A model generated the notes under the pieces. The model was not told the DNA's origin. It did not search any database and saw only the letters and a program-made list of their open reading frames with translations. The position numbers were made by a program, and so were the translations under genes. From NCBI GenBank assembly GCA_963514005.1, contig OY740797.1, forward strand, positions 19,716,001 through 19,780,000: a stretch of 64,000 nucleotides of DNA. The letters run 5' to 3'. The stretch comes from Raja brachyura (lineage: Eukaryota). Of the stretch, positions 1-64,000 are shown piece by piece (position 1 is the first letter of the stretch; each line of letters opens with the position of its first letter).

Positions 1-270
1 ACATCTTAGAAAGCTATAACATGTGCTCAACCTGACTCATGAAGACATGCATGCCAAATATTTTCTTCAGCACCCTGTCTACCTGCATCACCATATTCAT
101 GGAACTATGTACCTCTAGGTCTTTCTGTTCTACAACACTCCGCAGGGCCTACCATTTATTGTATTAGCCCTGTCCAAGTTTGTCTTGCCAATGTAAAACA
201 TCTGCATTAAACTCCATGTGCCATTCCTCGGCCCATTGTCCCAGTTCATCAAGATTATTTTGTGATCTTA
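1..270 (-). mobile_element. CR1-clade LINE ORF2 fragment (degenerate)
   Basis: Minus-strand translation LDELGQWAEEWHMEFNA..VLH matches the CR1 RT C-terminal 'LD.L..WA..WQM.FN..KC.V.H' motif. Confidence 0.75.
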
Positions 271-577
271 GATGTGCTGATGAGACAGGACCCCTCACAA
301 CCAATGAACCATTGTCCTGTGACAATGCAGTCGCAAGTTCATGGGTACAGAAGCACCAGATTCTCTGATGTAGCGGTAGAGTATAGGCCAACCAGGTGAA
401 TATTCTTTTTCATATAAAGCAGTGTAATTGGTCTGAGATTTTGGATTCTAAGACTAAGAATGGTTGATAAATTCGAGTGGTGCTCAACATCTGGGTACAA
501 GATTATGCAAAGTGCCCTGTTGAGAAATTTGTGTTTGATCACTGGTTGAGGGTTTGACTAATCTTTACCCTATTCAC

Positions 578-868
578 ACAGTGGTGCAGCAATAAAGGTG
601 CTGGCTTAGTGCCAGAGACCCGGGTTGGATCCTGACTAGGGGTGCATGCCTGTCTGGAGTTTGTACGTTCTCCACGTGACACGTGGGTTTTCTCCGAGAT
701 CTTCGGTTTCATCCCACACTCAACGTACTGGTTTGTAGGTTAATTGGCTTGGTAAAATGTAAATTGTGCCTAGTGTGTGCAGAATAGTGTTAATGTACGG
801 TGATCGCTGGTGTGTGCGACTCAGTTGGCCGAAGGGCCTGTTTCAGCACTGCAAATCTAAACTAAACA
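578..868 (+). mobile_element. tRNA-derived V-SINE (HE1-like)
   Basis: tRNA-like head (cacagtggtgcagc...cccgggttggatcc), V-domain core tggagtttgtacgttctcc...gtgggttttctcc...cggtttcatcccacac, and a CR1-derived 3' tail ggccgaagggcctgtttc with (ctaaa) repeats. Confidence 0.8.
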
Positions 869-1059
869 AAATAAAATCTGGAGTCTTGGTCATATTGCGG
901 ATCATGGCGAGGACAATTGGGTTGCACCTTGGCTGAAATCAGCCCACACAGCTAACAGCTGATTTGTTAAACAGTATTTGTTAGATTGAAGGGATCAGAG
1001 GTGGGGGCAATGTCCTTGCACCATGGAACTTTACCATGGAAAGAATCAGTTGGTGAATA

Positions 1060-1625
1060 ATCTAAGCTGCACATGGACTCATTCCCTGACTAATGAAGGC
1101 CAACATACCAAAAGTCCTACTGACCACTCTATCTATCTGTGACACCACTTTCAAGGAACTATGTACTTGCAATACTCGATCCCTTTGCTCCACAACACTT
1201 CCCAGGGCCCTGCCTGTCACTGTGTAGGTCTTGTCCTGGTTTGACTTCCCATAATGCAACACCATGCGCTTATCTGCATTTAACATTAACAATTTCTCAG
1301 CCCATTTGCCTAACTGATCAAATCCTGCTGTAATTTTGGATAACTATCTGCACTATCTACTCATACCACCTACTTTAGTGTCACCTGCAAACTTATTAAC
1401 CATGCCTTGTACATTCTCATTCAAATCGTTGATACAAACCACAAATAACGATGGGCCCCAGCATCGATTCCTGAGGCATAACATTAGTCACGGGCCTCCA
1501 GTCTGTCAAAGAACCTTTCACCATCACCCTCTGCTTCCTTCCATGAAGCCAATTCTTTCCAGTAATTTGCCTACCACAGATATTTGGCTCGCTGATCTAT
1601 AGTTCCTAAGCTTTTCTTTGCAAAA
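1060..1625 (-). mobile_element. CR1 LINE RT fragment (degenerate)
   Basis: ORF 1062..1292 (ADKRMVLHYGKSN...VLQVHSSLKVVSQIDRVV..FGMLAFI) is CR1 ORF2-like; a VPQG/FADD-like region lies upstream. Confidence 0.75.
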
Positions 1626-2139
1626 ACATTCAGTATCTCCTCAACCATGAGGAGGAAGGGTCTGAAGAAGTGTCTTGACCCAAAACGTCACCCATTCCTT
1701 TTCTCCAGAGATGATGCCTGTCCCGCTGAGTTACTCCAGCATTTTGTGTATGCTCCACAAACACAATGCATACTGTCCTCTAGATTTCTATTACTGTTCC
1801 AAGTTCCTCGGTCTACAGCAAGGAATGTCTGGAGGCCTATGAGTAAGGGTGTGCTAGATGATTTGGGCTAGAATATAAAAGGTATTTTTGGTAAGTTTGC
1901 AGTTGATGTTAAGTCAGTGGTAAAGTAGATAATGAAGATAGTTATCAAATATTACAGCAGGATCTTGATCAGTTAGGCATGTGCAGATAAGTGTGAGGTA
2001 TTGCATGTCGGGGAAATAAATCCAGGAAGTTTCTGCAGCTCAGACATGTTTGATGTTGATCTGTGTATCTCAGCCCAGATGCTATTTCTTCTCTAAATTC
2101 CCACAGCTTAAATCCACCCATGGGTTTCATTAGCAAAAC

Positions 2140-3235
2140 CTGAGACAGACACAATGCTGCAGTATTTCAGTGGGACAGGCAGCATCTTTGGAGAAAACCG
2201 ATAGGTGACATTCTGATCCAGGACCCTTCTTCAGGCTGATTGTAGTGAGGGGGGATCTGGAAGCAAAAAAAGACCAGGACAGATCAATGCCAGCAACAGA
2301 CAACCCCAGACTGGGTGGTTCCTGGATAGGCAAATTGTTGTCTAGGGGTGATGCGATTCCAAGAGGGATACATAATTGTGAACTATGAGGTGCTGTTCCA
2401 CCAATTTGCATGTGGTCTTACTCTATCAATGGAGGAGGCCCAGGACAGAACCTGCCTCGATATTGGTTCCAACCAGTTCAGGTGCAACCATCCCTATTGC
2501 ACAGGTCACGTCTGCCTCAGAAGAGATCCACTGCTCCAAGAAACCTGAATCCAAAAATCTAATTTAAGTCATGTTTGAGAACAATCACTTTGAAAACCAT
2601 GCCTAGAAATAGACAGGTATCAATGGTGACAAATTGTGAAAGTAATCCATCAACGGGGAATCGCAACAATGCTGTTTGTACACTTGCACATGGCGTCAAT
2701 TCTAAATATAAACAAAGATACACAGCTATACCTTTAACTTGAAGAAAGTGAGAGGAGTCAAGACTAAAGTTGAAGACGTGTTCTGCCAGATGGAGGAAAG
2801 CGTTAGTTGAGGGGAACTGATTGGATCTCCATAAAAAGATTGGGAATGTCCTGAGACCTTCCTGGTGGGGAATGGAGATAGGTATAAGGGACATGGTGAA
2901 GATTGGACAATGGGGATCCAGGAACTGAAAGTTATTGTTGTGTTGAAGAGCGTGTAAGTTGCCTCTGATGTAGGCCGGAAGGGTCTGGCCAATTGGGAAC
3001 AATGGAGAATCAAGGCATTTGGAGATGAGTTTAGTGGAGAAGGAGCAGGCAGAAGCAATGAGTCTGCCTGAGCAGTCCTGCTTGTGCATTTTCGGGAGGA
3101 GATTGAAATAGCCAATGTAGAGTTTGGGAACAGCAAGGTTGGATGTTGTGGAGGGGAGATTCCTGGAGGTAATAAGAGGAGTGACAGTCTGGAAGATGAT
3201 GGCTTAGTGTTGCTCAGGCTACAATTGTACCTCCC
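2140..3235 (-). mobile_element. Penelope-like element remnant (RT and 3' part, rearranged)
   Basis: ORF 2559..3089 (HKQDCSGRLIASACS...SIPHQEGL...FNFSLDSSHFLQVKG) is homologous to the Penelope RT at 36533..37351. Confidence 0.75.
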
Positions 3236-4353
3236 TTGTTAGTGGGGTTGATGACAATATTGTGATTGTTACTGTGTGAACATAGGCTGCACATTCAGAG
3301 TGGGTGAGACTGTAGTGGGTAAGGGAAGTGGAGAAGTTAAGATGGTTGATGTTGCACTGGCAACATGAAAATAAAAAGGGCCGGAGAGGGTAGAAGGTGG
3401 CAGAGTGTCCAGGAGGAGGAAAGATGATGGAGATGGGAGTGGCGATCTGAAGAAGGGTCCAGACCTGAAATGTCCTCTGTCCATTTCCTCCACTAATTTG
3501 GATTGACGGCTGAGTCCCTCCAGCACTTTGTGCTTTGCTCTAAATATAAACACATTAAATATAAAAATAAATGCAGAATAGTTTTCAAGCAATGGCTTAC
3601 ATCTAACCCATGATTAATATGTATTTCCAATTCCCACACCAACTAACAACCAGACCTGACTGATGGGGTTTGCTCCAATTGTAAGTATATCCAAGGTGAC
3701 TGGAAACAAGGCACTGTTACACAGACTTTCTTTTCATACAAGGAACAAAGCTTGACATGAACTTCGAAACCAGGGCTCATCAATGTATCTTACAAACTTG
3801 TACTCTTCCCTTGCAATATATATGTTTCGCCTTCCATCACAGTGAGGAATGTGGGGGAGTCACTGTGGCAGATGTATTTTGTGTGTCTTGTTGCTTTTTA
3901 TTGATATGACTATGCCAAATCAAATTCCTCGTATGTTGCAAAACATACATGGCTAATAAAGTATGATTATAATATTTCAACATAGCCTGCCCCTTAAGTG
4001 CTTGACACAATTCTGTTTTGTGCGCAACTGTCCAACTGCGTACTAATTACTATTTTCTCACCATATTTAGTTTTTTTTTAAAAAACATTCCTACAGAATA
4101 ACCACAACTGTTCAACTTCACACTGCGACAGCTGCTTAACGTTAATGATTTGGAGTGCTTTCTTTGAAATTGAAAATAACGATTGGTAATTACTCGAAAA
4201 TGCAGAGTTGATATCAACAGGACAGCTTCCACTGTGCCACAATAATTCGAGATTATACTCAATTAAATTAAAATCTTTGCTAAAGAACATTTTTGAAAAA
4301 AAAATATTTGCATTACTAAGAACATGGCACCATACCGTTTCTGCACCTCACCT

Positions 4354-4379
4354 TTATTTCATCGAACTTCTATTAACAT
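4354..4379 (-). CDS. Gene A candidate terminal cytoplasmic exon (DVNRSSMK*)
   Basis: Strongest acceptor downstream of the TM exon (taatcgtcttgttttctttag|); phase 1 gives D-V-N-R-S-S-M-K-stop. Not independently confirmed. Confidence 0.35.
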
Positions 4380-4983
4380 CTAAAGAAAACAAGACGATTA
4401 ACGTTTGTGACAACAAAATGAATATTGTGTCTTTGAAGCTAATCAAATGTATTGGCTAAAGTAAGAACTCGTGAAGGCGACGTTATATTTGAAAGTTTAG
4501 CAATACCGGTTTTAGCAATCTTGTGTTAGTGTTTTAACTTAGCATAATCGGTAATATGTAATCGAACTTGACTTTGAATTAAATTATCAAATGGTGATAG
4601 CGTGGCAGCAGCTGTGTCACATTCCAAAATTACAATGAAAATTAAAAGTGTAGTAAGTTAGAGCAGTTTGCTCACAAACAAAATCAAGATCCATATCAAA
4701 TTGCTTAAGATTCAATATTTTTAAAGAATAAAATGCAATCGATCAATTCCCCGTGGTTGTGAAATAAAGACGAAGTCGATGAGCGAATAATTCGAATTTT
4801 TAAAAAAAATTATGTTCCACGACATTTCAACTGTCATAATGTTTTTGTTATGTGAGTTTCATACCTAATAATGACCTGCAATATTTCTTCTTCTGCACTC
4901 GACATGTATTAACTCTATGTTCCTGTTTTCTGAAATACTATTAGGATATTAAAGCAATTGGCAAAAATAAATAACGGTCTTAC

Positions 4984-5082
4984 CATTTGTTACGTTTAGT
5001 CTGCGTACTGTCAACATTATTATCGGGACTAAAATTGCCAATCCGCCCACTACACATCCGAGAACCAGTGCGAGATCATAGT
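4984..5082 (-). CDS. Gene A transmembrane exon
   Basis: ctgcttcccctgcag|...|gtaaga, 99 nt, phase 1-1; DYDLALVLGCVVGGLAILVPIIMLTVRRLNVTN is a hydrophobic helix followed by an RR stop-transfer. Confidence 0.85.
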
Positions 5083-5349
5083 CTGCAGGGGAAGCAGATA
5101 CATTTAAAACTGTAAAACATATACATTAAGACACTGGTGAGAAATTGGGAGTCAAGAGGGCAGAGCACTCCGCATGTGTCTTTTTATCCTTGGTGTACAA
5201 GCATTCCAATATATACCTAATGGAACGAATTGCATTAATTGCAAGTTAGCGGAGAAATATATATCGTCTGCTTTGATCTGTCATTTTCAGACCGGACATC
5301 CCTTTCTACACTTCCATATGTCGAGTTACCCTCTCCACTGACTCTCAGT

Positions 5350-5377
5350 CTGAAGAAGTGTCTTGACACGAAACGTC
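5350..5377 (+). ncRNA. Minimal hammerhead-ribozyme core within a Penelope-related short repeat
   Basis: CTGAAGA-A-GTGT-CTTG-ACAC-GAAAC-GTC. Stem II carries a compensatory change relative to GGGT-CTCG-ACCC in other copies. Stem I is only ~2 bp. Confidence 0.55.
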
Positions 5378-7073
5378 ACCCATTCCTTCTCTTCAGTGAT
5401 GCTGCTTGTCCCGCTGTTGCACCAGCATTTCATGTCCATTTTCGGTGTAAACCATCATTTGCAGTTCCTTCCAACACAGATGTATGGTAAACACGTAAAT
5501 CGTGTCACATAATGATCCAATGAGCTTCTTTTTGTGCATGAAGGTTACTTATAAAGTGTAAAGTGAGACATGGTTTTCTCTTAGCAGATTCCATGTTTTG
5601 GGACTGGCGTACAGCACCTGATTCTACAGCTTTTAAGGTGTAACAAAAGCAACTTACCTTTACCTTTGCAAGCCTTTAACGCGTTAAAATATTTCAAGAA
5701 ACTTTACAGGAAGGCCTTTCAACAAAATGTGCCTCCAAATCGCAGATTATGAGAAATTAGGAGAGTTATAGCACGGAAACGGGTCATTCCGCCAAACCCA
5801 TCCATGCCGAGCAAGTTGCCCAACCGAGCTAGTCCCAGCTGCCTGCCGTAGGAACTCAACTGCATTGCTGGAGGGAAATGACGTTTCGAGTAGTGACCCT
5901 TCTTCAGATACCCTCCGCAGATGCTACCTGGGATGCTAAGTATCTCCAGAACTTTGCAGATGCTGGAAACTTGTAAAAAGCAGTCTCGTTTGCCTCCTAC
6001 TTACCTGATCCTGGCACATATCTCTTCAAACCGTTCCTGTCCTTATGGAGGAGACATGGTACTTGGTAGAAATTGTAGAATTAAACTAACATTTAAGGGG
6101 AGGTTATAAGACAGAAGGGCATGGAGGGGCATAGTGTGGGTAGTTGGAGGGTTCATGGACGGTAAACGGATGAGAGTAATTACATTTGAATACAACTGGA
6201 CGAATATATTGACATTTCATGTTGGTAAACTTATAAGGACTAGAGGATAAGGTCAGATGACCTCTCCGGGCATTTTGCAAGATTGTGGTCGTTCCTCGAT
6301 TATAATCCTTTTTTTGCCCATTGTTTATACCTTTTGATTTTAAACAAAAAAGATCTGGGTAAAACTGACAAGGCCAGCACATACAGTATTCCCAATTCAT
6401 GCTTGCCCTTCACATTGTGGCAGTGAGCAGCCTTTGTGAATCACTGCAGTCCTCTCAGTGAAGATAATTCCACAGTGTTATTGGGTAGGGAGTTCCAGGA
6501 TCAAATTCAAGCGACGATGCGGACGATTTATTTACAAGTCATGATGGTGTGTGACTCGGAAGGGAGTTCTGCAGGAGATGGCGCGTTCCTATACACCTGT
6601 TGCCCTTGATCATCATTTTCGAAAACTCAATTGACCTCAGCTCTGAAATACAAGATTATGGATCTGCGATGTTCCGAGGTACGGAATTACAAAGATTCAC
6701 GCATCTCTGGGAAGTGAAATTTCGCCTTAATACAAAAGTTAAAAGCCGACTTCCTGTCTTAAAGAAAATATGTCTTGTTCAGAGCATTCTCCTTCCCCGT
6801 TCGTCATATTATGTCCCTTTGTAGTCGAGAGTTGAATGTTTGCTTGCTACACCACAGTTTGCTGTTTCACACACACGATATACATTAAACGTATAAATTA
6901 ATCTCACGCAGTTCGAATTGAGAAAATATAGCGCTAAATGATACATTAGGTTGCTTGCACATCGATATTCTACTGTGAATAAATAGGTTAACATTTACTA
7001 CTCCACGTACAGTATTCGGCATGATGTCATTTCTAAATCGGATCGGAGGTTCCCAGCTGTTTGCCAATCTTAC

Positions 7074-7365
7074 CTGGCTTGACCGTGTAGTCAACTCTGG
7101 CCGGGAGCGCAAGGGAGACATGTGACACTAGGCATGTGTAAATATCAACGCGCCAGGTAGGCTTCGTTACTTCGAGAAAACTGGAAACCACATACAACCC
7201 CCCCCACGCTACTGGTGTTAACAGTTTTTTCCCCGGTGAAAATTGTTACACCATTTCTTTGCCAGGATATTTCGACTTCCTTCGGAAAAAAGGCAGCCGT
7301 TTGACACACAAGGTTTGGCGGCGAACTGCCATTAACTTGGCTAATGCTCAGGGGAGTTGGCGGAG
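7074..7365 (-). CDS. Gene A Ig C1-set exon (one extra G)
   Basis: ttttcttctgttacag|...|gtaaga. Frame-corrected translation APPTPLSISQVNGSSPPNLVCQTAAFFPKEVEISWQRNG...GLYVVSSFL...YTCLVSHVSL carries the C1 hallmarks C-x4-FFP, W and YxCxVxH. Confidence 0.88.
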
Positions 7366-7456
7366 CTGTAACAGAAGAAAAAAAAAGTTATGTTGTATGT
7401 CTTCTTTCCATGTCAATGAATACTTTGTGGTACACCTTGTGAAGACAACGCAGTAT

Positions 7457-7905
7457 CAGACTGGATGGACTCGGCTTGTACTCGCTAGAATTTAGAAGAT
7501 TGAGGTGGGATCTTATAGAAACTTACAACATTCTTAAGGGGTTGGACAGGCTAGATGCAGGAAGATTGTTCCCGATGTTGGGGGAGTCCAGAACAAGGGG
7601 TCACAGTTTAAGGATAAGGGGGAAGTCTTTTAGGACCGAGATGAGAAAAACATTTTTCACACAGAGAGTGGTGAGTCGCTGGAATTCTCTGCCACAGAAG
7701 GTAGTTGAGGCCAGTTCATTGGTTATATTTAAGAGGGACTTAAATGTGGCCCTTGTGGCTAAGGGGATCAGGGGGTATGGATAGAAGGCAGGTGCGGGAT
7801 ACTGAGTTGGATGATCAGCCATGATCATATTGAAAGGGCGGTGCAGGCTCGAAGAGCCGAAAATGGACTACTCCTGCACCTATTTTCTATGTTTCTATGT
7901 TTCTA
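7457..7905 (+). mobile_element. Young 5'-truncated CR1 LINE 3' end in gene A intron 2
   Basis: ORF 7476..7784 (YSLEFRRLRWDLIETY...RTRGHSLRIRG...FFTQRVV..WNSLP), 3' UTR and (tttctatg) tail; absent from the homologous intron of gene B. Confidence 0.92.
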
Positions 7906-9093
7906 AGTCCACATGGGTTCTCGGTACGTTCACTTTTAAACTAATGGAGTTATCACTGATTTATAGTTCGTCTTACCATGGACAGTAAAATACATTCAAG
8001 GAACACATAGGAATGTGATGTTCGATATAAGTAATATGCGGATAATGCCCCATTGTTCTGAATGGAAGTGCCAGATTTAGCGCGCCGAAGAAGCTGGCAG
8101 CAATATTTAGTAATTACATCAGCAATGACTGTGTGTAATATGTTTGTTGCAAATAATGATACAGGCCCTTCACGTTGACTATTAAGCACCAAGTTAATTA
8201 ATCCCATTTTCCTGTCGCATCCATATCAACTGTCCTCATTCTTCCCCGCCACAATCAATTAGCAAGGGATAATTTACAGCTGGTTACCCTACCAACCAGC
8301 GAAAAGTTGGCAATGGGTACGTTAGCGTAGCAACGGAAAAATACACGAATTTGCGAGGAGATTGTTAAACTGCACACATACTAACGAATCCAGCCCTGTA
8401 TATATTCACATCTCGCCGATGTATATGGTCTAGGGTTAGGGTTTGGCTATATCTATCGATCTGAGGTTTGTCCCCATAATAGTTCAGAGACTGGGATTGA
8501 GAGTTCAGATTAAGTAACTTTCACAAGGAAAACCTTGTTCCAGGCCACGATATACGGTATGATTGCACACGGTATGATTGAGTTATACTGACAATTGGTT
8601 GATAATAACAAATAAAGGTGATAGAACGTGCAAGTGACTTCCAATGTCACAACACATTTCATCTATATCTACTGCCTTTTCTAAATTTGCTCGATATATT
8701 GAACACATTCCATCTAAGTAAGATTCTATTGAACCGAACTCCATATTTGTCATTTACGAACACTGATATTTCTCAGTTAAATCTACAGCCAGTGTTTAGC
8801 TGGAAGGACAGCCTCTTGCTAAGGTGTATTGGGAGTCTCGTACAAGCAATCTGTTGGACATCTGTTTAAATCTTCTTACATTCCGTTTTTGTACTAACAA
8901 GTTATTGAATAGGGATCATTATTGCCTTCGGAAGAGAGTTTTGTGTTCATTCTCAACCTCAGCGAGTGCACTACCAGCTAAAACTCAGAGTTTATCCATG
9001 ACACAAAAACAGATTATTTTATGTGTAATAAATATTCGTTGCGAAGTTCAGTGACAGCGCCGTTTTACTCGCAGGCATTTCAACCGAGGGTCG

Positions 9094-9155
9094 ATCAAAT
9101 AGAACAAGTTGTCCAACAACTTTAGGCTGTGCACGCCACACGAAAGAAGAAGACG
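9094..9155 (+). mobile_element. 5'-truncated copy of the HDV-ribozyme short retroposon family
   Basis: Shares the 3' part (caactttaggctgtgca.gcca.acg.aagaagaag) with 41083-41228; flanked by direct repeat CGAGGGTCG (9085-9093 / 9159-9167). Confidence 0.75.
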
Positions 9156-10030
9156 AATCGAGGGTCGTGTAAATGGAAACCACGATTTGCAAGGACAGGA
9201 GCACTGCTGTTTCCTCAAAATACCTGTACATTCTGTTCGTGCTTTACAGATATTTGGCGGTTAAATAAAAATGCTCGAATACACAAAAATGTAACTCAGC
9301 GGGACAGACAGCATCTCCAGAAAGAAGAATTGGGTGACGTTTAGGGTCGAGACACTTCTTCAGTCTGAATCGTCACTCTTTCCTTCTCGCCAGAGATGCT
9401 GCCTGTCCCGCCGAGTAACTCCAGCATTTTTTGTCTATCTTTATTACATCCAAATCATGAGAGTTCCCTTTATTTACCCTTTTCCTGACTAAGGATAAAA
9501 CTAATATATTTCGGGATAACAATTCGTTATAACAAATACTGGGTAGACAATTTGTAGCGGTTGCGTCAAAAAGGATAAGATTGTGTGTGGACTGTGGGTG
9601 GACACTGTTCTGGCGAGGTTGTAACCGTGAGGAAAAAGCCGCCATACTTCCCACAGTCCAGATTAAATATCCAAGTGGCTTGAACATCTTCCCTGAAAAA
9701 CAATGTAGTCACTGAACCATGGGAATGACGAAGAGTGAATCTGAATCGTGGGCGATAGCAGCGCGACTCTACAGGAGGACAACGGAAAAGGCTTTCTGGG
9801 AGCACGAAACGAGAACAACCCTCCCTCGCCACACACATGCTGCCCGATCAGCTGATTATTTCCAGGCATTTCAGTTTTCAAGTCGGCGGAGTGGTTTGAT
9901 TTCATAACAAAAAATCCATTATTAGTAATCACCCAGTTTTAACCTAGTGATAAAATGTAATGTTATTCGCATTAGAGAGCTTAATTTATACTACAGAGAG
10001 CTTAAGTTCTCTCCGTCATGGGATACTTAC

Positions 10031-10336
10031 CCATTACAGTGAGCCTGGAGCCAGGTCCATCTCCGATAGATTGCTGCTGATGTTTCACTTTACAATAATA
10101 AACCCCGGAGTCCGCGACTTTCGCATTCAGCAGAACAAAATCCGCACTGGCCTTTTTGGTATCAATTATTTTTCTGCTGTCTGGTTCTATAAATGTCTTC
10201 TCTCCCCATCTCCACCAATAAACATCAGGAGCAACTTGTTGTATTGAGAATGTGCAGAACATGGACGCATTGCTTCCTCTGTGGACGGTCAGGTCTTTCG
10301 GGAATTGGTCCACTTTGGTCGAAGTTACTTCGTTGG
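10031..10336 (-). CDS. Gene A Ig V-set exon with germline-fused J-like strand
   Basis: ttaatttctggcag|...|gtaagt, 306 nt, phase 1-1; VDQFP...MFC...VYWWR...DSGVYYC...GDGPGSRLTV. Confidence 0.92.
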
Positions 10337-10538
10337 CTGCCAGAAATTAAGGAAAAATACTGAAAACAGTTGCACAAACTGGACAAGGAAAATGAATCAA
10401 GAGTTGAAAATTACAAAAGTAAATTAGAATTAGCGACAAGCTGGAGAAGCACTGTGACTAAATTCGCAGTGGGTAACTAAATGGAGTATTCTAAAACAGA
10501 ATTAAATATGATCGACCGGCACATATATCTAAAAGTAC

Positions 10539-10593
10539 CTTGCCAAACTGTCACCAGAAGGGTCAGGTACCGAAATGATGCTTTCACTGTCAT
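10539..10593 (-). CDS. Gene A leader exon
   Basis: ATG at 10593; MTVKASFRYLTLLVTVWQ + G|gtactt, 55 nt, phase 1. Same length, position and donor as the gene B leader. Confidence 0.8.
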
Positions 10594-10599
10594 GTTTCA

Positions 10600-10740
10600 A
10601 GAAAGTTGTTGGCCGCTTGTTGCAAATGAGGGACGTTTCCTAAAAGATTCTTGCAAGAAAGAGTTGCTGGTGAATAAATATTTTCCGCTTGTGACCATGA
10701 CATAGGATGTCACATGACGGTGAAGTGGGTTTCAAATTTG
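10600..10740 (-). promoter_or_regulatory. Putative proximal promoter of gene A
   Basis: Block conserved with 35110-35220: tgcaaatgag (octamer-like, 7/8 match), E-box GTCACATGAC at 10709-10718, and agtgggtttca. Confidence 0.4.
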
Positions 10741-11389
10741 GTTCAGTGTTGGTGGAGTGCTAGTATGCGCGAGGGTCCGCCCCCACTGCCAAGTGAACAG
10801 TTTCTATCGGGGTACAATTCTCTCTCAGACTTCCCTGGGTCCATGTTCAAATTATTTACTGACCATTCAGAAGAGAATCGCAGATCGTCCTCCATCGACG
10901 CAAGGGACTTACAACCTAATATGAAAAAAAAAGTTACTGGGGGGAAGGAAGGAGAATGCGGTTGAGTGGGAAAGGTTAATCAGTCATGATTGAATGGCGG
11001 AGAAGACTCGATGGGCCGAATGGTTTATTTCGTCACCGCTCTTGGGGTTTGATGTCTTTCTAATCTCTCTTATGTTCCATATCCCAGGGCTTGAAGCCCA
11101 CTGGAAAAACAAAGAGGAGTAACTAACCCAGATATTTCTTTCTTTATCTCTTTCGCTTCAACACAAGCGTCGCACCTGATTTTAATTGGAATATAAAGCA
11201 AGCAAGGATTAACTCAAATGGATGATTAGAAGGACCAAAATGTGCCACGAGGCGCTTGAAGAAGGATTACATGCAATCCCTTTTTTTAAAAACACCTACA
11301 TTAAAACAAGAGGGTAACGAAGAGAGGGGAGGGTGTGTGGTGGGGTGGTGGGGTGGGGGGGGGGGGTGGGGGGGGGGGGGGGGGGTGGG

Positions 11390-13330
11390 GTCACACAATA
11401 TAAAATAGCAAATTTGTGTTTAGAGTCGGGTTGAGGCAAAATACAAAACAAGTACATTGCATCTGTATTGACCGAGGAGAAGGGCACGGAAGACGGCGAG
11501 TTCAGTGTTGAGAATATTAATATTCAATTACAGATTTTGGATTAAGGTACTGGGTTTAAAAAAAAAATAACGTGGATAAACTCACAGGGCCGAATGCGAT
11601 AAATTCCAAGTGATTGAGAGAGGCAAGAGTGGAAATTGCAAGAGCATTGACAAAGATTTTAGCATTTTTTCTAGCTACATACAACGTTCTGGAGGACTGC
11701 AGAGTAGCTAATGTTGTTCCATGGTTTAAAAAGGGAAGTAGAGGGAATCTAACTAATATAGGCCTGGTGCACCTCACGTCACTAGTAGGGGGGCTATTGG
11801 ATAGGATTCATTTTGATAGGATTTAATCCCATTTGGAAGAGAATGGTTTCATTTAGACCAGTCAGCATGGCTTTATATGTGACAGGTCATTTTTTACTAA
11901 CAATCCAGATTTTTTTGAAGAGGGAGCAAAGGTGATCCATGACAGCAGGATAGTGGGTGGCATCTACATAGATTTTAGGGATGCATTTGATGTAGGCTGA
12001 TCCAAAAGATCAGGATCTTGTGTATTAACAGAGGATTAACAATGATTTGATTGTATGGATTCATAAATGGCTTACTAATAGAAGGCAGTGGGTAGTGGTG
12101 GAAGAATAATATTCAGGCTGGAGGTCTGGATGATCTATTTTACATTTTTGGTGTACTCCGTCCCCTTTGATATCTTGTTTTCACACCTTACCCTTCCATA
12201 TCTTTGTGTCTCCCACTCCACTGACTCTCAGTCTGAAGAAGGGTCTCAACCTGAAATGTCACCCATTCCTTTTATCTAGAGTTGCTGCCTGTCCTGCTGA
12301 GTTACTCCTACATTTTGTGTTTTTCTTCGGTGTAAATCAGCAACTGCAGTTCCTTCCTACACTTAATATTTTCTCTAGCTGAAGGGCAACACTCCAGAGG
12401 ACTGGAGAACAGCCAATATTGTTCCTTTGTTTAAGAAGTAAACTAGAGACGATCAAGGAAATTATAGGACTGCGGCTCATACTAGTGCTAGAACAGCTAT
12501 TGGAATGGATTATTCAGGAGAGGCTTTATTTGTATTATAAAGAAAATTGGGTAATTAAAGACAGTCAGTGTGGCTTTGTACATGGAAGGCCATGTATTAT
12601 GTCCCTGATTGGTGTTTATGAGCAGGAGATGAAGGTGATTGATCTGGGTGGGGCAGTGGATGCTGTCTACATTTATTTTTAGCAAGACATTTGAAAAAAT
12701 CCCTCATGCTATGTAATCCAGAAGATGAAAGTGTTTGGAATCCAAGGTGATGTGGTTGTTTGAATTCAGAACTGACTTACTTAGCGAAGACTGAGTGCTG
12801 TGATGGAAGTGAATTATTTTGGCTGGATGTCCGTGAACAATAACGTTTCTCAGGGATCTGCACTAGGACCTCTGTCATTTGCAATATATAAAAATTATTT
12901 GCAAATAAATGGGTTGGTTAGTGGTTTTCAAATAATACCAAAATTGGGAAACTTGTGGAAAAGAGGTTGGCAGTCAAATTATATAAAAGGGATTATAAGC
13001 AGTTGCAGAAATGGACGGAGAAATGGCAGAATGAGTGTGCAAGTGGGGTGCACTTTGGGAGGTCAAATGTAAGGCAAAAGTATACACTCAATGGAAAGTG
13101 ACTCAGCAGCATCGATATACAGAGGGCTCTCGGGCTCCTAGTCCATAGCTCCCTGATAAAGGTAATACAAGTAGATAAAGTAATAAATAAAGCATCTGAT
13201 ATGATTGCTTGCATCAATCAGAGCATTGAATAGAAAAGTTAGGAAATTGCGTTTAATTGAACTTGGCATCATGTTCGACATGGACATTATGGGATCAGGG
13301 TCTGTTCCTGTGCTGTACTTTTATATGTTC
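11390..13330 (+). mobile_element. Degenerate CR1 LINE fragments (interrupted by a Penelope-type short repeat at ~12135-12362)
   Basis: EDCRVANVVPWFKKG, SQCGFVHGRPC, SQGSALGPL and a CR1 3' tail; many stops and indels. Confidence 0.75.
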
Positions 13331-13627
13331 TAATGTGTTGCTATTAAATTAAATGTATTCATTTGCAATAAATTTGCAAAATCAAGATTTGCCGAAAAGT
13401 CTTCTCTATCAGATTAGTTGACCCAAATTAGGAAGAAATAATCCTTCAATGGTGCCACTCACACTGCCACCCAACGTGGCCTGCTCAATGATTTAGTAAC
13501 TGCAGGACAGGGATAGATTGGTAGTCATTTCCAGATTTCAGATTTGCAAATCAATTAATATAACAAGCTGCCAAGGGAATTGGCATAAACGGGTATCATT
13601 AAGACATTTAAATAAAACCCGGACAGT

Positions 13628-14640
13628 TCATAAGGTCATAAGTGATGGGAGTAGAATTAGGCCACTCAATCCTGGCTGATCTATCTCTCCCTCCTAACCT
13701 CATTCTCCTGCATTCTCCCCATAACTGTCACCTGTACTAATCAAAAATCTATCTATCTCTGCCATAAAAATATCCACTGGCTTGGCCTCGACAACCTTTT
13801 GTGGCAAAGAAATCCACAAATTCACCAGCCTCTGACTAAAAAAAAATCCTCATCTCCTTCCTAAAAGAATGTCCTTTAATTCTGAGTCTGTGACCCGTAG
13901 TCCTAGACTCTCCCACTAGTGGAAACGTCCTCTCCACATCCACTCTATCCAAGACTTTCACTATTCTTCACATTCCATTAACTGTAGTCATCAATCTGCC
14001 ATTCTTTGCAAACTTTTTCCCATTTACTTTGTGATTCTTAATATCATCAACACCAGAATGAAATATTTGGTTGTATTTACTTCATGTGAGGAGATGGATA
14101 ACAAAACATGGATGATTTGCCAGTCCCACTTTCCGGCACCTGTTTCATGTCCCAAAAAAATATTTCCTCTCACTGCACCCGCCTGTCCTTTAACTGTCTC
14201 AATTATGTCTGCCTCAGCAGCTTCCTCCCATAGCTCTTACATGTATGCACACTTTGTGTGGCCCTCAAGTTCCATTAAGTATTTTAGACAATAGACAATA
14301 GACAATAAATAGGTGCAGGAGTAGGCCATTCGGCCCTTCGAGACAGCACCGCCATTCAATGTGATCATGGCTGATCACCAGTACCCCGTTCCTGCCTTCT
14401 CCCCATATCCCCTGATTCCGCTATTTTTAAGAGCCCTATCTAGCTCTCTCTTGAAAGCATCCAGTGAACCTGCCTTCACCGCCCTCTGAGGCAGATAATT
14501 CCACAGACTCACCACTCATCTTCTAAATGGCTTACTCCTTATTCTTAAACTGTGGCCCCTGGTTCTGGACTCCCCCAACATCGGGAACATGTTTCCTGCC
14601 TCTAGCGTGTCCAAACCCATAACAATCTTATATGTTTCAA
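13628..14640 (-). mobile_element. Two CR1 3' ends (about 13628-13965 and 14285-14640)
   Basis: Reverse complements of the CR1 3' UTR seen at 7780-7905; (tagacaa)x3 tail at ~14285-14306. Confidence 0.8.
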
Positions 14641-14654
14641 TGTTTCATTTTCCA

Positions 14655-15963
14655 TCTCTATAATACTAAAACTCTTCCTATTGTTTATGTTTGTGCTGAC
14701 AAGTTGCCCACGATGTTTCAATCTGCTTGTCCTATCTTCTTCCAACTGCTTGGCCACAGCCTTCCCATTTTCACATATCCTACTCACATTTTTCCCATCG
14801 AGGTGATAAACATCTTCCTGTCGCAGTCCCGCCTATATTTCCGAAGTTATTAATCCTTTAAATTTAAAAAACAGCCCCAAAAACTCATCCATTTTAGAAA
14901 AAAGAACCCAAATGACGTCCCAATGCACTCACAAGGCAGGGCGTGACGCTCCAGGAGGGAGGGACACTCCAGCGCTCGTGGTGAACAAGGAGGTATGGTG
15001 GCTGCAGGCGCCTGATGTCCAAACCTGGTGGGGAGGGTGGTGCTGGAGTGAGAGCCGAGGCCGGGGCTTGGGATGGGGCCGTAACAGGGGCCAAGAAAGA
15101 AGCTGCTGCTGGAACTAAGGACGCGCCTGGGTCTAGCGTTAGGGACGAACCCAGAGATGAAGTCCGGGCCTGGACTGGAGCCCAGGCAGCAGCCGCAGTG
15201 ATGACTGGAGTCTGGAGATGAAGTTGGGGCCTTCACTGGAAGCCAGGCAGCAGTTGAGCTGATGACTGGAGTCTACAGCCAGGGCCGGGCCCAGTTCCAG
15301 GCCCTGGGGCTGCTCTATGACCTGGATAGGTGCTGGGGCAGGGAATGGGGGTGAGGGGAGGAGAATGAGGGGGAGGGAGATGTGGTGGGAAATGCGGTGG
15401 TAGAGGGAGATGGGGGGGGGGGTGCAGTATGGAGATGGGGAAGGGTGGAGGAGGGAGATGCCCCCTCCCTATCTACCCCCTCCCTCTCCCTCCCTTTCCC
15501 TCTCCCTCTCAACCATCCCTCCGCCTCACTCTACCCCCTCCCTCTTCCTCTGCCCCCTCCCTCCCTCTCTGCCCCTCTCCCTCCCTCTCTGCCCCTCTCC
15601 CTCTATCCCCTCCACCTCCCTCTACCCTCCCTCTCTACTCCCCTCCCTCTCTACCCCTTCCCCCTCCCTCTCTACCACCTTTCCCTCTCTAGCCCCCTCC
15701 CTCTCTACCACCCCTCCCTCTCTACCACCCCTCCCTTCTCTAGAGATTGAAGAGGTAGGGTGAAGAGGAGGAGGAGGGAGTGCTGGGGGATGAGGAGAAA
15801 CGGGCCATGCCTGCGCAGTTGGGGACTATGCGTGAGTGGTGCAATATTGCATTGGGGGAACGGCTTACGTTGGGGTAACGGGTGAGTGGTGTAATCTTGC
15901 GTTGGGGGAACAGGTGAGTGGTGGAATCTTGCGTTGGGGGAGTAGACCTGTGCTTGGTCTGGT
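14655..15963 (+). mobile_element. Non-autonomous Helitron-like element with purine/pyrimidine tracts
   Basis: Starts a|TCTCTATAATACTAAAA. Its 3' region (tgcgcagttgggg.ctatg..gagtggtgcaatattgc) is shared with 46925-46985 and ends cttggtctggt (degenerate CTRR). No TSD seen. Confidence 0.5.
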
Positions 15964-16419
15964 CTTACATTAAAACGGTGCCCTCTAGTATTTCTGACTC
16001 GCCCGCCCTGATGAAAAATTTGTGGCTGTTCACTTTATCTATGCTCGTTGTGATTTCATATATAGAACCTGTAAAAGACCAGATAGGTCTCTGACACTCT
16101 CGGGAAAATGATCAAGCCAATCCTCATTGCTCAAAGCCTCCAGATTCAATAAATACATTATAGCTCTAATCAACCTAATATTGAAACTTATAGAGAATTG
16201 CACATTAATAAATTGTGCCAATTTAGAAAAGTAAAACCAGATTCATACATGTCATTGTTAAGGGTAAATCAGGCTGATTTCTCAAAACGTAGCCTCACAC
16301 TGTCACGGCTGACATCATTAATCACTATGAATTAACCCCCCCCCCCTTCCATTTTGTATCCCTCTCTATTTTACATTTTCCCGCTCAATCATTCCCATAT
16401 TTTATATCTCATATCACAT

Positions 16420-16760
16420 GGCAGACAGACGAGGAGTTTCAAAGACTTTCACGGAACATCTCTGAAGAGATTCAAAATTGCAACGCCGCAGGGACCAACA
16501 CGCACTTGATCTGCCTGTTTTGCAGACCTCTCTAAAGAGTGGTGCTTGTTACTATGGAAAGCTAGAATGGAGGGAACAAAGATGAAAAAACAATCTGGAA
16601 AATCAATAACCACCGATGCGACAATTTCCCGACATCTCTGTCACATGTGCGGAATTAACCTTCGTGCCAAGTTTGGTCTAATCATCCACGTTTGTGCAGG
16701 TGACAACATGACAAACTAGATGTCATGGTTTCCCTGGAGAACGAGTGACCAACAACAGCA
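16420..16760 (+). mobile_element. Possible RTE-clade LINE 3' remnant
   Basis: Degenerate GRQ..FKD...SLK and C..CG....AKFGL..H motifs typical of RTE ORF ends. Confidence 0.4.
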
Positions 16761-16894
16761 ATCCCAATTAAGTATATTCTTTTCAAGAACAACAATCCCG
16801 TCCTGATGCAGAGTTTCAAGCGGAATCGTCAACCATCTGTTTACACCCACAGATCCTGCTCGACCCTCTGAGCTCCTCCAGCAGATATTTGCAG

Positions 16895-17950
16895 TAAATC
16901 TTCTCTGCACCCTTTCCAGCTTGACAACATCTTTTCTAAAACACAGTGCCCAGAACTGAACACAATACTCTAAATACGGCCTTACCAATGACTTATATCA
17001 CTGCAACATGACCTCAAAAGTCTATATTCAATACTCTGTCTGATTAAGGCACATGTGCCAAAAGCCTTTATGACCACTCTACCTACCTATGGTGCCACTT
17101 TCAAAGAACTATGTACCTGCACTCCCCAGAGCACTATCCTGCACTATGTTGGTCTACCCATGTTAGTCTTCCCAAAATGTACCCACCCGCATTTCTATTA
17201 AATTCCATCAACCATTCTTCAGCCCACTTGACCAACTGATCAAGATCATGCTGTAATCTTTTGAAAACGATCTTCACTACCTATGCAAATCCACGTCAAC
17301 TATCGCTAATCATCCCACGTCCATCTCGAGGCATTTCTTTCCTATCCCTCAGAATAATCTCCAGCAATTTACCAACCACGGATGATAAGCTCACTGGCCT
17401 GTAGTTCCCAGCCTTTTCCCTGCCATCCTTCTTGAATAAGGCACAACATTTGCCACCCTCCAGTCTTTGGACACCTCGCTTGTATTTAATGACGACATGT
17501 AAATCTCTCCCAGGGTCCTGCAATTTCCTCTCTAGCTTCCCAGAGTTCTCGGATATATCTGATCAGGCCTGGGAGATTTGTCTATCTTCATACGCTTCAC
17601 GATATCCAGCACCTCTTCAACTGTAATACTGACTGCTGTCAAAATATTTCCAGTGACAGTCCCAAGTTCCTCAGTTCTCCTGTCACTTTCTCCATGGCTG
17701 AAAAAATAGGAGAAGTACTCATTGAGGACCTTGCCCATCTCATGTGGCTCTACCAGAGTTGATCTTTTGATTCCTTATGGATCCCACACTCTCTGGTTCC
17801 CCTTTTGTCCCTTGATATACTTATAAAATCTATTGGGATTATACTTAATGCTATCTGTCAGGGTTATTTACTGTCCCCTTTTTGCCCTTCTGATTTCCTG
17901 TTTTAGCTTACTCCTTAGTTGTTGAAACTCTTCCAGGGATACACTTGATC
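16895..17950 (-). mobile_element. CR1 LINE fragments (degenerate)
   Basis: ORFs VRPYLEYCVQFW..RKDVVKLERVQRRF, LFKKDGREKAGNYRPVSLSSVVGKLLE and DKSPRPDQIYPR. Confidence 0.85.
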
Positions 17951-19229
17951 ACGTCAAACCTGACTCTTGATTCTGTCAACAATATTATCATCTTGTCTTA
18001 TCTAGGGGAAGATGTAGATTTGGCTTTTTATTCCACTTCGTTTCATGACCCTATCTGGATGCGAAGCTTTGCAAACTTCTTAATTCAACCCTCTACTGTT
18101 TACTGTAATTACAACATGTTTGATGACAATAAAGCGCTCTGGGACCAAAAGCAGATTTAAAACAGGTGCTCCCTCGTGTTTCTCGAGTTGTTTTCTTTGT
18201 TAAACAGCTCATCTCTTCTTCCAAGCATATTAACTGCCAAATTATTTCTGATTTATTTTCAGCTAAAATTACTTTAGTGTTTCAAAATGCCCCTCTCTTG
18301 CCGTAACCGATAACACAGGGGAATGTCAGGATATTTATCCAATTAACAATTTTATAATGATTGCCAATGTAACAATAAGTGGTTTGTCCTTCTGCGTTGC
18401 AATAGAAAGATTGGCACATTTAAAACTTGTTTTGAATTGATATCAAGATAATTGTTTCGTAATTCTTTTTTCCAGAATGTACACAGCGCGCAATTACCAA
18501 ACATAAAATTCTCAGAGCAAATATTTAGTTAATAGAAACAGGGTCTCGAATAAATTACTTAAATTAGACTTTTTCCACTTCAGCGTCAAATTGGATACCG
18601 CGAGCAGTTTGCAACTTCAGATCATTGTACTCTTTGACCACAGCGAGTTTCCATGATGTCACCAGCAGATTCAAGGTGCATTACTCTTATGGGTTAATTA
18701 CTTTTAGTTCGAGCTATGAATGTATTTATGGTGGTTCATTGGCTGTATCATCTTAAAAAGATGCAAATCTTAGAGAAGTTGCAAATGTGCATACTCTGGC
18801 TACAGCGAATTACAGACAGAAAGCTAAAGTTTGAAGAAATGTCTCGACTGGAGACGTCACCTACGCATCTACGATACTGCCTGATCCGCTGAGTTACTTC
18901 AGCACCATGTGTCTTTTTAAAAATGTCCTTCCAAAGGACGTACTCTTTCCAATCGCAATGGAACAACAAGCAAAACAAAGACACTTACAAAGGACAGGAA
19001 TAAATTGAAAAGGAGGCAGACAAGCACGCATGCACAGATTTAGATACACACATACACACATGTATTTAAACACATACATTTTACTGCGATGTTTTCTCAG
19101 AAACACACAACCACCAACTTTCATTAACACATCTTCAAACCATTTAAATAAAGTATGCAGAACGTACTTTACGGGAAGATAATGGTCTTGCAAAGTGAGT
19201 TTAGGGAGTTCCACAAATGTTTAAAATAA

Positions 19230-20290
19230 AGTCCTATCTCAGGATTCATGTGTGGGATCTGTACAGGAAACATTGATTGATCTAAACTGGAAGGGAATGA
19301 AGATCAGGGAAGAGAGGATTACTTAAGCTACTTAGAAGTGTTTAAACGAATTTGGGAAGGGAGAATGTCGGTGGAACCATAGAACCAGTGCAACAACTGG
19401 GGTGAAATTTGCGCAGGACAAATCAAGCATGTCCCAAGGGCAGAGTAGAGGGTGGCAGGTTCGCAAGCCGAAGAGGCTTAGCAGGCTCAACAGCATTTAC
19501 TTTATTGCAAGGTGTCTCACTGGCAAGTCAGATGACATTAGACATTGGGTCAGAACTTGGAATGATGACTTTATTGCAATCACATAACTGTATTAGAGGG
19601 AAGAGGGAAGGACAAGACTGGCAATGCAATGTTCCAAGTTATACAACTTTCAGGTGAGAAAGGGTACTGCAGAAGAGCAGGAGGGTATGTTTGCACTGCC
19701 TGTTAGGCAGAAAATAACTGGCCCATTGGGAGGATATCCTGGAGGGTTCATCCAATGAGGCCTTATGGATAGAATTTGGGAATAAGAGAGGAGCAATCAC
19801 TTTGCCAGAGTTATATGATAGGCTTCCCAGTAGTCAGGAAAAATGAGTGGATCAGGTATGTAAGGAAGCCGCCAAAGTTTGTTATAGTGGGCATTTTAAT
19901 ATGCTCAATCTTAACTGGAATGTCCTGATTGTCAAGGGTTTAGATGGGGAGAAATTTGTTCAGTGTGTAACCTACATTTTGTGAGCCAATATATTATTGG
20001 GCCTGTCAGAGATGAGTCAGTATGATGCTCGACATTATCTCAGGAAAGCAAACTGGGTAGGTGGCGGAAATGTTGGTGGAGCGAGACTTTTTGAACAGTG
20101 AAAATTCAGAAATGTTCCAGTTATTTATGCAAAGGGATCAGGTTGTTCCTTAAATTCGAGAAAGGCTTGTTTCAATAGCCTAACTAGAACTTGATGAATG
20201 TAGACTGCGCACAGATGCATGAGGTAAAACAACAACTGACAAGTGGAAGTCTTTTAAGGGACAATTAACCAGACTTCAGCTCCAGCAAGT
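19230..20290 (+). mobile_element. Old CR1 ORF2 N-terminal (APE endonuclease) remnant; CR1 RT-like sequence resumes at ~24615-24995
   Basis: LNSIYFIAR.LTGK.DD...W.DDFIAIT resembles the CR1 'LRCIYFNARSIRGKADEL..W.YDIIAITET' motif. Confidence 0.6.
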
Positions 20291-20291
20291 T

Positions 20292-23200
20292 CTTTTTTTT
20301 TTTGTAATATTTTTTTATTTGAAGTAATCAGTTTACAATGTATAGCTTACTTTATAAACTAACACCTTAATTCAATATTACTACAAATAACATATCAATA
20401 CTTAATATCTTCTATTTTTTGGAAATAAAGAAAAAGATATATAAAAGAGAAAAAAAGAGAAAAAAAAAGGGAATTAAAAAAAAAATAAAAAATTTCCCAC
20501 ATACTTCAACCATAAAAAAAAAGAAAATTTAAAAAACAAAAATATTACATATATATAAACAAAACTAAATACATTATACGAAATACTATTTCATACAGTA
20601 ATATCTATAATAAATGCGCAATAATATCAAATGTAAGTAAGTTATTTGCATCGGATTCCGTAGGGTGCCCGTCGAGCCGTGATTCCAAGAATAGCTACTT
20701 CTCTAAATACTGTATATATGGAGACCATATCGATTCAAAAGAATTATACCTGTCCAAAAGGACAAATCTAATTCTTTCCAAATTCAACGTCTCCAACATC
20801 TCTGCTTTCCACATTTTAATTGTTGGGGATAATGTTCCCTTCCAAAATTTAAGTATCATTTTTTTCCCTATTATTAAACAGTAATCAAAAAAATTTATTT
20901 GATTTACTGTGAGTACCAAATTTGGCTCCGGGATTCCAAATATTATTAATTTTGGTTCTGGGTCGAGTTCAACCTTAAGAACTTCCGAAACAACTTTAAA
21001 AATTTCAATCCAATAATAATTCAACCGTGGGCACGTTACAAAACTATGTATTAAATTTCAGATTCAGATTCAGATTCAGATTCAATTTTAATTGTCATTG
21101 TCAGTGTACAGTACAGAGACAACGAAATGCATTTAGCATCTCCCTGGAAGAGCGACACAGCAAATTATTTGAATAAATAACAATAAGTGTCCGGGGGGGG
21201 GGGGGGGGGGGGGTGATTGGCAGTCACCGAGGTATGTTGTTGAGTAGCGTGACAGCCGCCGGAAAGAAGCTGTTCCTGGACCTGCTGGTTCGGCAACGGA
21301 GAGACCTGTAGCGCCTCCCAGATGGTAGGAGGGTAAACAGTCCATGGTTGGGGTGAGAGAGGTCCTTGGCGATGCTGAGCGCCCTCCGCAGACAATGCTT
21401 GCTTTGGACAGACTCAATGGAGGGGAGCGAGGAACCGGTGATGCGTTGGGCAATTTTCACCACCCTCTGCAATGCCTTCCGGTCGGAGACAGAGCAGTTG
21501 CCATACCAAACTGTGATGCAGTTGGTAAGGATGCTCTCGATGGTGCAGCGGTAGAAGTTCACCAGGATCTGAGGAGACAGATGGACCTTCTTCAGTCTCC
21601 TCAGGAAGAAGAGACGCTGGTGAGCCTTCTTGATCAGAGTTGAGGTATTGTGGGTCCAAGAGAGGTCGTCGGAGAGGTTGACTCCCAAGAACCTGAAGCT
21701 AGAAACACGTTCCACCTCCGTACCGTTAATGTGGATGGGGGTGTGCGTGCCGCCCCTGGACTTCCTGAAGTCTACAATGAGCTCCTTGGTCTTCTTGGAG
21801 TTAAGGGCCAGGTTGTTGTCAGCGCACCATGCTGCTAAGTGCTGGACCTCCTCCCTGTAGGCCGACTCATCGTTGTTGCTGATGAGGCCAATCACCGTTG
21901 TATCATACGCATACTTGATGATGGTGTTTATTACTATGTACAGGTGTGCAGTCATAGGTGAAGAGGGAGTAGAGGAGGGGGCTCAGCACACAGCCCTGTG
22001 GAACGCCGGTGTTCAGGGTGAGGGTTGAAGAGGTGTGCTTGTCTAACCTAACAGACTGGGGTCTGTTGGTTAGAAAGTCCAGTATCCAGTTGCAGAGGGA
22101 AGGAGCGATGCACAGATTACCGAGTTTGGCGATCAATTTTGATGGTATAATGGTGTTGAATGCTGATCTGTAATCGATGAACAGCATTCTTACGTAAGTG
22201 TCTCTGTTGTCGAGGTGGGAGAGGGCGGAGTGAAGTGCCGTTGAGATGGCATCCTCCGTACTCCTGTTCTTGCGGTAGGCAAACTGATAGGGATCCAGTG
22301 TGGGGGGTAGGCAGCTTTTGAGGTGTGCCAGGACCAGCCTCTCGAAGCACTTGGTGATGATGGGGGTAAGTGTAACTGGGCGGAAGTCGTTGAGGCTTGC
22401 CGCAGTGGAGTGTTTTGGCACTGGCACGATGGAGGTGGTTTTAAGGCACGTGGGGACAACTGCCTGGGCAAGTGACAGGTTGAAGATATCAGTCCAGACG
22501 TCTGCCAGCTGCGCCGCACAGACCCTGAGCACGCGCCCGGGGATGCCGTCAGGGCCAGCAGCTTTACGTGCATTAGTCCTACTCAGTGCCACGTATACGT
22601 CGTGCATTAGTCCTACTCAGTGCCACGTATACGTCGTTTTGCTTCAAATTTGCTTCAAGATTCTTACATTTATCACAAATAGAGGAGAGACTAGGAAAGA
22701 TACTTTTTAATTTGGTTTTCGAGTAGTGTAATCTATATATAACTTTAAATTGTATCAATGTGTGTCTGGCATTCAAAGAACACCAATGTATTCTTTGTAA
22801 GCTTTCTTCCCAAGTTTCTTTTATGATAGGTAATCCAATTTCATTTTCCCATGCTTGACGATATGTTTCAGTTGTTGGGTTCTCTTTATCTAAAATAATA
22901 TTGTATATATAAGCTATAAGCTTATCCGTATTTGGATGTAAATTAAACAGCTCATCTAATAAGCCTGATTCTTTATTTTTATAGTCTTGTGTGTTGCATT
23001 TAATGAAATCTCTAATTTGTAAATACCTAAAATGGTGTTGTGAAGGTAGTCCAAAAATATCTTGTAACTCTTCAAATAATAAAAATTTTCCATTTCTATA
23101 AAGGTGTCCTATCCTTTTCATTCCTGAATCCTCCCACAGTCTAAACCCCGCATCTAAGGTTGAGGGTTTAAACAGTGTGTTATTCCTAATTGGTAACCTA

Positions 23201-24614
23201 AAAGAAAGATTATCCAGATATAAGGTCTTAACTATCTGTTTCCAAATACGCCTATTATTATGAATTATAGGGTTGTCCCTATAAGTCTTTTTTTGTACTT
23301 CCTTTGGTGCGAAAATAATCGACTCTATATTGAAAGGTAAACAGTCTTCCTTTTCCATTTTTAACCACATTGGTTCATCATCCATATTTACCCACCAAAA
23401 ATTCATATTCTTAATCTGGACTGCCCAAAAGTAGTATAGAAAATTTGGAAGTGCTAGCCCTCCATTTATCTTAGACTTACATAAATGTTTTTTACTTATT
23501 CTATGACTTTTGTAATCCCAAACAAAACTATTAACAATATTATCAATTTAAAAAAAAAAAATTTTGGGGAGAAAAAAAGGAATTGCCTGAAATAAATATA
23601 ACAATTGTGGTAAAAAAATCATCTTTATAGCATTAATTCTACCGATCATAGATATAGGGAGTGTTTTCCAATATGAAATGTTTTTTTTAAGTTTCTCTAA
23701 TAATTGATAATAATTAGCTTTAATTAATAATTTATAGGATTTAGACACATTGATTCCTAAATATTTAAATTTATCTGTAACTATTTTTAATGGGTATTTT
23801 TGTAATATATTTACATTTATACCAGTTATAGGCATAATGTCACTTTTATTCCAATTAATCCTATATCCTGAAAATACGCTAAATTCATTTATAACATTGA
23901 ATAACTTGGGAATACTACATTCCGGCTTAGTAATATAAATCAGAATATCGTCTGCATATAAAGATATCTTATTATTTGTTGTGTCAGTATTATACCCATA
24001 TATTTCAGGTTCTGATCTGATTCTTTCAGCCAGAGGTTCTATCACCAAGGCAAATAATAAAGGGGATAACGGACATCCCTGTCTGCATCCCCTAAAAAGT
24101 CTAAATTTAGGTGATAGTATTTGATTGGTTAAAATTCTTGCAGTAGGGTTAGAATATAATATTCTTACCCATTTACAAAATCCATCCCCCAGTTGATACT
24201 TTTCCATTATATTAAATAAATATGACCATTCCACCTGGTCGAATGCTTTTTCAGCATCCAACGATATAACTGCTAATTCTATATCTCTTCTTCTTCTCGA
24301 GTAGATAATATTAAACAAGCGTCTAAGATTATGTGATGAGTAACGTTTTGGAATAAAACCTGTTTGATCATAATGTATTATTTTGGAAATCACTAAACTT
24401 AGTCTCCGAGAAAGTACTTTAGTTAATATTTTTTGATCAGTATTTAAAAGGGCAATCGCTCGATATGATCCAGGATCTTCCAGATCCTTATCTAATTTAG
24501 GAATTAATGTGATTGTAGATTCATTTAAAGACTCTGGTAATTTTCCTAACTCATAGGTGTGTCTGTACACTATTTGTAATCTTGGTGAAAGTAGATCATG
24601 AAATTTTTTTTTTT
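20292..24614 (-). mobile_element. 5'-truncated L1-clade LINE (RT to 3' UTR), interrupted by a Rex1 insertion
   Basis: ORFs 23548..24570 ([25 protein letters not shown]), 22579..23406 and 20695..21024; AATAAA and poly(A) at ~20292-20320; same family as 59385-64000. Confidence 0.95.
21058..22636 (-). mobile_element. 5'-truncated Rex1/Babar-clade LINE nested inside L1
   Basis: [13 protein letters not shown]...DIFNLSL...[19 protein letters not shown]...[17 protein letters not shown]...[12 protein letters not shown] (YADD mutated, one frameshift); (AATCTG)n 3' tail at ~21058-21084. Confidence 0.92.
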
Positions 24615-25599
24615 TGCAGCAATTACAACTGTTGTGCTTTACTTCATTAATGAGGGAAATTAATGAGGAAGGTCTTAAGAGATATGATTTATGTACATTT
24701 GATAATTCAGGTATTTATCAGAGATAGTCAGTAGAGCTTTGTGCGGGGGTAAATCCTGCCTCACTAATTTGATTGAGGTGAGAATTTTATGAGCGAGAAC
24801 TAAGCAGTTCGTCAAGGTGGGATTGTAGGCATTTTTTTGATGTGACCTTCACTAAAGCATTTGACATGGTTTCACATTGTAGGCTGCTTCAGGAGATTAG
24901 GACACATTGGACCAAATGTAAATTGGCTAATTGCATCTTAAGTTGACATGGTGAAAGTAGACAGTTTGTAGTGGTGGAAAGCTACATTTCTGACTGCCTT
25001 GGCAATTAATTCCACACAACCATGGCCTTCTGTATGGAAATAAAACTTTCCCTCACTTATTTTTTAAATTTATCCTGTGTCAACTTAAACAATGCTATTT
25101 AATTCCAGACTCTCCTGGTGAAGGGAAATGACTACCTACTGTCCTATCTATGCTTCTGATAAATTTATAAATCTTGATGTATTCACACCCAGTCTCGTAC
25201 ACTTCAGTGAGAATAATCCAAGTCAACACAATTTCTTCTACTAACTACAGCTTATCATTCTCGACCTGATCCTGGTGAAATTCTTCTGCAAACTCTCTAT
25301 GGCTACTATATTTTTCTGTAGTGTGGTGATCTGAACTGTATGTAGTATGCCAAAGGCACACACAAACAGCACATGCTTACTCACATGTTTGAGAGCTTTA
25401 TGCTCCCACTGACTTCCCGGGAAAACCTATCTGCATTTTATGATTTTCCTTCCATGTTCTTGTTCATGACACTCGGTGGAGCATACTTCTTACTTACATG
25501 GATACATTTAGCTCTAAAAATACTCAAGAAGCACAACATTATTCAGGATAAAGAAACACTATTCATTTTATGTTGGTGAATGGGTATCAATGAGAAGTC

Positions 25600-26092
25600 T
25601 CCATCACTGTTGCATCATAGCTGCAGTGGATCGCGTTGATGGAAATAGACGGGCGGCGGCGCTGACTTTAAAATCGGGTGCCTGGGATCTGTCGCCGAGA
25701 TCGCCAGTTGTGGAACTCCATCCAGTGCCGCCTGTTCACTTGGAAGCCGCGGTCTCCGGTAAGGAGGTGGCCGTTCCAGGCACCCCAAGCCACTGAGAGG
25801 GCTCTCCCGTGGGTCGGAGCACCATCACCCGGCGAGAGGGCCAGAAACATCGGGCCTCCATAGCGGCGACTGTGGAGGCCTCAATAGGCCAGACCAAGGG
25901 TGGACATGAGGATGGGGACTGGACTTTGTGCCTTTCCCTACAGTGGGAACCAATGTGGGGGGATGTTTTTATGTTTTAATGTTAAACTTCTTTGTTAAAG
26001 CTATGTTGTATTTTTATTAGTGTGCTGTAAGGACATCTGAATTTCCCCTGAAAAGGGGATTAATAAAGTATTTATTATTATTAATTATTATT
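25600..26092 (+). mobile_element. Unclassified non-autonomous retroposon-like repeat
   Basis: CpG-rich body ending in gaatttcccc...ggggattaataaagta plus (tta)n, a LINE-type hairpin/poly(A)-signal/microsatellite 3' end. Confidence 0.4.
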
Positions 26093-26194
26093 CTATATTG
26101 CAATTCCTTCAGCTACTTCCTATCGAGGAGTATTGTCAGGCGATATTTCACTTGAAGGGGCAATCATGGAAGATGACCTACCAATTTGAAGGTT

Positions 26195-26640
26195 GAAAGG
26201 CTGAACAAGTTAGGTCTTTATTCTTTGGAGCGCAGAGGGTTAAGGGGGGGGGGGGGGAGTTGATTGAGGTCTTTAAAATGATGAAAGGGATAGACAGAGT
26301 TGATGTGGATAAGCTTTTCCCCATTGAGGGTAGGGAAGATTCAAACAAGAGGGCATGACATGAGAATTAAGGGACGGAAGTTTAGGGGTAACATGAGGGG
26401 TAACTTCTTTACTCAGAGAGTGGTGGCTGTGTGGAATGATCTTCCAGCAGAAGTGGTGGAGGCAGGATCGATTTTAACATTTAAAAGTAAAGTGGATAGG
26501 TGTATGGACGGGAAGGGAATGGAGGGGTATGGTCTGAGTGCAGGTAGATGGGACTAGGGGAAAATAAATGCTCGGCATGGACTGGAAGGGCCGAGAAGGC
26601 CTGTTTCCGTGCTGTAATTGTTATATGGTTATTTATATGA
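26195..26640 (+). mobile_element. CR1 LINE 3' end
   Basis: QTRGHDMRIKGRKFRGNMRGNFFTQRVVAVWNDLP followed by the gggccga.aggcctgtttccgtgctgta tail. Confidence 0.88.
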
Positions 26641-28590
26641 TTATAATTTTACACGGTATTTAAAGAATTCCTCAGTTACAGTTGCTCAGTTATGTTGCAG
26701 TTGCTCAAGACATTAGTGAGGCCGCACTTGGAGTATTGTCTTCAGTTTTCGTCACCCTATTGTAGTGAATGTTATTGTTGCAGAGATGATTTGCGAGGAT
26801 GTTGCCAGGAGTAGACTGGGGAGGTTGAGCACGGTAGGACTTTATTCCTTGGAGCGCAGGAGTGATCTTATACAGATATATGATCATGAGGGTAATTGAT
26901 AGGGTAAACGTCTACTCTGTCAAACCTTAAAACTTCCATTAGGCTACCCAATTACATTGTTTATCCATGCAGCCAAGCCTGAATCAATGTTTTATTTCTG
27001 GATAAGTATTGCCTCATTTTGTACACTGTACTCCAGTTCAATCCACTTACCTTATTCTTTTCTGCTTTTCAATTCTGTCTAAGTAAAAATGAACAGTGCC
27101 ATGTTCTTTTTATATGGCCCCATTAATCTCTATTCATAGGTTTGTGTATTAATGCTCCCAAACACCTTAGCTCATCCAATAACTGGATATTATTTGGTGT
27201 TTATCTTTCCAGGAATGTGGGCATCATCAACAAATCCAGCATTGATCATCCGTTGCCCTGAGAAGATGGACATTATCCGCAGGCCTCTAATTACTGCATT
27301 CCTTCATTGAATGAACTCCCACAATGCAATTGGGAAGGAAGCACTCAGATTTAGAAGTAAACCTGATGATGAAATCATTTACCATTAGATTTAAACAAAT
27401 CTGACATTGAGAACTACAACCATTTTGTTGCATTTGATTATGGCTCGTTTATACTTTCAATATCCATCCAATTTCATTTAATTTGCAGTTGAAAAGGTAT
27501 ACATCAAGGGATACTATTACAAAAATGATGTCAATGCATAAAATGGTTAAGTTACAACTTATCTGTTATAAGTCATTAAGTCGTAAATTCAGACAAACTG
27601 ATAGAGCATATTTAATAAAGACTCGATATCTATGCAATCGATTCATTGCTCAAAAATATATTCTAAGAATTAATTTCTTACCGATATCATTTTGTGGAAG
27701 AAATTAAAAATTTAGAATGAGTTAAATCTGGCATAAAATTAGATCTAATAAACACCAGTGATAAATAGATTACACCGTTTGAACTTTTAAAACATTTCAA
27801 GGCATAACTCTTTCCCGTCAAGATCATAGACAGTTTATTTTTCTACTCTCATAGTTTATTTCATACCACATTTGAAGTTTGTCAGTTTTGCATTTATATA
27901 TCTTTCTGGAAGAAAGGGACTGAAAAAATATACAAATTCAAATGGATGCAACCTAATAGTTACCAGCATCTTTATATCAGATCTAATTTCGCATATTTAT
28001 TATAATTTAATTGGAAACGATTTGTCAGGAAATAACTTTTTCCAATATATGTTTTGAGCAGTGGATTAAGTTTATAACCTTTGCCTCATTTGTGAAATAT
28101 TCTGCACTAATTAATTTGGATTCAACATTTGTGGTATAATTTGAATCAGGCAGGCGGGTTGCAGACATCGGAGTCATGGTGACTTAACTCTTTAATCACC
28201 AGCCTCAGGCACGCTGAGGTGATGGAATGATGGGAGAGCGCAACATTCAATGTTGGCACCGCCCAGATGGAAAAAGGTCATGATGCTAAATTGCAGAAAT
28301 GGATTGACAAAGTCTGTCGTACTTCGCTGAAGCCACAAGGTGGAGCCCGCCTCTCATGCAGTGAAAAGAGGCTCCCTATGGCAGATAAAAGCAATTTCTT
28401 TTTTCTGATGAAGGATGCAGAAGAGCTAGACATCAGTTCGGAATTGGGATTTGGCCTTTCAACAACAACAACATCAGGAAGCATATTTTTATTTAGGTCT
28501 TAGGATTTAGTGCAGCTTTTAAGACTGAGATTGTGGTCTGGTTTGGAGTAAATAGTGCAATTTTCAGTATAATACGTTTAGAATCAGTCA

Positions 28591-28696
28591 GGGGTGGGAG
28601 ATTGCAACCTTCACGTGGTTGTTTCGACGAATGCAATTAACATGGTGGTCACGTGATCTTGCAACTTTAGGCTGTGAATGCCGTACACAAGAAGAG
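28591..28696 (+). mobile_element. HDV-ribozyme short retroposon, internally deleted copy, antisense in the gene B 3' UTR
   Basis: Begins exactly at GGGGTGG; TSD GA(A/T)TCAGTCA at 28581-28590 / 28697-28706; lacks the CCGCCC of the P1 3' strand. Confidence 0.8.
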
Positions 28697-28713
28697 GATT
28701 CAGTCAGTTGTTT

Positions 28714-28723
28714 CTAGCATGAT
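28714..28723 (-). CDS. Gene B last coding exon ((G)SC*)
   Basis: ctttgtttctttaacag|A TCA TGC TAG after an 80-nt intron. Read-through of the previous exon would also stop immediately (GGG TAA). Confidence 0.5.
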
Positions 28724-31700
28724 CTGTTAAAGAAACAAAGCATTTAAAGTTTATATCAACTGAATTATTGTGATACGCGTTTCTCGTCCCCTAACGGTCT
28801 TACCCGTTTTCGATCACATGCTCGGAGGTCTTTCCATGTTCCTCTCTGTTCATAGTTTGCTCTGATGTCTCGACCAATCGGTCAACCTTTACCACGGAGC
28901 CTAGATAACACAAATTAATTGGGTGCTATAGTGCAGATTTGGGTGCTATAGTGCAGATTTGGCGATCGTGAGGTATTTTGAATGTTAACATATTTTCTTA
29001 CACCACTCTTATTATTATTATGTGCCGACAAGATATCCAATGGGCGCCGATTCCCAATTGTCCATTTTGTGCTCCCGACTAAAATCGATTTGTAGCCTTT
29101 GTATCCAGATGGGTTCGAAGTCAAGGCGAGAGAATCACTACTAAATTATACTCTGAATAATACTCTGCATGTCAGTTTTGAAGACATTCCCAACGCTTCA
29201 TCGGACAGGGATCAGCCTCGGCTGGGCTCCACCCTTCAGATGCAAAAACAATGAGATGGGGACCAATTCGGGCAGATGCAGAAATCATAACATTCAGCGG
29301 AGTCCTGACTGTCCACAAACATGAAAGAAGGAACGGCGATAGTGCCGACAACTTTTAAATCAAGTGATTGGGAAATAACCAATTTATCCAATATGCATTG
29401 GCCCAAGATAAGCAGTTGCACAAAGCTGTTACTTGAGGAAGAAAACCGCTGCACGTGGCGACATGTAAATTACAACCGCTCTCATTTATTTTCCTATTAA
29501 TATAATTGTTTTATAACAGTTCGATTAGAAGACGGTATTGTTATCCTCGATATTAACGATGATGAACAATTTATTTTTCTAAGCTCTTTCAATGCTCTCT
29601 TTTGATTTGGGATTTTTATAAGTGAATTTGGAACACTGGTGATAACGGAGACTTGACAGAATTATTGTCCTCAGTGAGTCTGGGGATGGAGAACTGATAT
29701 AATTCTGTACCATTTGGGGGATCACGATCTTGTTATTAACAATGTGTAAATTGTGGCCAAATAGCATCAAATGACGTAGCGACATTTGATTCTCCGCAGC
29801 ACCATTTTACAGGAAATTTGAAGTTGAACTCTAGAAAGAAGCTTGATTCACCTTTGGCAGAGCTTGATCCAAAAACAATTCGCAAGGTAGCCAACACCAG
29901 TAGAATGATCAATGTACCTCCTACATTGCGAAGGACATGGACAACGCGAGCCGAACCTGCAGACGTAAAACATCATTGAGCGATAAGACAATTATCTCAA
30001 GTGAATGAACAAACTATAGAATTTTATTTGTGTAAAGAGCTTTATCAAGTGTCACTATACTACAAAAATATCCAAATAAAATAGCAACATTAGGCAAATG
30101 GACACTGCACAAAATAAACGCGAGATCTTGCTTCCAACATGAACAATATTGTTATTGCATTAAATGTCAACGAGTGATACATTTCCAAGTCAAGCTAGTG
30201 TGCGATTTGGAAGACAGCCTGCAGGCCATGGTGTTCACATGCACCAGCTGCCCTTGTCCTTGTTGGTGATCCAACCAGTCCAGAAATCTATCAATGTCAA
30301 TCCTCCCTTTTCAAACATCCTCAATGCTTCGAGGTAGGGAATTACAAAGAGTCACACATTCCTGAGTAGAGTCATTGTGTCACAGAATGATACAGTGTGG
30401 AAACAGGCCCTTCGGCCCAACTCGCCTACACCGGCCAACAATGTCCCAGCTACCCTAGTCCCACTTACCTGTGCTTGGTTCATAACCCTCCAAACCTTTC
30501 CTATCCATGTACCGGTCCAACTGTTTCTTAAACGATGGTACAGTCCCAGCCTCAACTACCTCCTCTGGCAGCTTGTTCCATATACCCTCCACGCGAAAAT
30601 GTTACCCCTCGGATTCCTATTAAATATTTTCCCCTTCACCTTGAATTAATGTCCTCTGGTCCTCGATTCCTCTACTCTGGGTAGAATCTGTGTATCTACC
30701 CGATCTATTCCACTCATAATTTTGTATACTTCCATAAGATCTCCCCTCATCCTCCTACGCTCCATGCAATAGAAACCCAGCCTACTTAACGTCTCCCTAT
30801 AGCTCACACCCTCTAGTCATGGCAACATCCTCGTAAATCTGTTTAAGAAGGAACTGCAGATGCTGGAAAATCAGAGGTAGACAAAAATGCTGGAGAAACT
30901 CCTCGAAATACTCTTTGAGGTCATTACCCATCGGTGGCTCCGCACAGATGGGACCGCTTTTATCCCCGAGAGGTCCCACTCTCTCTAGTTATCTTCCCCC
31001 CCCCCCTTTATTTATAAAATCATTTCGGATTTTCTTCTATGGTACCCGCCGGGGCTATCTCTTGGCCCATTTTTGCCCTTTTTAGTTTGCTCCTTAGTTC
31101 CCGAAACACCTACAGGGATGCACGTCCCAACTGCCTGTACCTGTCCCATGCATCCTTCTTGTTTTTGACTAATGTCTCAATTTCCCTTGTCAGCCAAGCT
31201 TCCTTTCGTTTGCCTGCTTCGCTTTTCACTCTAACGGGGACGTACACATCCTGAGCTCTCTTAAGTAAACTTTTAAATACATCCCACTTGGCCGATGTTC
31301 CTTTCCCCTCAAATAACCTGCTCCAGTCAACTTGTGCTAGACCTTCTCTCATACCCCCAAAATAGTGAAATATCGCAACATTACAAAGTAAAATCCCGAC
31401 ATATATAAAGAACGTGTACCTCTATCTCCATCTCACTGATTGTGTCCTTTTGATGATTTTTTGTTTGCTAACACCCCTGTCAAATGCCTTGAAGGTTTAG
31501 TCACGTCACAGCACTATAAATATTGAAGATGCAGATATAATTCAGAAAACAGATTATAGCATATGCGTCAGTTTGCCCGAACTCCCGCGGTGAATAAACA
31601 CGGTTCACATTCAGCCCTTCTCGTCGTGTTTGACCTGTATCCAACAACATTTATAAATCGGATCTGAGGTCTCCCTCTGTTCCCAGCTCTGTTTGCGAGT

Positions 31701-34700
31701 CTTACCTGGCTTGACGGTGTAGTCGACTCTGGCCGGGAGCGCAAGGGAGACATGTGACACTAGGCAGGTGTAAATAACAACGCGCCAGGTAGGCTTCGTT
31801 ACTTCGAGAAAACTGGAAGCCTCATACAACCCCTCCACGCTACTGATATTCACAGGTTCTTCCCCGGTGTAAATTGTTACTCCATTTCTTTGCCAGAATA
31901 TCTTGACTTCCTTCGGAAAAAAGGCAGCCGTTTTACACACAAGTCTGGGCGGCGAACTGCCTTTAATTGGGCTAATGTTCGGGGGAGTTGGCGGCGCTGT
32001 AACAGAAGAAGAAAATATGTTGAATATTTCCTTTCCATTGCCTCGTCACACCGCGACCTTGGACTCTCACTATCAGATCGGTTATCGGTACAATCGCTTT
32101 TACGCTCACTGATTTGTCATTGTTTTCGATTTCACCTTATTGTGGACAGTGAAATATATCCAAGCAATACATAAGGAATCCGAGGTTTGGATGTAGGTAA
32201 TATGCGGGGTTCTGAACAATGTTCTGAAGTGCCAAATCAGGAGCTTGGCGGGGGGGGGGGGGGGGGGGGGTGTATCATCGCTGGTAACAACGTTTTCTGT
32301 TCAGTTCAAAAATGACCGTTTTTTCGCGATTTGGTGCAAAGAATGATACGTGTAGAGCGGAATATCACAGAGACACACAGCACAGCACTGAGCAGCCCAG
32401 CTGACCTACTGCGTCATCAAACCTCCATCTCCATTTATTCAATGTTCATCTCCTATCAACTTTCCTCTTCACTCCTCACCACGACCAATCAACCGGGACA
32501 ATTTACAGAGTTTTCCTACCAGCCTGTGGCATGCGGAATAAACCGGAGCAACGGAGGAACGTCTACGCGTTGAAGGGGAGAACTATATATGGACGCACGC
32601 AGGATCTCGGTCGAACTTGGGTCGCTGAAGTTGTGGGCAGCGCTAACCAATGTAGCACTGTATATATCTAGATATCACCAATATCAATAATCAAGAGGCA
32701 GGCCGTAGTTGCATAGATGAGAGCTTGGTCCACACTTTAGTACCTTGGGGGGGGGGGGCTCAAGTGATACAGCTTTTGGCCCGGGAGGCTTCTCCACAAC
32801 GCTTAACTGCGCCATTTGAAGGCATGATAGAGTTACACTAATAATTATTAAGAAGGAGCTGCAGATGTCTGAAGAATGGTCTCGACCCGAAATGGCACCC
32901 ATTCCTTCTCTCCATAGATGCTGCATGTCCCGCTGAGTTACTCCAGCTTTTTGTGTCTATCTACTGATAATTACGATCGCCGTGCAAATATTAGACGCTT
33001 CGTCAATAAGTACAATACGCGAATGGGAAATCCAAACTTAGACTACGTCTCTTCTACAATTTGGCATTTTCCAAATGTACTCGGTTTGCTGAAGACGTTT
33101 GGTCCGAATAAGATTTCACTTATATCAGCTCAGAGTGGGTCATTTGCGAACGCTGATCTACCTCCGTCGGATCTACAATCAGTAGGTAGCTAGTAGGAGG
33201 CCTCATGTTAAATCGCTCTGCGAGTTGATGACAACTTTACGAGTTTATCATCGAGAATAAATAATTGGGGGGAAACGTGGGGAGACTGAGGACTGAGTCC
33301 TGTAAGAATATAATTGTAAGGACAGGAGCCCTGGCGTTTGCCCCCAAATGCCGTTAAATCTTACTCGTATTTTACAAAGGTTTACAAAGGTTACAAAGGT
33401 ATTTAAACGAGAATCCTCGGAGACGGTGATATTCTGCCCCTGGAGTAAGAATCCATCAAATCAAACCTCTCGGCGGTTTATAGGATTCATCTGTATAATA
33501 ACCATGGTGGTTTGATACGGGGTTCAGCTTTGTTTACAGCCGACGAATAAAAGAGTAGAATATTTAAGGCCGAGGCCGCTCCGTTCTTCAAATCAATCGT
33601 GGGTTGTTTGTGCGTCGGGTCTCTGTGTCACAAACCCTGTTGTCACAAACCCAACGATACCCAATCCAAATGAATATTCTAACATCCCGATCTCGAGAGA
33701 TCAATTTATTTTCTTCTTTCCAGACTTTAAGTGAATAAAGTAACAGATTTCAGAGATAATTTGTAAGGTGGCGCGTAAAAAGCGAAAATTATGTGTGAAT
33801 CAATATGGACTGTAAACACTATTCTTGTGAGATTGTAACCACTATTGGCGTAGAGTGGTGGCGTTTGAATATTGTTTTAAAGAACCTATCCAGGATGGGG
33901 GTGTTATTCCGTTGTCTTCGGGAGCAGAAATGGGACATTCGTATCACAACTAAGATTAAAATATCCACGTGGCTTCAACATTTTCCATTTTCCATGAAAA
34001 ACAATTCGAAAAAAACTTGTAATCTAAGTCATTTGATTTACTACATTCAAACACACCATGGGGTAAATAAAGCGTGAATCTGGATCTGGGTCGTGGGCAA
34101 TAACGCGAAAGTGGACAGCGCGAATCTACAGGAGTACACTGGAAAATTAACTGGAGAAGTACGAAATGAGGAAAATAACATTTTCTCTCTACACAGATGC
34201 CGACCCACTTACGGATTATTTAAATGTATCAGATTTGGAACGGTTTGCTTTTATAGTATAAATCTTATCGAGTTTTTGCCGAGTTATAAAATGTCATGTT
34301 ATTCATAATAGCGAGCTTTACCTGTACCCCGTGCACTTACCGAACACAGTGAGCCTTGAGCCAGGTCCATCTCCGATAGATTGCTGCTGATGTTTCACTT
34401 TACAATAATAAACCCCGGAGTCCGCTACACATGCATTCAGGAGAACAAAATCCGCACTGCCCTTTTTGGTATAAATTATTTTTCTGCTGTCTGGTTCTAT
34501 AAATGTCTTCTCGCCCCATCTCCACCAGTAAACATCAGGAGTAACTTGTTGTATTGAGAATGTGCAGAACATGGAAACATTGGCTCCTCTGTGGACGGTC
34601 AGGTCTTTCGGGAATTGGTCCACTTTGGTTGAAGTTACTTCGAAGGCTGCCAGAAATTAAGCAACAATACTGAAAACAGTTGGCCATCCGGACAAGCAAT

Positions 34701-35102
34701 ATGAACAAAGAGTTAAAAAATTCAAAATATACTAGAATCGGCCATAAACTAATTAAGAAGCACTGTAACTAAATTCGTGATTGGTAACCAACATTCAATA
34801 TTCTAAGGAGATACAAGGAACTGCACCCACTGGTTTACAAAAAAAGACACCGAGTGCTGGAGTAACTCAGCGGCCAAGAGTCTTCTTTAGATTCTGAAGT
34901 AGTTTCGACCCGAAACGTCACCTATCCACGTTCTCTTTAGATGCTGCCTGACCCATGGAGTTCCTCCAGAACTTTGTGTCTTTTTTAAAATAGAATATTA
35001 TAAAACATGACATGACATTCGGAAACCCCACATGTATCTAAAAGTACCATGCCAAACTGTAGCCAGAAGAGTCATGCATCGAACTGATGCTCCAAACGCC
35101 AT
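28714..35102 (-). CDS. Gene B: intact leader-VJ-C1-TM(Arg)-short-tail IgSF receptor, 287-aa spliced model
   Basis: Exons 35102-35048, 34646-34341, 31996-31706, 29956-29852, 28900-28804 and 28723-28714 total 864 nt in one open frame, all GT-AG; candidate AATAAA at 28493-28488. Confidence 0.88.
28804..28900 (-). CDS. Gene B cytoplasmic exon
   Basis: tttgtgttatctag|...|gtaaga; phase-1 open frame GSVVKVDRLVETSEQTMNREEHGKTSEHVIEN, hydrophilic with no Tyr. Confidence 0.65.
29852..29956 (-). CDS. Gene B transmembrane exon with intramembrane Arg
   Basis: ttttacgtctgcag|...|gtgaat, 105 nt, phase 1-1; GSARVVHVLRNVGGTLIILLVLATLRIVFGSSSAK. Confidence 0.82.
30365..31360 (-). mobile_element. CR1 fragments in gene B intron 3
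   Basis: CR1 3' end (~30365-30840) and ORF2 piece MREGLAQVDWSRLF...KWDVFK (31110..31352). Confidence 0.82.
31706..31996 (-). CDS. Gene B Ig C1-set exon
   Basis: cttcttctgttacag|...|gtaaga, 291 nt; APPTPPNISPIKGSSPPRLVCKTAAFFPKEVKIFWQRNG...GLYEASSFL...YTCLVSHVSLALPARVDYTVKP. Confidence 0.93.
34341..34646 (-). CDS. Gene B Ig V-set exon with germline-fused J-like strand
   Basis: ttaatttctggcag|...|gtaagt, 306 nt; VDQFP...MFC...VYWWR...DSGVYYC...GDGPGSRLTVF. Confidence 0.93.
35048..35102 (-). CDS. Gene B leader exon
   Basis: aaaATGG Kozak context; MAFGASVRCMTLLATVWH + G|gtactt, 55 nt. Confidence 0.82.
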
Positions 35103-35109
35103 TTTGCAA

Positions 35110-35220
35110 AATGAGGTGGTCGCTTGCTGCAAATGAGGATGTCTCTTCAACGATTCGTTTAATAAATAGTATTTAATGACGCCAGATATCACGTGACAGT
35201 GCAGTGGGTTTCATATTTAG
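35110..35220 (-). promoter_or_regulatory. Putative proximal promoter of gene B
   Basis: tgcaaatgag, E-box ATCACGTGAC at 35188-35197 and agtgggtttca, all conserved with the gene A upstream block. Confidence 0.4.
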
Positions 35221-35659
35221 TTTTATTTTAAGGCATCCCATCTCATATCCCAGGTGAAACATTTATGCTTGATGTAGAATGTTCTCCTTGACTTCCCGGG
35301 AGCACTTTAGCAACACAATAAAGAATCCCGAGAGCAGAAGTTGTCACTAATTGAATTACACAAACAAAATGGAGACACGAGGAACTGCAGGTGTTGGGCA
35401 TTAATGAAGTGCCCGAAACGTCCATATTACCGTTGTACTACTCCAGTACTTTTTTTACACAAACAAAATTCCGTGTTTTACTAGTTTTCTCTTTCCGCGT
35501 AAATTATTTTTGTACAAAATGCAAGCTATCCAGCACATATAGAGCAAATGGATCCCTCTGATCTGCTGTGTTCCTTCAGCAAAGAACAGAATGCTGGAGG
35601 AACTCAGCGGGTCAGGCAGCATCTGTGGAAGGAATGGACAGACGATATTTTAGATCGCG

Positions 35660-47961: not shown

Positions 47962-48574
47962 TAATGCCTGTCCCACTTTCACGACTTAATTCAAAACCTC
48001 TGCCGAGTTTAAAGGACCTAAAAAAAAAAAATCAAGATCGTGGTAATCTACAAACTCCTACGACCTTCCATGACTATGTTCACGAACTCCTACGAACTCC
48101 AACGCGTATGTCTACGAATTCCCACGACTATTTTGATGCCCTCCTTAAGGCCCTGTCCCACTTTCCCAATTTACTCACGAATTCTCCCGCTCGTAATGCC
48201 AGCCGTAGGTACGCGGGGCATCAGGTAAGATGGTACATTTTTTCAGCATGTTGAAAAATGTCCATGAGTAAAAAATATAGCCCCGAGTACCTACGGCTGG
48301 CTATTACCGTAATTCAAGGGGAAATCCCGGGAGAATTTGTGGTAACTCGGGAAAGTGGGACAAGGGCTTAACAAGTAAAAAGTTGCAATTTCTTTCATCC
48401 CAACCATTTTTTTACTCATGGATATTTTTTATCGGGCTGGAAAAAACGTCCCGACTTACCTGATGCCACGAGTCACTACGGCTAGCATAACGAGTGGCTA
48501 CGATATATATACAAACTCCTAAACCTCCTACAGACTCGTTGCGAACATTCTGCGAGTTTGAATCAAGGGCATCT
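47962..48574. mobile_element. MITE-like DNA transposons (PIF/Harbinger-type termini), one nested at 48149-48367
   Basis: Inner element ggccctgtcccactttccc...gggaaagtgggacaagggc is flanked by TTAA on both sides; the outer element starts gcctgtcccactttc and shares internal motifs. Confidence 0.7.
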
Positions 48575-51500
48575 GGCCCGAGAGAAGAGCTGGCCGAATT
48601 TAAACATGAAATGAATCTTCAGATGGCAGTGAATGCACAAGCAATACAAGATCAAAAAAAAAAAAAACGGAACGAGCCGCCACCCGAATAGAGGAGCTGG
48701 AAACATGGAGTGTCGCTGCAAACACTATACTCCAAGAAACAATGAAAGACCAGAAGTTACTCGTCGACAAATTGAATGATCTGGAGTCCAGCTCCCGAAT
48801 AAATAATTTGCGGATATACGGTGTGCCAGAGGGTGCGGAAGGTAGCTCAGTGCCTCAGTTTGTAGAGAAACTGCTCAGAAGTGAAATGTCAATTGCTGAA
48901 ATGACAGATTTACAGATTCAACGAGCACACAGATCCCTGGCACAGAAACCAAGCCCTAGTTCCCCTCCGAGATCCATAATTGTCCACTTTCTCCAGTTTA
49001 AAATTAAAGAGATGGTCCTCAAACAGGCAAAAGAAGATCCAACTTGGAGAACGAATGCTGTCTTTTGACCATGACTATACTACCGCTGTAGTACAACAAC
49101 GTAAGGCATACAAACATGTTAAACGCTTCTTAAAAGAGGAAGGAATCCGCTTTCAAACACCCTTTACCAAGATACGTATTCACTGGGAGAGCGGACACCA
49201 AACCTACAACAACGCAAGGGAAGCCGTGCGAGAGCTACAACAGAGAGGCTATAAAGTGGAAGAGCTGCGGGGAGACACAGACATGCCGCCACTGCGTGAA
49301 CAACTCCACCGAACGGCGCAGTGGCAGCTCGTTGAGAGACACGGAGAATCAGAAACAATCAGACGGGCATGGGAGCGCCTTCAAGTATTCCAACAAAAGA
49401 CTCATGCTTGACCCGAGATATGATTATGAAGGTACCCACAGACATGGATAACACAATGGCTTCTGCCACAATATGTTAGAATGCTGAGTTCTTATATGTA
49501 TATTCATAGACAAATCTGTTTATAAGCCTGGTTCTAAAAATATCACCAAGCATCACAGACCTCGTGTGAGTGTAATTAATGTTGATTTCATACAACTTTC
49601 TGTATTAGATAAATCCGACTGTTAGGGAGATCAGCGAAATATTACAGCTAGAATGAATGGAGGGACCCATAGAGGCTTCCCCCCTCAATTTACAAAGGGA
49701 TTTTGGATCTATGGAGGAGAGAGAATACCCTTTTTTGGGAGTCCATATATGTTTTGTTGTTTTGTTTTGCCAGGTAAAACACCTTTGTTTGTTCATATGT
49801 TTTGGTTTGTCGTTCAGAATGGTTCGGGTGTTTATTTGAGGGGATACAGTGAAATTAATCACACTAGTGTAATGATGCAATGTCAATGTTAAGCTGATGT
49901 CTCTAAATGTTAATAGTTTGGGCAATCCAATTTAGAGGGCTAAAGTCATGACTAAATTGAAAAAAGTGAAGATGCATATTATTTACTTACAAGAAACCCA
50001 TTTATCGCGACAAGAGCATGAGAAGCTGAAAAGATTTGGATATAAAAACACATATTATAGCTCATATACTTGTAGTCATAAAAGAGGAGTGGCAATCTTG
50101 ATATCAAACTCAGTGAAATTTGAAATGTTTAAAGAAATAAAAGACAAAGAAGGGAGATATATCATAGTAAAGGGCAAAGTTGATAATAATATCCTGACAC
50201 TGGTGAATTTCTGTGCTTCCCCAGATAGTGATAAACATTTTTTCAAATCAAATCAAATCAAATCAAATCAAATCAAATTTCAAATTGATATTATTGCAAT
50301 GGAAGTAGAAGGAATTTGTATATGTGGGGGTGATCTGAATGTTGTACTGAATCATAGGCTTGATACGACAAGTAAAAAGAAGAATAAGAACCAGTTAACA
50401 AAACTACTAAACACTACCTGTGAAGAATTTGGTTTTCTTGATGTCTGGAGGAATTTTCACCCTCTGGAAAGAGACTATATACATTATTCAATACCGCACT
50501 CAGTTTACTCCAGAATAAACTATTTCTTAATGCAGAAAGAAGACTGTTACAGGATAACGGATTGCAGAATCGGTGTGGCAGATGTATCGGACCATAATGT
50601 CATAAACTTAACAATTCAAATGAACAGTAGAAGGAAAGTGTGGCGATTAAATGTTGGAATATTGAATGATAAAACAACTGTTAATGATATTAAATTGGAA
50701 ATCAAAACTTATCTAGAGGAAAATGACAGGTGGACCCACCCATACTATGGGACTCATTGAAGGCTGTAATACGAGGTAGGTCAATAGCGAGGGCATCACA
50801 TATCAAAAAGGCCAGAATGAAAACATATAATAAGTTGATAACAGACCTGAAGGATTTAGAACAGAAGTACAAAAATAATAAGGATAAGAGAACTTATAAG
50901 CAAATAGAAGATTTGAGGGGCCAAATGGATGGAATATTGGGTCAAGAGGTGGAGAAAAAAAACAAGATTTGTAAAACAGGCACATTATGAGCTTGGCCCT
51001 AAATCCACTAAAATACTTGCCCGAAGGCTACGCAAACAACAGGCTGACAACACCATACACAAAATTAAGGACCCCTGTACACAGAATTTGAAGAGTGATA
51101 CAAAAGAAATAGATTATATATTCCAGGAGTATTATAAAGAATTATATACACAAACTTCTACAGTAGATGGAAAATCAATGAGGACTTTTTTAAGTACAAT
51201 AGATCTGCCCTGTATTGGAGACACACAAAATAAAATAATCACAGCAGAAATATCACTGGAGGAGATAGAGAAGACAATTGGTAGGATGAAATCAAGCAAG
51301 ACCCCAGGCAGCGGTAGCTATAGAATGGTATAAAATATTTTGTAATGAGCTGAACCCACTTCTTCTGAGAACCTTTAACAGGATTATCAAAGAAGGCAAG
51401 ACACCCCCGTCATGGAAAGAGGCAATTATAACATTAATCCCCAAAGAGAACAAAGACAAGGAAAATTGTACCAACTACAGACCAATATCAATTCTGAATG

Positions 51501-53861
51501 TGGACTATAAATTATATTCTTCAATTATCTCCAAACGATTTGAAAAGTTCATGCCAGATTTAATTGATGAAGACCAGACTGGTTTAATAATAGGCAGACA
51601 AACACAGGACAGCATTAGAAGAACCCTACAGATAATACACAAGACTCAAAAGGAAAGTACACGTGCTGTCCTGATAAGTCTAGACGCGGAAAAGGCTTTT
51701 GATAGGGTTAATTGGGAATTCTTATATCAAACACTAGAAAGATTTGGCTTTACCGAAGAGTCAATTCAAGTTATTAAAGCAGTTTACCAGCAACCTACTG
51801 CAAGAGTAAAGGTGAATGGTCCTTAACTGAGAGATTTGTGTTAGGAAGAGGAATGAGACAGGGATGTTGTCTTAGCCCTACCCTGTTTGTTATATATATT
51901 GAACCATTGGCTCAAGCGATTCGGCAAGATAGGGAACTGAGGGGAGTAACTATAAGAGACAGAGAACATAAAATTGGCCTTTTCGCTGATGATGTAATGA
52001 TGTATCTCACGGAAGTAAACACCTCATTTCCAAGGATGATGGGGATCATAGATGAATTTAATTTTTATGCAGGATATAAAGTGAATATTTCAAAAACTCA
52101 AATCCTCCTATTTAATTGTCCTCCTCCAGAAGAAATCAAACAAAATTATAATATTAAATGGGATTCAAAATCAATCAAATACCTAGGGATACATATAACA
52201 AAAAATATATCAATGTTGTATGGGGCCAATTATAATCACATCAACCAAAACATAAGAAAGAATATAGAAAGATGGTCCACCTACCCAATGGATTTTAGTA
52301 GTAAGATAAATGTGGTGAAAATGGATATTTTGTCAAGGCTATTGTACTTGTTTCAATCTCTGCCAATTGAGGTACCATTAAAACAATTCACGGAATGGGA
52401 TAAATTAATATCTAGATTTATTTGGGGAGGAAAGAAGGCCAGAATTCGAAACACTACACTCCAGTTGCCAAAGGACAAAGGTGGAATGGCACTTCCAAAT
52501 TTTAGGATATATTTCTATGCAGCCCAACTTCGACCACAAATTAATTGGTGTGAGGACAGCTATATAGCTAGGTGGAAAGTGATTGAGACATATATCCCTG
52601 ACTTCCACATCCAAACACTTTTGGGAGAAAAAGCGCTTCCTGGACATATCAGGAGTATAATCGATCCAATAACGATATTTACTTTAGAAACCTGGTTCAC
52701 TCTTACCAGACAACTTAAACTGAATAAACGACAAAAAGTTTTAAGATGGATAGCTTTGGATAATGAATTTAAACCAGGGATGTATGACAACATTTAAAGA
52801 GTGGATGAAGAAAGGAATGACTGCATTTTATACTGTTATTGAAAATGGAGACCTAAGAAGTTTTCAAGATTTGAAGGATAGATTTGCACTTCGGAACCAA
52901 GACTTGTTTAGATACCCTCAACTGAGAGATTATTACAATAAAAAGGTAAAAAGGGAGACACTAGAAGAAAAGAATCCAGTGATAGAAGTGATGGTTAATG
53001 CGTATCATCAAAAAACATTAAGGATTATTTCTAAACTTTATCATAGTTTAATGGAATGTCAAGCTAAAACTACATTTTATGTAAAATTTAGGTGGGAAAA
53101 GGAATTGAACATCACAATTTCAGAAGAAGAATGGCATCATATGTGTGTAACACTACAGACATCCACTAATTCACAAAATTGGAGAGAATTTAATTGGAAA
53201 ATTTTGATTTGTTTCTTTATTACTCCTAACATAAAAAGCAAGCAAATTCTAAGGCAGCAAACATGCTGGAGGCAATGTGGTCAAACAGACGCAAATTATG
53301 CACATATCTTCTGGAGTTGCCCAAAAATAGAACAATTTTGGGACATAGTGAATTCAGAATTAACTGAGGTATTAGGATATACAGTCTGCAAGAAGTGTTC
53401 CATTTTATACCCGGGATAATATAAATACAGTGGTGCTGAAGGAAGACCATTACTTGGTTAAAATCCTACTCACAGCTGGCAGAAAGGCCATTACAAGAAA
53501 CTGGCTTGGAGCGGACACACCCAGACTTAGACAATGGTCAGACATAGTACAGAAAATATTTGTCATGGAGAAAATGACATATTCTCTAAGAGTGAAAGAA
53601 GACGAGTTTAATAGAAAATGGGAAAAATGGATTAGGTATAGAAATAAAGACATCAACACTGTATAATTTTATAGACAATAATGTAACTTATTGGAAAATG
53701 TTTTAATATGAAAATAGTTCTGTATACTGCATCATTAATTGTAAACTGAACCCCCCGCTACACTGTTGTACGTTCACTGTAATGTTGCATGTTTTGTTGT
53801 TATATTTGTGTTTTATTTGTGTATACATAAAAGCAATAAAAACTAAAGTGTAAAAAAAAAA
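48575..53861 (+). mobile_element. L1-clade LINE, 5'-truncated in ORF1, decayed (a different family from the minus-strand L1s)
   Basis: 15-bp TSD GAATCAAGGGCATCT at 48560-48574 / 53862-53876. ORF1 motifs SRINNLRIYGVPEG, IQRAHR, PRSIIV. ORF2 motifs [40 protein letters not shown] at 53835 plus poly(A); (AAATC)n expansion at ~50244-50278. Confidence 0.96.
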
Positions 53862-54039
53862 GAATCAAGGGCATCTCTGTATGGAGTTGAAGGAGATGTG
53901 AAAGGTCTGCAATGAAAATTTCTTCTGCAGACTGAGGAAAGGTCGCGACCTGAAACATTGTCCGTTTATATCCTTCTGCAGATGCTGCCTGACCCTTTGA
54001 CCCTTTGAGTTCCCCTAGAACTATGTGTTTTGCTGAATA

Positions 54040-56105
54040 TTCTAGCCCCCGAGATCCCCGCTAAGTCTCTTACCTCTCAACTTTCAGCTCACGCCATTCA
54101 GTTTTAGAATTCCCTACCTTGGGAAATTTACTGTGAGCGTTCACGTTATACGTACTGTTTACTGTATGAGTTTCATGTAAACAAGGAATTTCATAGCAGG
54201 CAGCTGCATGTGATATTAAACCAAGATAATCTAATCTGAGTGATAAACATATAGTAGCCATGTTACAAAACCTATCTTCAGCAGCGCTCCAGATCTGCCA
54301 CTGGCTGTGCATGCGACTCCGGAGCCTTTTGGGGGGGGAGGGAATTAAAATGCAGGTTTGAATCGGTTGTCGGAGAGCGATTTTCTCAATGAAGAAAAAT
54401 CGATCGAACGTCCGTTCCCGTTTTTTTATAAAATCGCTGGACAATTTAACCATTGGATTAAAGTAAATAAACGACTTCTAACGCCTTCAATGTGACGGAT
54501 CGCAATATCACGACAAAACAAATGGTAAGTCGTATATTTCACATATAATCTTGCTTCTTGGTGTGACTTTAGTCTAATTTTACAATGCGAAAATGTTATT
54601 TACTCCCCATACAAATCGGCCATGTCTTGCCTGCTGATATGGACTTAAAATTCACGGCAACATTCCAATCGATCGCATTCCAGAAACACCCACTCGCAAG
54701 GATTAAAATTTTTTTTTTTTTGGACAATCATGTCATAAGAGCATCTAAATTGTCTATATTTTGTGTTATTGTCTATCCATATTCAATATTTTTATACTAA
54801 ATATCCACAGTTTTAGTCACATTTAATGTGCAAAAAATAATAATTTTGATTATATTGAGAGTGAATGCTATTAGATTAATTTACGGGAATTAACCATTAC
54901 ATTCCTTCCATTTTTGCTTATAAATTCATGACAGTGAGATTTAAAAATAATGTTATATTGTGAATTTGTGTGTGAATGTGATTAGTTTGTTATTTAGATA
55001 CTTAGGCTATTTAAAATTATAGCCCTTTCTTAAGAAATGGATAGATGTTTAGATTTAGTAATTGAATTTTGATTAATTGATTAGATGAATTTAATTGATT
55101 TGATGAAAGTGATGAATATGACTATTTTGTTGGGTATTTGCCATTTGTTTTAGCTTTTAACTTTATCATTGCTACCCTTTTTCTGAAAGAGCAAATAATA
55201 ACTTGTTTCTGTTAATGTTGTTCAGTGTATTTGTTCCTTAACATTTTGAACAGATGTCTCCAAAGAAGAAATGCAAAATTGTCAATCCAAATGCCCATCA
55301 AAACAGTGATTAAGACAGCATTCGCAGAGATTATCCGAATTTTGACTACTCCAAATCTGATGATCTACAGGACATTCTTGATGGGAAAGTAGTGGGCAGG
55401 AAGGTATGTCATTCATGGTTTCAAGAGCAAAAACCTGTAGTTTACAATGCCACCATTGAAAAGTTGAGGAAAATCAAGGTGTACAGAGTTGCTTATTGGT
55501 TACAATCTGACGAGTATGAAGATGCTACTGATTATGATATGTCAATGTATCAGCTAGCAACTGATCCTCTCCATAAGGACTTGGTCTATTGCTAGAAATT
55601 GTAATTTATTTACCTATCTGTTATGGACTTACAACATATAATACAATAATATTAAAGTTCTGATCTTGAGAATTTCACATTTTCGAATTTTCCAGGCAGT
55701 CTGGGTGTTTATTACTATTTCCGTCACAACGGTCTATTTTGTTTTTTGCTACAATTAGGTAACTAACTAATTATATGCTTTAAATTCAGGTCATCCAAGT
55801 AAGATGCTTTATATTTGTTTTAGAATGCTTCAATCTATAATAACTGAAAATTTCATTCAGTTCTCTTAATTTTTAAGAAAGTTGTCGGCTTTTGACTGTC
55901 CTCGCTCACAGCTTTTGTGTTAAGTGAATAGAAAAGCATTAGAGAACAAGATGCTAATTTCCGAGTATGAAAATGGCCATAACCTTTTTAATACTGAAGA
56001 TGTGAAAGTGAATTAGGTATCAAATTAAAGTTATTTTTCTGCTTTATCTGATGGGATAAATTACAGGCTTGATTTTTAAAATCTCTGAATTTTGTAACTC
56101 CTACA
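54040..56105. repeat. Unclassified probable transposon-derived segment with a short ORF remnant
   Basis: CpG-containing left part and AT-rich body; reading frame 55254-55595 (MSPKKKCK...one stop...VGRKVCHSW...YRVAYW...). No TIR or TSD identified. Confidence 0.3.
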
Positions 56106-56770
56106 TATAGCAAAAAGACAATAAGGGTCGAAAGATTATGTTTTGACAGGAAATTAGATGAAGAAGCACAGTCTAAAATTTGTGAACTCACAGAGCTCTA
56201 AGGTTCAACGAATTCGAGAACTTGTAGATAATTTGCAAAACATTACTAATCTATGAAACATTACTAATCTATGAACAGATCCTTGATCAGCAAGAATGTG
56301 TGTGCGTGATTGTGTGCGTGTGTTTGGAGGGGAGGAATGGTGAGTGAAAAGGATATCAGCGTTCGACAGAGTTTGAGCTTATAATCAGATCAGCCATGAT
56401 CAACTTGAACAGCGGAATAGCCTTGAATGCCCCCCCTACTGTCTTTGTGCTATTGATCAATAGGCCCCGAAGATCGAGTCAATCTTTCAGTGTGGCGGCT
56501 CCAGTTGGGATCAATGTTTTAGTCCATGTAAATAGCTGCAAATGTATTAAAATAAAAAGTGGTTAAAGTCGCATAAACAAAGATCTGCACCTATATACCG
56601 GGGAAGTAGGTTCAGTGAACCTCTGGCAATTATTAAGAAAACTGAGATTTTCTCTCTTTGTGAGAGTGCCTCCGATTGCATAGAGGCTTACAGCACGGAT
56701 ACAGGTCCTTCGGCCCATCTTGCCCACATCGGTCAACATGTCCCATCTACACCATTTCCACCTGCCTGCG

Positions 56771-57360
56771 TGTGAGTTATAGTTTGTGCTCACAATCACT
56801 ACTCAGACTAAATCGTGGAAACTAGAAATGCTTTATTTGCGAGTCTGCAGAATCGGGTGCCTCTCCAAGTTCAGACACACCAAGCAAAGGAAAAACGTCT
56901 ATTTTTATACAATTCATTGTACAATCTTTATTGATCGGACGCCTCCCCTTCTGACCCCTTCCAATCAGGGTACCGAGGTTCACAATCTTCCAACCCTCCC
57001 CTCCGTGCATCATCAATCATTCCCTCTTCTCCCACATCATACATCGCATGTACATTTAAATTAGGTTCTTTGCCATGAGGGGCGTAAAGTTAATATTTAT
57101 TTATTTCATTAAGCATGCTCAGTCGCTTTTGCCCTAACCTACATAATTGCCTTTGACCTAAAGACTAGCTTCTGTGTTGTCAGCTACATTCCTTACCTCA
57201 TCTTGTTATTCTACAATGTTGTCAACAGCTCTGAAGGACAGTAACAGTTTGTTCGAATCACAAGGTTGGTGATTCCAACTATTCGGCCCATCACAAGGTC
57301 AGTGGCTACAACCACTCGGCCACTCACAATGATGGTGGTTTAATCATCTTATCCCTCACA
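56771..57360 (-). mobile_element. 3' LTR of an endogenous retrovirus (590 bp)
   Basis: TGTGAG...CTCACA inverted termini; PPT AAAAGAAAAAGGGAGGAT immediately upstream (57378-57361); TATAAAA at ~56910 and AATAAA at ~56837 on the minus strand. Confidence 0.9.
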
Positions 57361-57502
57361 ATCCTCCCTTTTTCTTTTGCTATGCATCCTGTATTAAACC
57401 CCATTCCTAGACTTCCTGCTGTTCCAAAGCTAATAACATTCTTTTTATCTCTCTTTCCTCTGGGTGCTCTCTCAGCTTCATTATCAATATCTTCTGGACT
57501 TC

Positions 57503-59080
57503 CTATTTCTCCACCCTGGGGACTACAACAGCCTGCATTTGGCTTATACTTCTAGTTATAAGAACGCTGAGACATGGTATGCAACAGGGGATAAAGATCA
57601 CTGCAGCTAATGACCATAAAATCACCAGTCCTACCGCTTTCCACCAGGCTCCTCCCAAGACGTAATCCCACCATCCTGCTCCCATAATCAAATTCCATTT
57701 TTGTATTGGAACATGTGCCAATTTCCGGATTCCTTCTGATATGTCCATTATTGCCTGTCCATTGCCATCGATATCTGTGTCTGCTGCTTCGCTACCATCT
57801 CTAGTGCCGCCGCAGTTTGGTTAGTAATTACATCCAGTACTGCCTGGAGCCTTATGATCCGGTTTAACATGTATACCGGGTTTCGGTAGCCCCAGGATCC
57901 GTCCTGTGCCCAAGTGGCTGGTCCATAATACGAGATGATTCTTGCGGGTGGCCACTCATCATTTTCCCATTTTCCAATGTCCATTCTTCTCTTCGTTCAG
58001 TGTAGATCGTCAAAGATGGGTGTTCCTAGCGACCGCCCCTCCTCAGTGGTCAACAGAAAAAAACCCAGGTTGTACCAGTCCAATTAAACAAGCCCCACTC
58101 CATTTTTCTGGCAATACCGAGTATGCCTTGTGTCCGCATATCCATAACAGTCCTTCAGGGGCCGTTCCACTAGAGGTAACATTGTCCCATATATCTCACA
58201 ACACAGGGATTCCTTGATAAGGGTTGTTCCTGGTGCAGTTCCATAGTCCAGTTGATTCCATTCCATCAGTCTTCATCCACATAGTGCAGTTTCTTCCCTC
58301 TTTCTTATTTGGATACCATTTAGGCTCCTCTGGCCACCACACTCAGGACTGATTCGGCCACTGGGTGGTAATGCGCTGCCAGGGGCTGCTGCCTACTAGG
58401 ATGGCATCCTTTGCCCAGGGCCTGGCGATACACTCAGTTCCAACCGGGGTGTGTGTCAGGACCCATTCCTGGGGACTTCGATCTCTTCCCACCGTCAAAT
58501 TCCACTTTATCAGGTCCCATACCTCAATGATGGATCCTCTCCATGGCCAGCGAGAGCTCATCACATTCAGGATTTCTGGCTATCCGCAGGGCCAAGTCCT
58601 CAAACAGATTTCTTCCTACTTCGGGGATCTCAATCTATCTCTTTATTTCTTCAGACATATTCTGGTGCAGTTGGGGCTGGAAGGTGGGGGAGGTTTGTTG
58701 ACTACTGCTTCTGCTAACTTCCCTATCACTACCTCCTTAATTTTGTCTAATGTTTCCTCCCTGGCTCGGGAAGGGATGCCTAACTGTCCTCTCTTAGTCA
58801 TGCAGACCCATTTCTCCCCTTTTGGGCAGGTAATGAGCCCAAAACTTCCTACATGTCCCTTATTTTCCACTACATAATACTCCCTCCCCCCGTCCTGACA
58901 AACAGCTCTAGTCCTTAGGTCATAGCAATCATCACTTACATGGGAATGATAGGTAAATGATCTGGTTGTTCGCCCTCCATATCTGATAGGATGGCAGCAT
59001 TTATCACAGTTATTAACACTTCTTATAATGGTTACATACATAGTTAGTAATACAACTGCTCCGTTCATACTGTTAGTCAT
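57503..59080 (-). pseudogene. env: Decayed class I (ERV3/HERV-I-like) retroviral envelope
   Basis: Signal peptide plus CDKC; WPW; furin site (R>stop)TKR; [40 protein letters not shown]; IRKLAHVP; TM anchor with IPCCIPC. Multiple stops and deletions. Confidence 0.92.
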
Positions 59081-59102
59081 AGACTTATTTCTTACTAAAA
59101 GT

Positions 59103-59384
59103 TTACGCTAGGGGCATACTCCCCGGCTTCACCATCCATTGTTCCTCTTTATTAGGGGTGGGTGGGTCAACGGGCCCTTTAACACGGGTCGCGTGGGTCC
59201 ACCCTTTTTCTCTTGTTCGTACTGCTGTCTCGGTTGTCAGTAATACTAGGTATGGGCCGGTCCACCGGGGCTGGAGTTTCTCCTCCTTCCAATTCTTGAC
59301 CAGTACCCAGTCGCCAGCCTTTACAGCATATATTGGAAAGTCGAGTGGTGGGCTTTGAGCCAATAATCCTTTAGCTTTTAATTC
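59103..59384 (-). pseudogene. pol: Retroviral integrase C-terminus (pol remnant), cut by an L1 insertion
   Basis: GDWVLVKNWKEEKLQPRWTGPYLVLLTTETAVRTREKGWTHATRVK is a gamma-like integrase GPY/F C-terminal domain. Confidence 0.9.
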
Positions 59385-62300
59385 TTTTTTTTTGAATAAT
59401 TTTTTTATTAGCAATAAACAATTCTCAATGTTTAAAACTGAGTTATAAACATCAACTTAAATCAATATTTGTACTCTAATGATTATTATCTTATTTTTTT
59501 TTAAAAATAAAAGTGGGTAAAGAGAAATACCATTATTAATCAATAAAATTATAATTCCTTAATAATTATTTGGTATAAAAGAAAAAGAAAAAATGAAGAA
59601 AAAGAAAAAAGACATATTATGTATATATATCAATTAAAAGCCACACAATATATTATAAATGAAACAACTACAAATAATAATATCAGTAAAGACATGCATA
59701 TATCCTGGTATACCAATACATTATTTTCATCAAATCCCGCAGGGTGTCAGTCGAGCCGTGATGCCAAGAACAGCTACTTCTCTAAATACTGTATATATGG
59801 AGACCATATCTGTTGAAAAGAATTATACTCGTCCAAAAGGACAAATCTGATTCTTTCCAACTGCAACGTCTCCAACATCTCTGATGCCCACATTTTAATT
59901 GTTGGGGATAATGTTCCCTTCCAAAATTTCAATATTATTTTTTTCCCTAATATCAAACAATAATCAAGGAAATTTCTTTGATCTAGTGTAAATATCAAAT
60001 TAGCCTCTGGAATTCCCAGTATTATTAGCTTTGGGTCAGGTTCTAATTTAACCTTAAGAACTTCAGAAATAACTTTAAAAATTTCTGTCCAATAATAATT
60101 CAATTTAGGACATGTAACAAAACTGTGTGTTAAATTTGCTTCTAAATTCTTACATTTATCACAAATAGAGGAGAGATTAGGAAATATACTATTTAATTTG
60201 GTTTTCGAATAATGTAATCTGTATAATACTTTAAATTGTATTAATATATGTCTAGCATTTAACGAGCACCGGTGTATTCGTTGTAGACTTTCTTCCCAAT
60301 TTTCTTTGGTTATAGGTAATCCAATTTCATTTTCCCATGCTTGACGATATGTTTCAGTTATTGGATTCTCCTTATCCATAATGATGTTATATATATAAGC
60401 TATTAATTTTTCTGTGGTTGGATGCCAGTTAAACGATTCATCTAATAATCCTGGTTCCTTATTTTTAAAATCCTGTGTATTAGATTTAATATAATCTCTA
60501 ATTTGGAAATACCTAAACAAATGCTGTGAAGACAATCCGTAGATATCTTGTAATTCCTGAAATGAAAGAAATTTTCCATTTCTATAGAGGTGCTCTACCC
60601 TTGTAATTCCTAAATTATCCCAATGTCTGAACCCTCCATCCAATGTGGAGGGCTTAAATAATGGGTTATTCATAATTGGTAATCTAAATGAAAGGTTGTC
60701 TAATTGTAAAGTCTTGACTATTTGTTTCCAAATACGTCTATTATTATAAATGATTGGATTGTCCCTATAAATTTTTTTTTGAACTTCCTTTGGGGCAAAA
60801 ATAATTGAATCTACGTTGAAAGGCAAACAATCTTCCTTTTCTATCTTTAGCCACGTTGGTTCCAGGTCCGTATTTACCCACCAAAAATTCATATTCTTAA
60901 TCTGTACTGCCCAGAAGTAGTATAGAAAATTTGGAAGTGCTAATCCTCCGTTTATCTTTGACTTACATAAATGTTTTTTACTTATTCTATGATTTTTATA
61001 ATCCCAGATAAAACTATTAACAATATTATCAATTTTTAAAAAAAAGGTTTTCGGAAGGAAAAAGGGGATAGCTTGAAACAGATATAATAATTGTGGTAGA
61101 AAAACCATCTTTATAGCATTTATTCTACCAATCAAAGATATAGGCAGTGTTTTCCAATATAAAATATTTTTTTTAAGTTTATCTAATAATTGAGGATAAT
61201 TCAATCTAATTAATGAGTTATGAGATTTAGATACATTAATTCCTAAATATTTAATTTTGTCAGTAACTATTGATAATGGATACTGTTGTAATATGTTTAA
61301 ATTTATATTAGTTATTGGCATAATATCACTTTTATTCCAATTAATCCTATATCCAGAAAATGTACTAAATTTATTTATAACATCAAACAACATTGGAATA
61401 CTAATTTCAGGTTTTGTGATGTAAATCAAAACATCATCTGCATATAAGGATATTTTATTAGTTGTTGTGTCAGTATTATAACCGTATATTTCAGGTTCTG
61501 ATCTAATTCTTTCCGCCAAAGGCTCTATCGCCAAGGCAAATAATAAAGGCGATAACGGACATCCTTGTCTACATCCCCTAAAGAGTTTAAATTTAACTGA
61601 TAGTATTTGATTAGTTAGAATTCTTGCAGTAGGATCTGAGTATAGGATTCTTACCCATTTACAAAATTGATCCCCCAATTGAAACTTTTCCATTATATTA
61701 AATAGATATAACCATTCCACCTGGTCAAATGCTTTTTCTGCGTCTAACGATATGACTGCTAATTCCGTATCTCGTATTCTTTTAGAATATATAATATTAA
61801 ACAGGCGTCTTAAATTATGAGATGAATAGCGTTTTGGAATAAAACCTGTTTGATCAAAATGTATTAATTTAGAAATCACCAAACTTAGTCTCCTAGATAA
61901 AACTTTAGCTAGTATTTTTTGGTCTGTATTTAGAAGGGCAATCGCTCTATATGAACCAGGATCTTCCAGATCTTTATCTACCTTAGGTATGAGTGTAATT
62001 GTGGATTCATTTAAAGAGTCTGGTAATTTTCCTTGTTCATATGCATGTCTATACACTGTATGTAGTCTTGGAGAGATCAGATCTTGAAATTTTTAATAAA
62101 ATTCTGCACTCAGGCCGTCAGGCCCCGCAGCTTTTCCATTCTTTAATGAACCAATTGATTCTGCGATATCTTTCACTGATATTTCAGCATTTAACAAATG
62201 TCTCCCTTCCTGATCTAAACTCTTAATTTGACATTCTTGTAGAAATGTTTCCATTCCATCTGTTTGTCCTGTTAATTTTGATGAGTAAAGATTTTGGTAA

Positions 62301-64000
62301 TATTGTAAAAATCTATCATTAATATCTTTTGGTATGGTCAGTATATTTCCTTGCATTGATCTGATTCCATGTATCGTTTTTTCATCGTCTAATTTTCTTA
62401 ATTGTCGTGCTAGCAATTTATGCGGTTTATCTCCAAATTCAAAATGCACTTGTTTGGTTTGTTGAAAAGGTTTGATGACTTGATTAGAGTATATTTTATT
62501 TAGTCTATACTTTGCTATTGCAATTTTATTACTTAACTCCTTAGAAGGGTGTTTTATATTCTCATTGTCTAGTTGTTTTATCTCCATTTCTAACTTCTGT
62601 TCCCTCTTTCGGTTTTCTTTATTAAAATATGCTTGTGCCGATATTATTGCACCACGCATGAATGCCTTAAATGTATCCCAAAGTAACAATGGTGAAATTT
62701 CAGGTGTGTCGTTTGTCTCAAAGAATAATTTAATCTGTTCTGTCACATGATTACAACAATCCTTGTCCTTCAGTATCTGAGGACTAAATCTCCAAGTCAT
62801 AGTTTTATTAGATATATCTTTTAGTTTTATCTTAAATGTTAATGGTGCATGATCTGAAATAATAATATTGTGATATTTTGCATTGTACGTAAAGGGAAGC
62901 AGTTTTGAGTCTATTAAAAAGTAATCTATCCTCGAGTAGGTTCCGAATACGGGCGAGAAAAAAGAATATTCTCGTCCGGATGGGTTCTCTAATCTCCAAA
63001 TATCCTTAACGTTAGTTGAGTTAATGAAAGAATTTATAAGTTTACTTGAATTAGAAATAGCTTTCCTTTTTGTTGAGGATCTGTCTAAGTAGTTATCCAA
63101 AGTGCAGTTTAAATCACCCCCAATTATTAAATTATGTTGAGTGGATATAGGAATATTATTGAATATTTTCTTGAAAAATAATGGGTTATCGAAATTAGGA
63201 GCATATATATTCATAAGAATTACTTTTTTTGAGTATAATTCCCCTGTAATTATTACATATCTGCCCTCTTTATCTTCTATTATAGAACTTTGTTTAAAAG
63301 GTATACCTTTACGAATAATTATTGCAACTCCCCTAGATTTATGTATAAATGAAGAATGATATACCTTTGAAATCCATTTAGCTGTTAATCTATATTGATC
63401 ATCTCTTTTGAGATGCGTCTCTTGGAGGAAAATAACGTCTGATTTCAATCTATTCAGCTGCGCTAACACCTTACCCCTTTTAATTGGTTCATTAATTCCC
63501 TTAACATTCCAACTACAGAAAGTGATTCCATCATCCCCAGTCTTCAAATTCATATCTTGCATTTTAGTGTTAGGGTGGTTTTTTTTGGAGTAGCCCTCTC
63601 GGCCCCTCCAGCTCAACAAGGCACCCAAACGCCAATCCGACGAAAATTACCAATCTCAATAATCCATATCCATGTCTATCTAAAATAGTTATACGGTATT
63701 GTTCATAATTGCATTCATATAATATATAACATAAATTCAAATACTTAATATATTAAAAAAAATGGAAATTATGTGAAAAAAGAAAAAAAGAGTGTTAAAA
63801 GGGTGCCCAAAGAAAAAAAAGACTACACTGATAGATTGTGTAGTGTGTGTTAGTGAACGCCACACTAACGTGGCGATTAATCTAATGACTTCCGTGTTTA
63901 AAAAAGATGTTAAATATTCCAGCTCCCAACTAGAATACTGTGTATATTGGGGTGGGGTACTAACTTTAAGGATTTAGTAATTATTTCTATTATTCATGAA
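59385..64000 (-). mobile_element. L1-clade LINE inserted in ERV pol; runs off the window
   Basis: poly(A)/AATAAA at ~59385-59410, near-complete ORF2, and non-coding spacer at 63563-64000. Confidence 0.96.
59774..63562 (-). pseudogene. L1 ORF2 (APE endonuclease + RT + Cys-rich C-terminus) with a single frameshift at ~62095
   Basis: SWNVKG, LQETH, NIYAP, GGDLN, SRIDYF and SDH in 62093..63628; DAEKAFD, QGCPLSP, YADD and CDKC..H...C in 59774..62056. Confidence 0.93.

Follow-up and report, generated by a model that had tools for sequence, protein, structure and literature searches.

A 64-kb stretch of Raja brachyura DNA, hereafter the window, contains two genes in which a V domain with a germline-encoded J-like strand is followed by a C1-set domain, raising the question of whether they are relics of the ancestor of antigen receptors or members of an innate receptor family. 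The original prediction regarded them as two complete, non-rearranging members of a multigene innate receptor family, with the layout proposed for the pre-RAG ancestor and with no assignable orthologue. The feature is real, and it consists neither of two complete genes nor of an orphan. The two genes, A and B, stand in tandem and belong to an unnamed multigene family of germline-encoded type-I membrane proteins, which extends across the Chondrichthyes and probably acts as a paired innate receptor system.

The two genes are tandem paralogues arranged head to tail on the minus strand with a spacing of about 24.5 kb. In both, a leader exon is followed by a short V/I-type exon, a single C1-set exon and a transmembrane (TM) exon. 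The leader exon of gene B (MAFGASVRCMTLLATVWH, positions 35048–35102, 55 nt) has an ATG and a GT donor in phase 1 and aligns with the leaders of family proteins in tblastn. It shows 74.5% nucleotide identity to the leader exon of gene A (MTVKASFRYLTLLVTVWQ, 10539–10593), which has been placed by a check of its AG/GT border and by tblastn with family proteins. The V(J) exon of gene B (34341–34646, 306 nt, AG/GT borders) ends in IGDGPGSRLTVF and matches the hidden Markov model (HMM) of the family with an E-value of 9.5e-41. The V(J) exon of gene A (10031–10336, also 306 nt) is identical to it at 92.8% of the nucleotides and 92% of the amino acids and matches the same HMM with an E-value of 1.5e-39. 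The V exons score alike as V-set, I-set and Ig_3 domains of Pfam (E about 2e-8). The J-like strand IGDGPGSRLTV ends the V exon in both genes, and so V and J are contiguous within one exon instead of being separate segments of the kind found in rearranging receptors. In agreement with the claim that the germline V exon already contains this strand and that RSS-split segments are absent, no RSS-like heptamer/nonamer pair has been found on either strand of the 64 kb, against 0.9 expected.

The C1-set exon of gene B (31706–31996, 291 nt) carries the PPTP linker followed by LVCKTAAFFP, a tryptophan and YTCLVSH. It matches the C1-set domain of Pfam with an E-value of 1.1e-11 and the family HMM with an E-value of 7.2e-36, and so one true C1-set exon follows V as predicted, a feature common with Ig and TCR. 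The C1-set exon of gene A (7074–7365, 292 nt) has a +1 frameshift relative to gene B. All predicted junctions of both genes are GT-AG and in phase 1, which bears out the proposed intron phase. The 64 kb holds two V exons and two C1 exons and no more, and the matches of the family HMM in the window are limited to these exons and the TM exon of gene A. The sequencing runs that contain the V exon are DNA only, and their contigs continue through introns. Reads aligned to positions 29103–35102 give genomic contigs across the introns, together with repeat-driven joints, and speak neither for nor against splicing. The ORF matches P0008, P0013 and P0018 have been rejected as transcripts, because they are intron read-through ORFs on short genomic contigs. 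From the predicted junctions, we infer that both genes would be spliced in the order given above and that their products would be expressed on the cell surface.

The TM exons of genes A and B are unrelated to each other. The TM exon of gene A (DYDLALVLGCVVGGLAILVPIIMLTVRRLNVTN, 4984–5082, 99 nt, AG/GT borders) is uncharged and contains the GCxGG motif typical of the family. It matches the family HMM with an E-value of 2.4e-4 in a search of all six-frame fragments of the window and the Pristis model P0168 with a blastp E-value of 3.4e-5, and 12 family proteins match it in tblastn at E<1. A candidate terminal exon of gene A, which would encode (D)VNRSSMK followed by a stop codon, has tentatively been placed at positions 4354–4379 (26 nt). 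It has a good acceptor in phase 1 and a poly(A) signal, AATAAA, that overlaps the stop codon, and it resembles the end of the Mobula model P0173 (...VTSGVNRKR). As judged from these exons, gene A appears to have a family-type uncharged TM segment and a very short tail with no ITIM. The predicted TM exon of gene B (SARVVHVLRNVGGTLIILLVLATLRIVFGSSSAK, 29852–29956, 105 nt) has been located by a hydropathy scan and by its AG/GT phase-1 borders, and has two Arg residues in or at the hydrophobic span. It resembles the Mobula model P0105 by eye, and gives no significant match to an HMM of the shark forms with Arg in the TM segment or to the TM segments of the family. Gene B probably uses this Arg-containing exon, predicted from hydrophobicity and splice sites, which would give it an activating-type look. 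A terminal exon of gene B at positions 27905–27857 has been considered and rejected, since it is not homologous to that of gene A and has nothing but ATGAAATAAA in common with it. Another candidate terminal exon of gene B, at positions 29679–29579, which would provide 33 codons ahead of a poly(A) signal, has likewise been set aside as unsupported. Searches of the window with a tail HMM, an ITIM regular expression and a regular expression for short-form tails have revealed no ITIM-type tail exon for either gene, and so the A/B pair is not a textbook ITIM/Arg pair. Since the family also has short-tailed members, the lack of an ITIM exon in the window is no bar to membership.

The description of A and B as complete genes therefore holds for two copies with leader, V and C1 exons and a TM exon, predicted in the case of gene B, but not for the frameshifted C1 exon of gene A or for the tails, which are candidates. 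The frameshift splits the C1 domain of gene A over two frames, and the two ORF pieces match the family HMM with E-values of 7e-17 and 4.9e-15. The extra base lies in a run of eight G (positions 7198–7205 on the minus strand, C8 on the plus strand) where gene B reads GGAGGGG, and so gene A is either a pseudogene or affected by an assembly error. This raises the possibility that one or both copies are functionless decaying duplicates, pseudogenes in a transposon-rich interval that owe their likeness to functional relatives to gene conversion. The DNA between the two genes and on either side of them is filled with ORFs of LINE and other retroelements, and the likeness of A to B is confined to the leader, V and C1 exons with no more than about 150 nt of adjoining sequence. 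Such exon-centred patches fit either exon-centred gene conversion or old duplicates with exchanged 3' halves. A dN/dS value of 0.70 between the two C1 exons, calculated from few sites, an unpaired extra Cys in the V exon of gene B (codon 34431–34429), the undefined 3' end of gene B and the missing ITIM tail exon point in the same direction. However, a G8 homopolymer is a classic site of assembly errors, and removal of one G leaves the C1 exon of gene A open with all hallmark residues and a 3' half almost identical to that of gene B. All exons of gene B are open with canonical splice sites, and the gene is intact through C1. Furthermore, the dN/dS value of the V exons is 0.36, and the Mobula models P0172 and P0173 are likewise short-tailed with an uncharged TM segment. 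Decay of one or both copies is thus unlikely, and both genes can be regarded as ordinary members of the family, one of them possibly defective.

The family to which they belong comprises at least 39 public gene models, which together with the exon anatomy bear out the proposal of non-rearranging leader/V(J)/C1/TM genes in a multigene family. These models have been named automatically as SIRP-alpha-like, NCR3LG1-like, CD276-like or Ig-lambda-like. A search with the V exon retrieves single-hit relatives of 250–420 amino acids with 40–67% identity, and all of those looked up come from sharks, rays or chimaeras and carry automatic names only. A profile built from 16 members collects 39 proteins at E <= 1e-35, below which no protein scores above 40 bits. 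In two profile searches, limited by their word index, no bony-vertebrate relative exceeds 40 bits. The family occurs in every chondrichthyan lineage sampled. The searches run have yielded no characterised one-to-one orthologue, and literature searches have found no published description of the family, only automatic gene names. Therefore, the statement that no orthologue can be assigned is right for named, characterised genes, but clear orthologues and paralogues exist across the Chondrichthyes as uncharacterised models.

Members of the family have a split leader, a short V/I-type domain, a PPTP linker, one C1-set domain, a TM segment and a tail. In the family alignment, G111, G113 and V118 of the J motif are nearly invariant, and the PPTP linker, the C1 hallmarks, the GCxGG motif of the TM segment and the tyrosine motifs can also be seen. 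The G strand of the V domain is a germline J-like GxG(T/S)xLxV strand, and the core of the V domain reads WW(K/R)xGE in place of WYQQ. Genes A and B carry a V exon that fits the family profile and contains GxG(T/S)xLxV, as well as a single C1 exon that opens with PPTP and is frameshifted in gene A. Long forms combine an uncharged TM segment of the GCxGG type with several ITIM-type tyrosine motifs (LTYAALxL, xVYAEV), and short forms carry an Arg towards the outer side of the TM segment and have almost no tail. In trees built per domain, A and B are sisters (100/99) within a 28-row elasmobranch clade (98/96) in which ITIM-type and Arg-TM models occur together. Identity to models of the horn shark, Heterodontus, is 68–69% in V and 54–55% in C1. 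V is thus better conserved than C1 across the skate–shark split, which speaks for a ligand that is conserved and probably endogenous, and against one that diversifies.

The order V(J)+C1 and the J-like GxGxxLxV strand are shared with Ig light chains and TCR chains, and A and B could be relics that retain the pre-RAG ancestor's layout, closer to Ig and TCR than other non-rearranging VJ genes are, with V(J)-C1-TM chains that pair as TCR or Ig chains do. The germline VJ in a single exon, the true C1 exon, the split leader and the phase-1 introns fit such a relic, and a conserved Cys and the Gly-rich motif at the start of the TM segment of the long forms could support dimers. In addition, in sequence searches of the PDB by single domain, the V exon matches TCR V-alpha, Ig VL and shark V-NAR best, and the C1 exon of gene B matches the C1 domain of UrIg2 (23.9 bits) and the Ig lambda C domain (20.6 bits) best. 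Antibodies and TCRs dominate the PDB, however, so that top ranks there mean little. Contiguous V-C alignments of the family profile extend over the lambda chain (69.9 bits) and UrIg2 (55.7 bits), but SIRP-alpha scores as well over V-C1 (2wng, 102.6 bits, E 1.9e-28), and Ig lambda, UrIg2 and SIRP-alpha are tied in the sequence-profile comparison. In the AlphaFold2 model of the homologue P0151, the pLDDT of the ectodomain is mostly above 90, and the ectodomain is predicted to form two Ig domains. For this model, Foldseek ranks V-C chains from Fabs (mostly light chains) and a TCR highest, but in a non-redundant fold comparison B7-H6, PD-L2, butyrophilin, MHC class II and IgNAR are level at Z scores of 14–16. 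The modelled V domain has a strand-free stretch of 12 residues in place of the C'-C'' strands; this shortened C'-C'' region, the WW(K/R)xGE core, the absence of separate V/J segments and RSS, and TM and tail types that are those of innate paired receptors set the family apart from Ig light chains and TCR. A predicted complex of two ectodomain copies of the homologue scores 0.00, which carries no weight either way. We found nothing that places the family nearer to the pre-RAG ancestor, or to Ig and TCR, than SIRP, PRARP and UrIg/UrIg2, and a relic of this kind is quite improbable. What stands of the claim about the pre-RAG layout is the V(J)+C1 arrangement, which is not unique evidence as it also occurs in SIRP, PRARP and UrIg/UrIg2.

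The same structural data raise the question of whether the family is instead a cartilaginous-fish expansion of B7-H6-like ligands of the B7/butyrophilin superfamily, which would present a V-C1 ectodomain to NKp30-like receptors. B7-H6 (NCR3LG1) and butyrophilins also have an ectodomain of V and C1-like domains and a TM segment, and many family members have been named NCR3LG1-like or CD276-like by NCBI. When its two domains are compared as a rigid unit, the homologue model fits B7-H6 best (Z 15.8, rmsd 3.2 Å over 188 residues, 23% identity), followed by PD-L2, butyrophilins and B7-H3, and its neighbours in the ESM Atlas, whether taken by features or by structure, are clusters of the B7/butyrophilin type. 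However, these Z scores are tied with those of many unrelated Ig pairs, and the interdomain geometry is taken from a prediction. Sequence searches place SIRP-alpha and Ig above B7-H6, and the 60 PDB sequences that match the family profile best include SIRP-alpha but not B7-H6. Unlike B7-H6 and butyrophilins, the family has the near-invariant J-like GxG motif and activating and inhibitory TM variants, and paired receptors are marked by just such a motif and by the division of shared ectodomains into forms with an ITIM tail and forms with Arg in the TM segment. Therefore, a B7-H6-like ligand function is very doubtful, and paired innate receptors remain the preferred reading.

Among known systems, SIRP resembles the family in its germline VJ-type N-terminal domain followed by C1-set domains and in its paired forms, one with an ITIM tail (LTYADL-like) and one with a short tail and a charged TM segment. 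Most family members have been named SIRP-alpha-like by NCBI. However, SIRP has a V-C1-C1 ectodomain whereas A, B and the family have a single C1, and the activating forms of the family carry Arg and not Lys. The fold match of the homologue model to SIRP-gamma (Z 13.7) is no better than many others. UrIg and UrIg2 occur in the same animals and likewise have a single-exon VJ and a split leader followed by C1-type domains, and UrIg2 provides the top single-domain match of the C1 exon of gene B. UrIg is a secreted protein with three C domains, and UrIg2 contains at least nine (PMC12227049). By contrast, genes A and B have one C1 exon between V and TM, the family has signalling-type variants, and for the V domains of A and B, no greater closeness to the V domain of UrIg2 than to those of TCR and IgL can be detected. 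The V(J)-C1 logic is thus already known from UrIg/UrIg2 (PMC12227049) and from PRARP, as cited in passages of PMC10751288 and PMC11599192.

The architecture of the long forms matches that reported for PRARP, and V, C1 and TM exons are present in the window, whereas the ITIM exon was not found there. A 2019 study in J Immunol reportedly described PRARP, present from bony fish to birds, as VJ genes that do not rearrange and that encode a V-C1 ectodomain, a TM segment and a potential ITIM. We know of no report of PRARP from cartilaginous fish. It is conceivable, though we attach a low probability to it, that PRARP has its cartilaginous-fish counterpart in this family, which would then be a membrane-bound VJ-C1 lineage that existed in the first jawed vertebrates. 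If so, the family would be the missing TM-anchored, signalling-competent relative of UrIg/UrIg2.

By analogy with known motifs, a plausible mechanism for the family can be proposed. The near-identical ectodomains of the long and short forms would bind one and the same ligand. The long forms would recruit SHP-type phosphatases, and the forms with Arg in the TM segment would signal via an ITAM adaptor. Such an arrangement as a whole would constitute a paired inhibitory and activating innate receptor system, as in SIRP-alpha/beta.

Germline-joined VJ and C1 genes provide material for models of antigen-receptor origin, and to our knowledge only a few have been described, namely SIRP, PRARP, UrIg and UrIg2. 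The family adds a further case, whose members are bound to the membrane, come in activating and inhibitory variants, and have a V domain conserved between sharks and skates. A description of the family would provide the V and C1 phylogenies of Ig and TCR with a further outgroup, and the immunology of sharks and rays with a likely receptor system of the checkpoint type.

Genes A and B, two tandem V(J)-C1-TM paralogues, were modelled on the minus strand by alignment of both copies combined with location of the exon borders. In gene B, the V exon (34646-34341, 306 nt) and the C1 exon (31996-31706, 291 nt) are flanked by a predicted leader exon (35102-35048, 55 nt) and a predicted TM exon (29956-29852, 105 nt), the latter placed by hydropathy and splice sites only, and no terminal exon was identified in the window. 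Gene A is composed of a predicted leader exon (10593-10539), a V exon (10336-10031), a C1 exon (7365-7074, 292 nt), a TM exon of the uncharged family type (5082-4984) and a possible terminal exon (4379-4354). By ORF listing and tblastn, the 64 kb contain exactly two exons of V type and two of C1 type, and a scan of the window with a family HMM found the same V and C1 exons, one TM exon and nothing further. All internal exons of both genes have AG/GT borders and phase 1, in line with the phase-1 introns of the original prediction. With IGDGPGSRLTV at the end of the V exon, the J-like G strand is already joined in the germline, and no RSS-like heptamer/nonamer pair was found in the window against 0.9 expected from shuffles, so that a germline VJ domain lacking RSS is borne out. 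The second exon is C1-set by Pfam (E 1.1e-11), which agrees with the proposal of one true C1 domain after V, and the first exon draws equal scores for V-set, I-set and Ig_3 (E about 2e-8). The sequencing runs containing the V exon are DNA only, and their contigs continue through the introns. Genomic contigs of two organisms match 29103-35102 with about 2-3% intron differences, indicating that the gene B locus is also present in close relatives or in divergent haplotypes.

An exhaustive HMMER search with the V exon of gene B returned single-match proteins of 250-420 aa with 40-67% identity, together with giant multi-Ig proteins whose high scores are the sum of many weak repeats. The single-match relatives looked up are all predicted shark, ray or chimaera proteins, from Heterodontus, Scyliorhinus, Mustelus, Heptranchias, Carcharodon, Chiloscyllium, Pristiophorus, Mobula, Narcine, Hypanus, Hemitrygon, Pristis and Callorhinchus, and one chromosome carries several family genes per species. 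Their automatic names are mutually inconsistent, SIRP-alpha-like being the commonest beside NCR3LG1-like, Ig lambda-1 light chain-like, tapasin-related-like, TCR-beta-like and CD276 homolog. An alignment of 16 members reveals a common plan, in which the leader is followed by a V/I-type domain marked by WW(K/R)xGE, DSGxYYC and an almost invariant GxG...V J motif. Next come a VPPTPL linker, a C1 domain of the pattern C..FYP..W..NG...GLYxVSS...YTCLVSH, a GCxGG-type TM and a tail with repeated ITIM-type tyrosine motifs. Short members have Arg in the outer TM and almost no tail, and others are truncated or secreted variants. The family profile recovers 39 proteins at E <= 1e-35, all chondrichthyan, and beyond these the profile search, limited by its word index, found nothing above 40 bits. 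The tree of V domains joins A and B as sisters (100/99) and places them inside an elasmobranch clade of 28 rows (98/96) that mixes ITIM-type and Arg-TM models from both sharks and batoids. A and B are ordinary members of a real, taxonomically wide family.

The TM exon of gene A matches the uncharged TM of the family (HMM E 2.4e-4; blastp E 3.4e-5), and its predicted cytoplasmic part, like that of two Mobula models, has only about 15 residues and no ITIM. A good acceptor, a fitting phase, an AATAAA that overlaps the stop and a likeness to the end of a Mobula model make the 8-codon terminal exon originally proposed for gene A plausible. An HMM of the family tails and motif scans found no ITIM-type exon in the window. 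Gene B looks like an activating-type member, as far as its predicted exons go. Since gene A combines an uncharged TM with a short tail and no ITIM, the pair in the window is not a textbook ITIM/Arg pair.

Because of one surplus G in a run of eight (G8, window 7198-7205), the C1 domain of gene A is divided between two frames. When the extra base is ignored, the exon is open with all hallmark residues kept, and its 3' half is nearly identical to that of gene B. This frameshift may equally well mark a young pseudogene or be an assembly error in the homopolymer, and gene A is possibly defective. Therefore, of the two complete genes originally described, the two tandem copies stand, but "complete" does not, because the C1 of gene A is frameshifted as assembled and the tails are putative; as a whole, the observation is largely right. 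The two copies share 92.8%, 90.7% and 74.5% nucleotide identity in V, C1 and leader, respectively; at 46.5%, their TM exons show no relationship. Beyond the exons, the similarity extends into no more than about 150 nt of flank; the homologous patches lie at window 10025-10494 / 34335-34806 and 7028-7411 / 31648-32038, and the V-C1 introns of 2.3-2.7 kb are unalignable outside the short exon flanks. Such restriction of homology to exons at a dS of about 0.13-0.16 suggests exon-centred gene conversion, exchange of the 3' halves or introns displaced by repeats. The V domain of gene B has an extra unpaired Cys (LLNACVADSG, window 34429-34431, minus strand) at a site occupied by Lys in gene A and by Ser, Thr, Lys or Val in other members; this Cys might link two chains through a disulfide, or the substitution might be harmful.

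The surroundings of the genes are rich in mobile elements. Between genes A and B, window 21224-24570 (minus strand) holds fragmented retroelement ORFs (RVT_1, E 3.5e-38 and 4.1e-23), one with an ALKBH8_N-like segment (E 1e-15). Two LINE-type elements with Exo_endo_phos endonuclease and reverse-transcriptase ORFs lie at 59774-63628 (minus strand) and 49948-53419 (plus strand), the former with long open frames of 760 and 511 aa. Adjoining it, a short ORF at 59103-59414 (minus strand) resembling the C-terminal domain of gamma-retroviral (MLV-type) integrase (E 9.1e-13) is an endogenous retrovirus fragment. GC-rich low-complexity stretches at 15382-15763 (plus strand), 44421-44600 (plus strand) and 46464-46991 (minus strand) translate as Pro/Ser/Leu-rich repeats (PLPLSLS..., IHLSIYPS...) and are probably simple-repeat DNA, not genes.

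Comparisons of sequence and structure single out no one relative. In the PDB, the best sequence likenesses of the V exon of gene B are TCR V-alpha, Ig VL and shark V-NAR domains (about 23-25 bits); those of its C1 exon are UrIg2 C1 at 23.9 bits and Ig lambda C at 20.6 bits. The family profile scores 69.9 bits over V-C of a lambda chain and 55.7 bits over V-C of UrIg2, and its match to SIRP-alpha, 102.6 bits in total, runs without a break through V-C1. The AlphaFold2 model of a Heterodontus homologue, confident in the ectodomain, has a short strand-free segment in place of the C'-C'' strands of a V domain, which fits the V-set/I-set tie of the V exon. In Foldseek, it is matched best by Fab V-C chains, most of them light chains, and by a TCR. 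In a non-redundant structural search, several families are tied at Z 14-16, namely B7-H6 (Z 15.8, rmsd 3.2 Å over 188 residues), PD-L2, butyrophilins, MHC class II membrane-proximal domains, IgNAR V, CD79b and UrIg2, and the ESM Atlas neighbours are B7/butyrophilin-like clusters. Reading these genes as the layout of a pre-RAG ancestor of antigen receptors goes beyond the evidence.

The SIRP ectodomain is V-C1-C1, whereas that of genes A and B and their family is V-C1. Fu et al. in 2019 are said to have described PRARP as V-C1-TM-ITIM receptors occurring from bony fish to birds. By architecture, SIRP, PRARP (compared by its description) and UrIg/UrIg2 are the closest kinds so far described. PRARP (Fu et al., 2019) is cited in PMC10751288 and PMC11599192. 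UrIg and UrIg2 of elasmobranchs have VJ with three to eleven C domains (PMC12227049), whereas genes A and B have one C1 exon. Genes A and B are not rearranging receptors, and the domain counts that define SIRP and UrIg do not fit them either.

The anatomy of the family is most likely that of paired innate receptors, a function suggested by its motifs and by analogy with SIRP-alpha/beta. A shared, conserved ectodomain would be joined to one of two signalling ends, the uncharged TM with an ITIM tail being inhibitory through SHP-type phosphatases and the Arg-bearing TM with a short tail activating through an ITAM adaptor. The better conservation of V than of C1 across the shark-batoid split (68-69% and 54-55% identity, respectively, between gene B and horn-shark models), together with a dN/dS of 0.36 in V between A and B, suggests that the ligand is conserved and probably endogenous. 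A literature search for a description of the family found no paper, the family being met only as automatic gene models. Genes A and B thus belong to an established kind of molecule, the germline VJ-C1 paired IgSF receptors, in a family not previously described in the papers found, and the family as a whole deserves a description and a phylogeny against PRARP, SIRP, B7-H6, UrIg/UrIg2 and Ig/TCR.

What the first reader, a model, noticed from the sequence alone, without database searches (positions are those of the whole stretch)
29852..29956. Paired-receptor signature: near-identical ectodomains, opposite transmembrane chemistry
Seen: the gene B TM (VVHVLRNVGGTLIILLVLATL) has Arg (codon 29930-29928) in its outer third and a short Tyr-free tail. 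Gene A has Gly-Cys at the aligned position (LALVLGCVVGGLAILVPIIML) and no charged residue. Known: an outer-TM Arg in an xxLRxx context mediates pairing with FcR-gamma/CD3-zeta in NKp46, NKp30, LILRA and FcalphaRI. Inference: B is an adaptor-coupled activating receptor and A a non-activating counterpart for a similar ligand. Caveat: I found no convincing ITIM exon for A, so it may be a decoy or short-tailed form rather than inhibitory.
Basis: partly seen in the sequence, partly recalled or inferred. Interest (0 to 1): 0.75.

Follow-up and report, generated by a model that had tools for sequence, protein, structure and literature searches.

The report
Arg-TM member of shark/ray SIRP-like receptors
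Two neighbouring immune-receptor genes of a cartilaginous fish share similar outer domains but have different membrane anchors, one carrying an arginine typical of activating receptors; this is an ordinary paired-receptor layout, and the uncharged partner may be a broken copy.

Summary
The exon at 29956-29852 (minus strand) is there as described. It has AG/GT borders and phase 1-1, and its peptide is SARVVHVLRNVGGTLIILLVLATLRIVFGSSSAK, with Arg codon CGC at 29930-29928. It follows an intact leader, VJ exon and C1 exon (gene B).

Gene A, 24 kb away, has the uncharged TM exon 5082-4984. "Near-identical ectodomains" is overstated:
- The V exons are 93 of 101 residues alike.
- The C1 exons are 73% alike in the first part and 93% in the last.
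- A's C1 exon has one extra G (G8 run, 7205-7198) that breaks the frame in this assembly. DNA contigs could not settle whether this is real.

Both genes belong to a large family of sharks, rays and chimaeras that NCBI auto-names "SIRP-alpha-like". Its members have one of:
- a plain TM with a Tyr-motif tail;
- a plain TM with a short tail;
- a basic residue in the outer TM with a short tail.

A's TM exon is clearly of the plain class (HMM E 1.2e-8). B's resembles ray TM exons, best Mobula P0105 with the Arg aligned (1 of 5000 shuffles), but it does not match the shark Arg-class profile.

No Tyr-motif exon for A lies in the window, and no RNA data were available. The paired-receptor reading is plausible and unproven: a new member of a known kind. 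The scan had already noted this family on neighbouring DNA (s1-881415).

The parts
35048..35102 (-). Gene B leader exon (ATG at 35102-35100, 55 nt, ends in phase 1)
   Evidence: Read. tblastn shows A's leader as its paralogue.
34341..34646 (-). Gene B VJ exon (306 nt, phase 1-1). V-set/I-set Ig domain ending in the J-like GDGPGSRLTVF.
   Evidence: Pfam V-set E 3e-8, I-set E 2.5e-8.
31706..31996 (-). Gene B C1-set exon (291 nt, phase 1-1), intact
   Evidence: (C1-set E 1.8e-11).
29852..29956 (-). Gene B transmembrane exon, the finding itself (105 nt, phase 1-1)
29928..29930 (-). Arg codon CGC (residue 9 of the exon peptide). It lines up with the Cys of the plain-TM class.
10539..10593 (-). Gene A leader exon (ATG at 10593-10591, 55 nt)
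10031..10336 (-). Gene A VJ exon (306 nt), 93 of 101 codons give the same residue as in B
7074..7365 (-). Gene A C1-set exon, 292 nt. One extra G relative to B shifts the frame, with a stop at 7147-7145.
   Evidence: two tblastn pieces in different frames.
7198..7205 (-). G8 run in A's C1 exon (GGAGGGG in B), the site of the frameshift
   Evidence: Not resolved.
4984..5082 (-). Gene A transmembrane exon (99 nt, phase 1-1), uncharged, of the family's inhibitory-type class. Its Cys codon TGT lies at 5056-5054.
   Evidence: (E 1.2e-8).

Best explanation
The window holds two tandem minus-strand members of a receptor family of cartilaginous fish. Each is built as leader, germline-joined VJ domain, one C1-set domain and a single TM. 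Automatic annotation calls the family SIRP-alpha-like.

Gene B is intact through its TM exon. That exon looks like the rays' ordinary TM exon in which the conserved Cys, four to five residues into the membrane, is replaced by Arg. The part of the tail it encodes has no Tyr.

The most likely function (inferred, not shown) is that this Arg pairs with the acidic residues of a dimeric ITAM adaptor of the FcR-gamma/CD3-zeta type. B would then be an activating or adaptor-dependent receptor.

Gene A carries the family's plain TM exon, the kind that in relatives is followed by Tyr-motif (ITIM-like) tails or by short tails. So A is the non-activating counterpart in design. In this assembly, however, it is frameshifted in C1, and its tail exons are not in the window. 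It may therefore be an inhibitory gene, a short-tailed form or a pseudogene.
For: Gene structure:
- Searches give the exon borders. Pfam finds V-set/I-set and C1-set domains.

Family:
- I read 52 of the 150 listed hits of a search of 1.84 billion representatives with B's V exon.
- 8 of the 10 proteins looked up are from sharks, rays or a chimaera, mostly named 'tyrosine-protein phosphatase non-receptor type substrate 1-like'.
- A profile of 48 family proteins ranks human SIRP-alpha (2wng) 4th of 10904 PDB matches, over V plus C1.

Two classes:
- Of 59 distinct proteins, 22 have a plain TM with a Tyr-motif tail and 12 have a basic TM with a short tail, by a crude rule.
- Ray examples of a basic residue in an otherwise ordinary TM are P0105, P0179, P0188, P0192 and P0184.

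A's TM:
- HMM E 1.2e-8, the only hit in the window.

B's TM:
- It has the same junction-11-GG-11-basic spacing as P0022.
- Against P0105, 1 of 5000 shuffles reach its score, with the Arg aligned.

Rule for adaptors:
- An Arg near the top of the TM is the stated contact for gamma/zeta in the review PMC13107469 (passages).
- CD247 (zeta) is expressed in bamboo shark T cells (PMC11372145, passages).
Against: - No RNA run holds the locus, so use of the exon and the rest of B's tail are unknown.
- Exon grammar alone is within chance.
- The profile of the shark Arg-class TM does not pick up B's exon (E 2, fifth among noise).
- B's TM against A's TM is not significant (555 of 5000 shuffles).
- The Arg is Gly in Hemitrygon P0178, which is 82% identical to Mobula P0105.
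- Only 15 residues lie between B's two Arg, so both could snorkel and need no partner. The best Kyte-Doolittle window (residues 11-29) leaves out the first Arg.
- A has a frameshift in the assembly.
- A has no Tyr-motif exon in 1-4984.
Confidence: 0.55

Rival explanations
1. B is a short-tailed, adaptor-independent member (decoy, adhesion or ligand-like, in the manner of SIRP-gamma). Its two Arg simply mark the two membrane interfaces and bind nothing.
For: - The hydrophobic core between R9 and R25 is 15 residues long.
- The best 19-residue hydropathy window is 11-29, which leaves out R9.
- The Arg is not conserved between Mobula P0105 and Hemitrygon P0178.
- Rays have plain-TM short-tailed members without Tyr (P0186, P0187, P0189).
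Against: - Borders taken from homologous plain TMs put R9 five residues inside the membrane.
- Basic residues recur at or near this place in short-tailed relatives.
- The known gamma/zeta-coupled receptors also have their Arg near the top of the TM.
Confidence: 0.2
2. The exon at 29956-29852 is not used. It is a chance open frame or a decayed exon, and B is secreted, uses another exon, or is a dying gene.
For: - Phase-compatible hydrophobic candidates arise by chance at about the observed rate.
- There is no RNA evidence.
- No skate protein of the family turned up in three word-index searches of 28, 5 and 34 rows.
- The shark Arg-class HMM is blank.
Against: - It is the nearest candidate, 1.75 kb after C1, as in A (2 kb).
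- It has the highest hydropathy of the three loci.
- Its spacing from the exon junction to GG, and from GG to the basic residue, equals that in P0022.
- Similarity to P0105 and P0178 is reached by 1 and 5 of 5000 shuffles.
- The other candidates (25395-25294 and 19186-18944) do not look like TM helices.
Confidence: 0.15
3. There is no working pair here. A is a pseudogene, and the locus is birth-and-death debris of a fast-evolving cluster in which B is the only live gene, if any is.
For: - A's C1 exon has a +1 frameshift.
- No tail exons lie in the 5 kb downstream, which is full of retroelement ORFs.
Against: - This single-base slip in a homopolymer is the only defect seen in A's four exons.
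- After the slip, A still reads like B in B's frame (39 of 42 residues; dN/dS 0.33 on 6 differences).
- The contigs of runs X1 and X6 over this stretch are each one letter shorter than the window, so the extra G may be an assembly error or one allele.
- A's leader, VJ and TM exons are open with good splice sites.
Confidence: 0.35

Closest known systems
SIRP family (SIRP-alpha inhibitory, SIRP-beta activating through DAP12, SIRP-gamma short-tailed)
   Same: - N-terminal V domain with a J-like G-x-G strand, followed by a C1-set domain.
- The family profile ranks SIRP-alpha 4th and SIRP-gamma 9th of 10904 PDB matches.
- NCBI auto-names many members SIRP-alpha-like or SIRP-beta-1-like.
- Relatives carry several Tyr motifs of the xTYAxL and TVYAQT kind in long tails.
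- The family has inhibitory-type, charged-TM and short-tailed forms side by side.
   Different: - One C1 domain here, not two.
- The charged residue is an Arg near the top of the TM. SIRP-beta has a Lys that binds DAP12 (review listing PMC12975943, abstract only).
- Orthology and synteny were not tested.
- With B's V exon alone, no SIRP chain was among the 60 PDB rows shown, out of 62 matches.
FcR-gamma/CD3-zeta-coupled receptors with an Arg near the top of the TM (CD89, NKp46, NKp30)
   Same: - Arg in the outer part of a single TM.
- Polar residues one turn above it (His in B; Q and N in CD89's QNLIR).
- No Tyr motif of its own in what is seen of the tail.
   Different: - The ectodomain is unrelated (V plus C1 rather than C2/I-type domains).
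- B has a second Arg, not an acidic residue, at the inner end.
- Adaptor pairing is untested.
UrIg and UrIg2, the non-rearranging VJ-C genes of elasmobranchs
   Same: - Germline-joined VJ exon with a split leader, and C1-type domains.
- UrIg2 (9dmx) is the second-best PDB match of B's C1 exon, though at only about 28 bits per domain.
   Different: - UrIg2 has 9 to 11 C domains, and UrIg several (PMC12227049, section 7 read).
- The genes here have one C1 and then a TM.
PRARP (non-rearranging VJ-C1 genes first described in chicken, Fu et al. 2019)
   Same: VJ plus C1 plus TM layout, as far as I recall. It is named among joined-VJ genes in PMC11599192 and PMC10751288 (passages).
   Different: I could not compare them. 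The paper is not in the library and I held no PRARP sequence.
Other paired Ig-like receptor families (KIR, LILR, CHIR, teleost NITR and LITR)
   Same: Linked genes with similar ectodomains, where the activating form arises from an inhibitory one by a basic residue in the TM and loss of the tail. That evolutionary route is recalled, not taken from a call.
   Different: Different domain types and different lineages.

Membership tests
Paired activating/inhibitory receptor pair (as a design) | Two linked genes with closely similar ligand-binding domains | tested here: met
   The genes are tandem, 24 kb apart, on the same strand. The V exons are 93 of 101 residues alike. The C1 exons are 73% alike (first 56 residues) and 93% (last 42). 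This is similar, not near-identical.
Paired activating/inhibitory receptor pair (as a design) | One member has a basic residue inside the TM and a short tail without Tyr motifs | tested here: inconclusive
   The Arg is at residue 9 of B's TM exon, the fifth residue of the TM by homology borders. Only 10 tail residues are seen, and the exon ends in a donor site.
Paired activating/inhibitory receptor pair (as a design) | The other member has ITIM/ITSM motifs in its tail | tested here: inconclusive
   A's TM exon is of the class that carries such tails in relatives. No such exon lies in window 1-4984. The tail may lie outside the window.
Paired activating/inhibitory receptor pair (as a design) | Both members are functional genes | tested here: inconclusive
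   B is open through four exons. A has a +1 slip in a G8 run. Contigs of two runs are one letter shorter somewhere in 7160-7466 and 7101-7484, but the place was not listed.
Paired activating/inhibitory receptor pair (as a design) | The activating member needs an acidic-TM ITAM adaptor | not testable with these tools
   This needs co-expression and co-precipitation.
SIRP family | V-set domain with a J-like motif, followed by C1-set domains | tested here: met
   Pfam V-set/I-set and C1-set. The V exon ends in GDGPGSRLTVF.
SIRP family | Three-domain ectodomain (V-C1-C1) | tested here: not met
   There is only one C1 exon between the V and TM exons in both genes. tblastn finds two V and two C1 exons in the whole window.
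SIRP family | Sequence relationship to SIRP closer than to other V-C1 proteins | tested here: inconclusive
   With the family profile, SIRP-alpha is 4th of 10904 (E 3.2e-32). The three rows above it are chains of 433 to 523 residues (an IgA1 heavy chain, UrIg2 V-C1-C2-C3 and an entry called CT3), against 327 for SIRP-alpha. With B's V exon alone, no SIRP chain is among the 60 rows shown. No tree was built.
SIRP family | Orthology by synteny | not tested
UrIg/UrIg2 | VJ domain followed by a string of several C domains | tested here: not met
   One C1 exon, then a TM exon, against 9 to 11 C domains in UrIg2.
PRARP | Membership by sequence | not testable with these tools
   No PRARP sequence or paper text was available.
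Shark Arg-class TM of this same family (R, 16 apolar residues, then D/E-H) | Match to the class profile | tested here: not met
   hmmsearch gives E 2 for B's exon, which ranks fifth among noise. The mean z is 1.0 against 11 members and significant only for Mobula P0105. MAFFT does place the Arg in the same column.

The most novel reading that the evidence does not exclude
This V-C1 family is the cartilaginous-fish counterpart of the SIRPs, and activating forms arise in it again and again from the inhibitory TM exon by single-base changes. B would be a fresh case (TGY Cys to CGY Arg at the G-C-x-x-G-G motif). It joins Mobula P0105, P0188 and P0192, Pristis P0179 and the Lys form P0184. Sharks keep a separate, older Arg class (R, 16 apolar residues, D/E-H) whose layout recalls the FcR-gamma-coupled TMs of mammalian LRC receptors. 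If so, pairing through an Arg near the top of the TM with gamma/zeta-type adaptors goes back to the common ancestor of jawed vertebrates.
Probability: 0.3. Interest if true: 0.5.

Novelty: new member of a known kind. Interest (0 to 1): 0.35.

Why it matters
Paired activating and inhibitory receptors are a recurring answer to pathogen pressure. They are well described in mammals, birds and bony fish, but hardly at all in sharks and rays. In four searches of the held library I found no paper that describes this V-C1 family; it exists only under misleading automatic names.

A skate locus with a plain-TM gene and an Arg-TM gene side by side gives a concrete, cheap test: wild type against Arg-to-Leu, with skate gamma, zeta or DAP12. 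The test would show whether adaptor coupling of this kind already existed in the oldest living jawed vertebrates.

On its own the locus is an expected kind of thing, and one partner may be dead.

Tried and rejected
- RNA evidence. The look-up of sequencing runs on 27000-36000 found no RNA holder, only contigs of unknown or DNA kind. So the splice of C1 to the TM exon and B's last exon could not be checked.

- Reads were laid on gene A (4700-10650) to test the G8 run. Contigs of X1 (7160-7466) and X6 (7101-7484) are each one letter shorter than the window. The place of the missing letter was among the rows not shown. It could equally be the T9 run in the intron just upstream of the exon. Unresolved.

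- Hidden exons. I looked for a hidden second TM exon of the other type in either gene and found none (tblastn; HMMs).

- Tyr-motif tail exons. I looked for them for A and B with tails of 30 relatives (tblastn), a motif scan and a tail HMM. The only result was one poor candidate (ITDYAKL, 4552-4535), which has no acceptor-like context. Rejected.

- A match of B's exon to the shark Arg class. Rejected as not significant.

- UrIg membership. Rejected on domain number.

So there is no exon map of relatives, no fold and no fold search.

- Hydropathy. DeepTMHMM is not on hand.

- Other limits. Supplements of papers were not opened.

- Spliced model.
Full report
WHAT IS AT THE COORDINATES. On the minus strand, 29956-29852 is a 105-nt open piece. 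It is preceded by AG and followed by GTGAAT. Read in the frame that continues a phase-1 intron, it gives SARVVHVLRNVGGTLIILLVLATLRIVFGSSSAK. The window is vertebrate DNA full of retroelements. Earlier notes of the scan call it a skate. I did not verify the species, but every close relative I could name is from a shark, ray or chimaera.

THE TWO GENES. All exons below are in phase 1-1 with AG/GT borders.

- Gene B:
  - leader 35102-35048 (55 nt, ATG at 35102);
  - VJ exon 34646-34341 (306 nt, ending in GDGPGSRLTVF);
  - C1 exon 31996-31706 (291 nt);
  - TM exon 29956-29852.
- Gene A:
  - leader 10593-10539;
  - VJ exon 10336-10031;
  - C1 exon 7365-7074;
  - TM exon 5082-4984, whose peptide is YDLALVLGCVVGGLAILVPIIMLTVRRLNVTN.

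Pfam calls the V exons V-set/I-set and the C1 exons C1-set. tblastn finds exactly two V exons and two C1 exons in the 64 kb, and no hidden copy of either TM exon in the other gene.

HOW ALIKE THE ECTODOMAINS ARE. They are less alike than stated.
- blastn aligns only the exons and their near flanks: V 87.6% over 474 nt and C1 88.8% over 365 nt. The TM exons do not align at all.
- Codon by codon, the V exons are 92.7% identical (93 of 101 residues, dN/dS 0.36). The first 54 C1 codons are 87.7% identical (dN/dS 0.89) and the last 40 are 95% (dN/dS 0.33).
- Intron flanks are 77 to 86% identical.

A's C1 exon is 292 nt. A run of eight G (7205-7198) stands where B has GGAGGGG. This shifts the frame and gives a stop at 7147-7145. 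tblastn confirms it as two pieces in different frames. After the slip, A still reads like B in B's frame (39 of 42 residues).

- A contig of run X1 lies on 7160-7466 with 306 letters for 307 places.
- A contig of X6 lies on 7101-7484 with 383 letters for 384 places.
- Each has one gap, but the gap's place was among the rows not printed. The stretch also holds a T9 run in the intron.
- X10 does not reach the G run, and no piece of X3 was listed there.

So the frameshift may be an assembly slip, one allele, or real in all. I put this at about even odds.

THE FAMILY. B's V exon alone was searched against 1.84 billion representatives. It gave 466 proteins at E up to 0.001, of which 150 were listed.
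- Many listed hits are giant multi-Ig proteins that score by summing many weak stretches.
- I read the 46 single-stretch hits of about 130 to 430 residues, at 36 to 67% identity, plus six others: 52 of the 150.
- Of 10 looked up by name, 8 are chondrichthyan (Heterodontus twice, Mobula, Narcine, Scyliorhinus, Carcharodon, Chiloscyllium, Callorhinchus). One is an unnamed ENA fragment and one is a multi-V turtle protein.
- The automatic names are 'tyrosine-protein phosphatase non-receptor type substrate 1-like' (that is, SIRP-alpha-like), 'NCR3 ligand 1-like' and 'tapasin-related-like'.
- Word-index searches with P0028, P0105 and P0022 added 28, 5 and 34 rows (some proteins recur between the searches). 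All named rows are from sharks, rays or the chimaera, and none is from a skate.
- A profile of 48 members ranks human SIRP-alpha (2wng) 4th of 10904 PDB matches (E 3.2e-32, one stretch over V plus C1) and SIRP-gamma 9th. Light chains and heavy chains of antibodies follow.
- With single exons the picture is vaguer. C1 matches IgA CH1 and UrIg2 at about 27 bits per domain. V matches DCC and Robo domains, V-NAR and TCR-alpha weakly.
- UrIg and UrIg2 themselves have many C domains (PMC12227049, sections 7 and 16 read), so these genes are not UrIg.

TWO TM/TAIL CLASSES. I sorted 67 family proteins into 59 distinct ones by a crude rule: a basic residue within four places before, or inside, the 15-residue hydrophobic core. 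The result was:
- 22 with a plain TM and a Tyr-motif tail;
- 7 with a plain TM and a short tail;
- 2 with a plain TM and a long tail without motif;
- 12 with a basic TM and a short tail;
- 4 with a basic TM and a Tyr motif;
- 12 without a TM (cut or secreted models).

By eye, some 'basic' calls are false (P0059, P0068, P0106, P0108).

The clear Arg class in sharks reads R, then 16 apolar residues, then D/E-H, with tails of 8 to 40 residues. Its members are P0028, P0160, P0066, P0083, P0096, P0165, P0172, P0174 and P0176; P0175 has Q in place of R.

Rays show basic residues set into an otherwise ordinary TM:
- Mobula P0105 (ICRSIGGG, 12-residue tail);
- Pristis P0179 (VYRSAGGG, Tyr-free tail);
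- Mobula P0188 and P0192 (IFRSALGG);
- Mobula P0184 (a Lys).

Rays also have plain-TM members with short Tyr-free tails (P0186, P0187, P0189).

WHERE A AND B FALL.

A's TM exon is unmistakably of the plain class.
- An HMM of 20 such TM segments hits it at E 1.2e-8 and hits nothing else in the window.
- Its mean z against those 20 is 5.8.
- Like them, it ends in ...x-G at the exon border.

B's exon is harder to place.
- The HMM of the 11 Arg-class segments (ten shark segments plus Mobula P0105) gives E 2, which is noise.
- B against A is not significant (555 of 5000 shuffles).
- B does resemble ray TMs. The number of shuffles out of 5000 that reach its score is 1 for P0105, 5 for its stingray relative P0178, and 54 to 170 for P0196, P0186, P0023, P0191, P0179, P0188 and P0192. 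P0169, P0199, P0020 and P0184 are not significant. That call tested 14 segments and one search tested 31, so the best value survives correction only modestly.
- The spacing supports homology. From the exon junction there are 11 residues to GG in B, A and P0022. From GG there are 11 residues to the first basic residue in B and P0022, and 12 in A (read).

On that register B's Arg stands where A and most plain TMs have the Cys of G-C-x-x-G-G. In DNA this is TGT in A (5056-5054) against CGC in B. That place is the fifth residue of the TM, counting from the border used by P0022 (DTK|FILAC...).

The same place is R in P0105 and P0179 but G in P0178, which is 82% identical to P0105. So the Arg is recurrent rather than conserved.

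IS THE ARG IN THE MEMBRANE?
- Kyte-Doolittle windows give 2.24 for residues 11-29, which leaves out R9 but holds R25. They give 1.96 for residues 4-24, which holds R9. A scores 2.78.
- Only 15 residues separate the two Arg, too few to span the bilayer alone. So at least one Arg is buried, or both snorkel.
- The review PMC13107469 (passages) states that CD89 binds FcR-gamma through an Arg near the top of its TM, with polar residues one turn above. It also says NKp30 and NKp46 are assumed to do the same with zeta/gamma. B's layout (His three places above the Arg, Asn after it) is compatible with this.
- It is also compatible with an interfacial Arg that binds nothing.
- One candidate adaptor, CD247, is expressed in bamboo shark T cells (PMC11372145, passages). 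I did not look for skate FCER1G or TYROBP.

IS THE EXON REAL? By grammar alone this cannot be said.
- Three loci in the 19.7 kb after B's C1 exon fit 'AG, phase 1-1, GT, hydrophobic window'. They gave 12 border combinations, against a mean of 8.8 in shuffles.
- The finding's exon is the nearest candidate (1.75 kb after C1; A's is 2 kb). It is the most hydrophobic (2.66 against 2.09 and 2.33). And it is the only one with the family's spacing and likeness.
- No RNA run holds the locus.

TAILS.
- B's exon encodes RIVFGSSSAK after the core and then a donor site. Read through the donor, the frame runs another 39 codons, none of them Tyr.
- No Tyr-motif exon for A or B was found in the window by tblastn with 30 tails, by motif scan or by a tail HMM.
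- A's TM exon is only 5 kb from the window's start, so its tail may lie outside. An earlier, unchecked note speaks of a duplication breakpoint truncating a receptor about 6 kb beyond that edge (s1-881433).

LITERATURE.
- Searches for this family under SIRP, shark, cartilaginous fish, ITIM, paired receptor and adaptor names found no paper that describes it (listings and abstracts only).
Its own paper is not held, so membership could not be tested.
- Supplements were not opened.

VERDICT. It is overstated for the likeness of the ectodomains, and it overlooks A's frameshift. The paired-receptor reading fits the family's make-up and is the best single explanation, at about 0.55 for B as a charged-TM, adaptor-type member. 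The odds that both partners work are lower. This is one more member of a well-known kind of system, in a lineage where such systems are little described.

Noticed in passing
window 59106-59456 (-), with open frames 57506-59107 (-): A retrovirus-like remnant. One ORF matches the C-terminal domain of MLV-type integrase (Pfam MLVIN_C, E 1.2e-12). The neighbouring ORFs have no Pfam match. I only observed it; earlier notes describe an endogenous retrovirus just beyond the window's end.
   Followed up: partly
window 59777-63646 (-), 20698-24714 (-), 49936-53663 (+): Long LINE-type ORFs with reverse transcriptase (RVT_1 E 5.5e-37 for 59777-62092). The first one sits next to the retroviral remnant.
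   Followed up: partly
window 7287-8082, 5297-5495, 9078-9475: These are very high-copy repeats. Summed contig depth in all four runs reaches 10^5 to 10^6 here, against about 10 to 40 elsewhere. 7458-7898 matches 40052-40478 at 79%.
   Followed up: no
window 7056: Contigs of runs X1, X3 and X6 all carry two extra letters (CT) behind this place, in the intron after A's C1 exon. So the assembled window differs from all three read sets here.
   Followed up: no
window 36006-37810 (-) and 44727-45254 (-): Two copies of a retroelement whose ORFs share a motif of the IYIGETKRRLGDRF kind next to a weak reverse-transcriptase match (RVT_1 E 7.7e-5). From memory this looks like the GIY-YIG nuclease of Penelope-like elements. 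Pfam found nothing for the second copy.
   Followed up: partly
proteins P0028, P0160, P0066, P0083, P0096, P0165, P0172, P0174, P0176 (sharks): The shark Arg-class TM reads R, 16 apolar residues, then D/E-H. From memory, mammalian FcR-gamma-coupled receptors (NKp46, CD89, GPVI, LILRA) have the same R-16-acidic spacing. I did not check this against their sequences.
   Followed up: no
proteins P0184 (Mobula) and P0197 (Hemitrygon): These are ray relatives with a Lys (P0184) or an Asp (P0197) in place of a Gly of the TM's GG motif. They are further charged-TM variants of the plain exon.
   Followed up: no
window 5077: Contigs of X3 and X6 (other organism labels) read T for C here. On the minus strand this changes the second codon of A's TM exon from Asp to Asn.
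   Followed up: no
window 55314-55592 (+): A 93-residue open frame rich in acidic and aromatic residues, with no Pfam match. Its nature is unknown.
   Followed up: partly
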